A stretch of DNA of 64,000 bases from Candidatus Poribacteria bacterium (lineage in GTDB: Bacteria > Poribacteria > WGA-4E > WGA-3G), in contig CBDBFU010000011.1 of NCBI GenBank assembly GCA_965205025.1, positions 1 through 64,000 of the forward strand, written 5' to 3'. The notes beneath the pieces were generated by a model. That model did no database searches. It worked only from the letters and a program-made list of their open reading frames with translations, and was not told the origin of the DNA. Position 1 is the first letter of the stretch; each line of letters begins with the position of its first letter. Made by a program: the position numbers and the translations under genes. This document shows, piece by piece, positions 1-64,000 of the stretch.

Positions 1-94
1 TTTAATCTACTCTAATATAGTATAATGAGACTATAAAACTGTTCTTTATAGTGATAATAAGAATTGGACCAAAACTCAATCACGGAGGTAAAAA

Positions 95-885
95 ATGAAA
101 TTAGTGGTATATTTGTCTGTCCTAATCCTATTAATGGGTGGACTTCACACTGCAGATGCGGCTGTTAAAGACGACGGTTTAATCCTGTACTTCAGTTTTG
201 ACAAAGAGAGTGGTGGTAAGATTATTGACGAAACTGGTGGTGGCAATGATGCAACAATTGTTGCTGACGCGAAAATTGTCACTGATGATGCTGTGCACGG
301 AAAAGGTGCATTATTATGCGATACTAATTCCTCAAGTGTAACTGTAGATTCATTTAAAGAATTAGAGTCATATAAGGATAATACTTTCCTTTTTTGGGGT
401 GAATTTCACAAAAGCTAACTCTGGTGGTTGGGATCAGATCATTGCCAAGAAAGCTCCAAATTCGGATAGATCACCAGGTATTTGGACATGTGATCGGGTT
501 CCTCTTCATATCCATTGGCGATTTCAACCCGGTAATCAAGGTCCACACTGTGCAGGTCCTACTGGTGAGAATTCTGTTTTTGAAATAGGTGAATGGTATC
601 ATATCGCTGGTGCTAAAAAGGGGTGGTCAGATATCATTTTATGTTAATGGTAAACGGACTCAACAAAACAATGTTCCCGCCGATCATGTACAAGGAAATG
701 AACGATTATACATAGGTAGAACCGGATATAACTCCGCAAAGTTTATTTTAGATGATCTCTATGTATATGACCGGGCCCTTGATGCTGATGAAGTTGCAGG
801 TGTGATGGATGGAGAACTACTTCCTGTCCAACCACAAGCTAAACTTACAACTACTTGGGGGCAAGTCAAGACAAATAGAGACTAA
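95..885 (+). CDS. Secreted LamG-like (concanavalin A jellyroll) protein, split by two +1 homopolymer frameshifts
   Basis: ORFs 95-418, 399-647 and 589-885 join into one protein if one G is removed from each G run (~396-399, ~620-623). Signal peptide, LILYFSFD, WYHIAG and IDD/LDDLYVYDRAL motifs, C-terminal KLTTTWGQVK. GGAGG RBS upstream. Confidence 0.85.
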
Positions 886-903
886 TTACAATTTTATAAT
901 ATT

Positions 904-930
904 GGGACAGATTCCGTGCTGTCCCTTATT
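904..930 (+). terminator. Intrinsic terminator-like hairpin
   Basis: GGGACAG/CTGTCCC stem followed by TTATT, just after the stop codon. Confidence 0.55.
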
Positions 931-1016
931 CAATTCTTATCATTTTTACTTACATTGTATCTATAACATATTCAATGAATACTAAAATGGCTTAAACTCA
1001 TTATAGGAGAAATTAA

Positions 1017-1803
1017 ATGAAAAATACAATATACTTGTTTGTCACAATACTACTTTCTGTGGCAATTCAAACTTCACCTGCTGACATTAAAGACAAAGGT
1101 TTGATTCTATACTTAGATTTTGATAATGAGAATGGCGGAAAAATCGAAGATAAAACTGGTGGTGGAAACCATGCTAATATAGTTGGAAAAGCAGATATAT
1201 CAACGGATGAAAAAAAATATGGTAAAGGTTCACTTGAAATTAGAGATGCCAATGCTGAAGTTCAAGTAAATACTTTCAAAGAATTGGAAGATTATCAGGA
1301 TAATAGTTATCTATTTTGGTTAAACTTCATTTCCGCACACAACGGTGCATGGAGTCAAATAATTGCGAAGAAAGCTCCTGCTTCAGATAGATCTCCAGGC
1401 ATCTGGATCTGTCCAAATTCATTAAACATACATTGGCGTTTCAATCCTGGAAACCAAGGAACAGGTTGTGCCGGTCCAACCGGTGAAGGTAGTGTGTTTG
1501 ATTTGAAACAGTGGTATCATGTTGCGGGAATAAAAAAAAGATGGTACTTTACACTTTTATATTAATGGTGAAGAACAATTGAAGATTGGTGTTCCTGCCA
1601 ACCACCAACAAGGTGCAGAAAAACTATACATTGGTAAAACAGGATATAGAGCTGCTACATTTTATATTGATGATCTGTATGTATATAATAGAGCTCTTGA
1701 TGCGGATGAAGTACAAAGTGTTATGGACGGGGACCTTCTACCTGTAGAACCCACAGATAAACTTGCCACATCATGGGGACAGATAAAGTCGAATCGAGAC
1801 TAA
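1017..1803 (+). CDS. Secreted LamG-like protein (tandem paralog), one +1 frameshift
   Basis: ORFs 1017-1565 and 1579-1803 join if the A8 run at ~1532-1539 is read as A7 (IKKDGTLHFYINGEEQLK). Close paralog of the upstream gene; ends KLATSWGQIK. Confidence 0.87.
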
Positions 1804-1819
1804 GTTTTAAATAATATTG

Positions 1820-1850
1820 AAGGGGCAACTTTGAAGTTGTCCCTTTTTGT
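1820..1850 (+). terminator. Intrinsic terminator
   Basis: AGGGGCAACT-TTGA-AGTTGTCCCT stem-loop followed by a T tract. Confidence 0.75.
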
Positions 1851-1934
1851 TTTTATTTTGTGTCTGAAGTTTAAATTAAAGGGAAATAATCTTTAACTGA
1901 TTGTGATTTTTGATACTAACTACCGAGGAGTTAA

Positions 1935-2723
1935 ATGAAAAAGGGAATATGCATTGGTTCCATACCAGGGGATACAACTGAAGCAAGATTCAAAAATGCT
2001 AAAGATGCAGGTTTTGATGGTGTGGAAATTGGCCCATTGGAAACTCAGGAACAAAGACTGGAAATAAAGCAACTTGCTGACGATATTGATATAGAATTAT
2101 GTAGCGTCATGAATGGGAAACATTGGTCCCACCCGCTATCAGATGCTGATGCTTCTGTTCGTGAAGAATCCCGTAATGCAGTGGTGACATCTCTCGAAAC
2201 AGCCGAGACAATTGGAGCAGATACTGTATTATTGGTTGCGGCAGTAGTGAATCCAAGCACAACTTATGAGGAAGCATACCAACGTTCACAAGAAGAAATT
2301 AAGAAATTAATTCCAACAGCAAAGGAAAAAAGACTTACTATTGCAATAGAAAATGTATGGAACAAATTCCTATTGAGTCCAATGGAGTTTGCGCAGTATC
2401 TTGATGAATTTGAAAGTGAATCTGTCTCGGCATATTTTGATGTCGGAAATATTGTTGCCTACGGTTTTCCACAACATTGGATACGTTCTCTTAGTAGTCG
2501 CATATCTAAGGTACATGTGAAAGGGTTTAATGCAAACGAACATCGGTTTACATATTTAATTGATGAATGCACAATTGATTGGAATGAAGTAATGTCAGCA
2601 TTGAATGATGTAGGTTATGATGACTATATGACAGCAGAATTACCGGTAGATGCGGATGACCCTGATGGCACATTGCATAAAATAAGCAGTGATATGACTA
2701 AGATCATTGCCGGAGAGGTATAA
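1935..2723 (+). CDS. Sugar phosphate isomerase/epimerase (xylose isomerase-like TIM barrel)
   Basis: AGFDGVE, IAIENVWNKFL, YFDVGN, VHVK and TAE motifs. Confidence 0.88.
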   Translation: MKKGICIGSIPGDTTEARFKNAKDAGFDGVEIGPLETQEQRLEIKQLADDIDIELCSVMNGKHWSHPLSDADASVREESRNAVVTSLETAETIGADTVLLVAAVVNPSTTYEEAYQRSQEEIKKLIPTAKEKRLTIAIENVWNKFLLSPMEFAQYLDEFESESVSAYFDVGNIVAYGFPQHWIRSLSSRISKVHVKGFNANEHRFTYLIDECTIDWNEVMSALNDVGYDDYMTAELPVDADDPDGTLHKISSDMTKIIAGEV

Positions 2724-2737
2724 CACTTTCTATTCAG

Positions 2738-3517
2738 ATGGAAGTAATTATTCAACCTAATACTCATCAACTATCTGTCGTTGCATCGGAAATTATTCGT
2801 GATGCAGTAATTAAAAAACCTAATCTCGTATTAGGTTTGGCTACGGGAAGTACACCCATAGGTCTTTATAAATTACTCGTACAAATGCATAAGGAAGATG
2901 GACTTGATTTCTCTAAGGTTACTACTTTTAATCTGGATGAATATATTGGGATACCGAAGGATCACCCTCAAAGTTATCATACATTCATGGCGAAGCACTT
3001 TTTCGAACATGTAAACATTCCGAAGAAAAATCAGAATATCCCACAGAATATCGTGGAAAACCATGTCGCTTTTTGCCAAGCGTATGAAGATTCTATTAAG
3101 AGGTATGGCGGTATTGATATACAGGTTCTCGGAATTGGGCAGGACGGACACATAGGTTTTAATGAGCCGGGGTCATCGTTTGCCTCTCGTACTCGAATGG
3201 TAACTTTATACAAGAGTACACTTAAAGCGAATGCAGTCCATTTTGGTGATGATATCGATGCTGTTCCCGAAATGGCAATTACAATGGGAATTGGAACAAT
3301 TATGGATGCAAAGCAATGTCTGCTATTAGCAAGAGGCACAGTGAAGAAAGATGCTATTGCTAAAACAATTGAAGGTCCGATCAGTGCTATGGTACCGGCA
3401 TCAGCATTACAAATGCATCCGAATGCCGTCTTCTTAATTGATGATGCGGCATCATCAAATCTAAAAGAGGCAGAATATTATAAACGGTCTTATGAGAACA
3501 AAATAAGATATGGGTAA
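2738..3517 (+). CDS. nagB: Glucosamine-6-phosphate deaminase
   Basis: LGLATGSTP, FNLDEY, LGIGQDGHIGFNEPG, AITMGIGTI motifs. Confidence 0.95.
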   Translation: MEVIIQPNTHQLSVVASEIIRDAVIKKPNLVLGLATGSTPIGLYKLLVQMHKEDGLDFSKVTTFNLDEYIGIPKDHPQSYHTFMAKHFFEHVNIPKKNQNIPQNIVENHVAFCQAYEDSIKRYGGIDIQVLGIGQDGHIGFNEPGSSFASRTRMVTLYKSTLKANAVHFGDDIDAVPEMAITMGIGTIMDAKQCLLLARGTVKKDAIAKTIEGPISAMVPASALQMHPNAVFLIDDAASSNLKEAEYYKRSYENKIRYG

Positions 3518-3548
3518 CCAAGAAAGGAATTACTGTCAGAAGGATTAT

Positions 3549-4976
3549 TTAATCATCACATAGACCGTATTCTTTTGATTTCCGTTGTATAGTTCGTCTA
3601 CTAATATCAAGAATTTCTGCAGCTTTTGCTTTATTATTATTTGTATATTCTAATGTAGCACGTAATACTTCTTTATTAATTTCTTCCAGTGTCATCCCTA
3701 CAGATACATCTAATGGTTGTGAACCATTCCCTACAGGTTCACTCTGATGTAAAGTAGGTGCATAGGAAATAGTAGAATCTATTTCTCCTGATACCTTCAA
3801 AATTCGTTCTGGTAAATCTGTCAATTGTAATGTTTCTTGCGTAGACATAACAACCAGTCCTTCAATACAATTCTTTAACTCCCGTACATTTCCAGGCCAG
3901 TGGTATTTCATTAGAGATCGAACTGCTTCGGGTGTTAGTGTTCTCAAAGTTTTACTGTTCTCTCTACTAAATTCCTCAAGAAAATCCTTTACCAGTAAAG
4001 GAATATCCTCAATACGTTGTTGTAGTTCTGGTAGGTTAACTGATACAACATTTAGTCGATCATACAGATCATGTAAAAATTCTCCTCTTGAACATGCAGC
4101 CTCCAAGTCATGATTGGTAGCACAAATAATTCGTACATTAACCTGTATTGTTTTGCTACCTCCAACTCTTTCAAATTCTCGCTCTTCTAAAACACGCAAT
4201 AATCTTGATTGATTAGAGAGACTAAGTTGAGATACTTCATCAAGGAAAAGCGTTCCACCGTGTGCCAGTTCAAACCTTCCTTTGCGTTGATTATATGCTC
4301 CACTAAAAGCTCCTCGTTCATGTCCAAAAAGTTCTGATTCTGCCAAATTCTCATTTAGTGTTGCACAATTAAACGCTATTAACGCACCTTGCCGTAAACT
4401 CCTATGGTGTATTGCTCGAGCAACTAATTCTTTGCCTGTTCCACGAGCACCGTATATCATGACTGTAGCCTTTGTTGGAGCAATCTGTGTGATTAATTCG
4501 CGTATATGGATTAGTTGGGGTGAATTTCCGGTCAGTTTACATAGACCTTCTTTTTCATCTATCTGGGATCTTAACTGTCGGTTTTCAAAGGTAAGTCTTT
4601 GATTTTGAAGGATCTTATTAAGAAGTACTTTTAAATGGGTAGGATTAATGGGTTTTGGAATAAAGTAGGTGCTTTCATGTGAAAGCATCGCTCGAATCCC
4701 CGTATCTGTTTCTAACACATTTGGTGCAGTTATAAAAATAATACCCGCATCAGGATGGTGTCGAGTTGCAGCCTCTAAAAGTGAAAATCCGTCTATTCGC
4801 TCCGCCTTTAATGGCGCGATCAAGATATCCATCGTCATATGTTCAATTCGATGGAATGCTTGGTACATATTTCCACTTACAATTAGGTTAAGGCCTTCAC
4901 CATCTAATGTTTGACAAATTACTTCTCGTTGACGAACATCAGTATCAACAATCAGTACGTTTTTCTGTATATTCAT
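3549..4976 (-). CDS. Sigma-54-dependent (NtrC/Fis family) regulator with atypical receiver domain
   Basis: GTGKE Walker A, ESELFGHERGAFSGA, GGTLFLDE, WPGNVREL, C-terminal Fis HTH. Confidence 0.93.
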   Translation of the reverse strand: MNIQKNVLIVDTDVRQREVICQTLDGEGLNLIVSGNMYQAFHRIEHMTMDILIAPLKAERIDGFSLLEAATRHHPDAGIIFITAPNVLETDTGIRAMLSHESTYFIPKPINPTHLKVLLNKILQNQRLTFENRQLRSQIDEKEGLCKLTGNSPQLIHIRELITQIAPTKATVMIYGARGTGKELVARAIHHRSLRQGALIAFNCATLNENLAESELFGHERGAFSGAYNQRKGRFELAHGGTLFLDEVSQLSLSNQSRLLRVLEEREFERVGGSKTIQVNVRIICATNHDLEAACSRGEFLHDLYDRLNVVSVNLPELQQRIEDIPLLVKDFLEEFSRENSKTLRTLTPEAVRSLMKYHWPGNVRELKNCIEGLVVMSTQETLQLTDLPERILKVSGEIDSTISYAPTLHQSEPVGNGSQPLDVSVGMTLEEINKEVLRATLEYTNNNKAKAAEILDISRRTIQRKSKEYGLCDD

Positions 4977-5117
4977 TTTTACACACAGGTATGTCTTTCA
5001 AATATTAAAAGAGATAAAGTTGTTGAGTAAATATACATTTCAAATAATGAATAAGAAATGTATGTATACGTGCTTATCAACTTACATAATACAACAAAAA
5101 TACCCCGTCTCTTATGA

Positions 5118-5146
5118 ATTATATCTTATGTATATGCATTCGTCAA
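5118..5146 (-). promoter_or_regulatory. Sigma70-type promoter for the sigma-54 regulator
   Basis: TTGACG-N17-TATAAT on the minus strand. Confidence 0.6.
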
Positions 5147-5244
5147 CAGTTATGTATTCTTTTGGTGTGTAAAGTATTTATCACTAATCATTATGCTGCT
5201 ATGGTATCTGGATTCCAATATCTATCCCACCTGACCACTTTCCA

Positions 5245-5273
5245 TTGACAATCCACTCTTCGTTTGGTAAAAT
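5245..5273 (+). promoter_or_regulatory. Sigma70-type promoter for selA
   Basis: TTGACA-N17-TAAAAT with extended -10 TG. Confidence 0.65.
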
Positions 5274-5341
5274 TCCATAGTGGTTTTACCTATCTATCGA
5301 CATTGTCCTATATACATTCTTATTCACTATTAGGAAGAGAT

Positions 5342-6775
5342 TTGTCTACAGAAAAAATTGGAAGCGATAAGGAAGAATTACTTCGAAAACTTCCTGCAAT
5401 CGAAAGACTTCTGACTCAACCTGAAATCATCAAATTATTTAAATCGTATTCAAGATCATTGATTACGGACATATTGCGTTCTATCGTTTCAGATTTTAGA
5501 TTACAGATCTTAGAAGGTAATACAGAGATTAAAATTCCTAACCGTGATGAATTTCCTGAGTTAGTTATTCAACATCTTGAGGATAAATTAAAACCACCTA
5601 TCCGTACTGTAATAAATGCTACTGGAACTATAACTCATACGAATCTTGGACGATCATTACTACCAGAATCAGTATGTGATAATATTGTGAATGCTGCACA
5701 GAATTATGTTAATTTAGAATACGACTTAGAAACGGGAACAAGGGGACATAGGGATAGACTAACTGAACCTTTACTTCAAGAATTAACAGGTTGTGAAGCA
5801 TCTACTATAGTCAATAATAATGCTGCTGCAGTACTTATTTCATTAAACACGCTTGCACAAGGGAAAGAGGTAATTGTTTCGCGAGGTGAACTGATTGAAA
5901 TTGGTGGTGCATTTCGTATACCTGATGTGATGGCTGCAAGTGGTGCAATTCTTAAAGAAGTCGGGACAACAAATAGAACGCATCTACGTGATTATGAAGA
6001 TGCGATAAATGAGAATACTGCACTGTTTCTGAAAGTTCATCCCAGCAATTATAAGATTGTTGGCTTTACTTCAACTCCAGACATCCGAGAATTAGCACAA
6101 CTTGGGAAGGAACATAATATCCCAATTATGGAGGATTTGGGGAGTGGAGCATTAGTGGATCTATCAAATTATGGTCTTCCATACGAACCTGTTGTAGCAG
6201 ATAGAATTGAAGCTGGAGTTGATATAGTTTCCTTTAGTGGGGACAAATTGTTAGGTGGTCCACAGGCTGGAATAATTGCAGGTCAATCACGGATGATACA
6301 ACAGATACGAAAAAACCCTTTGATGCGAGCATTACGGGTAGATAAATTGACAATTGCAGCACTCTCAACCACACTACAGAATTATCTATATTTAGATAAT
6401 GATATTACTGATGATTTTCCAATGCTACAACGATACATACGTCCTGTAGAGGAATTATATGTTTCTGCTGAATATGTATCTGAGAGATTAAAGAGTGTTT
6501 TCCAAGATAGTATCTCAATTGAAGTATCTGAAACGAAATCCCAAATTGGTAGTGGTTCATTACCTGAAGAAACTTTAGATAGTGTTGCTATAGTGCTAAC
6601 TCCGAAGGTAATTTCTGTAGAAAAACTATCAGAGTTATTCCGGTATGCAAGTACTCCAGTGATTGGACGAATAGAGGATAATAAATTATACTTTGATATT
6701 AGAACGTTATATGATGATGAAATAGATTGTTTAATTCAAACTGCTAATGAGATTTCATCAAGAATTAATGTATAA
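5342..6775 (+). CDS. selA: L-seryl-tRNA(Sec) selenium transferase
   Basis: VINATGTITHTNLGRS, NNNAAA, SRGELIEIGG, EVGTTNRT, FSGDKLLGGPQAG, RALRVDK. Start moved to TTG 5342 (AGGAAG RBS; the promoter overlaps the longer ORF start). Confidence 0.96.
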   Translation: MSTEKIGSDKEELLRKLPAIERLLTQPEIIKLFKSYSRSLITDILRSIVSDFRLQILEGNTEIKIPNRDEFPELVIQHLEDKLKPPIRTVINATGTITHTNLGRSLLPESVCDNIVNAAQNYVNLEYDLETGTRGHRDRLTEPLLQELTGCEASTIVNNNAAAVLISLNTLAQGKEVIVSRGELIEIGGAFRIPDVMAASGAILKEVGTTNRTHLRDYEDAINENTALFLKVHPSNYKIVGFTSTPDIRELAQLGKEHNIPIMEDLGSGALVDLSNYGLPYEPVVADRIEAGVDIVSFSGDKLLGGPQAGIIAGQSRMIQQIRKNPLMRALRVDKLTIAALSTTLQNYLYLDNDITDDFPMLQRYIRPVEELYVSAEYVSERLKSVFQDSISIEVSETKSQIGSGSLPEETLDSVAIVLTPKVISVEKLSELFRYASTPVIGRIEDNKLYFDIRTLYDDEIDCLIQTANEISSRINV

Positions 6776-7607
6776 CACAAAAATCAGGACGTTATCAATA
6801 ATTGTAATATCATTATGTATAATATCTGCATGTACAGATTCCTCTAATCAAACATCAATAGAAGCTAAATTACCTGATAGTATAATCTCAACTATAGATG
6901 GTAGGCAGATGAGGTTAATTCCTTCTGGACGATTTGAGATGGGGAATTCTGAAACTGATATCGGAGATGATGATGAACTCCCTGTACATACTGTATCTCT
7001 TGATGCCTTTTATATTGATATCTACGAAGTTACAAATGCACACTATCAGAAGTTTGTAATCGCAACCGGTTATTCCCCACCACCTTTATGGCATGATCCA
7101 AAGTTTAATGAACCTGATGCTCCTGTAGTAAATGTTTCTTGGAATGATGCTATTACCTATGCACACTGGGCAAAAAAACGGCTGCCAACAGAAGCGGAGT
7201 GGGAATATGCTGCGCGAGGTGGATTAATTGGAAAGGTATATGCTAATTCTAATATAATCACACATGATGATGCTAATTTCGGTGGGATTGAAGGAAAAGA
7301 TAATTGGAAATGGACATCTCCAGTTGGAAGCTTTACACCCAATGGATACGGACTATACGATATGATTGGTAATGTATGGGAATGGTGCTTTGATGAATAT
7401 AATCCGGAATTCTATAAATTTTCAACAGAACACAATCCAAGATACGGTAGGAGTATAGCACCTGAAAATGAGAATTTTAGAATCTTACGAGGTGGAGCTT
7501 GGGGTGGAAGTAAAGACGATCTCCGAGTATCTGATCGATGGTATCATCTTACTTCTGGTAGTACTATTGGTTTCAGATGTGTTAAGGATATAGATACTGT
7601 GAATTGA
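6768..7607 (+). CDS. Formylglycine-generating-enzyme (SUMF1/FGE-sulfatase) domain protein, probable lipoprotein
   Basis: FEMG, YEVTN, RLPTEAEWEYAARGG, NGYGLYDMIGNVWEW, RGGAW, GFRC motifs; ISAC lipobox. Confidence 0.9.
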   Translation: MYNTKIRTLSIIVISLCIISACTDSSNQTSIEAKLPDSIISTIDGRQMRLIPSGRFEMGNSETDIGDDDELPVHTVSLDAFYIDIYEVTNAHYQKFVIATGYSPPPLWHDPKFNEPDAPVVNVSWNDAITYAHWAKKRLPTEAEWEYAARGGLIGKVYANSNIITHDDANFGGIEGKDNWKWTSPVGSFTPNGYGLYDMIGNVWEWCFDEYNPEFYKFSTEHNPRYGRSIAPENENFRILRGGAWGGSKDDLRVSDRWYHLTSGSTIGFRCVKDIDTVN

Positions 7608-7647
7608 TAGGATATCATTTATATAGAATGTGATTAATTATAATTAA

Positions 7648-8742
7648 ATGAAGGTGCGTTTTATGTCCGTTGCTGTAGAGTTAGACCATATAACAAAATC
7701 TTTTGATACAACCTATGCTGTTAATGATGTATCACTAACCATTGAACCTGGGGAACTGTTCTTTCTTCTTGGACCATCTGGATGTGGTAAATCAACCCTT
7801 TTACGGGTTATTGCAGGATTTTATCGTCCTGATACTGGTGTATTACGGTTTGATGGGACGGAAATGAATAATATACCTCCACACCAGCGAAACACTGGAA
7901 TGGTATTCCAGAATTATGCTCTATGGCCTCACATGACAGTAGAACAGAATGTTGACTATGGATTAAAACTAAGGAAGTTTGAAAAGCAAGATCGACAAAA
8001 GAAGATAGATTCTGTCCTTGATTTGGTGCAGATGAGAGAATACCACGACAGACCAGTTAATACACTTTCTGGCGGACAACAACAACGGATTGCTCTGGCA
8101 CGGGCATTAGTGATTGAACCCAGTGTTCTACTTCTTGATGAACCGTTGAGTAATTTGGATGCCGCGCTCCGTCAAAATCTACGTAATGAAATCAGAGAAA
8201 TACATAATAGAACTCAGATAACAACAATATATGTTACCCATGATCAAGTAGAAGCGATTTCAATGGCGACACGTATGGCTATCATGAAAGATGGTGTTTT
8301 TGTCCAGACTGGTTCTCCACGAGAAATCTACCAGTTTCCTACAGATCCTTTTGTAGCGAGTTTCGTTGGTGAAACGAATTTCATCTCAGGGAATATACAA
8401 GAAATTTCAAATGGGAGCGTTAAAATAGAAACTCCAGTAGGATTGCTCCATTCTGAGTGTGTATATCACAAATTCACACCTGGACAGGCGGTGACTTGTT
8501 CCATACGACCAGAAACTATACTGCTAAATCAGGATAGCAATGTTAACCAATTTGATGCAACTCTCTCTCATATTACTTACTTAGGTAGAGTAGAGGAATA
8601 TGAACTTATGATTGCTGAACAACATACTATTAAAACGGTTCTATACAACCCTAATATAGAATTAAAAAATGAAGGTGATACAGTTAACGTATCAATACCA
8701 CCACAGGCAATTGTTCCGCTACCAATTGGAAATACAGATTAG
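7648..8742 (+). CDS. ABC transporter ATP-binding protein (PotA/FbpC type, TOBE domain)
   Basis: GPSGCGKST, LSGGQQQR, LLLDEPLSNLD, YVTHDQ motifs. Confidence 0.92.
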   Translation: MKVRFMSVAVELDHITKSFDTTYAVNDVSLTIEPGELFFLLGPSGCGKSTLLRVIAGFYRPDTGVLRFDGTEMNNIPPHQRNTGMVFQNYALWPHMTVEQNVDYGLKLRKFEKQDRQKKIDSVLDLVQMREYHDRPVNTLSGGQQQRIALARALVIEPSVLLLDEPLSNLDAALRQNLRNEIREIHNRTQITTIYVTHDQVEAISMATRMAIMKDGVFVQTGSPREIYQFPTDPFVASFVGETNFISGNIQEISNGSVKIETPVGLLHSECVYHKFTPGQAVTCSIRPETILLNQDSNVNQFDATLSHITYLGRVEEYELMIAEQHTIKTVLYNPNIELKNEGDTVNVSIPPQAIVPLPIGNTD

Positions 8743-8767
8743 AATTAGTTATTTATAACTAAGAATT

Positions 8768-11700
8768 ATGAATTTAACCCAAAATCAACAAGAAGCTCTT
8801 AACATTGATAAACATATCTGTGTCACTGCCGGTGCAGGTTCTGGTAAGACGACAGTCTTAGTGGAACGATACCTGGAAATTCTTCGTAGTGGAAATGCTG
8901 CGCCAAGTCAAATTGTAGCAATCACTTTTACTAAGAAGGCTGCTGCTGAGATCAAAGCACGGATTATTGAAGAACTCCATTATGTTCGGAACATGGATAT
9001 TCGTGAAAAATGTATTGAAGAGATGAATACTGCTCCTATTTCAACAATACATTCATTCTGTGCACGAATTTTAAGAGAATACCCATTTGATGCTAAAATA
9101 CCAGCTTCATTTAATGTAATTGAAGGTATAGAACAAAATCTCTTATTGCGAGAAGTCATCAAAAACTCATTCGATACTATTGTATCAAGTGTGGATAACC
9201 CACTATACTCTCAACTTGAATATTGTTTATATAGGACCAGAAATAGTCAATATCTGATAGATTTACTCTTGAGGATGGTGAACAAACGTTCGACTATTGA
9301 ATTACTAAGAGAATCTGTTTATGAAAATATCAACAATACTGAGATACCACAGGTATGGTATGAGATATTTAATGCAGCTATATTGACAGAAAGTGAACTA
9401 TCAGACTTTGTAGATAATCTATATACTATACTTGGAATTTCCAAAGGTAAAAATGTAGAGAAAACAAGAGAACTATTACAACAAATTGAGACTTTATCTT
9501 TCCAGAATGGAGATACCAAAATACAGCGTGAATTACTCATAGCTATCGCTCCATTAATTACTACAAAAGATAATAAAATTGCAAAAATGCATCTTATTGG
9601 AACTCGGGTTGATACATCTGAGATAGATGACGAAATTAGGTTTGTTGTAGAGATAGCCAAGAAGATTAAATCAGCACCAGTATATGATGACAATACTGAT
9701 TTTGAAACTGATGACGAGTTTTTATATAAGTTTTCTCAAAATCTACTTCCTATATATCAACTAATAGTGAAAAACTACCAAGAGATGAAATTCACTCAAG
9801 GAAAATTGGATAACGAAGACCTTCAACTTAGAACTGTCTACCTATTAAAAAACAACGATACTGTAAGTCAAAATATCAGAAGACAGTATGACTATTACAT
9901 GATAGATGAGTATCAAGATACTAACGAATTACAATATGAACTGGTGAATCTACTCACAAATGATCTCAACGATTCAAATCTATTCATTGTAGGTGATCCG
10001 AAACAGAGCATCTATGGATTTCGTGGAGCTGATGTGCGTGTCTTTGATAAAACAAAACAAAAAATAGAAGAACATAATGGAGAGATTATAAGTCTTCAAG
10101 AGAATTACCGTTCTTTGCAAGATGTAGTAGGATTCGTGAATTACCTTTTTGATAAACAATTTCAGGACGTATCTGAGAATGAATTTGAGGTGATATATGA
10201 ACCATTAAATAAAGCACGCGGTGCTGCAGGAAATGGTTCAGTCGAAATTATCCTGCGTAAAGAGGAGGATGAAGTTCCTGAATCGGTATTTATCGCAAAA
10301 AAAATTAAGAGTATGATAGATTCTAAAGAGGAAATATGGGTACGTGGAATAGATAATAAAGAGATACCAAGACCAATTGAATATGGTGATATTACCATTC
10401 TTATCCGTGCAAGAAGACATTTACCTATTATAGAAGTAGCACTAAACGACTTTGGTATCCCCTATCTTACCTCCGGTGGTATTGGTTTCTATCAACGTCA
10501 AGAAATCTATGATATTTGGAACTACCTTCACTTTCTCATTAATCCTGAAGGTAATAATACATCGTTAATTGGTGTTTTACGTGGACCAGCTTTTGGTATA
10601 TCGGATGTAGAGATATTTGAGATCGCTCAGGTGGGAAGAGATAGTTTATGGGAAAATACTATTAAGTACGAAACCCCTACAGACCGACTTAGTCAAGCCA
10701 TTTCAACCTTAAAAATCCATCTACAAATAGCACAACGAACGCAAATAAATAGACTTATTCAGACCATAGTTCATGATACTGGTATGATTGGAGCTATTAA
10801 AACCGGTAATAAAGGAGAACAGAAATGGGCAAATTACAAAAAATTATTAGAAATTGCTGGTACATACGAGGGTGGTGAATTCAGTAATTCACTTGATGAA
10901 TTTGTTGAGTATCTGAATATTTTGATTTTAGATGAACCATCAGAAGGTGATGCACCAATTGAAGAAAGTAGCTCTGCAGTTAAAATAATGACTATTCACT
11001 CAGCAAAAGGAAAAGAGTTTCCAGTGGTAATTCTACCTTCTCTTGATAGACAAAATCCCAAAACGCTTGAGCCTTTTATAGATGATGAATTGGGTATTTG
11101 TTTAAGTCCTTTAAGACCTGAAAAAGAGTATAATAAAACCGAACCTGTGATAGTTCCAGTAATGAAAAATAGAAAGTATTCAAAGGACGATGCTGAAGAA
11201 AAACGAGTGTTATATGTTGGTGCAACTCGTGCAAGAGACCGTTTGATTCTATCGGGTTCAGTTAATAAAGAAGGAAAATCTAAAAACAAAATGCAAGATA
11301 TCATTGATAATCTTCAACTTAGTAATGAAGATGACATGATAAAATTACAAGTAGAACCGGGTGCGTATACCGAGCAAGGTCCTAAACAGGAGAGATTTCA
11401 GCAAAAAATACAATTCATTAAACAGGTTGATTGGATAGATGATAGAAGACCAGTGCCAATTGATGAAACTACTGATACTTTTCCTGAATTACCTTATGAC
11501 ACAATTAAAATAAACAATTTCGCATCTACATATACATTAGATGAACTTGCTACCTATGGTCGTTGTCATTTACGGTTCTACCTGGAAAATGTGCTGAAGA
11601 TGACACCACTGAGTGAAGACCAATCAGCTGAAGAAACACAAACCTTTGAACAGCAAAATGATAGTTTACTAAATTCTGAGATAGGTGAAGTAATCTCTTC

Positions 11701-12112
11701 TCCTCTAAACTCGTTAACTAATCAACAAATTCATTCTAATTTGGATGGACATATAATATCTGGTAGGTTGGATAGACTTGTGAAAATAGAATCAGGAATT
11801 TGGTATGGAATTAAATTTATTACGGAGATGACTGAGAATTTAAATGATTCTTCAACTGAGATGGAATTATATGGACTACTATTACATTCCCATTATCCTA
11901 ATCAACAGACTATAAACATTACATTTTATTCTCCGTATCATAACAGACACTTAGAACAGTTTATCGCAATTTCAGATTTAAATGAAATACGATTAAAATG
12001 GATAGACAAGATTTCTAATCTACAGAATGAAGATTATACGAAAAATCTGGAACATTGTAACTACTGTCCATACTCAGACTCACAAGGGAATTGTATTGTA
12101 AACGAACCATAA
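8768..12112 (+). CDS. UvrD/AddA-like ATP-dependent helicase with C-terminal nuclease-like domain
   Basis: AGAGSGKT, ITFTKKAA, STIHSFC, DEYQD, VGDPKQSIYGFRGA, MTIHSAKGKEF, LYVGATRA motifs; C-terminal Cys cluster. Confidence 0.9.
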   Translation: MNLTQNQQEALNIDKHICVTAGAGSGKTTVLVERYLEILRSGNAAPSQIVAITFTKKAAAEIKARIIEELHYVRNMDIREKCIEEMNTAPISTIHSFCARILREYPFDAKIPASFNVIEGIEQNLLLREVIKNSFDTIVSSVDNPLYSQLEYCLYRTRNSQYLIDLLLRMVNKRSTIELLRESVYENINNTEIPQVWYEIFNAAILTESELSDFVDNLYTILGISKGKNVEKTRELLQQIETLSFQNGDTKIQRELLIAIAPLITTKDNKIAKMHLIGTRVDTSEIDDEIRFVVEIAKKIKSAPVYDDNTDFETDDEFLYKFSQNLLPIYQLIVKNYQEMKFTQGKLDNEDLQLRTVYLLKNNDTVSQNIRRQYDYYMIDEYQDTNELQYELVNLLTNDLNDSNLFIVGDPKQSIYGFRGADVRVFDKTKQKIEEHNGEIISLQENYRSLQDVVGFVNYLFDKQFQDVSENEFEVIYEPLNKARGAAGNGSVEIILRKEEDEVPESVFIAKKIKSMIDSKEEIWVRGIDNKEIPRPIEYGDITILIRARRHLPIIEVALNDFGIPYLTSGGIGFYQRQEIYDIWNYLHFLINPEGNNTSLIGVLRGPAFGISDVEIFEIAQVGRDSLWENTIKYETPTDRLSQAISTLKIHLQIAQRTQINRLIQTIVHDTGMIGAIKTGNKGEQKWANYKKLLEIAGTYEGGEFSNSLDEFVEYLNILILDEPSEGDAPIEESSSAVKIMTIHSAKGKEFPVVILPSLDRQNPKTLEPFIDDELGICLSPLRPEKEYNKTEPVIVPVMKNRKYSKDDAEEKRVLYVGATRARDRLILSGSVNKEGKSKNKMQDIIDNLQLSNEDDMIKLQVEPGAYTEQGPKQERFQQKIQFIKQVDWIDDRRPVPIDETTDTFPELPYDTIKINNFASTYTLDELATYGRCHLRFYLENVLKMTPLSEDQSAEETQTFEQQNDSLLNSEIGEVISSPLNSLTNQQIHSNLDGHIISGRLDRLVKIESGIWYGIKFITEMTENLNDSSTEMELYGLLLHSHYPNQQTINITFYSPYHNRHLEQFIAISDLNEIRLKWIDKISNLQNEDYTKNLEHCNYCPYSDSQGNCIVNEP

Positions 12113-12139
12113 AATAAATATCCATTAGGGGAGGATATT

Positions 12140-12880
12140 ATGATTATTAGAAGAATAGTTTTTGGTTTCATTTTTCTCTTTTTAGTGATGTGTGTTGTTT
12201 CCATTTCATTTGCTGGCACCTGGCGTGATGATTTTGAAGACAATGATACAAAAGAATGGGAAATCTTCAATCTTAACCGACAAGTAGAGAAATGGTGGAT
12301 TAATGATGACGAAGCAGTTGGTGAGATTTTTCAACCCGGATTTTGGAGTCTTTGGATGACGGGTAAAAGCAACTGGAAGTATTATGCTGTCAGATGTGTA
12401 GTTAAACTAATTGATGAAAAAAACGATCCCCCATATTTTGGTCTCACTCTTCATGACAGAGGTGAGGAAGGGGGACGTTATGTGTTTTATGTAGACTATA
12501 TAAGAGGGTTTGCAGTCATTGATAAATGGGTAGCAAATGGTGGATCGGTCAGACGGAATTTCGTTGCTGACAAAGATGTTTGGTATGAACTCACTGCATC
12601 TGTACAATTAAATCCGATTGAAGAAGACGAGGCGATACTCGAGTTTAGCATAAAGAATGCTGATGTTAAAGCTGATAATCCTCTGGTGACAATTACCGCT
12701 CAGGATGCCGACCCTATAGACAAAGGTCAAGTCGGTCTTGCTATTAGCAATGCTCGTGTACGATATGATAATGTTGAAATTTCTGGGACTAACATTCCCA
12801 ATGGGGGTCCTGGTAAACCTTTTACGGTCAAACCATATGCCAAACTTGCCACCTCATGGGGTAAAATTAAAGAAAATTAG
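12140..12880 (+). CDS. Secreted beta-sandwich protein with C-terminal KLATSWG motif
   Basis: Signal peptide (SFA-G), WRDDFED start, YDNVEISG, ends VKPYAKLATSWGKIKEN. Confidence 0.8.
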   Translation: MIIRRIVFGFIFLFLVMCVVSISFAGTWRDDFEDNDTKEWEIFNLNRQVEKWWINDDEAVGEIFQPGFWSLWMTGKSNWKYYAVRCVVKLIDEKNDPPYFGLTLHDRGEEGGRYVFYVDYIRGFAVIDKWVANGGSVRRNFVADKDVWYELTASVQLNPIEEDEAILEFSIKNADVKADNPLVTITAQDADPIDKGQVGLAISNARVRYDNVEISGTNIPNGGPGKPFTVKPYAKLATSWGKIKEN

Positions 12881-12972
12881 AGATTTCAATATTCTAAGGT
12901 ATGAAGAAATCGTAATTGTATATTTATGACACATAAATTGAGGTTAGTAATTAAGAATTTCTAAATATACAT

Positions 12973-14631
12973 TTGTTGTTTTTTATGCATATAATTTTAA
13001 GATATCTTTACTTCATTTTTCTATTTTTCCCTATTCAATTAATACAGGCTGAATTACCACGTTTTACTGAAATTACTGATCCCTCAGGTTTGAACTTTAT
13101 CCACAATAATGGAGCATTTGGAGAAAAATATCTCCCTGAAACGATGGGTTCGGGATGTGCATTTCTTGACTATAATGATGATGGTTGGGTGGACATTTTC
13201 TTGGTTAATTGTAAAGATTGGGAAGGACAAGAAACAGGTAAATCTCAAACTCCAGCATTGTTTCAAAACCAAAAAGATGGAACATTCAAAGATGTAACTA
13301 ATGTCGCAGGATTGAACGTGAATGTCTATGGAATGGGTGTTGCGGTAGGAGACTATGATAATGATGGTGATGATGATATCTACCTAAGTTGTCTAAATGA
13401 TGATAGATTATTCCGTAATAATGGTGATGGAACTTTCAAAGATGTTACAGAGGAATCAGGAATTACGAATCCCGGATTCGGTACAAGTTGTGCATGGTTT
13501 GATTACAATTTGGATGGTTTTTTGGATTTATATATAGCCAATTACGTTAAATGGACAATAGAAACTGATCTTTATTGTACTTTAGATGGCAAAAACAAGT
13601 CTTATTGCACCCCAGAATCGTATTCTGGACAAGCGAGTAAACTCTTTCGTAACAGAGGGAATGGAACATTTGTTGAAGTTTCACGTATCGCTGGTGTGAG
13701 TGATTCTGAGAGTAAGTCATTAGGGGTTTGTATTCTTGATTATAATGCTGATGGTTTACCAGATATCTTTGAGGCAAATGATACACAACCTAATAAGTTG
13801 TATCAGAATAATGGTGATGGAACATTTATAGAAGTTGGTATGCTCACTGGAGTCGCATTTAATGAGAATGGTGTCGCTACAGGAGCAATGGGGGTGGATG
13901 CTGGAGATTATGACAATAGCGGAAAAGAAAGTCTAATTATAGGTAATTTTTCTAATGAAATGATCAACTTATATAAGAATGAAGGGGATTTCTTCATTGA
14001 TGATGCACCGATTGCTAAACTTGGTCAACCATCATTGTTAACCCTTACATTTGGGTGTTTCTTTTTTGATTTTGACCTTGATGGTAAGCTTGATATATTT
14101 ACGACAAACGGTCATGTTGAAACAGATATAAACCTTATACAGAGGAAAGTTACATATCCACAACCTCCCCATCTATTTCGGAATTTAGACGGTGGTAGTT
14201 TTACTGATGTAATTCAGAAAGTGGGTAATGACTTATTAAAACCTGTAGTTGGGAGAGGAACAGCCTATGGGGATATTGATAATGATGGAGATCCTGATAT
14301 ACTTGTAACTACATCGAATGGTCCTGTTCATTTATTTCGGAATGATGGTGGGAACCGATATAATTGGTTAAAAATTAAACTTGTTGGTCAAAAGAGTAAC
14401 AGAAACGGATTAGGAGCTCGTATTGAGGTAATTTCAGCTACTGGTGTACAAACACGAACTGTAAGAAGTGGTTCAAGTTATTGTTCCCAGAGTGAAATGA
14501 AAGTATTCTTTGGTTTCAAAAATGACCAAGTAATAGATAAAATCAAGATAGAATGGCAAGGTGGGAATGCAGATATCCTTGAGAATATAAATACAAATCA
14601 AGAAATTACTATTGAAGAAAGTCAATTGTAA
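12973..14631 (+). CDS. CRTAC1/ASPIC-UnbV family FG-GAP repeat protein
   Basis: Repeated DYDNDGDxD motifs, ETMGSG, C-terminal NRNGLGARI...GSSYCSQS (UnbV-ASPIC). Confidence 0.9.
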   Translation: MLFFMHIILRYLYFIFLFFPIQLIQAELPRFTEITDPSGLNFIHNNGAFGEKYLPETMGSGCAFLDYNDDGWVDIFLVNCKDWEGQETGKSQTPALFQNQKDGTFKDVTNVAGLNVNVYGMGVAVGDYDNDGDDDIYLSCLNDDRLFRNNGDGTFKDVTEESGITNPGFGTSCAWFDYNLDGFLDLYIANYVKWTIETDLYCTLDGKNKSYCTPESYSGQASKLFRNRGNGTFVEVSRIAGVSDSESKSLGVCILDYNADGLPDIFEANDTQPNKLYQNNGDGTFIEVGMLTGVAFNENGVATGAMGVDAGDYDNSGKESLIIGNFSNEMINLYKNEGDFFIDDAPIAKLGQPSLLTLTFGCFFFDFDLDGKLDIFTTNGHVETDINLIQRKVTYPQPPHLFRNLDGGSFTDVIQKVGNDLLKPVVGRGTAYGDIDNDGDPDILVTTSNGPVHLFRNDGGNRYNWLKIKLVGQKSNRNGLGARIEVISATGVQTRTVRSGSSYCSQSEMKVFFGFKNDQVIDKIKIEWQGGNADILENINTNQEITIEESQL

Positions 14632-14641
14632 TATTGAGGGA

Positions 14642-15076
14642 CTATAAGTCAAAAATAATTTGTGCTTCCCATACTCCATTTTCTATCTCACGTACATACA
14701 ATTGGTGATAGGTTACTGCTTTGATTTCTGTATAGACGACATGCTTATCAAAATTTGTTGGTTCGCCATAGACACGGGCTGATAGTCCATCTGAGTTGAT
14801 ACTTAAAATCTCTACACGTTTAAAGAATATTTCTTCTACCTCATGTTGATAAATTAATTCATCTAACCAAGATACTAATAACATTTCAATAGAGTCTGCT
14901 GTTACTTCTATATCAATTGATATTATCTCGTCAATTGAATCAACGACAGCTATCATTTCAAATAGTCCCATTGCTGCATTAGTAAAGAGTAAATCTATTG
15001 AATCTCCCCAAACCCGCATTCCTGCATCAGCAGTGTGTTCAAGGTATTCGAAAGTTTGGTTTTTTATATTAGACAT
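14642..15076 (-). CDS. Archease
   Basis: FEYLEHTAD, WLDELIY, EIKAVTYH, IIFDL motifs. Confidence 0.93.
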   Translation of the reverse strand: MSNIKNQTFEYLEHTADAGMRVWGDSIDLLFTNAAMGLFEMIAVVDSIDEIISIDIEVTADSIEMLLVSWLDELIYQHEVEEIFFKRVEILSINSDGLSARVYGEPTNFDKHVVYTEIKAVTYHQLYVREIENGVWEAQIIFDL

Positions 15077-15272
15077 TTCATTAATGCAGTTTTAAATTGA
15101 TAATAAATGTTAACAAAGAATTAAGAAAAGAATGATAATTGGAGTTTCTTGTCGTTCACATAGTCATTGATATAATAATGTTTAGATTATGTAAGAAACA
15201 TATAGATTATATCCTAACTGAAGAATACATGCTATTAGAGTTATAATTACTACCTATATTGACATTCAAAAT

Positions 15273-18200
15273 ATGCGAATCTTTAAATTCTTTTTACTAT
15301 TTTACTTACTGGTTTTTTTAAGCAAAGTTAATGCTGATTCATGGATGTGTGGTACTCCTTTACTTTGTGAACGTTATACCAACATACAGAATAAAAATAT
15401 AAAAAGCTTAACAAATATACCTGCGGCACCAGCACCTCCTATTAAATTAGGTCAGGTAGAAAGGTTTTATGTTCATATTCCTGAAACATCTGTAAATGCT
15501 ATATGTGTTAATATTGGTGTAAATTGTTATATATATATTGATATAACTGTCCAGAACTTACTAACAGAAAATGAGGCAAAGAATATCACAGATACTTTCG
15601 ACGAGAAAATCTACTCTGGTGTTCAGGAATGGATGGGATCAGAATTCAAACCTGGAATTGATCGTGATAATAAAATTACTATTTTATTCCACGATGTAGG
15701 AATGAATAAATCCGGACGTGATTATGGTGGTTATTTCTCTCCGACAGATCTTCAACCCACTCATCCAAAAAGTAATAGACGTGATATTCTCTATATGGAT
15801 ATTTATCAATTTAAGGAAAGAGCCAGACATACATTCTATAGTAGTTTAGCACATGAGTTTGCACATTTAGTTAGCTGGTATCAAAACGGTGGTACAAATG
15901 ATCAACGTTGGTTAGAAGAAGGGTTAGCTTCATTTACTGAATGGGGCATTTATGGCACTGTACATACACTTTTTGTTGATAACTATCTCTCTAACCCCAG
16001 TCTATCACTTACAACTGCAAATACATCAGATATATATTATGGCGCTGCCTTTATGTATCTCCTATACCTATATGAAAACCATGGGAGTAAGTCTATTATA
16101 AGGAGAATTTCAGCTGAGGATAAACTTGGTTTAGAAGGAATAGGAAAATCATTAAAGGGTACAGAATTGATTGATGTTTTTCTAAATTGGGGAATAACTA
16201 ATTGGATTAATAATCCTCATTTCGGGACAGACTTCAGTTATAGGAATCTTCGAAATAGGAAAATCAATGCTAATATTCCAGTAATTACATCCTATCCATC
16301 AAGACATAATAGAACTGTAGAAAGTTGGGGTTTTCAATATTTCTTGTATAAGAATCTTCCGGATAAAATGGAAATTTCATTACAAGGACATCCCCAAGTT
16401 GATTTATATGCAAAGATTGTCTACTTATTGCCGAATAACAATGAACCGGTTGTTTTACCAATTCATTCTAATACAGACAAAAATAAAGGGATAGATACAT
16501 CGACTTATACTATTACTTTAGAAAATTTAAAACCTGAAGGACAGATACTCGTAATTCTTACCAGTCCCTATACACAGGTTTTTACCATCGTAGCAAATCC
16601 TACCATAGATTTAAACCCAATCGACCTAAGTAATGAGAATGATTTGCCTACATCGAATATCAATAACAGGTTTAGAATCTATTTACCAGATTCTGTAAAA
16701 TACCCACCCAGAAGTAAGTCTCAAATAATTAACCTATGGAATACTCAGTCCGGTATAATCCATTCCAATACCTCATTTCAATTAAAGCCGAGAACACAGA
16801 TTCATCTCTCGAGTAATTATCAAGATATCATTATATTTAATGGATTTGCATATACTACAAGTGACTGGGGACTGGAAGTATTCAGTTTAGGTGAGGATTT
16901 GACTAAGATAAGTGAAATTGAAACACCGGGTTCAGCAGGGAGTATAGCAAATGATGGAGAAAATCTATTCATTGCCGACGGTAATTCAGGAGTACATTTG
17001 ATTGATATAAGTAATCCTGAACTCCTCAGAATTCTAAAGACTATCAAGGGTTTTCAGGATGTAAGTTATATACATATTGCTAATGGTAATATGTATGCAC
17101 TTGACACTATACGTGGGTTGTTGGTTTATAGATTACAGGACATTTATAACCTGGAGAATCCACATCCCAAACGAACATATATAACTAATGGAATCCCATT
17201 GAGTGTATCAACAAAGGGGGAGGATGTATACTTAAGTGATAATGCAGTTGGAGTATATATTCTCACGCCAGATCCACTTGGTGGGTACAATGTAAAAGGA
17301 ACATACCCTCTTGCCGTCCTTGATTTTGAAATTGGAGATGATAATATACAACTTGTTTCTAATAATCTGCACATTATAAATGTAGATGTTCCTGCAGAAC
17401 CAAAACCAATCACTATATTAAATACACCAGGTCTGGCTACAAGTATACAACGTCTTCAAGATTTTCTATATTTGACTGATATACATGCCGGTCTTCACAT
17501 TGTTAATATAGGTAATCCTTTCAAACCAGTGTTAATCACTTCTCATCCTACTATCGGCTCAGCAAATAGCCTTGCATTATGGCAAACAGAATCATCAGAT
17601 GAATATGCTTATATAGCAGATGGATTAGGGGGTATACAGACTTTCGATATAACAAATCCATATTCTCCGAAATGGTTAACTCAATATGATGCTGGTGGCA
17701 GAGCGTATGATCTTGATATAACTAACAATGGGTCGAGAATTGCCGTCGCACATGGGGAAGGGGGTTTAAAGGTTATAGAATTATCTGATCCTTATACAGG
17801 AGATATAATACAGGATATACGCTCGATAAAAGATGAATTAGGAACAATATGTGTCACCATTGATGAAGATCTTGCTTTTATTGGATTAGAAGATGGTATG
17901 GTAGTTATTGATATTATTTCGGGGGATACTCTTGTAAAGATAAATACTGAGCACCCAGTCTTTGCAATAGATTTAATAGAAGATTATGCATATCTCTGTG
18001 CAGGATCACTTGTTGTTGTAGATATTAGTAGGATTGAATTGAGTAGAATTGTCTCAAACCGTAATCTGAATGGTAATGTATATAAAATTGATCATAATTC
18101 TACTCATGCGTATATTGCAGCACTTGAGGGAGGGGTACATATATTAGATATATCAAACCCATCTCAACCTCGACCAATTCACCATTACCAAACTGAAGGT

Positions 18201-18872
18201 GCTGCAACCAACGTGACACTTTCAAATAATTATATCTATATACTTGATACACACATCGGGGTACTAAAACTTGACAACAGTAAACAAGACAATCTTAAAT
18301 TAATCTCAACTTACAAAGATACGACAATACCAATAGTAGCAAAAGTTAAGGACGATTTACTATTCTTACTTGATGTCGAAAGTCTGCAGGTTATTCATAC
18401 CGAGACAATGCTACGAGAGAAACGTTATACACAATTACATGCTCCTTCAGACTTACTGGTCAACGGGAATGCTATTTATATAGCAGATTTATACCAACTT
18501 AACATCTATCAAATTGATACAAATTTAAGCAATTTAGGTGTAGAAGACTATAAAGTAGATGATAATTTGCCATTCACGGATTTATCTCAACGATCCTCGA
18601 ATCAGTTGTTGCAAAACTATCCTAATCCATTTAATCCAGAAACATGGATTCCAATTTCTCTCGCAACCGATACTGATTTCAGTTTATCAATCTACGATGA
18701 GAAAGGACACATTGTTGCATTTCAAGAATATGGAATCCATTCACAAGGTAGACATATTTTGCATTGGGATGGTAGAAATACAAGAAATGAAAAGGTGGCA
18801 AGTGGTATGTATTTTTATACTATTAAAGCAGGAGAGTTTAAAGCAACCCGGAAAATGGTAATCAGAAGATAG
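15273..18872 (+). CDS. Secreted zinc metallopeptidase with LVIVD repeats and FlgD-Ig/Por-secretion-like C-terminal domain
   Basis: Signal peptide, CGT prodomain-like motif, AHEFAH plus WLEEGLA, repeated YAYIADG-GL-I-DI-NP units, LLQNYPNPFNPETWIP...WDGRN...SGMYFY tail. Confidence 0.85.
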   Translation: MRIFKFFLLFYLLVFLSKVNADSWMCGTPLLCERYTNIQNKNIKSLTNIPAAPAPPIKLGQVERFYVHIPETSVNAICVNIGVNCYIYIDITVQNLLTENEAKNITDTFDEKIYSGVQEWMGSEFKPGIDRDNKITILFHDVGMNKSGRDYGGYFSPTDLQPTHPKSNRRDILYMDIYQFKERARHTFYSSLAHEFAHLVSWYQNGGTNDQRWLEEGLASFTEWGIYGTVHTLFVDNYLSNPSLSLTTANTSDIYYGAAFMYLLYLYENHGSKSIIRRISAEDKLGLEGIGKSLKGTELIDVFLNWGITNWINNPHFGTDFSYRNLRNRKINANIPVITSYPSRHNRTVESWGFQYFLYKNLPDKMEISLQGHPQVDLYAKIVYLLPNNNEPVVLPIHSNTDKNKGIDTSTYTITLENLKPEGQILVILTSPYTQVFTIVANPTIDLNPIDLSNENDLPTSNINNRFRIYLPDSVKYPPRSKSQIINLWNTQSGIIHSNTSFQLKPRTQIHLSSNYQDIIIFNGFAYTTSDWGLEVFSLGEDLTKISEIETPGSAGSIANDGENLFIADGNSGVHLIDISNPELLRILKTIKGFQDVSYIHIANGNMYALDTIRGLLVYRLQDIYNLENPHPKRTYITNGIPLSVSTKGEDVYLSDNAVGVYILTPDPLGGYNVKGTYPLAVLDFEIGDDNIQLVSNNLHIINVDVPAEPKPITILNTPGLATSIQRLQDFLYLTDIHAGLHIVNIGNPFKPVLITSHPTIGSANSLALWQTESSDEYAYIADGLGGIQTFDITNPYSPKWLTQYDAGGRAYDLDITNNGSRIAVAHGEGGLKVIELSDPYTGDIIQDIRSIKDELGTICVTIDEDLAFIGLEDGMVVIDIISGDTLVKINTEHPVFAIDLIEDYAYLCAGSLVVVDISRIELSRIVSNRNLNGNVYKIDHNSTHAYIAALEGGVHILDISNPSQPRPIHHYQTEGAATNVTLSNNYIYILDTHIGVLKLDNSKQDNLKLISTYKDTTIPIVAKVKDDLLFLLDVESLQVIHTETMLREKRYTQLHAPSDLLVNGNAIYIADLYQLNIYQIDTNLSNLGVEDYKVDDNLPFTDLSQRSSNQLLQNYPNPFNPETWIPISLATDTDFSLSIYDEKGHIVAFQEYGIHSQGRHILHWDGRNTRNEKVASGMYFYTIKAGEFKATRKMVIRR

Positions 18873-19276
18873 GAAAGTGAAATGTCCTATAAACTGTCAG
18901 TAACACTCAGAAGTTTGAATTCATAAATAATTTTATGATATTCAACAGATACCCTAACTTCTAATTATAAATGTAGATCGTAGAAGATATATATCAATTA
19001 ATGGTGTGTAACCCAAGATAAATAGCATACGTTAAAATTCATAATAAAGTCATGGGAATAGGATATAAAATACATCGGATACTGGTAAAACTTGCTGGAT
19101 ATGTTAAGTATCCTATTTACAGATTACCCAGTTTTATATTCAATACGTCCAGACATCTACTTACATATAACTTTATAGAATGCTTGTGTTTGGACACCCA
19201 AATTAAACAGAGCTTTTAAATTATCCTATTTTCAATCTACCTTTAATAGCATATCAAGCTACAAGGAGACAGACGG

Positions 19277-20959
19277 ATGACAGCGAATAGTGTAACAGGT
19301 AGTTTTCGTGGAATTGAAGTAAGTTTTTCCTTAAACGGTCCCCATATAATCATGAGTGTACAGAATAAAGAAGAAAATGGTCGTCGACTGCGTGTAATGT
19401 ACCAGCAGCAACCATCTGGCGGACGTGTAAATTGGGTTACATTCCAATTGTCAGAGAAAAGCAAGAATGTAGTTGTTCCAGCGGAGGTAATTCAATCCCA
19501 TAGATTAGCGTTTTATGTGGATCAACATGAACCCATTTCCACATATACAACTAATATATTGGAAGAATTAGAAGAAATAAAAACACAATTGGGAACAGAA
19601 AATCCTATTGAAGAGGAAATAGAGGAACATAAGGTAGATACACTCCAGGAAACAACCGACTCAGAAACTGATGCTATTTTACCTAACAAAAATGGTAATG
19701 GAAATGGAAATGGAAATCATTCTCAATCTTCAGAATTGAATCCTAATTCAGTTTTAGATAGTATTCACCAAGTGGAGGATATTTCTGAGGATAATCTATC
19801 AGAAATTGATCCACCTGAAGCATTGAAGAAGGATAATTTAAATTCAATTGAATCAAAATTGCAAAATTCAGATATCTCACATGACCAACCCGAGAGAATT
19901 AATGACACAATCTCGGAACTAAAACCTAATGATGAAGTCTATGATAATGAATCTGAGTCTATCTCTAATGAACTTACAATAGAAGATGTTGATAGTCTAC
20001 CAAAACGGAAGACTCAATATGTTGGACGATATCAAACATCTGTAACAGATGATATAAGATTTAGAATAAAAGTTCCTTCTATTCCTAAGAGTTCATCGAA
20101 ACAACCTGCTACCTTTCTTCCGCCACAACCTGTATCAAGAGGAAAACGGAATGATAGAGGACAAGGAATATTTAAACAGTTAAGTGGCATACTCAGTCTG
20201 TCAAATAATAAATCGAAAAAGACATACTATCAGGAACAAAATCGGTCATTATATGAGAAATTTCATTCAGATTTGGAACAATTAGAGAATGATTACAATA
20301 ACGGTTCAGGTATCACATTAGACAATTGGGATTACAATGAATTGAGTGAGGAACAAGCTGCAGTGTTGGTGTTAAACCTAATGGTTAATGAAATTGGCTC
20401 ATGGAAAAAATCAGCTAAACAAGGCACTGACACTAAAGAAACGCTCGCAACCAAACTTGAGGAAGTAGAGGAAGAGTTAAAACAGACCATAAAACAGACA
20501 AGGGGTATTACTGCTCCTGCACCAACTTTGTTCCCTGACAGAGTGGCATCAACTGAACAAGATTTGGTAGATATACAAAGGGATTGCGAAACTTACTTAG
20601 AACGCTTCACTGATAAATTGTCTAAATTAGAACTACAGCATGCTGAAAAAGTTAAGCTACCTGCATTCAAAAGGTTCTTGGTTGAATTTGTTAGAGATAA
20701 ACTATTTCCAATTGTTGTAGAATTCAGTTCATTGGCGTCTGTTCAACCAAGGTTAAACTGGTTCCTGGATTTAGTGGATTGTGAGTTGATTCCAATTGAA
20801 CCCGGAAAAACAAAGATTACTACAGATTTACATGAAGTAAAAGAAAAACGCCGTAGTGAATATGAAGCAGATACAGTTGTTGAGGTAATTACACCCGGAA
20901 TACAATCTAAGGACGGTAGTAGAATCATTCAATCAGCTGTCGTTGTCCAATCGGAATAG
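19277..20959 (+). CDS. Hypothetical protein: acidic linker, coiled coil and GrpE-like C-terminus
   Basis: 560-aa ORF with AAGGAG RBS; ends PIEPGK...HEV...VVEVITPGI...RIIQSAVVV, resembling the GrpE beta-domain. Confidence 0.7.
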   Translation: MTANSVTGSFRGIEVSFSLNGPHIIMSVQNKEENGRRLRVMYQQQPSGGRVNWVTFQLSEKSKNVVVPAEVIQSHRLAFYVDQHEPISTYTTNILEELEEIKTQLGTENPIEEEIEEHKVDTLQETTDSETDAILPNKNGNGNGNGNHSQSSELNPNSVLDSIHQVEDISEDNLSEIDPPEALKKDNLNSIESKLQNSDISHDQPERINDTISELKPNDEVYDNESESISNELTIEDVDSLPKRKTQYVGRYQTSVTDDIRFRIKVPSIPKSSSKQPATFLPPQPVSRGKRNDRGQGIFKQLSGILSLSNNKSKKTYYQEQNRSLYEKFHSDLEQLENDYNNGSGITLDNWDYNELSEEQAAVLVLNLMVNEIGSWKKSAKQGTDTKETLATKLEEVEEELKQTIKQTRGITAPAPTLFPDRVASTEQDLVDIQRDCETYLERFTDKLSKLELQHAEKVKLPAFKRFLVEFVRDKLFPIVVEFSSLASVQPRLNWFLDLVDCELIPIEPGKTKITTDLHEVKEKRRSEYEADTVVEVITPGIQSKDGSRIIQSAVVVQSE

Positions 20960-20961
20960 TT

Positions 20962-21972
20962 GTGACTAAATTAAATACACTCCTTCAAAATATTGCGCAG
21001 TTACCCAAAGTAGAAATTGGACATTTCCCAACTCCACTTGAGGAATGTCCACGTTTATCAGAAACTTTGGGGGGTCCGCGTATTTTTATTAAAAGAGAAG
21101 ATTGTTCAGGCTTAGCATTTGGGGGTAATAAAGTTAGGCAGTTAACCTTTACTATAGGTGAAGCAGTTCATCAAGGTGCAGATACAATCGTACAGGGGGC
21201 AGCTTCACAATCAAATCATTGTCGGCAAGCAGCAGCTGCATGTGGTAAACTTGGATTAAATTGTTACCTTAGATTATCACGTGATCATAAGAGTATTTTA
21301 CAGGGAAATCTGTTATTAGATAATTTAACAGGGGCTGATATAGAAATCGTAGATGTTCCATTTGGACCAGAATTAGAGGATTATAAATTTAAGTTAGCAG
21401 ACCGGTTGAAATCACAAGGTTTAAAACCTTATGTAATCGCTTCACCTCGTTCTACAGCACTGGCAGCTGTTGCTTTCACATGGTGCATCACAGAAATATA
21501 TCAGCAACAAGAACAGATAGGGATAGATGCAGATTGGATATATACCTCTTCAGTAGGAGGAACTCAAGCAGGATTAGTTCTTGGAACGAAAATTCTTGGA
21601 ATGAAAATGAAACCGTATGCATGTGCACCAATTCACTGGGAAGGGAAGATTGATCGAATCCGTGAGGCTGGAAATACTGCTGCATCCATTCTAAAATTGG
21701 ATACACAGATATCAGATGCAGATATACTAAATACTGATGATTATATAGGTAAAGGATATGGATACCTTACTCCTGAATGTATAGCAGCATTACGTTTAGT
21801 AGCAAACACTGAAGGTATCATTCTTGATCCAGTATATACGTCTAAGGCGATGGCTTGTCTCATAGATCACATTAAGAAGGGCAAGTTTAGTAAAGATGAT
21901 GTAGTTGTCTTTCTACATACTGGTGGTACACCAGCATTATTTGCATATAATGATGAGTTGATTAATACTTAG
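20962..21972 (+). CDS. D-cysteine desulfhydrase / ACC deaminase family PLP enzyme
   Basis: PTPL, IKRED..GLAFGGNKVR, QSNH, EGIILDPVYTSKA, FLHTGG motifs. Confidence 0.92.
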   Translation: MTKLNTLLQNIAQLPKVEIGHFPTPLEECPRLSETLGGPRIFIKREDCSGLAFGGNKVRQLTFTIGEAVHQGADTIVQGAASQSNHCRQAAAACGKLGLNCYLRLSRDHKSILQGNLLLDNLTGADIEIVDVPFGPELEDYKFKLADRLKSQGLKPYVIASPRSTALAAVAFTWCITEIYQQQEQIGIDADWIYTSSVGGTQAGLVLGTKILGMKMKPYACAPIHWEGKIDRIREAGNTAASILKLDTQISDADILNTDDYIGKGYGYLTPECIAALRLVANTEGIILDPVYTSKAMACLIDHIKKGKFSKDDVVVFLHTGGTPALFAYNDELINT

Positions 21973-22010
21973 AATATTATACCTACCTTTTCTTTCCTAA
22001 CCACCCATAA

Positions 22011-22796
22011 TCAATCAATATATTTTTCATAATGGATAAATTCTGAGGTATTCATCCTAACAGAATTCATAACATCGGAATCCATATAACCCATCCTCAA
22101 TAGTGTCATTACCTCATGGTTGTCAGGAAAATTGAATAATGTTCGTATATTTTCACGATCTTCTTCACTTTCCAACGGGGCACTAATAAACTGAATACCG
22201 ATATTTAAGGATGATGCTGCCAGAAGTATATTCTGTATAAACATCCCAATACTTAACCACATCCATCGGTTTCCTCCATCCCCAGGTGGACGTCGTTCTG
22301 TATTCATTAAAACCAATATTAATACGGGTGATTCCTTAACTTGAATAGCAATTTCTTTTGCTGGCATCTTACCTATTCCTAAATGCCCTAAAATACTAAT
22401 TGAACTGATACTGTTTAATAATACTTTTAGTATATTTCCTGTTATTTTTTTGGGAAGTGTATCAAATAATTTTGGTAATGAGACATGATCACTTAGGAGT
22501 ACACCATCACCACGAGTTTGCCATTCTTCATCTGACGTACACATCCAACGAGCATTGTCTTCTAAAAATTGTTTATCTTTAAATTGCTCTATAATTGCTT
22601 GTTCAGTTAGGTCGGCAAGTTCAATTTTTCTCTGTTCCTCTTGAATAATTAGTAATTCCCAGGGTTGTACATTGAATGGGGATGGTGCCCATCGTGCAGC
22701 CTCTATAATCTTCTCTAAGTCTACTTCCTCAATAGGAGAATCTTTAAACTCACCGCGATGACTTCGACGGTTTGTAATTACTTCAAAGATGTCCAT
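22011..22796 (-). CDS. Nitroreductase family protein
   Basis: RRSHR, ARWAPSPFNVQPWE, QNILLAA motifs. Confidence 0.88.
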   Translation of the reverse strand: MDIFEVITNRRSHRGEFKDSPIEEVDLEKIIEAARWAPSPFNVQPWELLIIQEEQRKIELADLTEQAIIEQFKDKQFLEDNARWMCTSDEEWQTRGDGVLLSDHVSLPKLFDTLPKKITGNILKVLLNSISSISILGHLGIGKMPAKEIAIQVKESPVLILVLMNTERRPPGDGGNRWMWLSIGMFIQNILLAASSLNIGIQFISAPLESEEDRENIRTLFNFPDNHEVMTLLRMGYMDSDVMNSVRMNTSEFIHYEKYID

Positions 22797-23829
22797 TTAA
22801 CCTCCTATTCTTCTCAAGAATTTCTTCAGGTGATGCTGTACCCGTAGTGCCAATCTTTGTAACTGTTATAGACGCAACTAAATTACCAATATAAGCTGCC
22901 TTAATTATATCTTCGTTACCTAAACAACAAAGGGTTGAAACAAGACCTGCTGACACACTATCACCCGCTCCAACAGGATCCACTTTATCATGACTCTCAT
23001 TTCCTGCAATATGGGTAAATATAGCATTATTATAAACAAGTACACCATCACCACCAAGTGTGATGTAAACAGTTCTTTTTGTCTTTTTTGATAGACTGAT
23101 CGCTGCTTGTTTTGTGGATTCTAAATCTACATTCTTTAAATCTCTATTTGGATCTATAGCGCGAGCAGCCTCAAATCTATTCGGTTTGATAATTACATTC
23201 TTGTAATAGCCAATACGGGTACGAGAATCTGCAAAGAAAACCTTATCAGGATATGTATTTCCTATATTACACAATTCTTCTCGTACATTATTTGTTATTA
23301 CCCCCAAATTTTCAATAGGCATCTGATCACCAATAATAACTCCATCAACCATAGGTACAATATTATGTAAACTGGTGATTAAATTATCCTCAACTTTCTT
23401 GCTAAACGGAACAGTATTCTCAATATCAAATCTGGGACCTTCTGTTTCTATCCCTTCTATACCTTGGTGGATCGGCTTTAAGTATGTTGGAGTTACCCAA
23501 TTTGTCTCTTCAATCATATTATCCGTAATGCAGCTTGTATCTTGTAGACATGTAATTAAAGTTCTACCAAAATTGTCGCTGCCAATTACTCCTAAGGTAT
23601 AAACTGTTCCCACACCTAATGCCTTCAAATTATTCGTAACTGTTCCTGCAGCTCCAGGACTGTAAGTCTGTTCGCTTACAGGGTAGGTATGCCAAGGTGT
23701 TTCCAGGGATAAGGTTGAACGAGTTTTGTCTATATACCAATATGCATCAAGATAGAAATCTCCCACCACTAAGATTCTTAGATCTTGAAATTTTGTAAGT
23801 AGACCGGTTAATTCTGATTCACTAAGCAA
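22783..23829 (-). CDS. PfkB-family carbohydrate kinase (HldA/RfaE-like)
   Basis: ILVVGDFYLD, PGAAG, IKPNRFEA, VDPVGAGD motifs. Confidence 0.85.
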   Translation of the reverse strand: MLSESELTGLLTKFQDLRILVVGDFYLDAYWYIDKTRSTLSLETPWHTYPVSEQTYSPGAAGTVTNNLKALGVGTVYTLGVIGSDNFGRTLITCLQDTSCITDNMIEETNWVTPTYLKPIHQGIEGIETEGPRFDIENTVPFSKKVEDNLITSLHNIVPMVDGVIIGDQMPIENLGVITNNVREELCNIGNTYPDKVFFADSRTRIGYYKNVIIKPNRFEAARAIDPNRDLKNVDLESTKQAAISLSKKTKRTVYITLGGDGVLVYNNAIFTHIAGNESHDKVDPVGAGDSVSAGLVSTLCCLGNEDIIKAAYIGNLVASITVTKIGTTGTASPEEILEKNRRLNGHL

Positions 23830-24051
23830 AGTATATCTCCATAAAACATCCTAACAATACCTGTTATTATACCATATTGTCATTCAACAAAAATTATAAA
23901 TTCATTGATTTTACAGTATTAAAATATAAGCAGATAAAGTGTTAAACAAGATTTTATCCTACCCTTTGAAGTTTTTCATAATTTGCAATACTGCCCTAAT
24001 TATGGTAAAATATACCATCATTTATTTAAGCAAATAGTATGGAGAAATTTA

Positions 24052-25104
24052 ATGTATAAAATCGGTCTCATCCCTGGAGACGGAATAGGCCCCGAAGTAA
24101 CACGCGAGGCGATGAAAGTATTCGGGGCTGCAGCAGAACAAGAAGGTATAAAATACGAAACCGTTGAATATGATGTCGGGGGAGACCGATATCTTGCAAC
24201 TGGGGAAGTGTTACCCGATTCAGTTTTAGATGAATTACGTGGACTTGATGCAATCTATTTAGGAGCAATCGGACATCCAGAGGTCAAACCAGGTATATTA
24301 GAAAAAGGTATCTTGCTAAAGGTACGGTTTGAACTTGATCTGTATATAAATCTTCGTCCAGTAAAACTATTTCCAGGTGTTCCAACACCATTAAAGGATA
24401 AAGGTCCTGAAGAAATCGACTTCATAATAGTCAGAGAAAACACTGAAGGATTATATGCTGGAATCGGGGGTTTTCTGAAACGTGGAACAAAAGATGAAGT
24501 TGCTATACAAGAAATGATTAACACATATAAAGGTGTTGAACGTTGTGTCAGATATGCATTTGAGTTGACTCAGAAAAGGAATAAAGAGAATACTCTTACA
24601 CTTTGTGATAAAGCAAACGTATTAACCTATGCACACGATCTGTGGAGACGCGTTTTTGATGAAGTGGCAGAAGATTTTAAAAATATAAAGAAAGAATATG
24701 CTTTTGTCGATGCAATCACGATGTGGATGGTAAAGAATCCTGAATGGTTTGACGTAATTGTCACATGTAATATGTTTGGTGACATCATAACTGACCTTGG
24801 GGCGATGATACAAGGCGGAATGGGGGTCGCAGCTTCTGGAAATCTTAATCCGGAGAGTGTTGCTATGTTTGAACCCATACATGGATCTGCACCACGATAT
24901 ACGGGTAAGAATCAAATCAATCCTATAGCTGCTGTAGGTGCAGCAGGAATGATGTTAGACCACCTTGGACACTATGATGCAGCCAAAAAAGTAGAAAATT
25001 CTGTCAGTAATTTACTCGCAAGTGGGAAAATAAAGGACCTTGGTGCTGGACGGATGGGTTTTACGACTGAAGAAGTTGGAGATTTAATCGCCCAAGGATT
25101 GTAA
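24052..25104 (+). CDS. leuB: 3-isopropylmalate dehydrogenase
   Basis: [39 protein letters not shown] motifs; ATG 24052 after GGAG. Confidence 0.9.
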
Positions 25105-25138
25105 GAAATTGTATACATAAGCTAAGAGCACGTTTCGC

Positions 25139-25897
25139 TTAAACCAATTGGGCAGTAAAGTTAATTCGGTCTGAATTTCGAGTCCAACGATTGAATGTAT
25201 ACATATCATAAGCACTTAACATCTTAAATCCAGAAGATACAAGTAATTCATGCACTGTTGATACATCGAAAATCCTTTGATTGTGTATCTCTTCATACCG
25301 TCTAAAAACATCACCTTCTTTTATAAAGAAGGTCAGAAATGTTCGGCACATTTTGGAATGATGTAGATAATTATTCTTCCAGATGTATGAGTAATCTTCA
25401 TGGTTTTCAGAAAACGTCTTATTGTGAAAATGTTCTACAATATTTCGTTCTGTAGTCACATCAAAGATGAAAAGACCATCAGGTTGAAGATGGGAGGATA
25501 TGGAGTTAAAAGTTCTACCTAACTCCTCTTCATTACAAGCATAATTGATGCTGTCGTAGGTACATAGGATTGCATCAAATCTACTGTTTAACTCTAAATC
25601 TAACATATCTCCTTGATGAAATGTGATGTTTAAGTCTTGACTGGATGCTTTTTGTCTTGCTATTTCTAACATGCCTGATGCTCTATCAATTCCAGTCATT
25701 TCATACCCATTAGAGGCTAATAAGAGGGTTAGTGTTCCCGTACCACAGGCTACATCAAGAATTTTTCGTGGTTTTGAACCGTATTTTTCAAAAATGGATT
25801 CAATATATTGCATCCAACGCGGATAATTTACATTTTTCATCATCCTGTCGTAAGCATACGAAAACTTCTCATAAGGTGGTGTAATTTGTAGTGACAT
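25139..25897 (-). CDS. Class I SAM-dependent methyltransferase
   Basis: LDVACGTG, GIDRASGML, FDAILCTYDSINY motifs. Confidence 0.9.
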   Translation of the reverse strand: MSLQITPPYEKFSYAYDRMMKNVNYPRWMQYIESIFEKYGSKPRKILDVACGTGTLTLLLASNGYEMTGIDRASGMLEIARQKASSQDLNITFHQGDMLDLELNSRFDAILCTYDSINYACNEEELGRTFNSISSHLQPDGLFIFDVTTERNIVEHFHNKTFSENHEDYSYIWKNNYLHHSKMCRTFLTFFIKEGDVFRRYEEIHNQRIFDVSTVHELLVSSGFKMLSAYDMYTFNRWTRNSDRINFTAQLV

Positions 25898-25900
25898 TAA

Positions 25901-26323
25901 TCACTCTGTTTCCTGTTTAAAACCAACCGAAGCATTAAGTATTTGTAAAAGATTGTTAATCTCATCTGCTTGCCATGTTCCATCTTCATTTACTACAATG
26001 ACATATTCACCTGCGGCTTTTATTTTACGTAAATCTAATTTTCCAGTTATAAAACTAAACGGTAATTGGTTAACCCGCAATTTAACTCGTTCTATAGTAT
26101 TTATAATATATTCACGATTAACTTCGTCAGGTGCTTGTTTTACCATACCATCCTTGAGCATTTCCGTTCCAAAACTGAATAAGGCCTGTATAGTAAACCA
26201 TTGAATAATTGCTAAGCCAACCATGAATATTAATAATATAGTTAATGCCTTTGTAATATGCCTTTTCCAATTTCGATTTTCAGTACTCATTCTTATTTCC
26301 TTTGATAGATTGTTATCATACAA
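25901..26323 (-). CDS. Hypothetical single-pass membrane protein
   Basis: One hydrophobic helix; 3 bp from the methyltransferase; start may be ATG ~26290. Confidence 0.6.
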   Translation of the reverse strand: MYDNNLSKEIRMSTENRNWKRHITKALTILLIFMVGLAIIQWFTIQALFSFGTEMLKDGMVKQAPDEVNREYIINTIERVKLRVNQLPFSFITGKLDLRKIKAAGEYVIVVNEDGTWQADEINNLLQILNASVGFKQETE

Positions 26324-26463
26324 TTTATGGAAATATTAGCATTATATCAAAATGTAGTCAATTGGAAATGATAATGATTATTAATTGTAAGAAATCATCC
26401 TCATTATGTTATTTTGTTGAGTGAATCCCTCACTACAGGTAATTCTATAAAAGAAAGAAATAA

Positions 26464-27579
26464 ATGAAAATTGGAATAGTAGGTCGTCCCCATGTTGGGA
26501 AGACCACAGTCTTCAATGCACTTGCCAAATCGAATGCTGAAATTGGTGGTTATACTGGAAATAAAAAGATAAATCTCAGTACTGTCACAGTACCAGATGA
26601 TAGGCTAAGTCAATTACTACCAATTTTTGGTTCAGAAAAAATAATTAACGCTACAATTGATTATGTTGATGGTGGTGGAACAGAATTTGCAAATACAAAA
26701 ATGGAAGTTGATGCCAATAAGACGTCAGAATTAAACAATACTTTCTTGGCTGAATTACGAACAGTTGATTCACTTGCACATGTTGTTAGACTATTTGAGG
26801 ATGACAGAGTACCACATGTTGACGGAACGATAGATCCTGAAAGAGATATTGATACTGTTAATATTGAATTCATAATGTCTGATTTACAAATTATTATTGG
26901 TAGATTAGATAGAATTGAAAAACAACTAAAGAATCAAAAATCACAAGAACTACATAATGAATTTCGTATTTTAGAACAATGTAAAGATAATTTAGAAAAA
27001 GGCATTCCTTTACGTTCCCTCTCTATTTCTGAAAATGATGAGAAAATGATTCGCGGATATGGCTTTCTAACCCTAAAACCATTGTTATTAATCTGCAATA
27101 TCGGAGAAGAACAATTAAAATACTCTGATGAACTTATCAAGCCTATTTTAAAATATGAAGAACAAGATCAAACCGATATTATTGTTCTTGCGGCACAATT
27201 AGAAATGGAAATTGCACAACTTGATTCTGATGATGCAAGTGTCTTCTTATCAGAAATGGGGTTGAATGAATCCGCATTAGATAGGTTTATTCAATCTTCC
27301 TATAATCTAATGGGGTTGATTACCTTTTTCACAGGTGGACCAAAAGAAGTACGAGCATGGACATTAAAAAGTGGACAAACTGCAGTGAAGGCTGCTGGTC
27401 TAATCCATACCGATTTTGAACAAGGTTTTATTCGAGCCGAATGTATAAACTGGAAGGATTTAGTTAATTCTGAAGGATTTACACAAGCACGGAATAAGGG
27501 AATGTTAAGAGCAGAAGGGAAAGCATATATTGTTCAGGAAGGGGATGTATTAAATATCTTAGCTAATGCTTCAAATTGA
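26464..27579 (+). CDS. ychF: YchF/Obg-like redox-regulated ATPase
   Basis: GIVGRPHVGKTT, HVVRLF, LTLKP, LITFFTGGPKEVRAW, AGLIHTDFEQGFIRAE, EGKAYIVQEGD motifs. Confidence 0.9.
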   Translation: MKIGIVGRPHVGKTTVFNALAKSNAEIGGYTGNKKINLSTVTVPDDRLSQLLPIFGSEKIINATIDYVDGGGTEFANTKMEVDANKTSELNNTFLAELRTVDSLAHVVRLFEDDRVPHVDGTIDPERDIDTVNIEFIMSDLQIIIGRLDRIEKQLKNQKSQELHNEFRILEQCKDNLEKGIPLRSLSISENDEKMIRGYGFLTLKPLLLICNIGEEQLKYSDELIKPILKYEEQDQTDIIVLAAQLEMEIAQLDSDDASVFLSEMGLNESALDRFIQSSYNLMGLITFFTGGPKEVRAWTLKSGQTAVKAAGLIHTDFEQGFIRAECINWKDLVNSEGFTQARNKGMLRAEGKAYIVQEGDVLNILANASN

Positions 27580-27606
27580 ATTCACTACACGAAGTAATTC
27601 CTTTCC

Positions 27607-28263
27607 TTAGTAATGGTCATTATCCTTGGATAATTTCGTAATTGCATCAATCATCCGTATACCCATCTGTTGATACATTTCACGTTTTACTTCGGTTTCC
27701 ACAATCTCTGAAAAATCAATCGGTTCACCAAATGAGACTGTAAGTTTCGCTCTCCGTAAACGCCTACTACCACGGGGTAACATCTTTTGTACACCACTAT
27801 GGAAAACAGGAATTGTTGGCACATTTGCACGATGAGCAATAAAGCACGCACCATCATTTGTCTTTCCTAATGTTCCATCGGCACTACGTGTTCCTTCAGG
27901 AAACATGAGTACAGCATTTCCTGCCTTTAATAATGATATTGTCCTTCTTAATGCTCCTAAGTCTGGTGCCCATCTATTAACAGGAAAAGCATTGTAGGCA
28001 GTGATTATTCTACCCAAGAGAGGAACTTTAAATACATCACTCCGTGCCATGAAATGTACCTCACGATTGACCGCAGAACCCACTATTACAGGATCTAATA
28101 GACTAATATGGTTAGATACAATCAATACTCCTCCTTCGTGAGGTATATTGTCCACCCCATTTACATTGAGATTACCCATGATCTTAAAAAATAGTCTTGT
28201 CAGTCGATGGCTCCATCTGTATAGACGACGAGGTAGATAGGTTCCATATTTTGTATAATCCAT
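27607..28263 (-). CDS. plsC: 1-acyl-sn-glycerol-3-phosphate acyltransferase
   Basis: NHISLLD (NHxxxxD) and FPEGTRS motifs. Confidence 0.9.
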   Translation of the reverse strand: MDYTKYGTYLPRRLYRWSHRLTRLFFKIMGNLNVNGVDNIPHEGGVLIVSNHISLLDPVIVGSAVNREVHFMARSDVFKVPLLGRIITAYNAFPVNRWAPDLGALRRTISLLKAGNAVLMFPEGTRSADGTLGKTNDGACFIAHRANVPTIPVFHSGVQKMLPRGSRRLRRAKLTVSFGEPIDFSEIVETEVKREMYQQMGIRMIDAITKLSKDNDHY

Positions 28264-28310
28264 AGTAAAACCTATAATAGTTAACGATACAAATCCTTCC
28301 TATCAATTGT

Positions 28311-28988
28311 TTATTGATAATTATCGTTTGAAACCTTAGAAATTATATAATCAACGACTTCATCAATACTCATCCCAGTTGTATCCACACAGATAGCATC
28401 TTGAGCTGTACGGAGCGGACTATGCTCTCTTGTAGTATCCTTCTCATCACGTGTTCGAATCGCTTCTTCTACAGATTCTAAAGTGGTATTCACGTTTTGC
28501 GACAAAAGTTCTGCATGCCTTCGTTTTGCTCGCTCCTTTACTGAAGCATCAAGGTAGAATTTATAGTCGGCATCTGGAAAAACGATGGTTGTCAAATCCC
28601 TTCCTTCAGCAATGATGCTTCCTTCGTTACCAATTCTCCTCTGGTGTTGAACTATCTCTGTTCGAATTTGATGTACCTTAGCAATATCTGCTACTAATGT
28701 ATTTACTTCAGGGGTACGTATCTGAGAGGAAACATCTTCAGAATTGAGATATATTGACTTTCCATTTTTACTAAATTCGATATGGCACTTTTTAACTAAT
28801 TTGATGAGTTCAGGGATATCTTTTTCAACACCATTTTCGATTGCAAGAACTGTAACTGCTCTATACATTGCACCAGAATCAAGATACAGTAGTCCCAGTT
28901 TCTCTGCAACTTTCTGTGCCACAGTACTCTTGCCTGATCCTGCTGGTCCATCCATTGCAATCTTAATATGATTTATATTTTTTTTCAT
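28311..28988 (-). CDS. cmk: Cytidylate kinase
   Basis: DGPAGSGKST, LDSGAMYRA, EGRD, RDEKDTTR motifs. Confidence 0.95.
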   Translation of the reverse strand: MKKNINHIKIAMDGPAGSGKSTVAQKVAEKLGLLYLDSGAMYRAVTVLAIENGVEKDIPELIKLVKKCHIEFSKNGKSIYLNSEDVSSQIRTPEVNTLVADIAKVHQIRTEIVQHQRRIGNEGSIIAEGRDLTTIVFPDADYKFYLDASVKERAKRRHAELLSQNVNTTLESVEEAIRTRDEKDTTREHSPLRTAQDAICVDTTGMSIDEVVDYIISKVSNDNYQ

Positions 28989-28996
28989 TTAACAAA

Positions 28997-29920
28997 CTAT
29001 ACCATTATATCCTTCACAGTCGTTTCTGCTTCACTCAGAATACGGTCAATTTCAACATAATCTTTAGACTTAAGTAAGTTTTTTAGGTCAGTTAATTTAC
29101 TAACAAAATCATCTATCAATGAAATCATTACTTCATTATTATCCATAAAAATGCCAGTCCACAAATCAGGTGAACCGGCAGCTATACGGGTTGTATCACG
29201 AAATCCTGTAGCAGTAAAATCCAATGCTTTATCATTTGGAGTATTAACATCAGCTACTGTATTTGTTAGTAGACTCGCGATTAAATGCGGAAAATGACTT
29301 GCAGCACCGATGAGTAAATCGTGCACTTCTGGTGAACATTCATGGGTTTGAGATCCTACAAATTTCCACATCTCTTTTACTGTATCAAGTGAATGTTTGT
29401 CAGTTGTTTCAGTAGGTGTGATAATACATTTTGCACCTTCAAACATTGAGGGATTTGCTGATTTTACACCTGCTTCGTGTGAACCTGCCATCGGATGTCC
29501 ACCAACGAAAGATACAGTATCTTTACTAAATGAGCTTAGTTCTCTTTCTATAGTTCTTACTAAGGATGATTTTGTACTTCCAACATCAGTAATTATAGTA
29601 TGACTCTTAAGTGCCTGTTTATATTTCGCTATTTGTATAACTTTCTCTGGAACAATACTTACAGGCATACATAAAACTATGAGTTGACTTTCAAATATCC
29701 CCTCTTCTATATCAATAGTAATAGAATCAACTACATCAAGGTCTAATGCAACTTGTAACCGTTCAAAGTTTCTACCTAAACCTACCAGTTTTCCTTTGAA
29801 TCCATTCTTCTTCAACGCTAAACCAAGTGAACCCCCAATTAATCCAACACCCCAAATGGTTAGACAGTTTATTTCGTCTATAATTTCGGAATTGTGATGT
29901 GGTTTTCGACCTGTAGTCAT
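28997..29920 (-). CDS. tyrA: Prephenate dehydrogenase
   Basis: GVGLIGGS, DVGSTK, GGHPMAGS, SHFPH, GFRDTTRIA motifs; start probably ATG 29920. Confidence 0.9.
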   Translation of the reverse strand: MTTGRKPHHNSEIIDEINCLTIWGVGLIGGSLGLALKKNGFKGKLVGLGRNFERLQVALDLDVVDSITIDIEEGIFESQLIVLCMPVSIVPEKVIQIAKYKQALKSHTIITDVGSTKSSLVRTIERELSSFSKDTVSFVGGHPMAGSHEAGVKSANPSMFEGAKCIITPTETTDKHSLDTVKEMWKFVGSQTHECSPEVHDLLIGAASHFPHLIASLLTNTVADVNTPNDKALDFTATGFRDTTRIAAGSPDLWTGIFMDNNEVMISLIDDFVSKLTDLKNLLKSKDYVEIDRILSEAETTVKDIMV

Positions 29921-29950
29921 CTGGTTGAATCCGATACTTCCATTTATCAA

Positions 29951-29979
29951 ATTCTAAGTCATAAGAACGCTTCTGTCAA
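29951..29979 (-). promoter_or_regulatory. Sigma70-type promoter of tyrA-cmk-plsC
   Basis: TTGACA-N17-TAGAAT on the minus strand. Confidence 0.65.
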
Positions 29980-30228
29980 GTAAAAAGATTGAATACTTAT
30001 CTGCAAATAGATAGTGGATATCTATATAAGTATGATATAATAGAAAACGTATCAGCAGGAGTCATTCAACACAACATGTGGTTTAATTTATACAAATATT
30101 ATTAAACTAATTCCGATAAAATCTGTAATTGTAACAAGAAAGTCATTGGCATCGTTTATGCAAAACAAAAGTATATAACATTGCACGGTATAAAAATAAT
30201 ATACATTTATTCATAAATAGAGGGAAAA

Positions 30229-31500
30229 ATGGAAAAATTCATTGTCAATGGCGGTACAAGACTTGAAGGAAAAATACAGATAAGTGGTTCAAAGAACGCA
30301 GTTCTTCCAATCGCGGTTGCTGCTGCTATCCTGGGTGATAGCACAACTGTATTAAACAATGTACCAAATCTAACAGATGTAAGGACATTAAGTGCAGTAT
30401 TAGAAGGACTTGGGGCAACAACTAAGTTAAAAGATTCTACTCTATGTATTGAGCCAATTAATCGAATGGAGTATGAAGCACCATATGATTTAGTCCGTAG
30501 GATGCGTGCTTCAATTTATGTGCTCGGACCACTGGTTGCAAGACTTGGTCGTGCTAAGGTCTCATTTCCTGGAGGATGTGCAATTGGTCCCCGTCCGGTT
30601 GATTTACATATTCGCGGCTTAACAAGTTTGGGAGCAAAAGTAGATGTAAAAGAGGGTTATATTTATGCTCAAGCAAGAAAATTAATCGGAACAGATATAG
30701 ATTTAATTGGACAACATGGTCCAAGTGTGGGGGCAACCGCAAATGTTATGATGGCAGCCACTTTGGCTGAAGGAACTACAGTAATTAACGGCGCTGCACG
30801 TGAACCCCATATCTCTGACCTTGCTAACTTTTTAATTGCTATGGGGGCTGAAATTGATGGTATCGGAACGGACACTTTGAGTATACATGGTGTGAAACAG
30901 TTACATGGAACAGAATATGATGTCATTTCTGATGATATTGAGGCAGGTACATTTATGGTGGCAAGTGCCATTACCAATGGAAATGTATATATTCAAGGTA
31001 TTACACAAGAACAACTCCCTGCGGTGTCAAATAAATTAACTGAAATGGGTGTGGATTTAGATTGGGATGATGATGGGGTTAGGGTAACAACACCACGACA
31101 ATTAAAGGCTGTTGAGGTGAAAACTGTTCCATTCCCAGGATTTCCTACAGATATGCAAGCCCAAATTATGGGTTTACTATGTCTTGCTTCTGGAACCAGT
31201 ACAATTACTGAAAATGTACACACGGATAGATATATTCATACAGCAGAACTAAATAGAATGGGAGCAGACATTAGACTTGATGGACGCAAAGCAATTATAA
31301 ATGGTGTTACATCTTTTAGTGGGGCACCAGTAATGGCATCTGATCTACGTGCTGGAGCTGTACTCGTTATTGCTGGAATGGCAGCAATAGGAGAGACTGT
31401 TATCTCAAGAATCTATCATATTGATAGAGGGTACGAAGCAATTGAAGAGAAATTAAATTGTATTGGGGCAGAAATACAAAGGATAGATGAACCCAATTAG
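30229..31500 (+). CDS. murA: UDP-N-acetylglucosamine 1-carboxyvinyltransferase
   Basis: SGSKNA, MRAS, PGGCAIGPRPVDLH, PGFPTDMQAQ, DLRAGA, IDRGYE motifs. Confidence 0.97.
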   Translation: MEKFIVNGGTRLEGKIQISGSKNAVLPIAVAAAILGDSTTVLNNVPNLTDVRTLSAVLEGLGATTKLKDSTLCIEPINRMEYEAPYDLVRRMRASIYVLGPLVARLGRAKVSFPGGCAIGPRPVDLHIRGLTSLGAKVDVKEGYIYAQARKLIGTDIDLIGQHGPSVGATANVMMAATLAEGTTVINGAAREPHISDLANFLIAMGAEIDGIGTDTLSIHGVKQLHGTEYDVISDDIEAGTFMVASAITNGNVYIQGITQEQLPAVSNKLTEMGVDLDWDDDGVRVTTPRQLKAVEVKTVPFPGFPTDMQAQIMGLLCLASGTSTITENVHTDRYIHTAELNRMGADIRLDGRKAIINGVTSFSGAPVMASDLRAGAVLVIAGMAAIGETVISRIYHIDRGYEAIEEKLNCIGAEIQRIDEPN

Positions 31501-31528
31501 GTTATAGGATACGGAGACATTTACATCA

Positions 31529-32824
31529 ATGTTTCAGATACTTGACATTCATACTCCTGAAAGCGATAAATTTCTTACCAAGTTGAATCAACGGGGTAGG
31601 TTAACAGATGAAGATATTCTCAAAACGGTAAGACGTACTTTATCTGATGTACAAGATGAAGGTGATAAAGCTGTTGCCCGATATACTCGTAAACTTGACT
31701 CTCCACGTCTAACATCGAAAGGTCTGAGAGTTCAACCTAAAGAATTTAAACATGCATATTCTGAGGTTAAAGAGGAATTTATTGATGCTATTAATCATGC
31801 CAAGAAAAACATTCAAGATTTTCACCAAAAGCAAATTAGATCCTCATGGTTTTCAACTGAAGAAGATGGTGTCCTACTTGGGCATATAATCAACCCACTT
31901 AAACGTGTAGGTGTTTGTGTGCCTTCTGTCAGTCAACTCTTGGTTTCATCAATGTTGATGAGTGTTATTCCGGCAAAAGTTGCAGGTGTCGAAGAAATAG
32001 TAGTTTGTATGGGACCTATGAGAAATCGACAGATAAATCCACACATGTTAGTGGCTGCAGCAGAATGTGAAGTTGATGAAATATATAAATGTGGGGGGGC
32101 ACAAGCAGTTGGGGCTATGGCTTATGGAACAGAGACAATATCCCCTGTAGATAAGATTGTTGGTCCTGGAAACCTATATGTACAACTCGCAAAAAAAGAG
32201 GTATACGGACATGTAGATATTGATAAATTAGCAGGTCCCAGTGAGATTCTCGTCATTGCAGACAGTACTGCCGACCCAGATTATGTTGCTGCTGACCTAA
32301 TATCTCAAGCAGAACATGGTCCTGAATGTTCTGCGATCCTTCTTACAACATCCAGGGGTTTCGCTGAACAAGTAAAAGCAGCTATAGAAATACAAGCACG
32401 CACTTTTCCACGACAATATGAACTTGTTAAAGCATTTGAAAACCATGGAGTTGCTTTTTTAGTGAATAATATTACTGAAGCAATACATCTTGCAAACGAA
32501 ATCGCTCCTGAACATGTAGAATTACATTTAGAAGATCCTTTTGATTGGATAGGAGGGATTAGGAATGCTGGGGCGATTCTTATCGGTCCTTATTCTCCTG
32601 AGGCTGTAGGGGATTACATTGCAGGACCAAACCATATATTACCTACTGGAGGGGCTGCTCGTTACGCATCTCCATTAAGTGTCGATGATTTCCTAAAGAA
32701 AACAAGTCTAATTTCATACACTAAAACTGCATTGGAGAAGGTCACACCTGATGCTGTAGAACTTGCACAAATTGAAGGATTGGATGGGCATGCTGCAGCC
32801 TTAAAAATTAGATTTGATGATTAA
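31529..32824 (+). CDS. hisD: Histidinol dehydrogenase
   Basis: [47 protein letters not shown] motifs. Confidence 0.95.
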
Positions 32825-32872
32825 TCACAACTAAAATATAATAGAACACAATAAGCATAAATTATACAACTG

Positions 32873-33535
32873 ATGAGTAAACAATATCCTACCATGACAC
32901 CAATTTCAACCTTTTCAATAGTAGGTTTTGATCAAACAAATAATGATTTAGGTATTGCTGTTCAATCGAAGTTTTTCGCAGTAGGTTCAGTCGTACCATG
33001 GGCAGAAGCTGGGATTGGTGCAGTTGCAACACAATCTTGGGCAAATACTACCTATGGTCCCAGAGGATTAGAATTATTGAAAATAGGACTGACTACACAA
33101 CAAACTTTGGACCATCTGATTGAAGATGATCCTGGAAGTAAAACACGGCAGGTAGGTATTATTGACGCACAGGGAAATGTGGCAAACTTCACTGGTGAAG
33201 AATGTCATGAATGGGCAGGGGCTTATTCTGGAAAGAATTATACCGCACAAGGAAATCTACTTACTGGGGAAAAAGTCGTAGAGGAGATGGGATTTACCTT
33301 TGAAGGTACAGATGGAGAATTAGCTGATAAGTTAGTTGCAGCTCTTGTTGCCGGACAGAAGAGTGGTGGAGATAAGCGAGGACAACAATCTGCTGCCTTA
33401 TTAGTCGTAAGAAAAAATGGTGGATACGGTGGATTTAATGACCGCTATATAGATCTACGGGTTGACGACGCAGAAAAACCAATTGAAGAACTTGTAAGAT
33501 TATTGCAAATTCATAAGAAACTAATACCTCGGTAG
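32873..33535 (+). CDS. DUF1028 family Ntn-hydrolase-like protein
   Basis: TFSIVG, GAVATQS, QGNLL, GGDKRGQQSAALLV, DLRVDD motifs. Confidence 0.88.
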   Translation: MSKQYPTMTPISTFSIVGFDQTNNDLGIAVQSKFFAVGSVVPWAEAGIGAVATQSWANTTYGPRGLELLKIGLTTQQTLDHLIEDDPGSKTRQVGIIDAQGNVANFTGEECHEWAGAYSGKNYTAQGNLLTGEKVVEEMGFTFEGTDGELADKLVAALVAGQKSGGDKRGQQSAALLVVRKNGGYGGFNDRYIDLRVDDAEKPIEELVRLLQIHKKLIPR

Positions 33536-33589
33536 TGTTAGTCACTCAATAATTGGTTATCTAACGTTCACAAATATTGATTCAATTTA

Positions 33590-33745
33590 TAACCCAAGTT
33601 GCTACGAACGGATTTTGTTCGTTTCAACACAGTTTTCAGACACTTTCCACACCCCAGAAAGGTGATATGTCTATAGAAAAAGTTATATCAACATCCTGCA
33701 CTCCAGCGGAGTGCTATGTAAGTAAATAGGTGGCAACATAGGTTA
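33590..33745. mobile_element. MITE-like cassette with imperfect 16-bp TIRs enclosing a REP-like doublet
   Basis: TAACCCAAGTTGCTAC ... GTGGCAACATAGGTTA (13/16 inverted match). Contains CACCCCAGAAAGGTGATATGTCTATAGAAAA and GCACTCCAGCGGAGTGCTATGT. Confidence 0.6.
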
Positions 33746-33854
33746 ATTATAAGTATGCTTTCTTGTTCAGTTCTATTTATATATTGACATTTAATCTCTC
33801 TTTTGCTTAAAATCTTTATAACTCTAACACTTATATTTTATAGAGGAGTTTCTA

Positions 33855-34637
33855 ATGCTTACCCAAGAACAAGTTGATTTTTACAACGAGAACGGATATC
33901 TCAAAGTAGAACAACTTTTTTCTCCTGAGGATACAGAAGAATTGGCTTCTGAGATGGTGCGAATTATAAATAATTGGGGACAGGAAACAATAGGTTGGCC
34001 TGGTCCTTGGCGAACAAAGTATCTAAATGAAGAAGACCAACAAACTACTAAAGCAGTGTTTATGCACAATCCCCACTTTTATTCTGCAGCGTGGGGGAGA
34101 GTCATCTTTCATGAACGTCTAACTGGGGCTGTTCAATCACTAATAGGAAATAGAGTCCAATGGCACCATACTGTCTTACACGCAAAACCACCTGAAAAAG
34201 GTACGCCTTTCCCTATGCATCAAGACTACCCATTTTATCCACATGATGGACTCGATTTTGTTGATTGTCTTGTACATCTTGATGATGCTCCCTTTGAGAG
34301 TGGGGCGTTAAGAGTTGTTCCTGGAAGTCATAAAGAGGGACCCCGCGAACACATCACTGGAGAAGGCACAGCACCGCACCTTCCCACTGACAAATTCCAT
34401 CCTGATTTTATCGACTCTATTCCTGTTCCGGCAAATGCAGGGGATGTGATTTTCTTTAGTTATTGTTTGATTCATTGGTCAGAAGTCAATCGCACAGATC
34501 AATGGAGAAAAGCAGTACGTTTCGGCTATCACACTCCTGAGATGCGACCTGTTGGAAGGGATCCAAATGAACCATATAACAACATTATAGCAGGTGGATT
34601 TAAGGATAATCCTGCTGCAGAGGAAATACAGATCTAA
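33855..34637 (+). CDS. Phytanoyl-CoA dioxygenase (PhyH) family protein
   Basis: FYNENGYL, PMHQDYPF (HxD), LRVVPGSH, AGDVIFF..LIHWS motifs. Confidence 0.92.
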   Translation: MLTQEQVDFYNENGYLKVEQLFSPEDTEELASEMVRIINNWGQETIGWPGPWRTKYLNEEDQQTTKAVFMHNPHFYSAAWGRVIFHERLTGAVQSLIGNRVQWHHTVLHAKPPEKGTPFPMHQDYPFYPHDGLDFVDCLVHLDDAPFESGALRVVPGSHKEGPREHITGEGTAPHLPTDKFHPDFIDSIPVPANAGDVIFFSYCLIHWSEVNRTDQWRKAVRFGYHTPEMRPVGRDPNEPYNNIIAGGFKDNPAAEEIQI

Positions 34638-34656
34638 ATTCTCTATATTGATGAAT

Positions 34657-34695
34657 AGGTAATAATATTGGCACTTCCTGCCAATGTTATTACCT
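34657..34695. terminator. Hairpin between convergent genes (probable terminator)
   Basis: AGGTAATAATATTGGCA/TGCCAATGTTATTACCT inverted repeat. Confidence 0.6.
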
Positions 34696-34739
34696 TGTAT
34701 AAATCAAAATTAAACTTGCCTGAAGTCATTGACTGGAGA

Positions 34740-35729
34740 TCAGGCTTTATAAAATTCTACTGTTCTACCTGCCATATCCGCAACCTTATCTATTAACTTC
34801 TGACGTTCATCGTCATTCATTCCATTGAATTTCTTGGCTAATTCAATTTTCTCTTTCATTTGTTCAGCGTTATCAGGTCCGGTAACAAGAGTACTCACTG
34901 GAAATGACCAGACAAACCGGATGGCTTCAGATATACTTACCCTATTTGGAACGACTCTCGGATTCGGACCGTGTCTTCCGTGTCTTGTTCCTCCGAAGAA
35001 ACCTCCATTCGCCAATGACTTCATTCCTATTACACCTATATTTCGTTCTACGAGTGTAGGTATTATCTTTTCAATAAAACTCTCATAATTAATATCGGTT
35101 AAATTCACTGGTAACTGACAAGCGTCAAAAATGTCAGAATGATGCATCACGCGTTGATGAGCAGAAGGACTTGTATGTCCTGTAAAACCAATAAATCTTG
35201 TTTTACCTGAATTCTTAGCTTCTGCCATTACATCAAATACACCACCATTGACCCTGCCATCAACATCCTCAGGATTACGTACTGCGTGTACTTGCCAAAG
35301 GTCTATTTGGTCGGTATTAAGACGTTTAAGAGTTCCTTCAATATGTTTTCTGGCTGTATCTGCATCACGAGCAGTTGTTTTTGACATTATAAAAATATCA
35401 TCACGATATTTCGGGATTAATAGCTTACCTAAACGTTGTTCACTACCACCGGCTTGATAGGATTCTGCTGAATCAAAAAAGCGGACACCACCTTCAAGAG
35501 CTGTTTCGATCGTCTTTTGTGCTTCTTTTTCGGACATATCACCGATATGCCAACCACCCACTCCTAACATCGTTACAGTTTCATTCGTTCTACCAAATTT
35601 TCGTAAAGGAAGAAGTGTACCTAACCTATCGCTTGATTGTGGGTCTTGCCCCTCAGAATTGGATGAAGATAGAAGTATACCTGTTGTCAATCCTGCCAAA
35701 GTTTTTAGAAATCCACGTCGATCAATCAT
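34740..35729 (-). CDS. Tat-exported aldo/keto reductase
   Basis: MIDRRGFLK twin-arginine signal after a GGAGGTG RBS; LGVGG, FFDSAESY, IDLWQVH, IGFTGH, GMKSLA motifs. Confidence 0.9.
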   Translation of the reverse strand: MIDRRGFLKTLAGLTTGILLSSSNSEGQDPQSSDRLGTLLPLRKFGRTNETVTMLGVGGWHIGDMSEKEAQKTIETALEGGVRFFDSAESYQAGGSEQRLGKLLIPKYRDDIFIMSKTTARDADTARKHIEGTLKRLNTDQIDLWQVHAVRNPEDVDGRVNGGVFDVMAEAKNSGKTRFIGFTGHTSPSAHQRVMHHSDIFDACQLPVNLTDINYESFIEKIIPTLVERNIGVIGMKSLANGGFFGGTRHGRHGPNPRVVPNRVSISEAIRFVWSFPVSTLVTGPDNAEQMKEKIELAKKFNGMNDDERQKLIDKVADMAGRTVEFYKA

Positions 35730-35793
35730 GTAATCACCTCCATATCCATAATACATAGATTGATTTTTATAGTCAACAATTAAATTCAAGTGT

Positions 35794-35860
35794 ACCGTGA
35801 GTTTGATAATAGATAGGACTTACACATTTCCTCTTTGTCTGTAGCCCCGGTGGATGCCTT
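35794..35860. repeat. Stacked remnant ends of miniature elements
   Basis: ACCGTGAGTTTGATAA matches the TIR at 44628/44755; followed by ATAGGACTTACACA and a GTAG-led GC-rich segment. Confidence 0.45.
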
Positions 35861-35993
35861 AATGGCATTTTCCTGATATAATACACCTTTTCATCTATTA
35901 TCTTTTATCCGCTTATGTGACACGGTTCCCTCAAGTATCATCTAATCCTATTTTAACACATTTCACTTGTTTTGGGTATTTTTGCTAACTCAC

Positions 35994-36029
35994 AAAAAGG
36001 CAGATATCCAATAACGGATACCTGCCTTT
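35994..36029 (-). terminator. Intrinsic terminator closing the Cys/His-rich operon
   Basis: AAAGGCAGATATCC/GGATACCTGCCTTT stem, with a T tract on the minus strand. Confidence 0.75.
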
Positions 36030-36059
36030 AAAGACTAATATTCTGTCAAGGAGACAACT

Positions 36060-37511
36060 TTACTCTTCTCTTGCATAACAGCTCAAACCATTCTTCTTAC
36101 GATAAGGCTTGTTACAAATCGGAGCTGTAGATGATACACACTTCTGCCACGTTTGACTGCAAAAACGGCACGTCCGAATCCGATGCTTATTTATCTGATT
36201 TGCTTTACTCGGATCATACTTATGACCATTGGCACACGTCGCTTGGCACGTATGCGACTGACACTTATAGAAATTTGTCACTGTGCAACTGCTATTGATT
36301 AGACAAGACGCTTGTAAGGAATGATCTCCAGCGACACTCGTTAGATGAACTCCACACGCATGGTAAGTTGGCGTCGGCGCCGGAGTAGGATCCGGAGTAG
36401 GAGAAGGATCAGGGTCAGGCGTGGGGGTAGGAGACGGAGTTGAGGTTGTGGTGTCATCATCATCAGCGTTAACGTGTTTGCTTGCATTCGTACAAGTATC
36501 AACACCAGCACAACTATAATAAGTTCCATGACACCTGTTAAAAAGCCATAAACTCGATGAAGTCCGAGGGACTTTCTCATTACAATGCACTAAATGTGGT
36601 ACATGATAACTACTAAGAGTAGGATGCTCAGGAAGGAAACCTACACTGTAACCAGCCCACCTTTTTATCACATTGTATTCACCACAGACACCAGGACATT
36701 TGTGCTTGTGATAATAACTCAATGGACACTCAGAAGAAGTTTTAGGTGGACAAATCCAATAAGAATAGGGTGATGAGACCGCCTCTGTTATTTTTGATGG
36801 ATCTATTACGGGAGAACTCAAGTATACGTGCTTTTCGGTACAAGTACGACGATGCCCTGTATAACTACCTGCCGATCCACCTTCAGATAAAGTCAAAATG
36901 TTCCGAAGTCCATGCGTAGAAGCAGTATAAACCGTATTACATTTCGGATTCTTACATGATATACTTGGATTGACAATCACAGGATCACTCGGAAAGTTTC
37001 CTAACATAACAAATTCTTCAACTTCAGACTGTTTTAATTTATGCACATCATAGTGATCTTTATAATGTTTATGTGCCGTCTTGAATTTCTCTACCGCACT
37101 TGCTACAGCCACATTTTGATTTTGAATTTCGATAGCTTTGTTCACACGTTTAGCAGCCAAGTCGTATGCGTCTGCAATGTCTATCATCTGCTTAGACATT
37201 GCCGATGTCACAGAAGACACAGCACCCAGGACATCTATTTGAACAGCATCGACAAGATCAATAGCATTATCAATCATATCCTCTGTGTTGTCATCCCATT
37301 GCACACCCAGCATCGCATACTCAATTTCAAGCCTTTCCATGGCTCTCCACTCATCCTGTAAATCATCTCGTTTGTCGTTATATACGCCTAAAGCAAGTGC
37401 TACAGATCCCTCTGTATAGTACATATTCGGGTCATGTGCTTCCCCTTTATAAAAAAGAAGACTCCCAATGAAAATTATCAAGATCATAAATGAAAATTTT
37501 TTGTAAAACAT
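36060..37511 (-). CDS. Secreted Cys/His-rich modular protein of unknown function
   Basis: AAGGAGG RBS, signal peptide, N-terminal coiled coil, 22 Cys in the C-terminal ~300 aa, Pro/Thr linker. Confidence 0.8.
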   Translation of the reverse strand: MFYKKFSFMILIIFIGSLLFYKGEAHDPNMYYTEGSVALALGVYNDKRDDLQDEWRAMERLEIEYAMLGVQWDDNTEDMIDNAIDLVDAVQIDVLGAVSSVTSAMSKQMIDIADAYDLAAKRVNKAIEIQNQNVAVASAVEKFKTAHKHYKDHYDVHKLKQSEVEEFVMLGNFPSDPVIVNPSISCKNPKCNTVYTASTHGLRNILTLSEGGSAGSYTGHRRTCTEKHVYLSSPVIDPSKITEAVSSPYSYWICPPKTSSECPLSYYHKHKCPGVCGEYNVIKRWAGYSVGFLPEHPTLSSYHVPHLVHCNEKVPRTSSSLWLFNRCHGTYYSCAGVDTCTNASKHVNADDDDTTTSTPSPTPTPDPDPSPTPDPTPAPTPTYHACGVHLTSVAGDHSLQASCLINSSCTVTNFYKCQSHTCQATCANGHKYDPSKANQINKHRIRTCRFCSQTWQKCVSSTAPICNKPYRKKNGLSCYAREE

Positions 37512-37523
37512 TGTTGCCTCCTT

Positions 37524-38117
37524 TTAGTTTGAAACAGGAAAACCTTCGTATAGTTTCTTGTATTCTGTACGTAGATTTTCTACTACTTCAGGACGACCCA
37601 ATTCAATAGCGTCTTCTATTTGTTCCCCTAACTTTGTCTGTATATTCACAATGGCAACAAGTCTAAGCTCCGCCTCAACGTTATCACCATAGTTTTCAAG
37701 GTTTCTTGTCAATTTCAGACGCTCATATTCTGCCTGTTCTTCTTCTGTCATGGGACGAAAATAGTTAAAATCAATTTTCGTGTCCCCATTCTCAAACACA
37801 AGCTTGGGGTCCCACCCATCAAACTTTTCCCGCTCTGGATCGTAGATATAATCAGGTTTCTTCTGATCTTTATCCACAATCTCTACATCGACAATCGGTT
37901 CATGTGGTTCATCGTGCCATTCATCTCCATGCCAATGTCCGTTAGGAGAGGCACCGGGTGGAGGCTTCCTTGCTTCTCTCGCCTTTTCAATGTCTGCTTC
38001 TGTTGGCAGTTTATACCTCGTTTCTGGTTCCGGATCGGGTTGCAACATAAAGTATACTCCCACAACACCGATAATAAGAATGAGGGAAGCGATCCCCCAA
38101 TACATTTTCTTTCTCAT
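37524..38117 (-). CDS. Membrane-anchored protein with PPPG-x4-HWHGDEWHDEPH motif
   Basis: AAGGAG-N8-ATG at 38117, N-terminal TM helix, His/Trp motif, acidic helical C-terminus. Confidence 0.8.
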   Translation of the reverse strand: MRKKMYWGIASLILIIGVVGVYFMLQPDPEPETRYKLPTEADIEKAREARKPPPGASPNGHWHGDEWHDEPHEPIVDVEIVDKDQKKPDYIYDPEREKFDGWDPKLVFENGDTKIDFNYFRPMTEEEQAEYERLKLTRNLENYGDNVEAELRLVAIVNIQTKLGEQIEDAIELGRPEVVENLRTEYKKLYEGFPVSN

Positions 38118-38122
38118 AAGTT

Positions 38123-38449
38123 TCACTCCTTATATAAAGAGCCACCCTTCTGTTTTACAGTGTCCAGCGAACAAGGTGGTTTCGGATTTCGTTTTGGACA
38201 AATCGGAAATGGTTGAACTCTGGGAAACTCTCCCGATTCACACCCACCAAGAGATTTCAGTGGGGTCGGACACCGCTCAAAATTCGGAGAGTATTCACGA
38301 GGTAAACATTCCCAACCAATCCATCGTTCACCATTCGGATTACAACGTTGCGTGGTGTTTGCATCAACACCAAACAAAAATATACCGCCTACATAAATGC
38401 AGGTAAAAATAATTATCGTAATAGAGAGGACCTTGTAGTCTTGTCTCAT
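38123..38449 (-). CDS. Small exported Cys/Pro-rich protein
   Basis: AGGAG RBS before ATG 38449, hydrophobic N-terminus ending VDA, 6 Cys in the mature part; stop codon abuts the RBS of the next gene. Confidence 0.6.
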   Translation of the reverse strand: MRQDYKVLSITIIIFTCIYVGGIFLFGVDANTTQRCNPNGERWIGWECLPREYSPNFERCPTPLKSLGGCESGEFPRVQPFPICPKRNPKPPCSLDTVKQKGGSLYKE

Positions 38450-38598
38450 GCTGTGCTCCTTTGAAGAATGAAGCAAGTTAATTGTATAGACAGACTACAG
38501 AGATGTGGAAGGAAAAAGAGTCTATAATGTAATCTCTGTAGAGGTCGCTGGTATTTAGTCACATGTGACATTAGTGTCAATTCATGTTATAATAAAAC

Positions 38599-38666
38599 CA
38601 GCGCTGTCGTAATATGTCTACTTCAGTGCCGCATCGGCAGCTCGTACACTGCCGGTGCATTTTTTT
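38599..38666 (+). ncRNA. Candidate cis-antisense small RNA
   Basis: GTGACA-N17-(TG)TATAAT promoter at 38565-38593, then a 10-bp stem GCATCGGCAG/CTGCCGGTGC plus A-T7 terminator. Antisense to the 5' UTR of the minus-strand operon. Confidence 0.5.
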
Positions 38667-38717
38667 AGCACCCTCCGATGTCGTTCACGCATATCGTGAA
38701 TTCTAACATCTTCCTAT

Positions 38718-38747
38718 ATTATAGAAAAAATTATTAAAAATTGTCAA
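38718..38747 (-). promoter_or_regulatory. Consensus sigma70 promoter for the 36060-38449 operon
   Basis: TTGACA-N18-TATAAT on the minus strand. Confidence 0.65.
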
Positions 38748-38827
38748 CATTTATTTTTCTACAACATATTATAGATCATACAATTTTTTCATTTTTAATG
38801 CAAGTCTTTTTTTACTACTATATGTAT

Positions 38828-40380
38828 GGGTGTGTAAACTTTTTGGCATGAAAATCAGGTTGCCTTTGTGTAGTGTTAATATTTATCGTTTTTATATGAT
38901 AGCACTTTCACGGAAACCTTCACGGAGCAATTTTACGAAGCCTTATTCTATAAGGGTTTGTAATTTTAACTATTCCAATTTTCCGTGAATCACATACGTT
39001 AATTATATTATAACTAAAGTGTGTATTTAGTACTTATCTGTTTTTCATACGAAGTGTATTGGGACATAGCATTCCGCTGGAGTGCCAGACTGTCCGATAT
39101 TGTTTTCTATAGACATAGTACTCCGCTGGAGTACGGTATTTTTGATATAGAAAACTCCAAAAAATAGACTTATCATTAGATTCTTAGTTACCCCCTGAAA
39201 TAGAATTGTCAAAATTATAGTAGTGAAGAATAAACTGTAATTCTCGAAAGGGTGTGTAAAGTTTTTGGCATGAATATCACGGATCATAGGGTTATTAGCT
39301 TATAGTTGGTAGTTATTAATTTACAGTTGTTAGTTTTTTAGTTGTTCACAATAGTTATATTTATGTTTTCTATATGTTGAATAAAGTTACACTTTTTGTC
39401 ACATGGTGTGACATTGGTAAAACTCCTCTCTCGTCAGTACTACAATGGGTTTAGAGCCATTTTTTTAAGGTCACAAGAATTTGTTAAAATTATAAAATGG
39501 GATGAATTTTGTGTCTTTTACTTTTGTTTTTGATCCATTGATTTAGGATTGTTTGAATGTGATGTTTTTTATCTATCCATTTTGACATGGTATTAGAATA
39601 TATTCGATAAATCATAGATTCGGAGGATTCTTTGTACGTACCATTTGCTATATTTTCAACCAACGGCCTGGGAAACACCAATTCTATGAAGAGAATTATA
39701 TCTGTATGGACGATTCTTAGTAATGAGATACACTGTAGTTTTCTGGTGTGTATGATAGTCTGTTTTGTTTGAAGTCGGTCTAATTTTAAGTTTTTTGAGT
39801 TATTCAAGTTTTTCAAGTTTTTTGAGTTGCTTTTTAGGAAATGATTTTTTAATGAGCCGAAAACCCTGTTGAGGGTTGGGATAACAAAGGATTTGAGTAA
39901 TAGGTGTAAAATTTTAAAATTTGAAAAACTAAAAAAATATTTGGTTGAATTCGCATTGATTTTCCTCTGTATCTGCTTATAAGGTGATAATTCTGAATGT
40001 TTTAGTTGTAATTCTAACATGGATTTTCCTATTTCCCAGATAGTGGATTTGGTTGAATTTGGCATAAAGTTTAGAAGCCTAAATAATTAGCCAAAATAAT
40101 TAGAAGAGAGTTACACTTTCACAACATAAATAATATTTCGTATCTTCCAAGTAATATATTATTTTTAGTTAATAATTAGTGGACGATATAGTATTGTATC
40201 ATTTTATTTGCATTTTGACAAATATTTTTAATTTATTTTATGTTATTGTGATATATGTGTGTTAGTTGTTAGACGTTCCTATTTTCTTCAAAATTATTTT
40301 AAGTCTTATGGAAAAAGTGTGAAATTAGAATTTGATACAGTTTATATTCAGTAAATTAATGTCATAAACTTTAGACACCC
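38828..40380. mobile_element. Transposase-less element bounded by GGGTGT(G/C)TAAAGTTT-type terminal repeats
   Basis: Direct ~30-bp copies at 38828 and 39250; inverted copy ending at 40380 (19/22 match to the 39250 copy); no credible CDS inside. Confidence 0.45.
39063..39135 (-). repeat. REP-like palindrome doublet (CTCCAGCGGA family)
   Basis: Reverse complement reads GTACTCCAGCGGAGTACTATGTCTATAGAAAA...GCACTCCAGCGGAATGCTATGT, the same layout as 33649-33719. Confidence 0.75.
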
Positions 40381-40396
40381 CGATACAAGAAATCAT

Positions 40397-40425
40397 TTGA
40401 CTTATCAAGTCAATTTTGCTATCCT
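40397..40425 (+). promoter_or_regulatory. Promoter with overlapping palindromic operator
   Basis: TTGACT-N17-(TG)TATCCT; the inverted repeat TTGACTT-ATC-AAGTCAA covers the -35 box. Confidence 0.5.
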
Positions 40426-40529
40426 TAATATAGAAATAATCCTATTTTAAATTAGATTCAATATAAGTTTTTCTCCTCTATTAGGAAATATTCGCTAAAT
40501 AAGAATTGTTATATAATTCAAGGGGTAAT

Positions 40530-41312
40530 ATGAATTACAATAAACATAATACAAGAAACCGTGTTGGATACATAATCGGTTTGTCTATCTTAATGTTCTC
40601 ATTCCTAATCTTCACTGAAATAGTAAATGCAGAAGATCTTGTTTTACACTTATCATTTGATGAGCTTAATGGAAAAGTATCCAAAGATTCATCTGAATTC
40701 CGAAATGATGTGACTTTTACCGGTTCACCTAAACTTGTTGATGGTAAATTTGGAAATGCAATTGATTTCGATGGAAAAACACATGGTGAAGTTCCTGATC
40801 ATTCCAGTATTGATATTGTTGATGGAATTACAATTGAATTCTGGGCAAAATTAAGAGCTGGAGCAGATGTTCAAACAGGAGTAGAAAAAGGTCCCGCATG
40901 GGGTGCAGGTTTATATACCCTCGCTGCCTTCTATCGTGGTGGTTCTATTCTACAATTCTTTGATTTGCCCGATAATTGTGATGATGAAAATGTTGGTGGA
41001 AGTATACTTGATGGAAATTGGCATTTTTTGGCGGGTACATGGGACGGGAATACCATCAAACTTTACATTGATGGTGTCTTGAATAAACAATTAGATTGTA
41101 AAGGTGAACTTGTTCCAAACAATGGAGCATTATATATCGGTGCAAGGGGAGGAAAAGAACGGTATGTCACCGGCGCACTTGATGAAATAAAGATGTATAA
41201 CTATGCTCTAACTGAGGATGAGTTGCTTACGGATATGGACAATCCATTACTTCTAAACGTAGAACCCAAAGGAAAACTCGCTACTACTTGGGCACGACTT
41301 AAAGGCAAATAA
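40530..41312 (+). CDS. Secreted LamG-like protein
   Basis: Signal peptide, LVLHLSFDE, GKFGNAIDFDG, WHFLAGTWDG, LDEIKMYNYAL motifs; ends VEPKGKLATTWARLK. Confidence 0.9.
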   Translation: MNYNKHNTRNRVGYIIGLSILMFSFLIFTEIVNAEDLVLHLSFDELNGKVSKDSSEFRNDVTFTGSPKLVDGKFGNAIDFDGKTHGEVPDHSSIDIVDGITIEFWAKLRAGADVQTGVEKGPAWGAGLYTLAAFYRGGSILQFFDLPDNCDDENVGGSILDGNWHFLAGTWDGNTIKLYIDGVLNKQLDCKGELVPNNGALYIGARGGKERYVTGALDEIKMYNYALTEDELLTDMDNPLLLNVEPKGKLATTWARLKGK

Positions 41313-41321
41313 GGTTAATTC

Positions 41322-41885
41322 ATGAAGAAATTTGTTTACATCTTACCACTATTATTTATTATACACTATTTTACTGCATGTTCTCTCCTTCCAGGTGCTA
41401 ATCAATCAGGAGAAAATGTTGCTGTTCTTAAGACAGAAAAAGGCACCGTTGTAATTGAGTTCTATGACGAATCTGCCCCTGTGGCAGTTGAAAACTTCAA
41501 AAAACTAATCAGTATGAAATTCTATGATGGATTAACATTCCATCGCATTGTCAACCAACCAGGATTAAATATTGTTCAGGGAGGTTGTCCGAAAGGAGAT
41601 GGAACTGGTGACCCGGGTTGGAAGATTGTTGATGAATATACCAATCCAAATCAACGGAAACACATGAGAGGAACAGTTGCTATGGCACGTGCAAACATGC
41701 CAGACTCCTCTGGAAGTCAGTTCTACATCTGTCTACAACCACAGCCTCATCTTGATGGACAATATACAACCTTTGGTGGTGTTATTCAAGGGATGCATGT
41801 CGTCGATATGTTAGCAATAGGCGACAGAATCACCACCATTCGTTTGGAGGCTAAGTCGAAATATGTTAAGGCAGCAGAGAATTAA
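41322..41885 (+). CDS. Cyclophilin-type peptidyl-prolyl isomerase, lipoprotein
   Basis: FTAC lipobox; FYDGLTFHRI, QGGCP, MARA, GSQFYI, HLDGQYTTFG motifs. Confidence 0.92.
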   Translation: MKKFVYILPLLFIIHYFTACSLLPGANQSGENVAVLKTEKGTVVIEFYDESAPVAVENFKKLISMKFYDGLTFHRIVNQPGLNIVQGGCPKGDGTGDPGWKIVDEYTNPNQRKHMRGTVAMARANMPDSSGSQFYICLQPQPHLDGQYTTFGGVIQGMHVVDMLAIGDRITTIRLEAKSKYVKAAEN

Positions 41886-42504
41886 TGGATATAATTACAT
41901 CTTTTGGTCCATAATATGTGCATTTCTTATTGGTATTTCCGGTTGTGCACAACAAGATCAACAATCATCTTCAACTACTGAATCAAGTGAGACAACTCAA
42001 CAATCCGATACTTCGCAAGAAATATCCAAACCAGAAACACAGGTTGAGAAACCCACGCCTCAAGTTAAACCTGCAATTGACCCAGCGAATGCAATTGCTG
42101 TAATAGAAACGGAAAAAGGAAATATTGAGTTTGAATTCTTTGCATCTGATGCACCAATCACAGCAAAGGCATTTATTAAACATGCAAATCTTAATTATTA
42201 TAAGAACGAGAAATTTCATCGTGTAGAAGAATTAATCGTTCAGGCTGGCTCTGCTTTTGTGGATGACACACTACCCATAGAAAAAGGTGATCATCAACTC
42301 GTTAAAGGTGTCGTATTGATGGCGAAAGTAGAAGGAGAATCCGTCTCAGATGCAGATGAATTCTTTATTTGTAAATCGCCTATTATATTAGATGATGACT
42401 TTACAACGCTTGGTAAAGTTATTAAAGGACTTGATGTATTAGATAACCTTGTAAAAGATGATAAGATTATTAATATCTCAATTCGAGAACGTGATAATGA
42501 ATGA
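41863..42504 (+). CDS. Divergent cyclophilin-like lipoprotein
   Basis: ISGC lipobox, S/T/Q linker, IETEKG, FHRVEE..VQAG, GKVIKGLDV motifs. Confidence 0.82.
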   Translation: MLRQQRINGYNYIFWSIICAFLIGISGCAQQDQQSSSTTESSETTQQSDTSQEISKPETQVEKPTPQVKPAIDPANAIAVIETEKGNIEFEFFASDAPITAKAFIKHANLNYYKNEKFHRVEELIVQAGSAFVDDTLPIEKGDHQLVKGVVLMAKVEGESVSDADEFFICKSPIILDDDFTTLGKVIKGLDVLDNLVKDDKIINISIRERDNE

Positions 42505-42559
42505 ATTTGGGTAATTAGTTTTATAGCATAAACGATACCCTACTAACAAGGAGTGTTGA

Positions 42560-42928
42560 ATGGCATTATCTGTAATTCGGACTGCGCGTCCGAGTCCAGT
42601 TTGGCAAGAAAGTTATGTTAGAGTTGAGAAAGGTCAAAGGATTGTAATTGATGCGGATGGAGCATGGTCACCAGATCTACAAAATCGTACTGGATGGTGT
42701 GGTGCTGATGGGGTTGCTAAGACACCTGCAGGAGATGGATATTTACTCCCAGGTACAAATATTGGTGCACTGATTGCAAAAATTGGGAGTGATGTCTTTG
42801 CTGTCGGATCACGTTACGATAATCCTGCACCAGCTGATGGTGTCATTTTTCTCGCTATGAACGAGAACCCAAATAACAACAACCAAGCCGGAAGTTTACA
42901 AGCACAAATTATCGTTCTTGATGCATAA
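42560..42928 (+). CDS. LecA/PA-IL-like lectin
   Basis: 122 aa, no signal peptide; IDADGAWS, GALIAKIG, FLAMNE, NNQAGSL parallel the PA-IL motifs. Confidence 0.65.
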   Translation: MALSVIRTARPSPVWQESYVRVEKGQRIVIDADGAWSPDLQNRTGWCGADGVAKTPAGDGYLLPGTNIGALIAKIGSDVFAVGSRYDNPAPADGVIFLAMNENPNNNNQAGSLQAQIIVLDA

Positions 42929-43002
42929 TATTCAATACCTTACACTGTATTATAAAACTGTGATATCAATACATTCAGTTATTCAGTTTTAGGAGAAATG
43001 AT

Positions 43003-43449
43003 ATGGATGATAACACAATCCAGGAAGATACCCAACTACCCCCGGTGAGTTTTACTACTTACCTGCAAGATCTTGTCACTACTGCACATCTCTATTTAGA
43101 AGGATTCAAAGATCCTGAGACTGAACAAATGATTGTAAATCTTGGGTTAGTAAAAAGGGTAATTGATACAATAGAGATGTTAGATGAGAAAACTAAAGGG
43201 AATCTAACCGCACCAGAATCTAATTTCTTAGCTAATTCACTATACGAATTGAGAATGAATTACGTCAGAGCAATTAATAACCAAGAAGAGTTATCTAAAG
43301 AAACGGAAACAATTGAATCTGAAGAAAATACATCAACACCTGACTCACCTTCCGATACCGATGAAACTTCAAAGCAAGAAACTTCAGATAATGATACCGA
43401 AGAAGTCCATCCAACTATAGATGGTGAAGAATCCAAAGAAAACCTATAA
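43003..43449 (+). CDS. DUF1844 domain protein
   Basis: IDTIEMLDEKTKGNLT..E..FL...LYELRMNYV motif plus acidic tail. Confidence 0.85.
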   Translation: MDDNTIQEDTQLPPVSFTTYLQDLVTTAHLYLEGFKDPETEQMIVNLGLVKRVIDTIEMLDEKTKGNLTAPESNFLANSLYELRMNYVRAINNQEELSKETETIESEENTSTPDSPSDTDETSKQETSDNDTEEVHPTIDGEESKENL

Positions 43450-43563
43450 ATTTCTAACCATCCATCTCCATTTGACAATTATATCAGATTAACATAGTAA
43501 AATAACCTTTGTAATATAGTGTAAAGAGAGAGAATAACGAGGAGAGCAACATAACGTAGGATA

Positions 43564-44583
43564 ATGAATTATCAACGCAAGATAATTATCGCGTTCTCGC
43601 TATTGATAGGACTATTAATTCTCGGATCCATCGGTTATACAATCACTGAAAGTAACAATCCAACCAAAGATTGGAGTTTACTTGATGCAGTTTTTATGAC
43701 TGTTATAACTCTGACAACAGCGGGACACACCCTTATGGGGATGAGCGAAGGTGGACGTATATTCACCATGTTTCTACTCATCGGTGGATACGGTGTCTTT
43801 GTCTATAGTGTAACAATCGCTATTGCTTTTCTAATTGAAGGACAACTCCTTAGTATATTTAAACATAGAAAAATGATACGTACCGTAGAAAAACTATCAG
43901 ATCATTATATTGTTTGTGGACTCGGTGACACGGGTATACATGTTCTTGAAGAAATGTTAAAATCCGACGTAAATTTTGTTGGGATTGAAGCAGATGAGGA
44001 ACGATTGGAACATCTTGAGGAAACCTTAGATTTTCTATATATTGAGGGTGATGCAACGGATGATGATGTACTCATACGTGCAGGAGTAAAACAGGCAAAA
44101 GGTTTAGTCACTTGTTTGAGTAGAGACCAGGATAATCTCTTTGTCGTGATTTCTGCAAAAAACCTTAACCCAAGAATACGGGTTGTTTCAAAGGCTGTTG
44201 AAAACAACTCTCCTGACAAACTTATCACTGCAGGTGCGGATGAAGTTGTATTACCAGATCATATCGGGGGAATTCGACTTGCATCTGGGATTCTTGAACC
44301 CCATCTAATTGATTTTATTTCAAAGATGCAGGAAAGTCGACAAACTGCACGTTTTGCTGAATCTATCGTCCAAGATGATTCAAAACTCGCAGGTATAACA
44401 TTACGAGAATCAAATATACAAGGAGAAACAGGTCTCGTTGTAATTGCATTAAGAAGTAAGGATGGACAATACATATATAATCCTTCAGGAGATTGGATAA
44501 TTGAAGCTGGAGACGCACTGTTTGTTATTGCAGATCCAAGACAACTCCAACTATTAAATAAACTCACTGGAGATCCTCATTAA
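43564..44583 (+). CDS. Ion channel with TrkA-N/TrkA-C (RCK) domains (MthK/Kch-like)
   Basis: Two TM helices and a pore loop; HYIVCGLGDTG, GDATDDDVL..AG, AGADEVV motifs. Confidence 0.9.
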   Translation: MNYQRKIIIAFSLLIGLLILGSIGYTITESNNPTKDWSLLDAVFMTVITLTTAGHTLMGMSEGGRIFTMFLLIGGYGVFVYSVTIAIAFLIEGQLLSIFKHRKMIRTVEKLSDHYIVCGLGDTGIHVLEEMLKSDVNFVGIEADEERLEHLEETLDFLYIEGDATDDDVLIRAGVKQAKGLVTCLSRDQDNLFVVISAKNLNPRIRVVSKAVENNSPDKLITAGADEVVLPDHIGGIRLASGILEPHLIDFISKMQESRQTARFAESIVQDDSKLAGITLRESNIQGETGLVVIALRSKDGQYIYNPSGDWIIEAGDALFVIADPRQLQLLNKLTGDPH

Positions 44584-44593
44584 GTTCAACACC

Positions 44594-44616
44594 GCACTCC
44601 AGCGGAGTGTTATGTC
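44594..44616 (+). repeat. REP-like palindrome (CTCCAGCGGAG family)
   Basis: GCACTCCAGCGGAGTGTTATGTC, third locus of this motif in the window. Confidence 0.75.
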
Positions 44617-44627
44617 TTGATTATATT

Positions 44628-44770
44628 AACGTCAGTTTGATAATAAAAATGTCAGTTCGATAAACAGAATTTTGTCCTGAAGATAGTCTTTGTAGCACAA
44701 ACTTTCCAGTTTGTGCACTCTGGTGGTAACTAAAAGTTCGGGTTACAATGTGTCTTATCAAACTCACGTT
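44628..44770. mobile_element. MITE with 16-bp TIRs, ATATT target duplication and internal GTAG-REP
   Basis: AACGTCAGTTTGATAA ... TTATCAAACTCACGTT (15/16), flanked by ATATT on both sides; internal GTAGCACAAACTTTCCAGTTTGTGC hairpin. Confidence 0.7.
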
Positions 44771-44866
44771 ATATTAAACTCAAACATGAAAAGTGTCCAA
44801 ACAATCACAGATTTAAATATATACAAAAAGACTATACCTAAGAAAAAACATGAAAGGAATTCATAT

Positions 44867-46405
44867 ATGCTTGCAACGGTCCTAAGTAGTGCTGTGTTGG
44901 GTATTGACGCTTATATTGTAAAAGTCGAAGTGGACGTTGCTGATGGACTGCCTTCATTCAGTACAGTCGGTTTACCGGACAGTGCAATCAAGGAAAGTAA
45001 GGATAGAGTTACTGCAGCAATAAAGAACTCAGGTTTTTACTTCCCACCAAGCCGGATCACTGCCAATTTAGCCCCAGCAGATATACGGAAAGCCGGATCT
45101 GCCTTTGATCTTCCGATCGCCATAGGTGTAATGGCAGCAACAAATCAAATAGATCTTAGTAGACTTGAAAATACTATGATATTAGGGGAATTAGCTCTTG
45201 ATGGTACAATTCGAAATATACAAGGAGGGTTGCCAATAGCAATTGCAGCAAAAGATAACGGTATTCAGAATGTAATCCTGCCAGCAGAAAATTCTAAGGA
45301 AGCCGCAATTGTTGAGGAATTAAATGTTTATCCAATCGAAAGTCTTACAGAAGCAGCAGCATTTCTAAATGAAAGCAAGCAAATTTCTCCTGAACCACAT
45401 ACTCTCAGTTCCAGTACTGAGCACAAGGATAATAATACATATCTTGATCTAATTGATGTAAAGGGACAAGAGCATGTAAAACGGTCTATTGAAGTAGCTG
45501 CTGCTGGATCTCATAACATTATAATGATTGGACCACCAGGTTCAGGAAAGACAATGATCGCAAAACGGATACCTTCAATATTGCCTACATTGTCAACTGA
45601 AGAATCTCTGGAAACCACTAAAATCCAAAGTATTGTTGGGATTTTACCAAGTGATACACCATTGGTTTCGACACGACCCTTTCGATCCCCACACCATACC
45701 ATCTCTGATGCAGGTTTAATTGGTGGAGGGAATGTTCCTCGTCCTGGTGAAGTCAGTCTCTCACATAACGGTGTACTATTCCTTGATGAACTACCCGAAT
45801 TCCGGAGAAATGTACTTGAAGTGATGCGACAACCTTTAGAAGATGGTCATGTGACTATATCACGTGCTGCAGCATCACTTACGTATCCAGCTAATTTCAT
45901 GTTGGTTGCTGCGATGAACCCTTGTCCATGTGGTTTCTTCAGCGATCCGAATCGTGAATGTAAATGTACTGACAACCAAATACAAAATTATGTTTCACGT
46001 ATTTCTGGACCTTTGTTAGATAGGATTGATATCCAAGTCGAAGTTCCAGCGGTGAAATATGCTGAACTCTCAGCTGACGTTACAGGTGAACAGTCTGAAT
46101 TAGTCCGTAATAGAGTTGAAAAAGCAAGAAGTACTCAACATCAAAGATTCAAGGGGACGACAATACATTCTAATGCAAATATGCAATCTAAGCAGATTCG
46201 AGAGTATTGTAAAATTGAATCACAAGCACAAGATCTGTTACGAGTAGCAATTAACCAATTAGGATTGAGTGCCAGAGCTTATGACCGAATTTTGAAAGTA
46301 TCCCGTACTATTGCTGATTTAGATGGATGCCCTAATATCAAAAGTGGACACGTTTCCGAAGCTATACAATACAGGAGTCTGGATCGAAGTTTCTGGAAAA
46401 AATAG
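44867..46405 (+). CDS. comM: YifB/ComM Mg-chelatase-like AAA+ ATPase
   Basis: [57 protein letters not shown] motifs; ATG 44867 after AAGGA. Confidence 0.93.
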
Positions 46406-46454
46406 TAAAGTAGACTGTAGATTCATCTGCCACGATTAGTATTAAGGAGAAAGC

Positions 46455-47804
46455 ATGCCAACCAATTTCATTATTTTTCTAACTGATGACCAAGGATATG
46501 GCGATTTATCATGTATGGGGGCAACTGATTTTAAGACGCCTCATATTGACAGAATGGCATCTGAAGGTATACGTTCCACTGATTGGTACTCTAATTCACC
46601 TGTTTGTTCTCCATCCCGTGCTTCAGTTTTAACTGGAAGATATCCGGCACATGCTGGTGTAAGATCAATTTTATCTGGACATAGAACTGCTACTGGATTA
46701 CCACCCTCCGTTCCAACAATTGCCACTGCTCTTAAGGAACTTGGATATTATACTGCAATGACAGGTAAATGGCATTTAGGTCTTGCTGAAGGTTCAAGGC
46801 CGGAAGATCACGGGTTTGATGATTGGTTCGGTTTCATGGCAGGATGTATTGATTTCTACTCTCATATCTTTTATTGGGGATTGGGAAGACCAGATTTCGA
46901 CCAAACACATGATCTATGGGAAAACGGTGAAGAAATATATCGAAATGGTGAGTATTTTACTGAATTAATTACAGAATATGCCATCAGATATATCCGTAAA
47001 TCTGTTGAACTCGGCAAACCATTTTTCCTCTATGTTCCTTATAACGCCCCACACTATCCAATGCATGCTCCTCAAGAATATATTGATAGGTTTCCAGACT
47101 TGCCTTGGGATAGACAAATAATGGCTGCCATGTTGAGTGCTGTTGATGACAGTGTAGGGGCAATCTTTGCTGAACTTGAACGTCATGGTATTGCGGAGAA
47201 TACATTCTCATATTTCCAAAGCGATAATGGTCCCTCTCGTGAGACTCGTAATTGGTTAGATGGAACACAAGATCCTTACTATGGTGGAAGTGCAGGTAAA
47301 CTAAAAGGTCATAAGTTTAGTTTATATGAAGGAGGAATTCGTTCACCTGGGATATTGCATTGGCCAAAGGAAATTCCACCGGGAAATGTCGTTAATCATT
47401 GTGGTGCTGCTATGGATGTATTTCCAACATTCCTATCCGCTGCTAATGGAGATTTATCAAAATATCAACTCGATGGGTTAAACCAAATAGGGATGGTTTG
47501 TGATGGATGGTATTCACCTCATACGGATATCTTCTGGGAAATGGGAGACCAAACAGCAATGCGGAGAAACGAATGGAAATTAGTCCTTAACGGTAGATTA
47601 GTGGAAGGTGCACCTCCTGAAGATGATGTTCACCTTGCAAATCTTAATGAAGACATGGGTGAAACCAAGAATCTAAAAGACGAGTATCCAGATATTACAG
47701 CTGAGTTAACAGAAGCAGCACAGACGTGGCGAAATGGTATCGAAGAGTATTGGGAAGCACATAAGGAAGAACGTAACGGAACAACTGGTTATGTAAAGAA
47801 CTAA
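46455..47804 (+). CDS. Sulfatase (Cys-type arylsulfatase A-like)
   Basis: TDDQGYGD, CSPSRAS (CxPxR), GKWHLG, SDNG motifs. Confidence 0.94.
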   Translation: MPTNFIIFLTDDQGYGDLSCMGATDFKTPHIDRMASEGIRSTDWYSNSPVCSPSRASVLTGRYPAHAGVRSILSGHRTATGLPPSVPTIATALKELGYYTAMTGKWHLGLAEGSRPEDHGFDDWFGFMAGCIDFYSHIFYWGLGRPDFDQTHDLWENGEEIYRNGEYFTELITEYAIRYIRKSVELGKPFFLYVPYNAPHYPMHAPQEYIDRFPDLPWDRQIMAAMLSAVDDSVGAIFAELERHGIAENTFSYFQSDNGPSRETRNWLDGTQDPYYGGSAGKLKGHKFSLYEGGIRSPGILHWPKEIPPGNVVNHCGAAMDVFPTFLSAANGDLSKYQLDGLNQIGMVCDGWYSPHTDIFWEMGDQTAMRRNEWKLVLNGRLVEGAPPEDDVHLANLNEDMGETKNLKDEYPDITAELTEAAQTWRNGIEEYWEAHKEERNGTTGYVKN

Positions 47805-47903
47805 ATGCTTACTGACAAACATGATGCTTTTGGATACCTCAGAACACTACATTGAATCAGGTAAGCCTACATATATTGCAATTTTGAAGAAAAAGAGTAT
47901 ATC

Positions 47904-48803
47904 ATGACACCTCTTAAATTCGCTTTTATTACGGATACACATCTCTATCCAAATGCTCCACAAAACTTTGCGGGTGGTCTGCAACAACAGATGAATAGTC
48001 TCGCTCTTTATGAAAGAGTTATTGAACAGTTAAATGATTTTGATCCCGCATTCGTTGTTCATGGTGGAGATATCGTTTGTGGCGGGAATAGTTTTGATAT
48101 GTCCACGGAGAAATATGTAGAAGCACTTAATATTGCACATTCACTTGGGGAAAAACTAAAGTCACCAATTTATTATATCCCTGGAAATCACGATCTCGAT
48201 CCAGAAACAGGATCTAAAGTTTCATATCTTGAATGTTTCGGTATAAACAATAGAGGTTCAACTTGCTTCGTTAAAGAAAACATTAGATTTATATTAATGG
48301 ATGCACAAGAAGTTCCAGAAGATCTGACACACGGTTATGTCAGTACAAATCAGCTTGCCTGGGTAGAACGTGAACTAAAAAAAGCTGCTGATTATGGAGA
48401 AGAAATCTTCATCTTTACTCATCAACTTCCCTTTCCAAGCGTGGAATTTCAAGGTGTGGGTTCAAGAATTGCAAATTCTGCAGAGATGCTTGAAGTCGTC
48501 GCCCCTTTTGAACAACAGATTTTAGGATTCTTTTGTGGACACCTACATCTAAATCGTGTATATCGAGAACAAGGTCTATTATGTATCATTACATCTGGTG
48601 TTATATGTTATCCGATGATGTGGCGTCAGGTCCTTGTATATCCTGATAGAATAGAAGTAATGTCTGTTCCTGTCGATTTACCAGATGTTTATGCAGACTC
48701 AGAGGCGGTAAATCCAGACAATAACCCATATTTATCTGGCAGACCAAGGGATCAAGAATTTACGATCCCTCGCATAAACAATCAAGATCATAATTTGGGA
48801 TAA
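47904..48803 (+). CDS. Calcineurin-like metallophosphoesterase
   Basis: TDTH, GGD, PGNHD, GHLH motifs. Confidence 0.9.
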   Translation: MTPLKFAFITDTHLYPNAPQNFAGGLQQQMNSLALYERVIEQLNDFDPAFVVHGGDIVCGGNSFDMSTEKYVEALNIAHSLGEKLKSPIYYIPGNHDLDPETGSKVSYLECFGINNRGSTCFVKENIRFILMDAQEVPEDLTHGYVSTNQLAWVERELKKAADYGEEIFIFTHQLPFPSVEFQGVGSRIANSAEMLEVVAPFEQQILGFFCGHLHLNRVYREQGLLCIITSGVICYPMMWRQVLVYPDRIEVMSVPVDLPDVYADSEAVNPDNNPYLSGRPRDQEFTIPRINNQDHNLG

Positions 48804-48862
48804 TACTCTATTACTATCCATTCTTTGATGATGTAAATCTTTCATCAACACCCAAAATACAA

Positions 48863-49864
48863 ATGATTGAAGTGCAAAACCTCTGCAAAAACTATGGTCC
48901 TTTTCAAGCGTTAAATGATATATCTTTTTCTGTAGAAAAGGGACAAATAGTAGGTTTTCTTGGTCCAAATGGTGCAGGTAAAACTACTACAATGCGGATA
49001 CTCACCTGTTTTATGCCTGCAAGTAGTGGTATGGTTAAAGTTGCTGGATACGATGTCTTTAAAGAATCTAAAGAGGTGAGGAATCGCATTGGTTACCTAC
49101 CAGAGAACATACCTCTCTACACCGAAATGACCGTAACTAAATATCTGTCATACATGGCAAAAATACGCAATGTACCAAGGAAGCAGCTTGGAGAAAGATT
49201 AGATTCGGTTGTAGAATCATGCGGATTAATTGAAAGACGAAATCAGATTATCGGTCAACTGTCACGAGGGTACAGACAACGGGTTGGTTTGGCTCAAGCC
49301 TTAGTTCATGACCCAGAGGTGTTAATTCTTGACGAACCTACATCGGGATTAGATCCCCGCCAAATTGTAGAAATACGGGATCTAATAAAAGGTCTCGGTA
49401 AAGAAAGAACAATACTCTTTAGTACACATATACTTCCAGAAGCAAAAAATACTTGTGAACGGTTATTGGTTATTAGTAAAGGAAAAATTACTGGGGATAT
49501 AGAACTATCAAACGGACGGGCAATCACAGAAACTGAAACAGACATTACAAACGTTGATGCGGATTTCTCTTCTGATCAGAATGAGGTAATTGAGAATACA
49601 TTAACAATTGTCGTTTCTGGTGCAACTAATGACGAAATATTATCTACTCTCAAAAATATACCAGATGTGATAAATGTAGAATTTTCGTCTGATGCACTTA
49701 GAGATTCGTTTAATGTTCGCTTTAGTGCTGTAAAGGATATTCGGGCAGAAGTCGCCAAAACTATCGTTGAACAGGGCTGGAATTTATTGGAAATGTATAC
49801 AAACGAAATGAGTTTAGAAGAACTATTCCTATCTCTAACATCTGAAAATTTAGCACTTGAATAG
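48863..49864 (+). CDS. ABC-2 type exporter ATP-binding protein (GldA-like)
   Basis: GPNGAGKTT, LSRGYRQR, ILDEPTSGLDP, STHIL motifs. Confidence 0.9.
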   Translation: MIEVQNLCKNYGPFQALNDISFSVEKGQIVGFLGPNGAGKTTTMRILTCFMPASSGMVKVAGYDVFKESKEVRNRIGYLPENIPLYTEMTVTKYLSYMAKIRNVPRKQLGERLDSVVESCGLIERRNQIIGQLSRGYRQRVGLAQALVHDPEVLILDEPTSGLDPRQIVEIRDLIKGLGKERTILFSTHILPEAKNTCERLLVISKGKITGDIELSNGRAITETETDITNVDADFSSDQNEVIENTLTIVVSGATNDEILSTLKNIPDVINVEFSSDALRDSFNVRFSAVKDIRAEVAKTIVEQGWNLLEMYTNEMSLEELFLSLTSENLALE

Positions 49865-49875
49865 TAAATGGAGTC

Positions 49876-50148
49876 ATGCTTGAGAACAACATTCAATTTA
49901 AGACTCCAACATTAAGAAATGTTGCTCTTACTGCTCCCTACTTTCATACAGGGGACCCGACATTGACATCAGTCATTGAATTTAACAATGCAGGTGGTGT
50001 ACCTTCAGGTTTTGTAGGAACCAGAGAGGGAACGCTTGAACCCTTACATCTTACAGATAAGGAAATCGATGAATTAGTGAAATTTCTATTAACACTTACA
50101 GGCGAATTACCACCTGAAAATCTATTAAGAAAACCCAACCTTCCGTAG
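49876..50148 (+). pseudogene. C-terminal remnant of a di-heme cytochrome c peroxidase/MauG
   Basis: FKTPTLRNVALTAPYFHTG...LTDKEIDELVKFLLTLTG; the CxxCH-bearing N-terminal part is missing. Confidence 0.75.
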
Positions 50149-50339
50149 ATTACTCCTTACCATTTTTAACTACTAACAGATGAAATGATGTTTACTTCTC
50201 GTTTCATGGTGATTAATATTAAAGAGCTAAAAGCAATATTAATAGCCAATTTTTTGCTAATTTGATAATTCCCAGATTTACGAGTTGTTAAAGAATAATG
50301 TAAATTCTTAAGAACCGTTGCTATTTAATTAGAAAATAT

Positions 50340-50368
50340 TTGACAACTTTCGACATATAATGTATAGT
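50340..50368 (+). promoter_or_regulatory. Sigma70-type promoter
   Basis: TTGACA-N17-TATAGT. Confidence 0.65.
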
Positions 50369-50670
50369 AAATTTATAGGTAGCATGGGGTAAGAGAATAA
50401 CGACCTTATATTTTTTAGGTTATATTTTCGATTTTTGGGATTTTACTATGAAAAACCGACAAGCAAAATTGACATATAAAATTGAGATGTTAAATGGTTA
50501 TCGTCGGAGCGGGAACCGCTTACGTACAATAGCCGCAGGCTTTGCTTTAACCCAAGATTTTTCACCCCCCCCCCACGTCACCTCGTTAAACACAACTTTA
50601 CTTCTGTTAACTATTATAGAGCGTTACAGAAGAGTAACATTAAGAATATTAGCAGTTGTCCTATTTTCGC

Positions 50671-50720
50671 GCTCGCACGTACTTCGTCTTTCACGGAGTG
50701 TTACGTCGCGGGCTTTTTTT
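50671..50720 (+). terminator. Long hairpin terminator upstream of the tandem secreted-protein genes
   Basis: GCTCGC-ACGT-ACTTCGT/ACGGAGT-(GTT)-ACGT-(C)-GCGGGC stem followed by T7. Confidence 0.7.
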
Positions 50721-50872
50721 GTTGCATTGGAGAGTCCTTCAATGTTTGTCAATTTAGTTGTATCAAGTCGTTTGTCATTCAACTTATCATGTAAAATCAA
50801 ATAATACAAACTGATTTTAAAATTAGTGGTTGAAAATTCTTAATTTCATTTTCATATAATAAGGAGTGTGGA

Positions 50873-51691
50873 ATGAAAAAAATGATATTAATTATGGCTA
50901 TGGCAATAGGGTATACTCTTACTCTATTAACTACTCCAATGCCATGTATAGCTTTACCACTTGGTGAAGTAGCAATTTATACTCAACGAGCTGGATGGAT
51001 GGGGCTCGCTGCCGCAGTTGCAGAAGGTAAAGAATTAGCTGACCTGTTAAAGAAACCTTCAAAGGTTGTTAACTTAAATGACCAAGAGATAGGAGATTGG
51101 GCAAAAAAACATACAGATAACGGTTTATCTGATATTATCGTCACTTTTGGGGACTTCCCAGATGCACTTTACCCAAAAGGTAATGCTAAGCCTGACGGCT
51201 CGATTGCAGAAAATTTCCTTGAAGGCGGAAATATCTTCCTCAATACTGCAGATTATATTTTTTATGTGGTAGAAGGTGCTGGGACCAACGGTGAACAAGG
51301 TTTGAAAAATATGATGGATATAAATGCTGACATGTGGGGAGACAATACCGCTATTAAACCAACAGCAGATGGTGAAAAATACACACCAACTCTCGCTGCC
51401 TTCACTACAGCGCGCCCCTTCAAGACTGCCCAGATTGTTGATCCTTGGGAAGTTGAAGTGGCTTTTGGTGACAATGGATCAGGCTTTCTCGATCCTGCAA
51501 TTGTTCACGACACCGAAACCGGTGGCCGCATAGGAATCCTTTACCAAGCACCTGGTAATGATGCACTCCCACGAGGTAAGGTGTTAGCAGAGATGATAGA
51601 TAACTTCCTCTTTGAAGTACTTGGTGCTCAAGCGGTTGATCCTCAACAGAAAGCAACAACTACATGGGGAGATCTAAAATCCGATTTTTAA
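50873..51691 (+). CDS. Secreted protein of unknown function with C-terminal TTTWG motif
   Basis: AAGGAG RBS, signal peptide, ends VDPQQKATTTWGDLK; paralog of the next gene. Confidence 0.85.
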   Translation: MKKMILIMAMAIGYTLTLLTTPMPCIALPLGEVAIYTQRAGWMGLAAAVAEGKELADLLKKPSKVVNLNDQEIGDWAKKHTDNGLSDIIVTFGDFPDALYPKGNAKPDGSIAENFLEGGNIFLNTADYIFYVVEGAGTNGEQGLKNMMDINADMWGDNTAIKPTADGEKYTPTLAAFTTARPFKTAQIVDPWEVEVAFGDNGSGFLDPAIVHDTETGGRIGILYQAPGNDALPRGKVLAEMIDNFLFEVLGAQAVDPQQKATTTWGDLKSDF

Positions 51692-51776
51692 CTGGAAATA
51701 GAATATATTGAATCATCATGATAATTCAATATATTCTTGTATTATAATACTCAAAATTCCTCTCAAAGGAGACTTA

Positions 51777-52592
51777 ATGAACATGAGAAAAGTGATATTC
51801 GCATTTACCATACTTTTTGTTTTCGTCGCTACTACTTCCAGTTGGGCAGGACTTGGTGATGTTGCAATCTTTAGTGAAGGAGTTGGATGGATTTCAAAAG
51901 ATAATGCTGATATTCAGCGTGCTATAGTATTTGATAATTTGAAAAACGAAGTGTCTTCTGTTGGTGATGTTGTCTATAAAACCGATGCAGAAATCGGACC
52001 TTGGGCAGAAGATAGAATTGATGATGGTAAAGCAGACATCATCATTGTCTTTGGGTGGTTTCCAACAACTCTATATACCCCCGGGAATTCACAGGTTGAT
52101 GATTCAATTGCCGAACGTTTCCTCTACGGTGGAAATATCATCCTAAATTGTGCCGACTATGCTTTCTATGTTTCTGCAGATGGTGGCAATGGTGATAGTG
52201 GCTTGAAGAATATCATTAATATCAATGCTGATATGTGGGGTGGTGGTACTGTTATTACACCTACAGATGATGGAAAGAAATATACACCAGCGTTGGTGAA
52301 TTTTACATCTGAACGGCCATTTAAGGCTAATCAGATTGTTGACCCATGGAGTGTTGAAGTGAAATTCGGTGATAACGGTGCTGACTTCTTCGATCCAGGT
52401 ATCATTAAATTGAATGATAGCAGTGGTCGTGTTGGAATCTGTATGCAAGAACCAAGTAGAGGTGACTTGCCACGCGGTCAAGTCCTGATTGAAATGATAA
52501 GTTTTATTTCAATGCAGGATGATGTAGCTACTCCGGTTGAACCTACCGGTAAAACATCAACGACATGGGGTACACTTAAAGCTGCTTGGTAA
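51777..52592 (+). CDS. Secreted protein, tandem paralog, C-terminal STTWG motif
   Basis: AAGGAG RBS before ATG 51777; shares GN..DxSIAE.FL.GGNI.LN.ADY.FYV with the upstream gene; ends VEPTGKTSTTWGTLK. Confidence 0.85.
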   Translation: MNMRKVIFAFTILFVFVATTSSWAGLGDVAIFSEGVGWISKDNADIQRAIVFDNLKNEVSSVGDVVYKTDAEIGPWAEDRIDDGKADIIIVFGWFPTTLYTPGNSQVDDSIAERFLYGGNIILNCADYAFYVSADGGNGDSGLKNIININADMWGGGTVITPTDDGKKYTPALVNFTSERPFKANQIVDPWSVEVKFGDNGADFFDPGIIKLNDSSGRVGICMQEPSRGDLPRGQVLIEMISFISMQDDVATPVEPTGKTSTTWGTLKAAW

Positions 52593-52626
52593 TGTTTATC
52601 AGTTCTTCCAAGTAAATTTCTAAATG

Positions 52627-52661
52627 AAAAGCGTATCTTCCAAACGGGAGATACGCTTTTT
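52627..52661 (+). terminator. Intrinsic terminator
   Basis: AAAAGCGTATCTTCC/GGGAGATACGCTTTTT stem. Confidence 0.8.
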
Positions 52662-52828
52662 CTATTCAGTAGTGAATAAATTAGAATATTTATCATAAAT
52701 TAATCATCTACAGATAAGTAATCCTAACAATTGATGCGACACAATAACGTAATATTTTTGTACTGTTTAAAATTGATTTTACACGCTATCTATGATATAA
52801 AAGATACATCTTATAAGGAGAAAAACCA

Positions 52829-53779
52829 GTGAAACTTGTCTCATTTAAAGTAGTATCTCATGACCAATATACCAGAATAGGTGCATTAATTGATAACGAT
52901 CTAATTGCTGATCTCAATTTAGAGACATCAGATATGACCGAATTCTTTGAACAAGACCTAAGTGAGGATGCACAAGAGCATATTGATACAATTCAAAAAC
53001 AAATTGATCAAGGATCGGATTTATCCAAATCTGTCTTCAATATCGCTGATGTAGAATTACTTGCTCCATTTCCACGTCCTGCAAGTTTAAGAGATTTCGG
53101 GGTATTCAAAACTCATATGGACGCAGCATCCCGAATTACAGGAAAACCAATTTCTGAAGAATGGTACAAATTACCTAACTACTACCGGGGAAGTGCAAGT
53201 CCAGGGTCAGTTGCTGGACACGAGGCGATTGTTACCTGGCCAAATTATACAGAAAAGCTGGATTTTGAGCTTGAATGGGGTGTTTACATAGGTAAAACAG
53301 GTAAGAATATACCAATAGATGAAGCTCATGATTACATCGCTGGATTCACGATTTTCAATGATATTAGCGCGCGTGATATACAATTTCGCCATATGACACT
53401 ATCACTCGGTCCGGCAAAAGGGAAGGACTTTGATAATAGTAATATTATGGGACCATATCTTGTAACACCAGATGAAATCGGTGATCCGTATAACTTGAAA
53501 ATGACTGCAAAAGTAAATGGTGAACTCTGGTCTGAGGGAACTACTGCAGATATGTATTATTCATTTGCAGAAATGATCTCATTTGTGTCCCAGTCAGAGA
53601 CTATCTTTCCAGGGGAATTTTTAGGTTCAGGAACAGTAGGTATGGGATGTGGTTGGGAACTTGATAGATGGATACAACCAGGGGATGTGATTGAGCTTGA
53701 AGTTGAAAATATCGGGATACTTCGGAACACAATTGGTGAACCAGAAGTGAATTCGGCTGCTTGGAAGGAAAAAGTATAA
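52829..53779 (+). CDS. Fumarylacetoacetate hydrolase family protein
   Basis: LDFELE, FNDISARDIQ, AKGKDF, GSGT motifs. Confidence 0.92.
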   Translation: MKLVSFKVVSHDQYTRIGALIDNDLIADLNLETSDMTEFFEQDLSEDAQEHIDTIQKQIDQGSDLSKSVFNIADVELLAPFPRPASLRDFGVFKTHMDAASRITGKPISEEWYKLPNYYRGSASPGSVAGHEAIVTWPNYTEKLDFELEWGVYIGKTGKNIPIDEAHDYIAGFTIFNDISARDIQFRHMTLSLGPAKGKDFDNSNIMGPYLVTPDEIGDPYNLKMTAKVNGELWSEGTTADMYYSFAEMISFVSQSETIFPGEFLGSGTVGMGCGWELDRWIQPGDVIELEVENIGILRNTIGEPEVNSAAWKEKV

Positions 53780-53781
53780 CT

Positions 53782-54531
53782 GTGCGACTTAATGAGAAGG
53801 TGGCTATCATTACTGGTGCAGCGTCTGGAATAGGTAAAGCTACTGCCAAACTCTTCGCAGAACACGGTGCGAAAATTGTTGTCGCTGATATTGATACTGA
53901 TGGTGGTGAATTAACTGTAGCTGATATTAAGGATAAAGGATACCAAGGTAGTTTTATCCAAACCGATGTGACGATCCATGACAAAACACAACAGATGGTG
54001 GACCATACTGTTAATCTATATGGTAAACTTGATATTATCGTTAACAGTGCGGGGATTGCAATGCGTCTACCGGTAGACGAATTGCCTGAAGATGATTGGC
54101 ATCATTGTTTAGGTGTTAACCTAACTGGTGTCTTTCTTTGTTCTAAAGCAGCAATCCCCGCAATGAGAAAGAATTGTGGAGGATCTATAATAAATCTTTC
54201 CTCAATATACGGATTAGTTGGAGCTGAAGTACGTGCTGCTTATGTGGCATCAAAAGGTGCTGTAACCAATCTTACACGGGGTATGGCACTTGATTATGCT
54301 GAAGATAACATACGGGTCAACTGCATCTGTCCAGGATTTGTAGAAACACCTTTAGTAGCAGGGGTTGTGAAGAATCCTGATGAGTATCAGAAATTGGCAA
54401 ATAAACACCCATTACGTAGATTGGGACAACCCACTGAAATTGCCTATGGTGCATTGTATCTTGCTTCAGATGAATCTGCTTTTGTAACCGGTATCGCTTT
54501 ACCTATTGATGGTGGATATACTGCTGGTTAG
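53782..54531 (+). CDS. Short-chain dehydrogenase/reductase
   Basis: TGAASGIG, NSAG, YVASK, IRVNCICPG, IDGG motifs. Confidence 0.94.
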   Translation: MRLNEKVAIITGAASGIGKATAKLFAEHGAKIVVADIDTDGGELTVADIKDKGYQGSFIQTDVTIHDKTQQMVDHTVNLYGKLDIIVNSAGIAMRLPVDELPEDDWHHCLGVNLTGVFLCSKAAIPAMRKNCGGSIINLSSIYGLVGAEVRAAYVASKGAVTNLTRGMALDYAEDNIRVNCICPGFVETPLVAGVVKNPDEYQKLANKHPLRRLGQPTEIAYGALYLASDESAFVTGIALPIDGGYTAG

Positions 54532-54632
54532 ACAGATAGAGATTAATATATTATCTCAAGACTAATTTATCATTCATTGGTAAGAATAGAACATTATAGT
54601 TGGTTGAGGTAAGACACCTCAGCTTTTTATTC

Positions 54633-57323
54633 ATGACACACATTCGTAGATTACCTCTTTATGCTTTTCTCTTACTATTACTAAACAGTTCATACCTATT
54701 TAGTTTCGGTGAACCAACCCTCTTCTACATTCTAAATGTACTAATCCATATAATACTTGGAAGTCTTCTCATAATACTCTTTTGCTACTATCTGGTAAAG
54801 AATATAAGGAAACTGTCAGTTGTTGGAAGAGTAGGAGTAATTGCTCTTACAATAGGTATTGTGAGTGCTTGTTATTTGATGGTGGTAGGAGCATCAACAC
54901 CGTATCGTTGGCTTCTTATCACTCATATTATTAGCATTACAATAGGTAGTTTACTATTTAGTCTACATCTACTGAAGAATACTAATCACATTACTGGAAA
55001 GTTTCAAAAAATATATATCAGTGTATTGGTATGTGTCCTTTTCTTTCCGATTGGAGCAAAACTTTCCCAACATTTCTTCCCAAATAAGACATATCTTGTC
55101 GAAAATCCTGCATTTCCACCAAGTAGTATGTATGATGAAGGAGGAGGAACAACAGGACACTTCTTCCCAGCATCTGTTGAGACAGATACTGGTAATTTTA
55201 TACCTACAGACTTTTTTCTTACTTCTGAAACATGTGCATCAAACGGATGTCATCCAGATATTTACAAACAATGGAATGAATCGGCACATCATTTTTCTTC
55301 CTTTAACAATCAATGGTATCGTAAATCCATAATCTATATGCAGGAAGTAAACGGCATACAACCATCAAAATGGTGTGGCGGTTGTCATGATCCTGCCATT
55401 CTACTCAATGGTGTAATGGATAAACCTATTCGTGAAAATCTACATACACCCGCAGCTCAAGCTGGACTGGCATGTACTGCCTGCCATTCTATTGATCGTG
55501 TTAAAGATACAATGGGAAATAGTGGATATGTAATAAAATATCCTCCACTTCATAATCTTGCTTCAAGCAATAATCGTTTGATTCGTATTATGCACAACTA
55601 CCTTATCAGACTTGATCCAGAACCCCATAAAAATAGCTTTATAAAACCATTTCATCGAGAAAATACAGCAGAATTCTGCTCCACATGTCATAAAGTTCAT
55701 CTTGATTTTCCAGTCAATAATTACAGATGGATCCGGGGATTTAATGATTATGATCAATGGCAGAAAAGTGGTGTATCCCATCAAGGAGCTCTTTCGTTTT
55801 ACTATCCTGAAAAAGCAAAAAAATGTGTTGATTGCCATATGCCTTTAGTAGATTCAAAGGATGCAGGGAACATAAAAGGGAAGGTACACAGTCACAGATT
55901 TGCAGCTGCAAATACTGCTCTGCCATACGTAAATAAACACGATACGCAATTAAAGGAAGTCACCAACTTTCTAAAGAACGATGTTGTTACACTTGATTTA
56001 TTTGCAGATGGTTCTCCAATACCTATGAATGGTACTACAGTTTCCAGGGACGAGAGTACTCTGATTGAGATAGTAGTTCGTACAAGAGGGGTAGGACACC
56101 ATTTCCCAACTGGGACAATTGATGCATTTGACATCTGGCTTGAGTTGAAAATAACAGATGAAAACGGGAAGATTGTCTTTTGGAATGGCAGGATTTCTGA
56201 GCCAGATGGAAATGGTCCCGTAGACCCAAGTGCACATTTTTACCGTAGTTATATGCTTGATGAACATGCTAACCTAATCAATAAACGTAATGTTTGGGCA
56301 ATGCGAAAAGTCTTATATTCAAATACTATCCCTCCCGGTGCTGCCGATACAGTACGTTATCGATTAGAAATTCCTCCTGATTGTGGGAATACTCTCAGTG
56401 TAGAAGCCAAACTTAATTACCGTAAATTTAACTGGTGGCATACTCAGTGGGCTTACGCTGGTGTACGTGATCCAGAGGATACAGATTTTATGGTCGATAA
56501 GGGTTATGACAATGGTAAATGGATTTGGACTGGGGATACAACTGATGTTGCTGGAAAAATCAAGACTATTCCAAATTTACCCATTGTGGTGATGGCTGAA
56601 GCGAAGACCCGACTCCTTGTACAATCTGAGAAGAACAATTCACAAATTACAGAATCAACACAGAATCAACTTTTAAATATAGATAATTTACGAGAACGTT
56701 GGAATGATTATGGAATAGGTTTGTTGCTTCAGGGAGATTTAAGAAAGGCAGAATCTGTTTTCTTAAAAGTAACTGAAATTGAACCGGGTTATCTTGATGG
56801 ATGGGTTAATGTTGCCAGATGTCGTATAAAAGAAGGAAATATGTCTGGGGCACAAACAATGTTAAATCAAGCCTTGGAATTACAGAAATCTCTTTCACCG
56901 ACAGATCCGAATCGTGCAAAGGTTCACTATTTTTATGGACTCGTACAGGAATCTTATGGTAATTACGATTTAGCGATACAACATGTTAAACAAGCTATAG
57001 AGCAATTTCCCCGAGACACGAGAGTAAGTAATCTATTAGGACGATTGCATTTTCTAAAGAGGAATTATCAGATCGCTATCTCTTATTTTCAGAAGAGTTT
57101 GAAAGTTGACCCTGAAGATTTAGATGCACACTACAATATGATGCGGTGTTACCGTGCACTTAAAAACCCATCTATGGAAGCAAAATCTCATAAGCTTTAT
57201 TTTCGGTTCAAAGCAGATGAATCAGTTGATGATATAACAGGTATTGCACGGCGTGCCGATACACATGCGAATATTGAACGACAACCAATTCATGAGCATG
57301 TGAATAGTTATAAATCAGAATAA
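54633..57323 (+). CDS. Membrane-anchored multiheme cytochrome c with TPR repeats
   Basis: Five N-terminal hydrophobic helices; CASNGCH, CGGCH, CTACH, CSTCH, CVDCH; GHHFPTG; C-terminal TPRs. Confidence 0.85.
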   Translation: MTHIRRLPLYAFLLLLLNSSYLFSFGEPTLFYILNVLIHIILGSLLIILFCYYLVKNIRKLSVVGRVGVIALTIGIVSACYLMVVGASTPYRWLLITHIISITIGSLLFSLHLLKNTNHITGKFQKIYISVLVCVLFFPIGAKLSQHFFPNKTYLVENPAFPPSSMYDEGGGTTGHFFPASVETDTGNFIPTDFFLTSETCASNGCHPDIYKQWNESAHHFSSFNNQWYRKSIIYMQEVNGIQPSKWCGGCHDPAILLNGVMDKPIRENLHTPAAQAGLACTACHSIDRVKDTMGNSGYVIKYPPLHNLASSNNRLIRIMHNYLIRLDPEPHKNSFIKPFHRENTAEFCSTCHKVHLDFPVNNYRWIRGFNDYDQWQKSGVSHQGALSFYYPEKAKKCVDCHMPLVDSKDAGNIKGKVHSHRFAAANTALPYVNKHDTQLKEVTNFLKNDVVTLDLFADGSPIPMNGTTVSRDESTLIEIVVRTRGVGHHFPTGTIDAFDIWLELKITDENGKIVFWNGRISEPDGNGPVDPSAHFYRSYMLDEHANLINKRNVWAMRKVLYSNTIPPGAADTVRYRLEIPPDCGNTLSVEAKLNYRKFNWWHTQWAYAGVRDPEDTDFMVDKGYDNGKWIWTGDTTDVAGKIKTIPNLPIVVMAEAKTRLLVQSEKNNSQITESTQNQLLNIDNLRERWNDYGIGLLLQGDLRKAESVFLKVTEIEPGYLDGWVNVARCRIKEGNMSGAQTMLNQALELQKSLSPTDPNRAKVHYFYGLVQESYGNYDLAIQHVKQAIEQFPRDTRVSNLLGRLHFLKRNYQIAISYFQKSLKVDPEDLDAHYNMMRCYRALKNPSMEAKSHKLYFRFKADESVDDITGIARRADTHANIERQPIHEHVNSYKSE

Positions 57324-57445
57324 TTCTTTAGTAAAGGTAAATAACGAAGAAGATTACATCTTTGTTGTGCTTGCCAATTATACAGGGTTGTGTTATTATC
57401 ACAACGACCTAATATACATAACAAATCACTTAATAGGAGTTTTTT

Positions 57446-57871
57446 ATGGCAGTTTTTTTACATACACGTGTTCGTGTGAGTGATCTCGATAATTCTATAG
57501 ATTGGTATTGTGATCACTTAGGTTTTAAAGTTCTCAGTCGTAGTGATAAATCACCAGCAGGTAATCAGATTGTTCATCTTGAGTTACCTGGGAATGCACA
57601 TACTTTGGAACTTACCTATTCACCGGATTTTGACTTACAGGTTCAAGAGGATTTAATGCATTTTGCTATTGGCGTACCTGACATTGTTGAATTCTGCGAT
57701 GGGTTAGAGAAAGCCGGATTAGAAATATGGCCAGATGAGTGGCGAAAGCAATTTACATCCGGTGGAATGAAGATGGCATTTATTACAGATCCAGATGGAT
57801 ATGAGGTAGAGATATTGGAAAGGAAAGATACATCTGGGGATCCGCTTGATGTATTGGATGAATCTAATTAG
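57446..57871 (+). CDS. VOC/glyoxalase (lactoylglutathione lyase-like) protein
   Basis: LHTRVRVSDL, LELTY, HFAIGV, FITDPDGYEVEI motifs. Confidence 0.9.
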   Translation: MAVFLHTRVRVSDLDNSIDWYCDHLGFKVLSRSDKSPAGNQIVHLELPGNAHTLELTYSPDFDLQVQEDLMHFAIGVPDIVEFCDGLEKAGLEIWPDEWRKQFTSGGMKMAFITDPDGYEVEILERKDTSGDPLDVLDESN

Positions 57872-57982
57872 TGATTCTAATATTGGATTTCAAACATGAA
57901 ATAACAGTGTGTGGTGTCTTGAAATCAAATGATCTAATAGATACCACACCTTACTTGGATCTATTCTACCCGATTGATGTGA

Positions 57983-58798
57983 TTAAACAAATGGCCAGAA
58001 TTGATTCCATGCTGTCATCCAATCTATACCTTGACTCTCCACAGTGACAGGACCGGTAACTTCTACGCCTGGACGGCCCTTGAATGTAGACATTTTATCT
58101 ACACTTGAGAGTTCTATTGTAATTGTCGTTGGTTTATCTGGTACATAGGGCTGTAGTTTTGATAAATCGGATAGAGCATTTTTCGTTGCCTCTTCAATCA
58201 TTTCCCGTGCTCTTACAGGCGGTATGTGTTTTGCGCTATATCTACTTAACCCCTTCTTGACTGCTACTATTGGGAGATCATTACCAAGTAAATCCCTTGC
58301 TTCTCTGCAAACAGCGGTATCCCCAGTAACAAGAGCAACAGGAACACCGTAATGTCCATTGAGTGCTGCATTAACACCGGTTTCTCCAACCAGGTCGTCG
58401 TTAAACCAGAGGTTACGATATTGCACTGTAGAGATTGTATGGCATAGAACACCGTCAGGTGTGTTGTTTCTTGCATGCATACCGATAAGGAGACAAGCAT
58501 CGCATCCATCTTTCCACATATCATCGAATCTGCCCCAACCGTGATGAGCAACCCATTCACAATTTGGATCAATCTTTTCAGGAATCAGAGAATTAAATGT
58601 CCATCCTTGTCCAGCGCCATGACAGTCAACGACAACAATCTCAGTCGCTCCAGCAGTTTTCGCACCTCTGACAGCTGCATTTATCTCTTCAGTATAAAGG
58701 AGCCTCCCTTCCTCAAACATTGCAGCACCACCATCAACTTGGTCCCATACAACGATCCCACTAACTCCTTCCATGTCAGACATTATCAGTACTTTCAT
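57983..58798 (-). CDS. dppA: M55 family D-aminopeptidase
   Basis: SDMEGVSG, DCHG, IGMHA, HTI, GETGVNA, VTGD motifs. Confidence 0.9.
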   Translation of the reverse strand: MKVLIMSDMEGVSGIVVWDQVDGGAAMFEEGRLLYTEEINAAVRGAKTAGATEIVVVDCHGAGQGWTFNSLIPEKIDPNCEWVAHHGWGRFDDMWKDGCDACLLIGMHARNNTPDGVLCHTISTVQYRNLWFNDDLVGETGVNAALNGHYGVPVALVTGDTAVCREARDLLGNDLPIVAVKKGLSRYSAKHIPPVRAREMIEEATKNALSDLSKLQPYVPDKPTTITIELSSVDKMSTFKGRPGVEVTGPVTVESQGIDWMTAWNQFWPFV

Positions 58799-58932
58799 GA
58801 CTTATTCTCTTTATTACTGAATTATATATTCTCCTAAGTTTAAATCAACTGGGGTAAAATAGCAAGTTGAAATTATATCACTCCACATGAATGGAAAATT
58901 AGATTTGAAATAGCATTGAAATTGGGCATTTA

Positions 58933-60297
58933 ATGAAACAAACACGAGAAGATTTGACACAAGGTAGCCTATTCCGTCATCTTATTAAGCTTGCAGTACC
59001 AATCACTTTTGGTTACATCCTTCAAGATGCGTTTAATGTTGTAGATATGATTTTTGTTGGAAGACTTGGACCTGCATCCATCGCAGCAGTAGGAATGAGT
59101 GGGAATTTACTCCGATTAATAGGTGTATTCGCACTCGGTATATCAACTGGATCAGGTATTTTAGTTGCACAATATCTTGGCGCGAGAAACTATGCTCAAG
59201 CCGGACATGTGGCAATGCAAGCTATTCTCTTAGCAATATTCTCTGCAGTTGCTGTAGGACTAATCGGTTATCCGTTATCAGAATTTGGGTTGCGGTCATT
59301 AAGAATCAAAGATGCAGAGGTGATAAGACTTGGAACGACCTATATGCACATTATACTCGTAGGAATTAGTACCATGTTTTTGTCGATGACTCTTGGTTCT
59401 ATTTTCCGTGCTGGTGGAGATGCTGTAACACCTACGGTTGTGCTAATTTTCTCTACAATAATAAATATTGTATTAGACCCTCTCTTGATTTTTGGCATTT
59501 GGAAATTTCCTGAATTGGGTGTTGCTGGGTCAGCATACGCAACAATAATTGGAAGAGGATTTGGAGTCGTAGTACTTCTGATTCTAATTTGGGTAGGACG
59601 ATCTCCATTATCATTACGACATGTCCAATTACAACCAGATATGATTGAAATGCTTGACATTTTTAGGTTAGGTATTTATAGTTCTATGCAGGGATTCTGG
59701 AGACATTTGTCACGTCTTGTATTCCTTTGGGTAATTGGCCCCTATGGCAAATTCGCGGTTGCTGCTTATACGATCTGTATGCGATTACGCATTCTGGTGA
59801 TGAATCCTGGTTTCGGAATTGCCAATGCTGTTGCACCTGTGGTAGGTCAGAATATAGGTGCGAATCAGATAGAACGGGCTGAATCAACCACACGTATAGG
59901 TAATATCATTGGTACAACACTCATGTCTGGAATAGGAATTTTATTTCTTCTATTTCCAGATGTGTTTGTAACTATATTCAACGATGATCCTGAGGTAGTA
60001 AGTATTGGATCAATGTATCTTCAATTTCTTTCACTTACATTTGGTTTTATAGCATTTTCATTAGTATTAGGGAAAGCACTAAATGGTGCAGGGGATACGT
60101 TTTCTCCTATGATTATTACATTTGGATCACAAATGGGTGTAGGATTGTTGCTTGTCATTCTGTTTTCACGTATTATAGGATTAAATGGGGCATGGATTGG
60201 AATATCATTTTCCAATGTAGTACAAGGTGTCTCAATGTGGTTTTGGTATCGTACTGGGAAATGGAAAACAATCAATTTAACTAATAAGCAAAGGTAG
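58933..60297 (+). CDS. MATE family efflux transporter
   Basis: About 12 TM helices; DMIFVGRLG, NIVLDPLLIFG, ELGVAGSAYAT, GQNIGA motifs. Confidence 0.93.
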   Translation: MKQTREDLTQGSLFRHLIKLAVPITFGYILQDAFNVVDMIFVGRLGPASIAAVGMSGNLLRLIGVFALGISTGSGILVAQYLGARNYAQAGHVAMQAILLAIFSAVAVGLIGYPLSEFGLRSLRIKDAEVIRLGTTYMHIILVGISTMFLSMTLGSIFRAGGDAVTPTVVLIFSTIINIVLDPLLIFGIWKFPELGVAGSAYATIIGRGFGVVVLLILIWVGRSPLSLRHVQLQPDMIEMLDIFRLGIYSSMQGFWRHLSRLVFLWVIGPYGKFAVAAYTICMRLRILVMNPGFGIANAVAPVVGQNIGANQIERAESTTRIGNIIGTTLMSGIGILFLLFPDVFVTIFNDDPEVVSIGSMYLQFLSLTFGFIAFSLVLGKALNGAGDTFSPMIITFGSQMGVGLLLVILFSRIIGLNGAWIGISFSNVVQGVSMWFWYRTGKWKTINLTNKQR

Positions 60298-60324
60298 TAT
60301 AGTCTACCTGAAAGAAGGGATTAA

Positions 60325-61158
60325 ATGGGGGATAAAGGGTACACAAACTCTGAACTTGTAGTTTCTGCAGAGGCATTAAAGAATGATATAGATGATGAAT
60401 CTCTCTGTATTGTAGATACGCGACCAACGCATGAATATATATTGGGACACATACCTGGGGCACTACACCTTGATCTTTTTGGTTTGAGTCTAATTAATAC
60501 CAGAAAAGATATGTTTGACACTTTTATGTGGATGATTGCATATTTATTCCAACAGAGAGGTATTGATTCATCAAAAACTATCATATGGTATGAGGATATA
60601 TCTGGCACACGTGCATCACGCGGATTATGGTTCTGCGAATATTTAGGTCACTCAAACACAAAGCTACTTGACGGAGGATTCAAAGCATGGGTGGTTGCTG
60701 ATGGCAAGGTTTGTTTAGAAGGGGTTGAACCCCCTGAAGTGTCAGAATTTCCTATCAATGCAAATCCAAGTTCACACATGGATGCAGATGTGATTAATGA
60801 TTTACTTAACAAAGAGGATTTTATCGCTCTGGATACCAGAACGGATGATGAACATTATGGTAGAGTAGCTCGTGCTAAACGACCAGGTGCAATTCCCGGT
60901 TCTGTACATATTGAGTGGTTAAATAATCTTGATGAAAACGGGGCATTCAAACATGCAGATGAGTTACGACAGATGTATGAAACTGTAGGGGTGACACACG
61001 AAAAACACGTGATGTGTTACTGACAAGGTGGATACCGTTCTTCCCAGTCCTATTTAGCTTTGCGTCTCTTGGGTTATCCAAAAGTTGGCAATTATATAGG
61101 TTCTTGGAAAGAGTGGGGAGACCGGCTGGACTTGCCGGTTGAAATACCTGTCGAATAG
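60325..61158 (+). CDS. Two-domain rhodanese/sulfurtransferase, probable selenoprotein (UGA read as Sec at 61021)
   Basis: GHIPGA, LLDGG and GAIPGS motifs. The frame continues past TGA as [35 protein letters not shown]...PVE to TAG 61158, completing the active-site loop and the C-terminal rhodanese signature. Confidence 0.88.
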
Positions 61159-61175
61159 ATACAGTTACTATAAAA

Positions 61176-61224
61176 TACACCTCTATCATAGAATTTCTAA
61201 GCATAAATACTATGATAGAGGTGT
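61176..61224 (+). terminator. Hairpin after the sulfurtransferase (terminator-like)
   Basis: ACACCTCTATCATAG/CTATGATAGAGGTGT perfect 15-bp inverted repeat. Confidence 0.65.
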
Positions 61225-61250
61225 TCTATTTAATTATATATATATATATA

Positions 61251-61414
61251 TATGCGTCAATTTTGGAGAGAAAATGTTATACCCAGGCCGGTAGGTGCGG
61301 TTTCCTAACCGCACTAAATTTGTGCTAAATCTTTGATTGAAAGCCCTTCGTATAATCCGCTTCGGTTAGGAAACCGAAGCTACCGTTCCTGGATGTGCAC
61401 TAAATTGACGCATA
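61251..61414. mobile_element. TIR-bounded cassette carrying an inverted GTAG-REP pair (REPIN-like)
   Basis: TATGCGTCAATTT...AAATTGACGCATA 13-bp perfect TIR. Contains GTAGGTGCGGTTTCCTAACCGCAC and inverted GTAGCTTCGGTTTCCTAACCGAAGC. Flanking direct repeat GTGTTCTATTTAAT at 61221 and 61417. Confidence 0.75.
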
Positions 61415-61458
61415 TAGTGTTCTATTTAATGATATAACACCATCAAAATATGTACTGG

Positions 61459-62138
61459 TTATATAAAGATGATTCCGATTATACCCATCCCCGTCATAAG
61501 AACTCCAAGAATTGTATACATTGGTACTATAGAACTTTTTTTCTGATCCTTTGACATAATTAATATTGACCATGCAGTGAATGCGATTCCACTGACAAAC
61601 ACCAAAGGTATAAATTGAGGACCTGGTGGATTAATCGTCTTTCATATACTATTTCATTTAAAAGTAGATATGTGTACCAACCTAAGGAATATACTCCTAC
61701 GGTAGAAGAGATCGTTACCCCCAATTTAACTCCACGGGTTTTTATTATTGGACTTTCATTCATAAAAACTTTCAAACAAGCTAAGAATGCGATACTGTAT
61801 AAGACCATACTCAATAGGGATATCCAGTAAGGTTTAGGAAATATTTGAACACTCGTCACTATACCTAAAAATACTATGCAACACCCTGATACAATCATAG
61901 TAGCATTCAATAGGCGTGATTGTTTGGATTGGCTGTCAACTGATAACGTGGATAAGCTTAATGTAATCCATTTTAAACCTAATAGAACAAAGATAATTCC
62001 TAAACTTATAGCATATTTCGGATGTATATAATATCCTGGTAGAAACATAATTAAAAGACAAATTGAGGGGTGTGAGGAATGACTAAACCAAGTATTTTGT
62101 TTTTTGAATATATGGTTTCTCAGATTAGTAAAAATCAT
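61459..62138 (-). CDS. Polytopic membrane protein, apparent frameshift near 61640
   Basis: ORF 61560-62138 has several TM helices. Adding one A in a short A run gives INPPGPQFIPLVFVSGIAFTAWSILI...GMGIIGIIFI* (two more TM helices). Confidence 0.6.
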
Positions 62139-62310
62139 TGAATATCCTGTGATGGTGTTTTGGTGCTGTGAAGTGACACCACTTCATGTATAGAATTCAT
62201 CAGGAAGATGCAACTACCTGTTTGTGGATATAAATATATTGTAAAACTATTACGAGATAAACGCAAATTAAATGTCCAATATCGTTGAAATCATAAGGTT
62301 AATAGCTCTA

Positions 62311-62889
62311 TTAGAATGGGATCAACTGCCTTGCATAGAGTAAACCAATTACACAGAGAATCGCGGTTAATGTTCGCTTCTCACTGTTTAACGCTCGTTT
62401 CCAAGAAAAGTCGTGGGATGATCGGGTAGGATATGGATGTAATTGAGGAAACAAACGAGGAACATCGTCATAATAAGATTGGTATATGGATCCACAGGAA
62501 TCCAAGAGATAGGACTCTTCAACTGAGATGATCGGTAGATATTGTACGAAATATCCAATTACCAAAATAGGTATGACCCATAACACATTAGCAATAACAC
62601 ATACACCAAAACTTAATATGAAATTACCAAGATATAAGGGATTACGGACATAACTGTAGGGTCCAGTCGTAACCAAATCACGTGCTGCCCCGAGTGCTGT
62701 TGCGCGAGTTGTTCCACCAGCATAGCCAACTGCCCACATTCTTAGACACTCACCTAATACGATAAAAAACGAACCGATAGAAACGGAGTACCATGTTGGA
62801 TCTGAAAAATAGAACATTATCAAAATAATAGGAATTGGCGTATAACTACGTACTTTGAAAAAGAAATTACCTATTTTTGATGATGTCAT
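62311..62889 (-). CDS. Isoprenylcysteine carboxyl methyltransferase / PEMT family membrane protein
   Basis: GECLRMWAVG, LVTTGPYSYVRNPLYLGN, EE..L, Y...VPR motifs. Confidence 0.88.
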   Translation of the reverse strand: MTSSKIGNFFFKVRSYTPIPIILIMFYFSDPTWYSVSIGSFFIVLGECLRMWAVGYAGGTTRATALGAARDLVTTGPYSYVRNPLYLGNFILSFGVCVIANVLWVIPILVIGYFVQYLPIISVEESYLLDSCGSIYQSYYDDVPRLFPQLHPYPTRSSHDFSWKRALNSEKRTLTAILCVIGLLYARQLIPF

Positions 62890-62976
62890 TCGGCATAATT
62901 ATACAAAAAAATAATGAGTAATTTATCGGATGGAGTAATTCACAGGTCGAAATAATGATTCTATGGAGCAATTTTG

Positions 62977-63999
62977 CTATTTTGGTGTACGCCACATGAG
63001 GATACAACCAACGACTGCGTAAATTATATTAGTTCCCCAACAAGCTAAAAATGGATGTAGTTTACCATTCTCGCTCAATCCTTCAAGGGTAGCAAAAGAA
63101 AGTGCCCAGTAGATAAAGACGAGAAAAAATGCAATGACCAATCCAGCAAAGAAGCCTGCTTTACCAAAACGAATTGCAATTGGAGCTCCTAACAAAACAA
63201 CCACTACAGCAGCATAGGGATACGCTCTTTTATGATGTAACTTAACCTGTTCAATTCGTGTAATTTGTCCAGCATCCTTTTTATACGCAATCTGTTCTTT
63301 CAGTTCACTAATTGTCATGCCTCTGGGATCTTTGTTGCTTCCTATAAACCTTTCTGGATCTTCGTGGCGTTCTAAGGACAGATCCTCAAATGTTTCAAAT
63401 CCAACTTCAGTATTATCTTCAAATAATCGGATATTACCGTCTTTGAGTTCCCAGCGGGTAGGTGTCCAAGTTGCCTGTTTGGCATAAATGGCACGTTTGA
63501 GTTCTCCATCTGAATCTGATTCCCAAATAGTTAGCTTGTAAATACTTTTCTCTTTAACATTAATACTATGGGAATAGAATATACGATTCTGTTTACCCTT
63601 AAATAAGAGATTCCTTCCAAATCTCATTGTCACTTTTTTCTGCAGTACATTTGCTTCATGGTATGCTGGTGAAGCAAATCGGTCATAAAAAAATGAGAAA
63701 CCGATACATATTAATAGGGTTACTACAATAACAGGAGCTAAAATCCTATATACACTAATACCACCTGCTTTCATTGCAACGAATTCATTTCGCTTTACCA
63801 TACGTCCAAGAACAAAAAAGATTGCAACAAAACCGGAAACTGGAACGATTTCCATTATCCTTCTGGGAGCTTGATATAATACAATTTTTACTGCTGTAAG
63901 ATATGAAATCCCTTCGTCAAAGTGTTTTATATCCTTATCCAGAAGACGTACGATGATAACAAGTGCACTAAAAAAGATAAATCCTATTAAGAAGGATTT
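62977..63999 (-). CDS. LptF/LptG family LPS export permease (5' end outside the window)
   Basis: NEFVAMKAGGIS, AKQATW...WELKDG, LLGAPIA, P.LACW..N motifs; the frame is open to the window edge. Confidence 0.9.
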   Translation of the reverse strand, partial: KSFLIGFIFFSALVIIVRLLDKDIKHFDEGISYLTAVKIVLYQAPRRIMEIVPVSGFVAIFFVLGRMVKRNEFVAMKAGGISVYRILAPVIVVTLLICIGFSFFYDRFASPAYHEANVLQKKVTMRFGRNLLFKGKQNRIFYSHSINVKEKSIYKLTIWESDSDGELKRAIYAKQATWTPTRWELKDGNIRLFEDNTEVGFETFEDLSLERHEDPERFIGSNKDPRGMTISELKEQIAYKKDAGQITRIEQVKLHHKRAYPYAAVVVVLLGAPIAIRFGKAGFFAGLVIAFFLVFIYWALSFATLEGLSENGKLHPFLACWGTNIIYAVVGCILMWRTPK

Positions 64000-64000
64000 A

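Follow-up and report, generated by a model that had tools for sequence, protein, structure and literature searches.

Seven attributes of small C-terminal sorting signals are set out in 10.1101/2023.06.07.544157, among them a strongly hydrophobic segment of transmembrane (TM) length, two to five basic residues, mainly Arg, grouped at the end, many copies per genome, an N-terminal signal peptide on most carriers, which come from varied protein families, and a cognate sortase, exosortase or comparable processing enzyme encoded in the genome. According to the same source, CGP-CTERM is universal in the Thermococcales, so that its enzyme cannot be found by co-occurrence profiling. The tail analysed here shares five of the seven attributes. 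It was noticed on six proteins encoded in a 64,000 nt stretch of Candidatus Poribacteria DNA (contig CBDBFU010000011.1, positions 1 to 64,000; ‘the window’) in a preliminary description, which took it for a C-terminal tag of exported proteins, portable and confined to the lineage. A match to an already characterised sorting domain would have left little of that proposal; none was detected in Pfam, NCBIfam or PDB, and no paper on such a tail was found in the literature.

Six exported proteins of the window share a C-terminal tail

The six tails lie at the ends originally given for them, each directly before a stop codon, and all six genes are on the forward strand. Two encode LamG-type exported proteins: 95..885 (Laminin_G_3 on its last piece, E 2.1e-9), with the tail VQPQAKLTTTWGQVKTNRD at 826..882 and the stop TAA at 883-885, and 1017..1803 (from ORFs and Pfam), with VEPTDKLATSWGQIKSNRD at 1744..1800. 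Another exported LamG protein, of 260 aa, is encoded at 40530..41312 (Laminin_G_3, E 2.3e-23) and ends in VEPKGKLATTWARLKGK (41259..41309). The 246-aa exported protein of 12140..12880, ending in VKPYAKLATSWGKIKEN (12827..12877), gave a weak match to PF06439 (DUF1080/3-keto-disaccharide hydrolase; E 0.05, residues 27-214). A tandem pair completes the set: the gene at 50873..51691 encodes a 272-aa exported protein of alpha/beta GATase1/ThuA-like fold ending in VDPQQKATTTWGDLKSDF (51635..51688), and that at 51777..52592 its 271-aa paralogue (from ORF and alignment; identity of 47% in alignment A1 and of 50% across the part that matched), ending in VEPTGKTSTTWGTLKAAW (52536..52589). In 28 homologues of the 50873 protein, down to 39% identity, W265 and K269 were invariant.

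Signal peptides had been claimed for all six, and each translation indeed begins with basic residues, followed by a hydrophobic core and a cleavage site of small residues. The claim of at least three unrelated passenger families stood only in part: the 50873/51777 pair is unrelated to the rest, but the 12140 protein cannot be called unrelated to LamG, given its weak match to the 3-keto-disaccharide hydrolase/DUF1080 family, which belongs to the concanavalin-like group.

As assembled in the window, gene 95-885 is spread over three frames (95-418, 399-647 and 589-885) and gene 1017-1803 over two (1017-1565 and 1579-1803), with breaks at the homopolymers T6G4 and A5G4 (~396 and ~620) in the former and A8 (~1532) in the latter. 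Contigs from two public runs of two studies (X1, otherwise identical to the window with 0 other differences, and X3, a relative) each have one base fewer at 396, 620 and 1532; the frameshifts thus stem from faulty assembly, and the two LamG genes are intact. The 40530 gene likely starts at ATG 40530 and not at the upstream TTG 40506 of the ORF list, and the true start of the 51777 gene is likewise probably ATG 51777, not the upstream TTG 51708.

The tail is abundant, strictly terminal and not hydrophobic

The six tails are all real, but the set is far larger than was described. A profile HMM search covering the last 30 residues of the gene calls of this 5.66 Mb genome (95.5% complete) found the tail on 142/4786 (~3%) at E≤0.01, 0-12 residues before the stop in all 142, with no matches in residues -60 to -30 and none in reversed termini. 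The strict motif T[TS]W[GA].[LIVM]K occurred 59 times in 89,105 six-frame ORFs, 58 of these 1-6 residues upstream of a stop, compared with a chance expectation from composition of 0.4 anywhere and 0.01 at termini, so the terminal set is not due to chance. Among the best 150 matches of a global protein search, the tail ended no more than 11 residues from the C-terminus in 145. Carriers had a median length of 262 aa (200-350 aa in 111/142), and their genes were clustered, 54/142 adjoining another tail gene where 8.5 were expected.

The core reads V-[DE]-P-x-G-K-L-[TA]-T-T-W-[GA]-x-[LI]-K and is followed mostly by three polar or basic residues, giving a tail of ~17 residues (~17-20 for the whole tag) with no hydrophobic stretch. 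Conservation among the 64 strict members was high at V (58/64), K (59/64), the two T (62/64 and 60/64), W (64/64) and the last K (64/64), and information content summed to ~45 bits over 15 positions. L at -4, W at 0 and L/I at +3 are spaced i, i+4, i+7. After the motif came 1-6 residues (exactly three in 40/64), mainly R, S, N, Q and K; these are variable, the least conserved part of the tail, and enriched in R (3.0×) and K (2.3×), with at least one K or R in 96/142 and no cluster. The preliminary description had placed the motif near the C-terminus without a TM helix, and this was borne out: no tail (0/142) contained, in its last 30 residues, a 15-residue window of mean Kyte-Doolittle hydropathy ≥1.6 (maximum 1.35), whereas 362/4786 gene calls genome-wide did. 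Codons in the tail were used freely (all four Thr, both Lys and six Leu/Ile codons), which argues that selection acts at the level of the protein.

Passengers and tail-less paralogues

By a crude hydropathy rule, 89/113 mapped carriers had an SPI-type signal; the 17/113 that had none were mostly fragments of <210 aa or had miscalled starts, and a few carriers outside this genome, for example the ankyrin protein P0105, also had no obvious signal peptide. With 142 terminal matches against none internal or reversed, and with most mapped carriers bearing export signals, the distribution is not that of a motif common inside proteins or on cytoplasmic ones, findings that the preliminary description had held would count against a tag.

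The 64 strict carriers fell into 15 BLAST groups, 35/64 being LamG proteins, and their Pfam domains comprised LamG_3, 3keto-disac_hyd, NPCBM, CBM9, PD40 and LTD+Big_12; in 33 full-length representatives from a library of 1.84 billion proteins, Kelch, F5/8C, ankyrin and a sigma70-DUF1080 fusion were also seen. Passengers therefore span at least eight Pfam-distinct families, besides families with no Pfam match, and include a GATase1-like fold. All are soluble folds, mostly single-domain modules of carbohydrate-binding type of ~250 aa. Giant LTD/Ig tail proteins sit beside giant proteins with a type IX secretion system (T9SS)-type C-terminal domain (CTD).

Structure prediction gave confident folds on two unrelated passengers and a tail of pLDDT <50 on both. 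The AlphaFold2 model of the 40530 LamG protein had a mean pLDDT of 81.6, with tail residues 244-260 below 50, and that of the 50873 protein 83.1, with residues 256-265 and 267-272 below 50; a Foldseek search with the latter returned ThuA-like and GATase1 chains (E 1e-5 to 5e-4). On LamG beta-sandwich and GATase1-like alpha/beta passenger alike, the models leave the tail unpacked, although a short, low-confidence helix was predicted over W-G-x-L-K in both.

Several paralogues had other endings. Two of the 50873 family (C24:19625-20467 and C24:20641-21465) and one NPCBM protein (C10:71675-72460) have lipobox signals and end where the tail would begin, and at least nine large paralogues carry the passenger domain internally and a T9SS-type CTD at the C-terminus. 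A lipid anchor or T9SS-type CTD in place of the tail points to a role in location, not turnover. Unrelated passengers, low tail pLDDT and paralogues ending before the tail together speak against the idea, raised with the six proteins, of an integral element of one shared fold.

Phylum-wide spread and concerted change

All 176 of 176 species genomes of Poribacteria contained tens of tail copies each. A strict DNA pattern gave tens of matches in 175/176, compared with 0-2 in the reversed control, and the one genome that it missed had 50 matches with a relaxed pattern; in 151 genomes of another phylum, 13 matches against 14 in the control represent background. The proposal of a portable, lineage-specific tag on exported proteins is thus supported.

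In one genus (g25) the middle T-T had changed to A/S plus Q/V/T/A in 32/32 distinct tails sampled, compared with T at the same positions in 62/64 and 60/64 tails of the present genome. The free positions +1 (G) and +3 (L/I) were the same in both; L at -4 was lost (A, L or K), and V-[DE]-P, K, W and K were kept, although their persistence is weaker evidence, being fixed by the search pattern used for g25. We count this concerted change of middle residues in favour of one constraint common to the tails.

Search for a reader

The enzyme search comprised sortase and exosortase. Neither sortase PF04203 (a search positive in 3/14 control genomes) nor exosortase PF09721 (Exosortase_EpsH) had a match in the genome. 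T9SS-like parts were present: SprA-like matches of 41-77 bits (under the cut-off of 200), five genes for PorV-like barrels (one above the Pfam cut-off, at 28.3 bits) and three for PorU-like sortase homologues (240-300 bits, cut-off 420). GldM and GldL had no match in the genome, in searches equally blank in every control genome. For the best PorV-like candidate, identity in the genus with drifted tails was 40% against 41-44% in sister genera, the same comparison giving 50-51% against 47-52% for the HisD control; the candidate thus had no extra divergence in that genus. No link between the SprA-, PorV- or PorU-like genes and the tail was found, and while these (SprA-like, five PorV-like, three PorU-like) are the only candidate readers that can be named, it is rather doubtful that they are the reader. 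Phylogenetic profiling for a co-occurring protease or transporter, suggested in the preliminary description, was of no help: presence and absence offer no contrast because the tail is universal in the phylum (176/176 genomes).

Possible roles of the tail

Our preferred reading, to which we give a probability of roughly 0.58, is that the tail serves, after Sec export, as a tag for sorting or attachment and that a single factor conserved across the phylum reads it. Its anatomy, the anchors of its paralogues and its concerted evolution all suggest a sorting or anchoring role; both the existence of a protein reader and the steps after recognition are our inference. Carriers would be exported through Sec by an ordinary signal peptide, removed by signal peptidase I, after which the unfolded V-[DE]-P-x-G-K-L-x-T-T-W-G-x-[LI]-K-xxx would extend from the passenger's last structural element and be recognised by one dedicated envelope protein, conserved in the phylum. 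Once recognised, a carrier would be retained at or attached to the outer membrane or cell surface, or else be passed across it, the tail possibly being removed. Cargo would be mainly small single-domain modules of glycan-binding type with some giant surface proteins, and if this is true the carriers would jointly coat the sponge symbiont with displayed, lectin-like proteins.

A short peptide could also be strongly conserved if it bound an invariant polymer of the envelope directly. Through its Trp and two Lys the tail might itself attach to peptidoglycan, to the lipid A/LPS core or to the membrane interface, so that proteins of the periplasm or surface would be kept at the envelope without dedicated machinery, as happens with the amphipathic C-terminal anchors found on some penicillin-binding proteins. 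The near-invariance of these residues (W and last K 64/64, upstream K 59/64), the i, i+4, i+7 spacing of L, W and L/I, the short helix in both models, the trailing R (3.0×) and K (2.3×), the failure to find a reader and the lipoprotein paralogues, which suggest that membrane tethering is the need they have in common, are all consistent with such an anchor. It is nonetheless unlikely, as generic binders are usually variable whereas the tail holds ~45 bits, V-[DE]-P-x-G has no obvious binding role, Thr-rich segments containing Gly disfavour helices, and in g25 L at -4 was lost but V-[DE]-P, K, W and K were retained (weaker evidence, these being fixed by the pattern). Somewhat less probable again is a docking peptide, plugging lectin-like modules into a common surface scaffold, for example by strand addition to an incomplete domain, in the manner of dockerin-cohesin or donor-strand complementation. 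Mostly single-domain cargo of carbohydrate-binding type (111/142 at 200-350 aa), clustered genes (54/142 adjacent, 8.5 expected), giant LTD/Ig proteins neighbouring giant CTD proteins and a fixed short distance to the free C-terminus, suited to a binding pocket, would all fit. The last 1-6 residues are variable, however, no protein with repeated acceptor domains emerged as a candidate scaffold, and the giant proteins look like cargo rather than scaffold because they carry the tail themselves.

A terminal, unstructured peptide appended after a folded domain might instead be a pro-peptide or degron for a periplasmic protease, governing activation or lifetime and not location; tail-specific proteases that read C-termini exist. 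This we regard as very improbable: a degron shared by ~3% of the proteome and placed on lectin-like modules would make little evident sense, PDZ-type proteases read the very C-terminal residues, which here are the least conserved, and the lipid anchors and CTDs of paralogues suggest location. With LamG accounting for 35/64 strict carriers, a family-specific ending was conceivable, and the tail might have been no signal at all, only the integral terminal strand of a fold common to its carriers, or else a translated DNA/RNA repeat (terminator, mobile repeat). Unrelated passenger folds, tail pLDDT <50 in both models, free codon use and conservation of tails across orthologues down to 39% identity refute this within the reach of sequence analysis, leaving it next to no credence.

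Comparison with known systems

Two classes of signal were set aside. The outer-membrane-protein beta-signal is a C-terminal beta-barrel strand ending in an aromatic residue, whereas the passengers here are soluble and the trailing residues mainly R, S, N, Q and K. Encapsulin and bacterial microcompartment cargo peptides and T1SS C-terminal signals belong to carriers with no Sec signal peptide, in contrast to the signal peptides on 6/6 window proteins and 89/113 mapped carriers.

The Braun lipoprotein Lpp resembles the tail in having an invariant Lys near the C-terminus of an exported envelope protein, attached in Lpp to peptidoglycan; there Lys is the last residue, whereas the tail Lys is followed by 1-6 residues and preceded by a second conserved Lys and a Trp. 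Dockerin-cohesin and donor-strand systems likewise place a common terminal module on varied carbohydrate-active or -binding passengers for surface assembly. Dockerin, however, is a folded calcium-binding domain of ~70 residues, and no cohesin-like acceptor was identified.

The T9SS CTD (Por_Secre_tail, PF18962/TIGR04183) is, like the tail, C-terminal, portable, without a TM helix and found on Sec-exported carriers of diderms. At least 43 T9SS-type CTDs are encoded in this genome, and domains of the tail passengers recur inside CTD proteins. The CTD is nevertheless a folded beta-sandwich of ~70-100 residues (75 positions in the Pfam model), as against an unfolded peptide of ~17 residues (pLDDT <50); it ends in ...ATRKMLI.K, not ...TTWGxIKxxx, and its carriers are mostly of 600-2200 aa, compared with a median of 262 aa. 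None of the eight pieces into which the six window proteins fall was matched at E≤1 by a Pfam or NCBIfam CTD model, and the PF18962 model does work in this genome because the neighbouring gene 15273-18872 matches it (27.6 bits). With no CTD-model match and no folded domain, the tail was rejected as a T9SS CTD.

Also close are the tripartite signals LPXTG/sortase, PEP-CTERM/exosortase, GlyGly-CTERM/rhombosortase, MYXO-CTERM/myxosortase and CGP-CTERM. Assignment of the tail to the sortase/exosortase type failed on the TM helix, which every characterised signal of that kind has and the tail does not (0/142), and on the cognate enzymes, no sortase or exosortase homologue being found in the tail-bearing genome; this rules out reading by an intramembrane protease in the usual manner. 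The 1-6 trailing residues of the tail show mild K/R enrichment and no Arg cluster. Like the tail, these signals are terminal, present in many copies per genome and lineage-confined, share a signature motif in which more than three residues are near-invariant, and occur on carriers with signal peptides from many passenger families. As 10.1101/2023.06.07.544157 describes CGP-CTERM, that signal is moreover, like the tail, universal in its clade, which defeats co-occurrence profiling. Set beside these systems, the tail looks like a new, phylum-specific address label of exported proteins.

Six tails in the window and the integrity of their genes

Translation of the window bore out the preliminary description of six exported proteins sharing a C-terminal peptide (‘the tail’; here delimited to ~17 residues, V-[DE]-P-x-G-K-L-[TA]-T-T-W-[GA]-x-[LI]-K). 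Tails were present at the ends of 95–885, 1017–1803, 12140–12880, 40530–41312 and the paralogous pair 50873–51691 and 51777–52592, with a stop codon immediately after each, and every one of the six proteins begins with a signal peptide that has a basic start and a hydrophobic core, with small residues at the cleavage site. Genes 95–885 and 1017–1803 are interrupted by frameshifts in the window, at three sites that are all homopolymer runs (~396, T6G4; ~620, A5G4; ~1532, A8). Contigs from two public runs, belonging to two studies, have one base fewer at each of these sites, one of the runs being otherwise without difference from the window and the other representing a relative (103 differences). 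The frameshifts thus stem from assembly error, and the six genes are all intact; further homopolymer frameshifts are likely elsewhere in the assembly. The window also encodes SelA, selenocysteine synthase (5264–6775, + strand, E 1.7e-155). Use of selenocysteine by the organism is therefore probable, and UGA-containing selenoprotein genes may be miscalled.

Abundance and sequence constraint of the tail

The window corresponds to contig C11 in a genome of 5.66 Mb (33 contigs, ~38% G+C). A strict form of the motif, T[TS]W[GA].[LIVM]K, occurred 59 times among all six-frame ORFs, and 58/59 occurrences lay 1–6 residues ahead of a stop codon; the expectation from composition is 0.4 anywhere. When an HMM built from 64 tails was iterated on the C-terminal 30 residues of each of 4786 crude gene calls, 142 carriers were recovered at E≤0.01, with no matches in either control set (residues −60 to −30, and reversed termini). 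The 64 tails define a core, [LTF]-[AP]-V-[ED]-[PA]-x-[GD]-K-L-[TA]-T-T-W-[GAS]-x-[LI]-K, in which W and the last K are invariant (64/64); 1–6 residues follow it (exactly three in 40/64), and these are richer in R, Q and K. A membrane-spanning hydrophobic stretch was found in 0/142 tails. Synonymous codons within the tail are freely variable, showing that constraint acts on the peptide and not on DNA or RNA. Among 28 homologues of the 50873–51691 protein, with identity as low as 39%, W265 and K269 were invariant and V255 and K260 at least 90% conserved, while the linker was variable.

Carriers and their passengers

The first HMM round gave 113 mapped carriers, of which 89 had signals of the signal peptidase I type. 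Seventeen had no signal, most of these being fragments or having miscalled starts, and the remaining seven, called lipoproteins by a crude rule, look like false calls, their cysteine falling within the hydrophobic core. Carriers are typically one domain plus a tail (median 262 aa), with 15 exceeding 500 aa. Once the tail was removed, the 64 strict carriers fell into 15 BLAST groups. Passengers recognised by Pfam were LamG_3 (the largest group, 35/64), 3-keto-disaccharide hydrolase/DUF1080, NPCBM, CBM9, PD40 propellers and giant LTD+Big_12 proteins, several carriers being without a Pfam family; the 50873/51777 pair adopts an alpha/beta GATase1/ThuA-like fold in the structural model (mean pLDDT 83; Foldseek E 1e-5 to 5e-4). 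The common theme is small modules of carbohydrate-binding type. AlphaFold2 models of two unrelated carriers combined a confidently predicted body with a tail of pLDDT <50 (residues 256–272 in the GATase1-like protein, 244–260 in a LamG protein), and the tail is thus predicted to be an appendage outside the passenger fold.

Tail genes are clustered, 54/142 adjoining another tail gene against 8.5 expected. Giant tail-bearing LTD/Ig proteins (700–2000 aa), ending ...RLRGLISAKGK.TT.W..LK, adjoin giant proteins with C-terminal domains of the type IX secretion system (T9SS) type in duplicated loci on two other contigs of the genome (C27:40424–49096 and 56868–66911; C15:424289–451635).

True tail-less paralogues of tail proteins fell into two classes. 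Two paralogues of the 50873 family (contig C24) and one NPCBM paralogue (C10) carry a lipobox cysteine, and these lipoproteins end at the point where the tail of their relatives starts. The second class consists of large multi-domain proteins in which the passenger domain lies within the chain and a T9SS-type domain, ending ...ATRKMLI.K, forms the C-terminus. These modules are thus found with an N-terminal lipid anchor, a T9SS-type C-terminal domain or a tail, circumstantial evidence of the kind expected if the tail sets location or attachment.

Distribution of the tail

Relatives of the 50873 protein were found in public genome records titled as Candidatus Poribacteria MAGs. At the DNA level, the pattern K-x-x-T-T-W-x-x-[L/I/V]-K identified 57 sites in the window's genome, all immediately ahead of a stop. 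The scan covered 176 species genomes of this phylum together with 151 from one other, the phylum of a record labelled Planctomycetota. The pattern was present in 175/176 of the former, typically 40–110 times in the window's family (reversed control 0–2), whereas the latter gave 13 matches against 14 in the control. The Planctomycetota-labelled record itself encodes a homologue of the 50873 domain within a 790-aa ORF, which extends beyond the fetched locus and in which no tail was seen.

One genus, g25, gave 0 and 1 matches to the strict pattern and was considered as a naturally tail-less lineage. This was rejected, since leaving the two Thr free recovered 50 and 69 tails with altered middle residues; no tail-less contrast for presence/absence profiling was found among the phylum genomes scanned. 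In 32 distinct tails from one g25 genome, [A/L/K]-A-[A/S]-[Q/V/T/A] occupies the free middle positions, as opposed to L-[T/A]-T-T, and the persistence of V-[DE]-P, K, W and K is not independent, these having been fixed in the search pattern.

Against 1.84 billion protein representatives, the tail profile (35 positions) returned 588 matches at E≤0.001. Among the best 150 of these the HMM detected the tail in 150/150, ending ≤11 residues from the C-terminus in 145; when 20 library clusters were looked up, six members were named Candidatus Poribacteria and one only ‘bacterium’. Kelch, discoidin and ankyrin proteins and a sigma70-DUF1080 fusion were additional passengers. The fusion (P0070, 445 aa, with one cluster member named Candidatus Poribacteria) is an ECF sigma-70 factor joined via a hydrophobic segment to DUF1080 and a tail, and the tail-bearing ankyrin-repeat protein (P0105), as called, lacks an obvious signal peptide. 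The motif was also seen in ORFs on three contigs filed as viral in IMG/VR (L175, L176 and L177), which could represent pieces of host DNA, prophages or cargo carried by phages; a hydrophobic segment is present at the N-terminus of two of these ORFs, the locus boundary truncates one, and that on L176 continues ~28 residues beyond the motif.

Neither Pfam nor NCBIfam (June 2026) contains a model covering the tail, and a PDB sequence search with the tail profile gave no relative, only two chance-level matches (E 0.4–0.5). NCBI names carriers by their passenger domain or as hypothetical. No description of the tail was found in the literature searched; supplementary tables S8 and S9 of PMC3909097 may list some carriers as signal-peptide proteins, and in a text search for ‘TTWG’, all of the matches listed were unrelated. 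The tail is real, statistically overwhelming and phylum-wide, and it is undescribed in the libraries and literature searched.

Neighbouring genes and T9SS-like components

Around the 64 strict tail genes, the recurrent neighbours were PhyH, GFO/IDH/MocA oxidoreductases, PD40, FG-GAP/UnbV proteins and one repeat family. None resembles machinery, and they were rejected as such; to judge from supplement titles of PMC3909097, PhyH is a large gene family in Poribacteria. In the window, an FG-GAP/ASPIC-UnbV gene (12973–14631, +) lies directly behind 12140–12880, with paralogues adjoining tail genes at four further loci (contigs C20, C24 and C26). A low-complexity 191-aa ‘ORF’ in the window, 39490–40065 (−), is without a Pfam match and belongs to a family with 44 BLAST matches in the genome (identity up to 88%, many shortened), with copies near seven tail loci; it is more suggestive of a dispersed repeat element than of a gene. 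Two overlapping genes for cyclophilin-type peptidyl-prolyl isomerases (41322–41885 and 41863–42504, +) lie directly behind the LamG tail gene 40530–41312. A Pro is conserved in the tail; the other tail loci showed no such pairing.

The genome encodes at least 43 T9SS-type C-terminal domains, one of them on a 1199-aa LVIVD-repeat protein in the window (15273–18872, +; PF18962, 27.6 bits). Distant homologues of T9SS components comprised a SprA-like protein, five PorV-like barrels and three giant PorU-like proteins (listed jointly as C17:26–1165, C12:243872–244987, C32:130536–136961, C20:332717–339244 and C2:157850–163027). One of the PorV-like barrels scored above the Pfam cut-off and was found in 41/41 sampled phylum genomes. 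GldL and GldM gave no matches in the genome, the same searches being silent in every control genome as well. A 2014 study of single-cell genomes (PMC3909097) reported TIGR04183-like domains from Poribacteria, yet none of the Por structural genes.

These T9SS-like parts are the only named candidates for a tail-recognising factor (a ‘reader’), and no link to the tail was found. Three of the five PorV-like genes lie behind giant cargo genes of their own. One PorV-like gene, 3 kb from a pair of tail genes on C2, was rejected as a candidate: it sits directly behind the gene for a 1190-aa Ig-domain protein with an FlgD_ig match near its C-terminus, and so belongs to that gene. The free-standing PorV-like gene showed no extra divergence in g25, the genus with drifted tails. 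Complex prediction of its barrel (residues 21–371) with the tail scored 0.02 and 0.00, against a mark of 0.32, an outcome neutral as to whether the two bind.

What the tail may do

We favour, at a probability of roughly 0.58, the reading that the tail is a post-Sec address label recognised by a single envelope factor conserved across the phylum, which would lead to retention, attachment or secretion of the carrier at the cell surface. The anatomy of the tail, its portability, the export signals, phylum-wide conservation, peptide-level selection and the alternative anchors on paralogues all support it. Lineage-specific change across dozens of unrelated proteins, as in g25, further argues for one common constraint, for example a single reader; we infer both the existence of this reader and the fate of its cargo. 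That the tail is instead a binding peptide needing no reader seems to us unlikely; we give slightly less weight to a docking peptide for a scaffold, and regard a processing tag as very improbable.

There is a substantial chance that new machinery stands behind the address label. Tentatively, and at somewhat under even odds, it could belong to an envelope-sorting pathway new to description, in which one reader, distinct from sortases, exosortases and intramembrane proteases, would recognise a 17-residue, unfolded, helix-free tag on ~3% of the proteome and then display, covalently attach or secrete lectin-like modules facing sponge glycans. In one bold form of this proposal, the tag would be the minimal signal for the phylum's divergent T9SS-like translocon and sortase; it would then be the first T9SS-type signal to consist of a short peptide instead of a folded domain. 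Since most carriers are glycan-binding-type modules, the tail marks what is probably the interface, on the surface or secreted, at which the symbiont meets the host matrix, with ~140 tagged proteins per genome in a dominant uncultured phylum of sponge symbionts. The 35-position profile is also a cheap sequence marker of Poribacteria proteins in metagenomes, and the tail yields a tryptic peptide, L-[TA]-T-T-W-G-x-[LI]-K, that can be sought in sponge metaproteomes as a readout of cleavage.

Comparison with known C-terminal signals

The T9SS C-terminal domain is a folded domain with a model of 75 positions (Por_Secre_tail, PF18962), whereas the tail comprises ~17 unfolded residues, and Pfam did not report Por_Secre_tail for the window carriers; the tail is not a T9SS C-terminal domain. 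Seven attributes of small C-terminal sorting signals are set out in a published account (10.1101/2023.06.07.544157), of which the tail shares five: terminal position, multiplicity, an invariant signature, signal peptides on the carriers and variety among the passengers. It differs in that the transmembrane segment is absent and the basic cluster only hinted at, and no sortase or exosortase homologue was found in the genome. The tail resembles a sorting tag in behaviour, yet lacks the defining features of every known family. Portable C-terminal signals have repeatedly led to envelope machineries, namely sortases, exosortases, archaeosortases, rhombosortases, myxosortases and the T9SS; as the tail has neither the transmembrane helix nor the folded domain used by all characterised signals, its reader is likely to act differently.

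Follow-up and report, generated by a model that had tools for sequence, protein, structure and literature searches.

A predicted selenocysteine-containing two-domain rhodanese of Poribacteria and a conserved RNA fold that may act as a displaced SECIS element

Rhodaneses have been listed among bacterial selenoproteins for some time. The Sargasso Sea study of 2005 named a ‘rhodanese-related sulfurtransferase’ (COG2897), represented by three sequences, as a new selenoprotein family (PMC1088965), and the rhodanese-related sulfurtransferase was listed again, under cd01449, in the GOS study of 2008 (PMC2398784). A 2026 review, in its passage on this group, distinguishes five rhodanese selenoprotein forms that include ‘form 4 (rhodanese-related sulfurtransferase), UxxG’ (PMC13188914). 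The same review summarizes the bacterial SECIS (bSECIS) model as a hairpin with an apical loop of 3–9 nt, an upper stem of 4–16 bp, a G in the first two loop positions and a minimum free energy (MFE) of −7.5 kcal/mol or lower, located so that 16–37 nt separate the UGA from the apical loop (PMC13188914). The relevant sections of two reviews place the bacterial SECIS immediately downstream of the UGA and note that some of the predicted elements depart from the model (PMC13188914, PMC8659212). In the open-access full-text literature, we came across neither an account of a distant natural bacterial SECIS nor a paper on the gene described below in Poribacteria.

The gene lies in a 64,000-nucleotide stretch of Candidatus Poribacteria DNA, hereafter the window. 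It starts with the ATG at 60325 and, under translation table 11, is called as the ORF 60325..61023, which encodes 232 amino acids and ends with ...HVMCY-TGA (61021-61023). Beyond the TGA, the same frame continues through 44 more codons up to the TAG at 61156-61158 and yields a product of 277 amino acids with selenocysteine (Sec) as U233 (Table 1). This frame had been read as a hidden selenoprotein in an earlier inspection of the bare sequence (the original prediction), all coordinates of which proved correct.

Table 1. Features of the window that bear on the Sec rhodanese and its putative recoding signal.
Feature	Position in the window	Strand	Remarks
selA (selenocysteine synthase)	5342..6775	+	599 bits vs cut-off 268; same window
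MATE-family efflux gene	58933..60297	+	Pfam MatE; directly upstream of the rhodanese gene, and upstream in 75 of 80 loci (best 80 of 304)
Sec rhodanese CDS	60325..61158	+	277 aa, two domains, predicted Sec = residue 233, TAG stop 61156-61158; orthologs with the same TGA
UGA predicted to be read as Sec	61021..61023	+	catalytic Cys position, loop C-Y-U-Q-G-G-Y-R-S; aligns with the catalytic Cys of 1uar and 1e0c
Spacer, unpaired, 11 nt (+4 to +14)	61024..61034	+	constant length, no indels in 101 + 34 sequences
P1, long irregular hairpin domain, 82 nt (+15 to +96)	61035..61116	+	RNAalifold and single folds
P1 basal helix, 8 bp (15-22/89-96)	61035-61042 / 61109-61116	+	100% paired in 94 distinct sequences
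P1–P2 linker, 3 nt	between +96 and +100	+	RNAalifold and single folds
P2, 7-bp hairpin, +100 to +120 (100-106/114-120)	61120..61140	+	proposed SelB-binding (SECIS) hairpin
P2 loop, 7 nt, UGGACUU (UGGAYYU in relatives)	61127-61133	+	
Perfect 15-bp inverted repeat, 18-nt loop	61177..61224	+	just after the stop; read from the sequence

The 277-residue product comprises two tandem rhodanese domains (PF00581 ×2, COG2897-type; two stretches matching Pfam Rhodanese with 120.8 bits against a cut-off of 22.2, E 4e-35) and aligns over its full length to the solved structures 1uar (E 7e-37), 1e0c (E 1e-33), 3hwi and 3aax. The U233 column is that of the catalytic Cys of 1uar and 1e0c, exactly where the original prediction had put the TGA, and is occupied by Cys in eight full-length homologs; the C-terminal domain thus has a catalytic residue at the start of its loop only if Sec is taken as the equivalent of Cys. 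The C-terminal GSWKEWG motif is also located downstream of the TGA. Scores against narrower NCBIfam models fell below their cut-offs: 109.6 bits versus 250 for the 3-mercaptopyruvate sulfurtransferase SseA equivalog NF008557, 34.7 versus 115 for the rhodanese_LYCAU (seleno)protein NF041203 and 21.3 versus 805 for TsoB (NF045694). By homology, the protein is predicted to be a sulfurtransferase of the RhdA-like loop type, and it belongs to the selenoprotein family that has been on published lists since 2005, a correction to the original prediction, whose reading of a Sec-containing two-domain rhodanese is otherwise supported. The same genome also carries a Cys paralog with 31% identity (C16:85629-86459).

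A protein search returned about 90 close relatives that are 231–251 residues long and cover only 83–84% of the query. Their public records bear the names ‘sulfurtransferase’, ‘rhodanese-like domain-containing protein’ or ‘hypothetical protein’, and their lengths bear out the expectation that standard pipelines would truncate the gene. The search also found full-length relatives (274–299 residues, 50–58% identity) that read C-[YH]-C-Q-G-G-Y-R-S, so that the alignment contains both residues that had been anticipated for this column, Cys and TGA. In a collection of species genomes, 304 stretches encode a relative, and the best 80 of these, all from Poribacteria assemblies, carry the TGA at the identical codon in 80/80 loci, followed by a nearly identical tail of 44–46 residues. 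When 176 genomes of the phylum were searched, 156 gave a match, and every one of the 150 matches listed has exactly one in-frame TGA. Recurrence on this scale goes well beyond chance. The matches listed fall in three families (f1, f2 and f3), 148 of whose 151 genomes have a match. In a sister family of the same order (f4), the codon is TGC or TGT in all four genomes examined, and selB was found in 4/5 genomes of that family despite the Cys form.

The 44 codons that follow the TGA keep their frame and amino acids down to 47% identity, with no frameshifts and no further stops, while third positions vary (1.4–1.7 bits of entropy at Gly +2, +3, +17 and +26). Judging from this pattern, these codons are under purifying selection, which is the opposite of the downstream decay expected of a pseudogene. 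Since the same TGA recurs in 80/80 loci and in 150/150 of the matches listed, all from independent assemblies, and since the conserved tail has undergone synonymous change, both sequencing error and pseudogene decay are excluded as the source of the TGA on the sequences compared. Many short contigs from four runs accumulate over 61075-61140, in keeping with the strong conservation of this stretch.

Were the TGA a true stop, the gene would make a functional 232-residue truncated product or be a pseudogene, and the conservation downstream would need another cause. The 231–251-residue proteins of the public annotations agree with this explanation. The 232-residue product, however, would have neither the catalytic loop nor the GSWxEW motif, the Cys homologs are full length, and the tail has retained frame and amino acids amid synonymous variation, which makes termination at this codon very improbable.

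The genome (5.66 Mb in 33 contigs, 95% complete) has the complete set of genes for Sec insertion. In addition to selA, noticed in the window by the original prediction and clearly identified by its score (Table 1), the search for selB, selC and selD that had been proposed as a check found all three: selB (366 bits versus a cut-off of 242), a tRNA-Sec gene directly downstream of it (78.5 bits with Rfam; tRNA-SeC with the anticodon UCA according to ARAGORN) and selD, which itself carries one in-frame TGA. The locus and its genome thus combine what identifies a bacterial selenoprotein, namely a conserved in-frame UGA with Cys homologs and an encoded SelA, SelB, tRNA-Sec and SelD. As TGA terminates 384 of the 2206 ORFs of at least 300 codons, the genetic code is, by this count, the standard one and TGA is otherwise a stop.

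The latter count also bears on whether the TGA could stand for an ordinary amino acid (Cys, Trp or Gly), owing either to near-cognate decoding or to an altered code. Read-through of this kind would likewise keep the downstream frame, although the frame does not support it specifically. Against it stand (i) the regular use of TGA as a stop, (ii) the tRNA complement, in which the sole tRNA with a UCA anticodon among 41 found by ARAGORN is the tRNA-Sec beside selB, (iii) the position of the codon at the catalytic Cys, a classic site of Sec/Cys exchange, and (iv) the dedicated conserved RNA structure, described below, that goes with the TGA. We consider this explanation barely credible, and the protein is almost certainly a selenoprotein in which U233 is inserted at UGA 61021.

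The original prediction had also proposed a C-x-U arrangement. The window indeed has a Cys at position −2 from the Sec, as do 96 of 100 Poribacteria loci; the other four have Ser. To look beyond the phylum, we can draw on a pattern scan of metagenomes that returned 50 stretches, of which 12 are chance matches elsewhere and 38 are Sec-form rhodaneses (34 of them with the full 129 nt); in these 38, position −2 is Cys in 21 and Pro in 17. As the Cys at −2 is not conserved among Sec forms, a selenenylsulfide with it would not be essential to the family, and an obligatory C-x-U redox pair is not supported.

The RNA downstream of the UGA differs from the bSECIS model. The fold of the first 65 nt downstream of the UGA is no more stable than those of shuffled sequences (z +0.60), and a search of 60950-61450 against Rfam gave no meaningful family. 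We listed hairpins according to the bSECIS rules (loop of 3–9 nt, G in the first two loop positions, stem of at least 4 bp) and kept those at −4 kcal/mol or lower. Among 94 distinct Poribacteria sequences, no rule-fitting hairpin at 16–37 nt from the UGA is common to at least 10. A rule-fitting hairpin at 103 nt, GACCGGC UGGAYYU GCCGGUY, with about −11.5 kcal/mol, occurs in 93 of the 94. This hairpin, P2, agrees with the bSECIS model in its loop, stem, G position and energy, but not in its distance from the UGA. About 10–12 nt of mRNA beyond a UGA in the A site lie within the ribosome, in the mRNA channel. A small hairpin at 6–7 nt after the UGA in 59–71 of the 94 sequences (−4 to −5 kcal/mol) was rejected as a SECIS, because it would lie inside the ribosome and competes with the P1 domain.

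P2 is part of a larger fold that is conserved, covaries and is specific to the Sec forms. With the U of the UGA as position 1 (position n lies at 61020 + n in the window), it consists of an unpaired spacer, the long irregular hairpin domain P1, a short linker and P2 (Table 1). Across 101 Poribacteria sequences (94 distinct), 91.4% of the cells in the alignment are paired, as against 33–48% when the partners are slid by 1–3 columns; P2 is paired in 99.5% of cells and the P1 basal helix in every sequence, although the fold was derived from the same, mutually related sequences on which pairing was counted. In single-sequence MFE folds, the P2 pairs form in 77–78 of 78 sequences and the P1 basal pairs in 62–63 of 78. 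The MFE fold of the window itself has the same shape, with spacer, P1, linker and P2, and is weak (z −1.04; 31 of 200 shuffled sequences give an equally good fold).

The fold extends to the metagenome Sec forms, whose identity to the window protein is 47–88%. At the same positions of the 34 full sequences, the P1 base has 8/8 pairs in 32 and 7/8 in two, while P2 has 7/7 pairs in 25, 6/7 in seven and, in a shifted register, 5/7 in two. A combined alignment of 86 rows (81 distinct) was assembled from the window, 32 of the 80 genome loci hand-picked for diversity, 19 of 20 loci from f2 and f3 and the 34 metagenome loci; in this wider set, 85.0% of cells are paired, versus 34–47% with slid partners. 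Compensatory exchanges in its 81 distinct rows are found at two pairs of the P1 base, 18-93 (CG 58, UA 19, UG 3, other 1) and 21-90 (UA 71, CG 6, UG 3, other 1), and at two pairs of P2, 102-118 (CG 47, UA 34, other 0) and 103-117 (CG 74, AU 5, other 2). The change at 118 replaces Val by Ile in the protein and goes together with a silent change from GAC to GAU at 102. The loop bases G108, G109 and A110 are invariant. Several codons that could vary synonymously are frozen, with TAC(−1), TAC(+4), TCT(+6), AAA(+29) and CCG(+38) in 81/81 sequences and CGG(+34) and CTG(+35) in 80/80, whereas other 4-fold sites have an entropy of 1.3–1.9 bits. The frozen TAC, TCT and AAA codons count in favour of P1, and CGG, CTG and CCG in favour of P2.

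Four Cys-form DNA sequences served as controls. Their fold z-scores lie between −0.06 and −1.36 (about −1.4 at the lowest), compared with −1.0 to −5.2 in eight Sec forms, and only 2–5 of the seven P2 pairs can form in them, yet 5–6 of the eight P1 basal pairs can. Because the Cys forms still make these basal pairs, part of the P1 pairing appears to come free with the coding sequence. The conserved structure very probably serves Sec decoding.

P2 resembles the hairpins that follow other candidate Sec codons in the same genome. A genome-wide coding-potential scan for genes with an in-frame TGA yielded 479 candidates and was very noisy, most of them being antisense or chance frames; one such candidate, C11:133471-134262, has no family match and looks like an artefact. 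For comparison we therefore retained genes with a Pfam domain spanning the in-frame TGA, or with membership in a five-fold paralogous family. These eight other candidate selenoprotein genes, comprising five D-E-[AS]-C-U-[GA]-S-G-K paralogs, two HMA proteins and one rhodanese-ThiF protein, have hairpins of 6–8 bp with the loops AGGU, AGUU, GGA or CGUGCU at 20–23 nt from the UGA. The hairpin of selD, read by eye, has 4 bp and the loop CGGGU at 16 nt. Since P2 resembles these elements and fits the consensus in all but distance, we read it as a probable SECIS. With P1 bypassed, the path from the UGA to the P2 loop shortens to 11 + 3 + 7 = 21 nt, which falls within the 20–23 nt of the genome’s canonical hairpins and within the 16–37 nt of the bSECIS model.

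A different assignment would leave Sec insertion intact but place the SelB element in P1 itself, with its apical loop G-N-U-A-Y at about +53, or in another non-canonical proximal structure; P2 would then serve ribosome pausing, protection of the mRNA 3′ end or regulation. P1 begins 11 nt after the UGA, a spacing also reported for the minimal SECIS of E. coli. In many sequences the first base of the P1 apical loop is G, with a clean 7–8-bp stem at 48–49 nt in 17–22 of 94, and 7 of the 34 metagenome Sec forms have a borderline hairpin with a G-first loop inside P1 at 35–38 nt after the UGA, which in those seven may amount to a canonical-like SECIS. The upper part of P1 is, however, its least conserved: several pairs in the middle of the domain are unpaired in 40–70% of sequences, pairs 48-62, 49-61 and 51-59 are unpaired in 25–43 of 94, and the sequence of the apical loop varies. 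P2, on the other hand, is the best conserved element, has the invariant G108, G109 and A110, resembles the canonical SECIS hairpins of the genome and, being missing in the Cys forms, is linked to Sec. We therefore regard a SelB site in P1 as unlikely, and P2 is probably the SelB site, a SECIS displaced downstream and brought near the UGA by P1.

Combining these observations, we propose the following model. Sec would be put in at UGA 61021 by the SelA/SelB/tRNA-Sec/SelD system, and recoding would be directed by the spacer, P1, linker and P2, a fold restricted to Sec forms, in which P2 would be the hairpin bound by SelB. With the 82 nt between spacer and linker looped out as P1, the base of this domain would be positioned at the ribosome entrance, next to P2, while the UGA occupies the A site. 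As a looped-out spacer, P1 may also slow the ribosome. The displacement has a plausible reason: the codons after the catalytic residue, which specify the active-site loop and the following helix, may be under too much constraint to accommodate a GC-rich hairpin that has GG in its loop, whereas those for G-D-R-L-D-L-P-V can accommodate one. That a Sec rhodanese is decoded with the help of the P1/P2 fold is, taken as a whole, an explanation in which we have good confidence. Its more specific form, a natural ‘split’ bacterial SECIS in which the SelB hairpin lies about 100 nt downstream and is reached by a 21-nt path through looping out of an 82-nt domain, in organisms from Poribacteria to unrelated environmental bacteria at 47% identity, has in our estimate slightly better than an even chance of being correct. 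What directs recoding here looks like a form of the bacterial SECIS that has not been described before.

We examined the history of the gene with a maximum-likelihood tree computed from about 193 columns, with the Sec/Cys site masked. The tree is unrooted and contains 58 distinct rows, near-duplicates having been left out: the window, 5 of the 80 and 7 of the 20 Poribacteria Sec loci, the four Cys loci of f4, 26 metagenome Sec forms of at least 185 residues and 15 Cys proteins from the protein search. Sec and Cys forms are intermixed in the tree, whose well-supported branches require a minimum of four changes between them. The Poribacteria Sec forms cluster together (support 87/84) and adjoin a Cys clade that includes f4. 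Because all Sec forms have the same elaborate RNA arrangement, it probably originated once and was followed by several Sec-to-Cys reversions.

In the immediate neighbourhood, the MATE gene is a possible operon partner of the rhodanese, and the genes downstream are not conserved among the best 80 of the 304 related loci. The inverted repeat after the stop codon is likely to form a hairpin at the transcript end. It was not called by a simple terminator scan, since its loop exceeds 8 nt, and a search for it elsewhere in the genome returned only the self-match. Matches to snoRNA and miRNA families obtained with Rfam in 60950-61450 fall on this repeat and are spurious.

If the enzyme works as Cys rhodaneses do, its Sec selenolate would accept a sulfane sulfur, for instance from thiosulfate, giving enzyme-Se-S(−), and then pass the sulfur on; the intermediate would be of the selenenyl-sulfide/persulfide type. 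Sulfur transfer with a more nucleophilic and oxidation-resistant catalytic residue is the role that we favour, giving it about an even chance, and selenium trafficking is a distinctly less likely second choice; redox protection is a further possible role.

The locus is a well-supported representative, present throughout its clade, of a selenoprotein family so far known only from lists of sequences; in public Poribacteria annotations the members are cut at 232 residues and so lose their active site. It also touches on decoding, since in the current view bacterial Sec insertion requires a hairpin directly behind the UGA, and a distance of 16–37 nt is built into the search programs. The comparison of sequences presented here suggests that a SECIS hairpin can be placed at a distance of about 100 nt provided that a helix folds out the sequence in between. 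If this is true, the rule of 16–37 nt describes path length and not linear distance, and SECIS-based searches would systematically miss selenoproteins in which the coding sequence of the active site cannot hold a hairpin. The model yields a clear and testable statement about the way in which distance is gauged by SelB and the ribosome. It would also account for the exchange of Cys for Sec at sites whose downstream codons leave too little freedom for a hairpin, and it suggests a design rule for recombinant selenoproteins.

Set against the systems already known, the protein is closest to the rhodanese-related selenoproteins, with which, compared by their published description, it shares the two-domain thiosulfate/3-mercaptopyruvate type, a UGA at the catalytic Cys and widespread Cys homologs; the ‘UxxG’ motif of form 4, as given in the review’s passage, fits U-Q-G-G. 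The passages of those papers that treat the family put the SECIS immediately downstream of the TGA, whereas here the sole conserved SECIS-like hairpin is 103 nt away, and they contain no mention of fixation across three Poribacteria families. The selenoprotein NF041203 (rhodanese_LYCAU; form 3, CxU) likewise has a rhodanese domain with C-x-U but is a single-domain family of 126 positions; as the window gene scores below its cut-off, it is not a member. Azotobacter vinelandii RhdA (1e0c) and the Thermus thermophilus rhodanese (1uar) share the two rhodanese domains and the catalytic column, and the C-Q-x-x-x-R-S loop type of RhdA recurs here, but the window protein has Sec in place of Cys and its loop reads Q-G-G-Y-R-S. 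Compared with the canonical bacterial SECIS of the E. coli fdhF type, P2 is alike in its 7-bp stem, its 7-nt loop with GG at loop positions 2 and 3, its energy and its location inside the coding region, but where the canonical element has 16–37 nt between UGA and loop, P2 has a linear distance of 103 nt that becomes 21 nt only with the 82-nt P1 bypassed. Su, Li and Gladyshev (Nucleic Acids Res 2005) reportedly found that an engineered SECIS in the 3′-UTR works in E. coli when base pairing brings it near the UGA. The principle would be the same at the present locus, but the arrangement there is artificial, whereas the one proposed here is natural, located within the coding sequence and conserved in the family.

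At window positions 61075-61140, a segment that spans the W-K-E-W-G codons and hairpin P2 (the proposed displaced SECIS element), the summed depth of contigs from four metagenome runs is 10 to 100 times the value over the remaining rhodanese gene. This peak fits the collapse of many co-occurring strains onto a nucleotide-identical segment.

The perfect inverted repeat that follows the rhodanese stop codon occurs once in the source genome and is probably a transcript-end hairpin; it also gave rise to weak, spurious Rfam snoRNA/miRNA matches. Further downstream lies a repeat element, preceded by an (AT)n run. A blastn search with this element against the source genome returned 122 matches, which included at least six near-full-length copies (86-90% identity) and numerous matches of 27-35 nt to its sub-units. 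The element looks like a member of a MITE or REP-like repeat family.

The same genome encodes a Cys paralog of the Sec rhodanese, a second two-domain protein whose gene is free of in-frame stops. Five other genes, paralogous to each other and encoding products of 485-650 amino acids, each carry a single in-frame TGA within the conserved motif D-E-[AS]-C-U-[GA]-S-G-K. Each of these TGAs precedes a canonical SECIS hairpin (GAGGGC AGGU/AGUU GYCCUC), the loop of which is located 23 nt downstream of the UGA. None of the five proteins matched Pfam and none of the three tested matched NCBIfam, and these genes may represent an unnamed selenoprotein family that has expanded in this genome.

Features of the rhodanese locus and source genome
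Feature	Location	Strand	Description
Inverted repeat	window 61177-61224		perfect, 15 bp, 18-nt loop; 19 nt past rhodanese stop
Repeat element	window 61240-61415		~170 nt; 14-nt terminal inverted repeats (ATATGCGTCAATTT...)
Second rhodanese	C16:85629-86459		two-domain; 31% identical
TGA-family paralog	C4:14956-16908	+	in-frame TGA in conserved motif
TGA-family paralog	C7:39059-40645	-	in-frame TGA in conserved motif
TGA-family paralog	C7:40647-42185	-	in-frame TGA in conserved motif
TGA-family paralog	C7:42166-43719	-	in-frame TGA in conserved motif
TGA-family paralog	C7:47464-48921	-	in-frame TGA in conserved motif
Candidate selenoprotein genes (L135-L140, L142)	C23:110639-111490; C12:2291-3193; C25:50978-51865; C12:409585-410772; C4:104046-105092		Pfam domain across TGA

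In the remaining candidates a Pfam domain extends across the TGA. Two are HMA metal-binding proteins with the motif GMTUxxC, and two are of the AhpC/TSA type, one of these being a tandem gene that carries two TGAs; the others are SelD and a MoeB-like rhodanese-ThiF protein. The genome-wide coding-potential scan for genes with in-frame TGAs was too noisy for a complete list; the source genome appears to be rich in selenoproteins.
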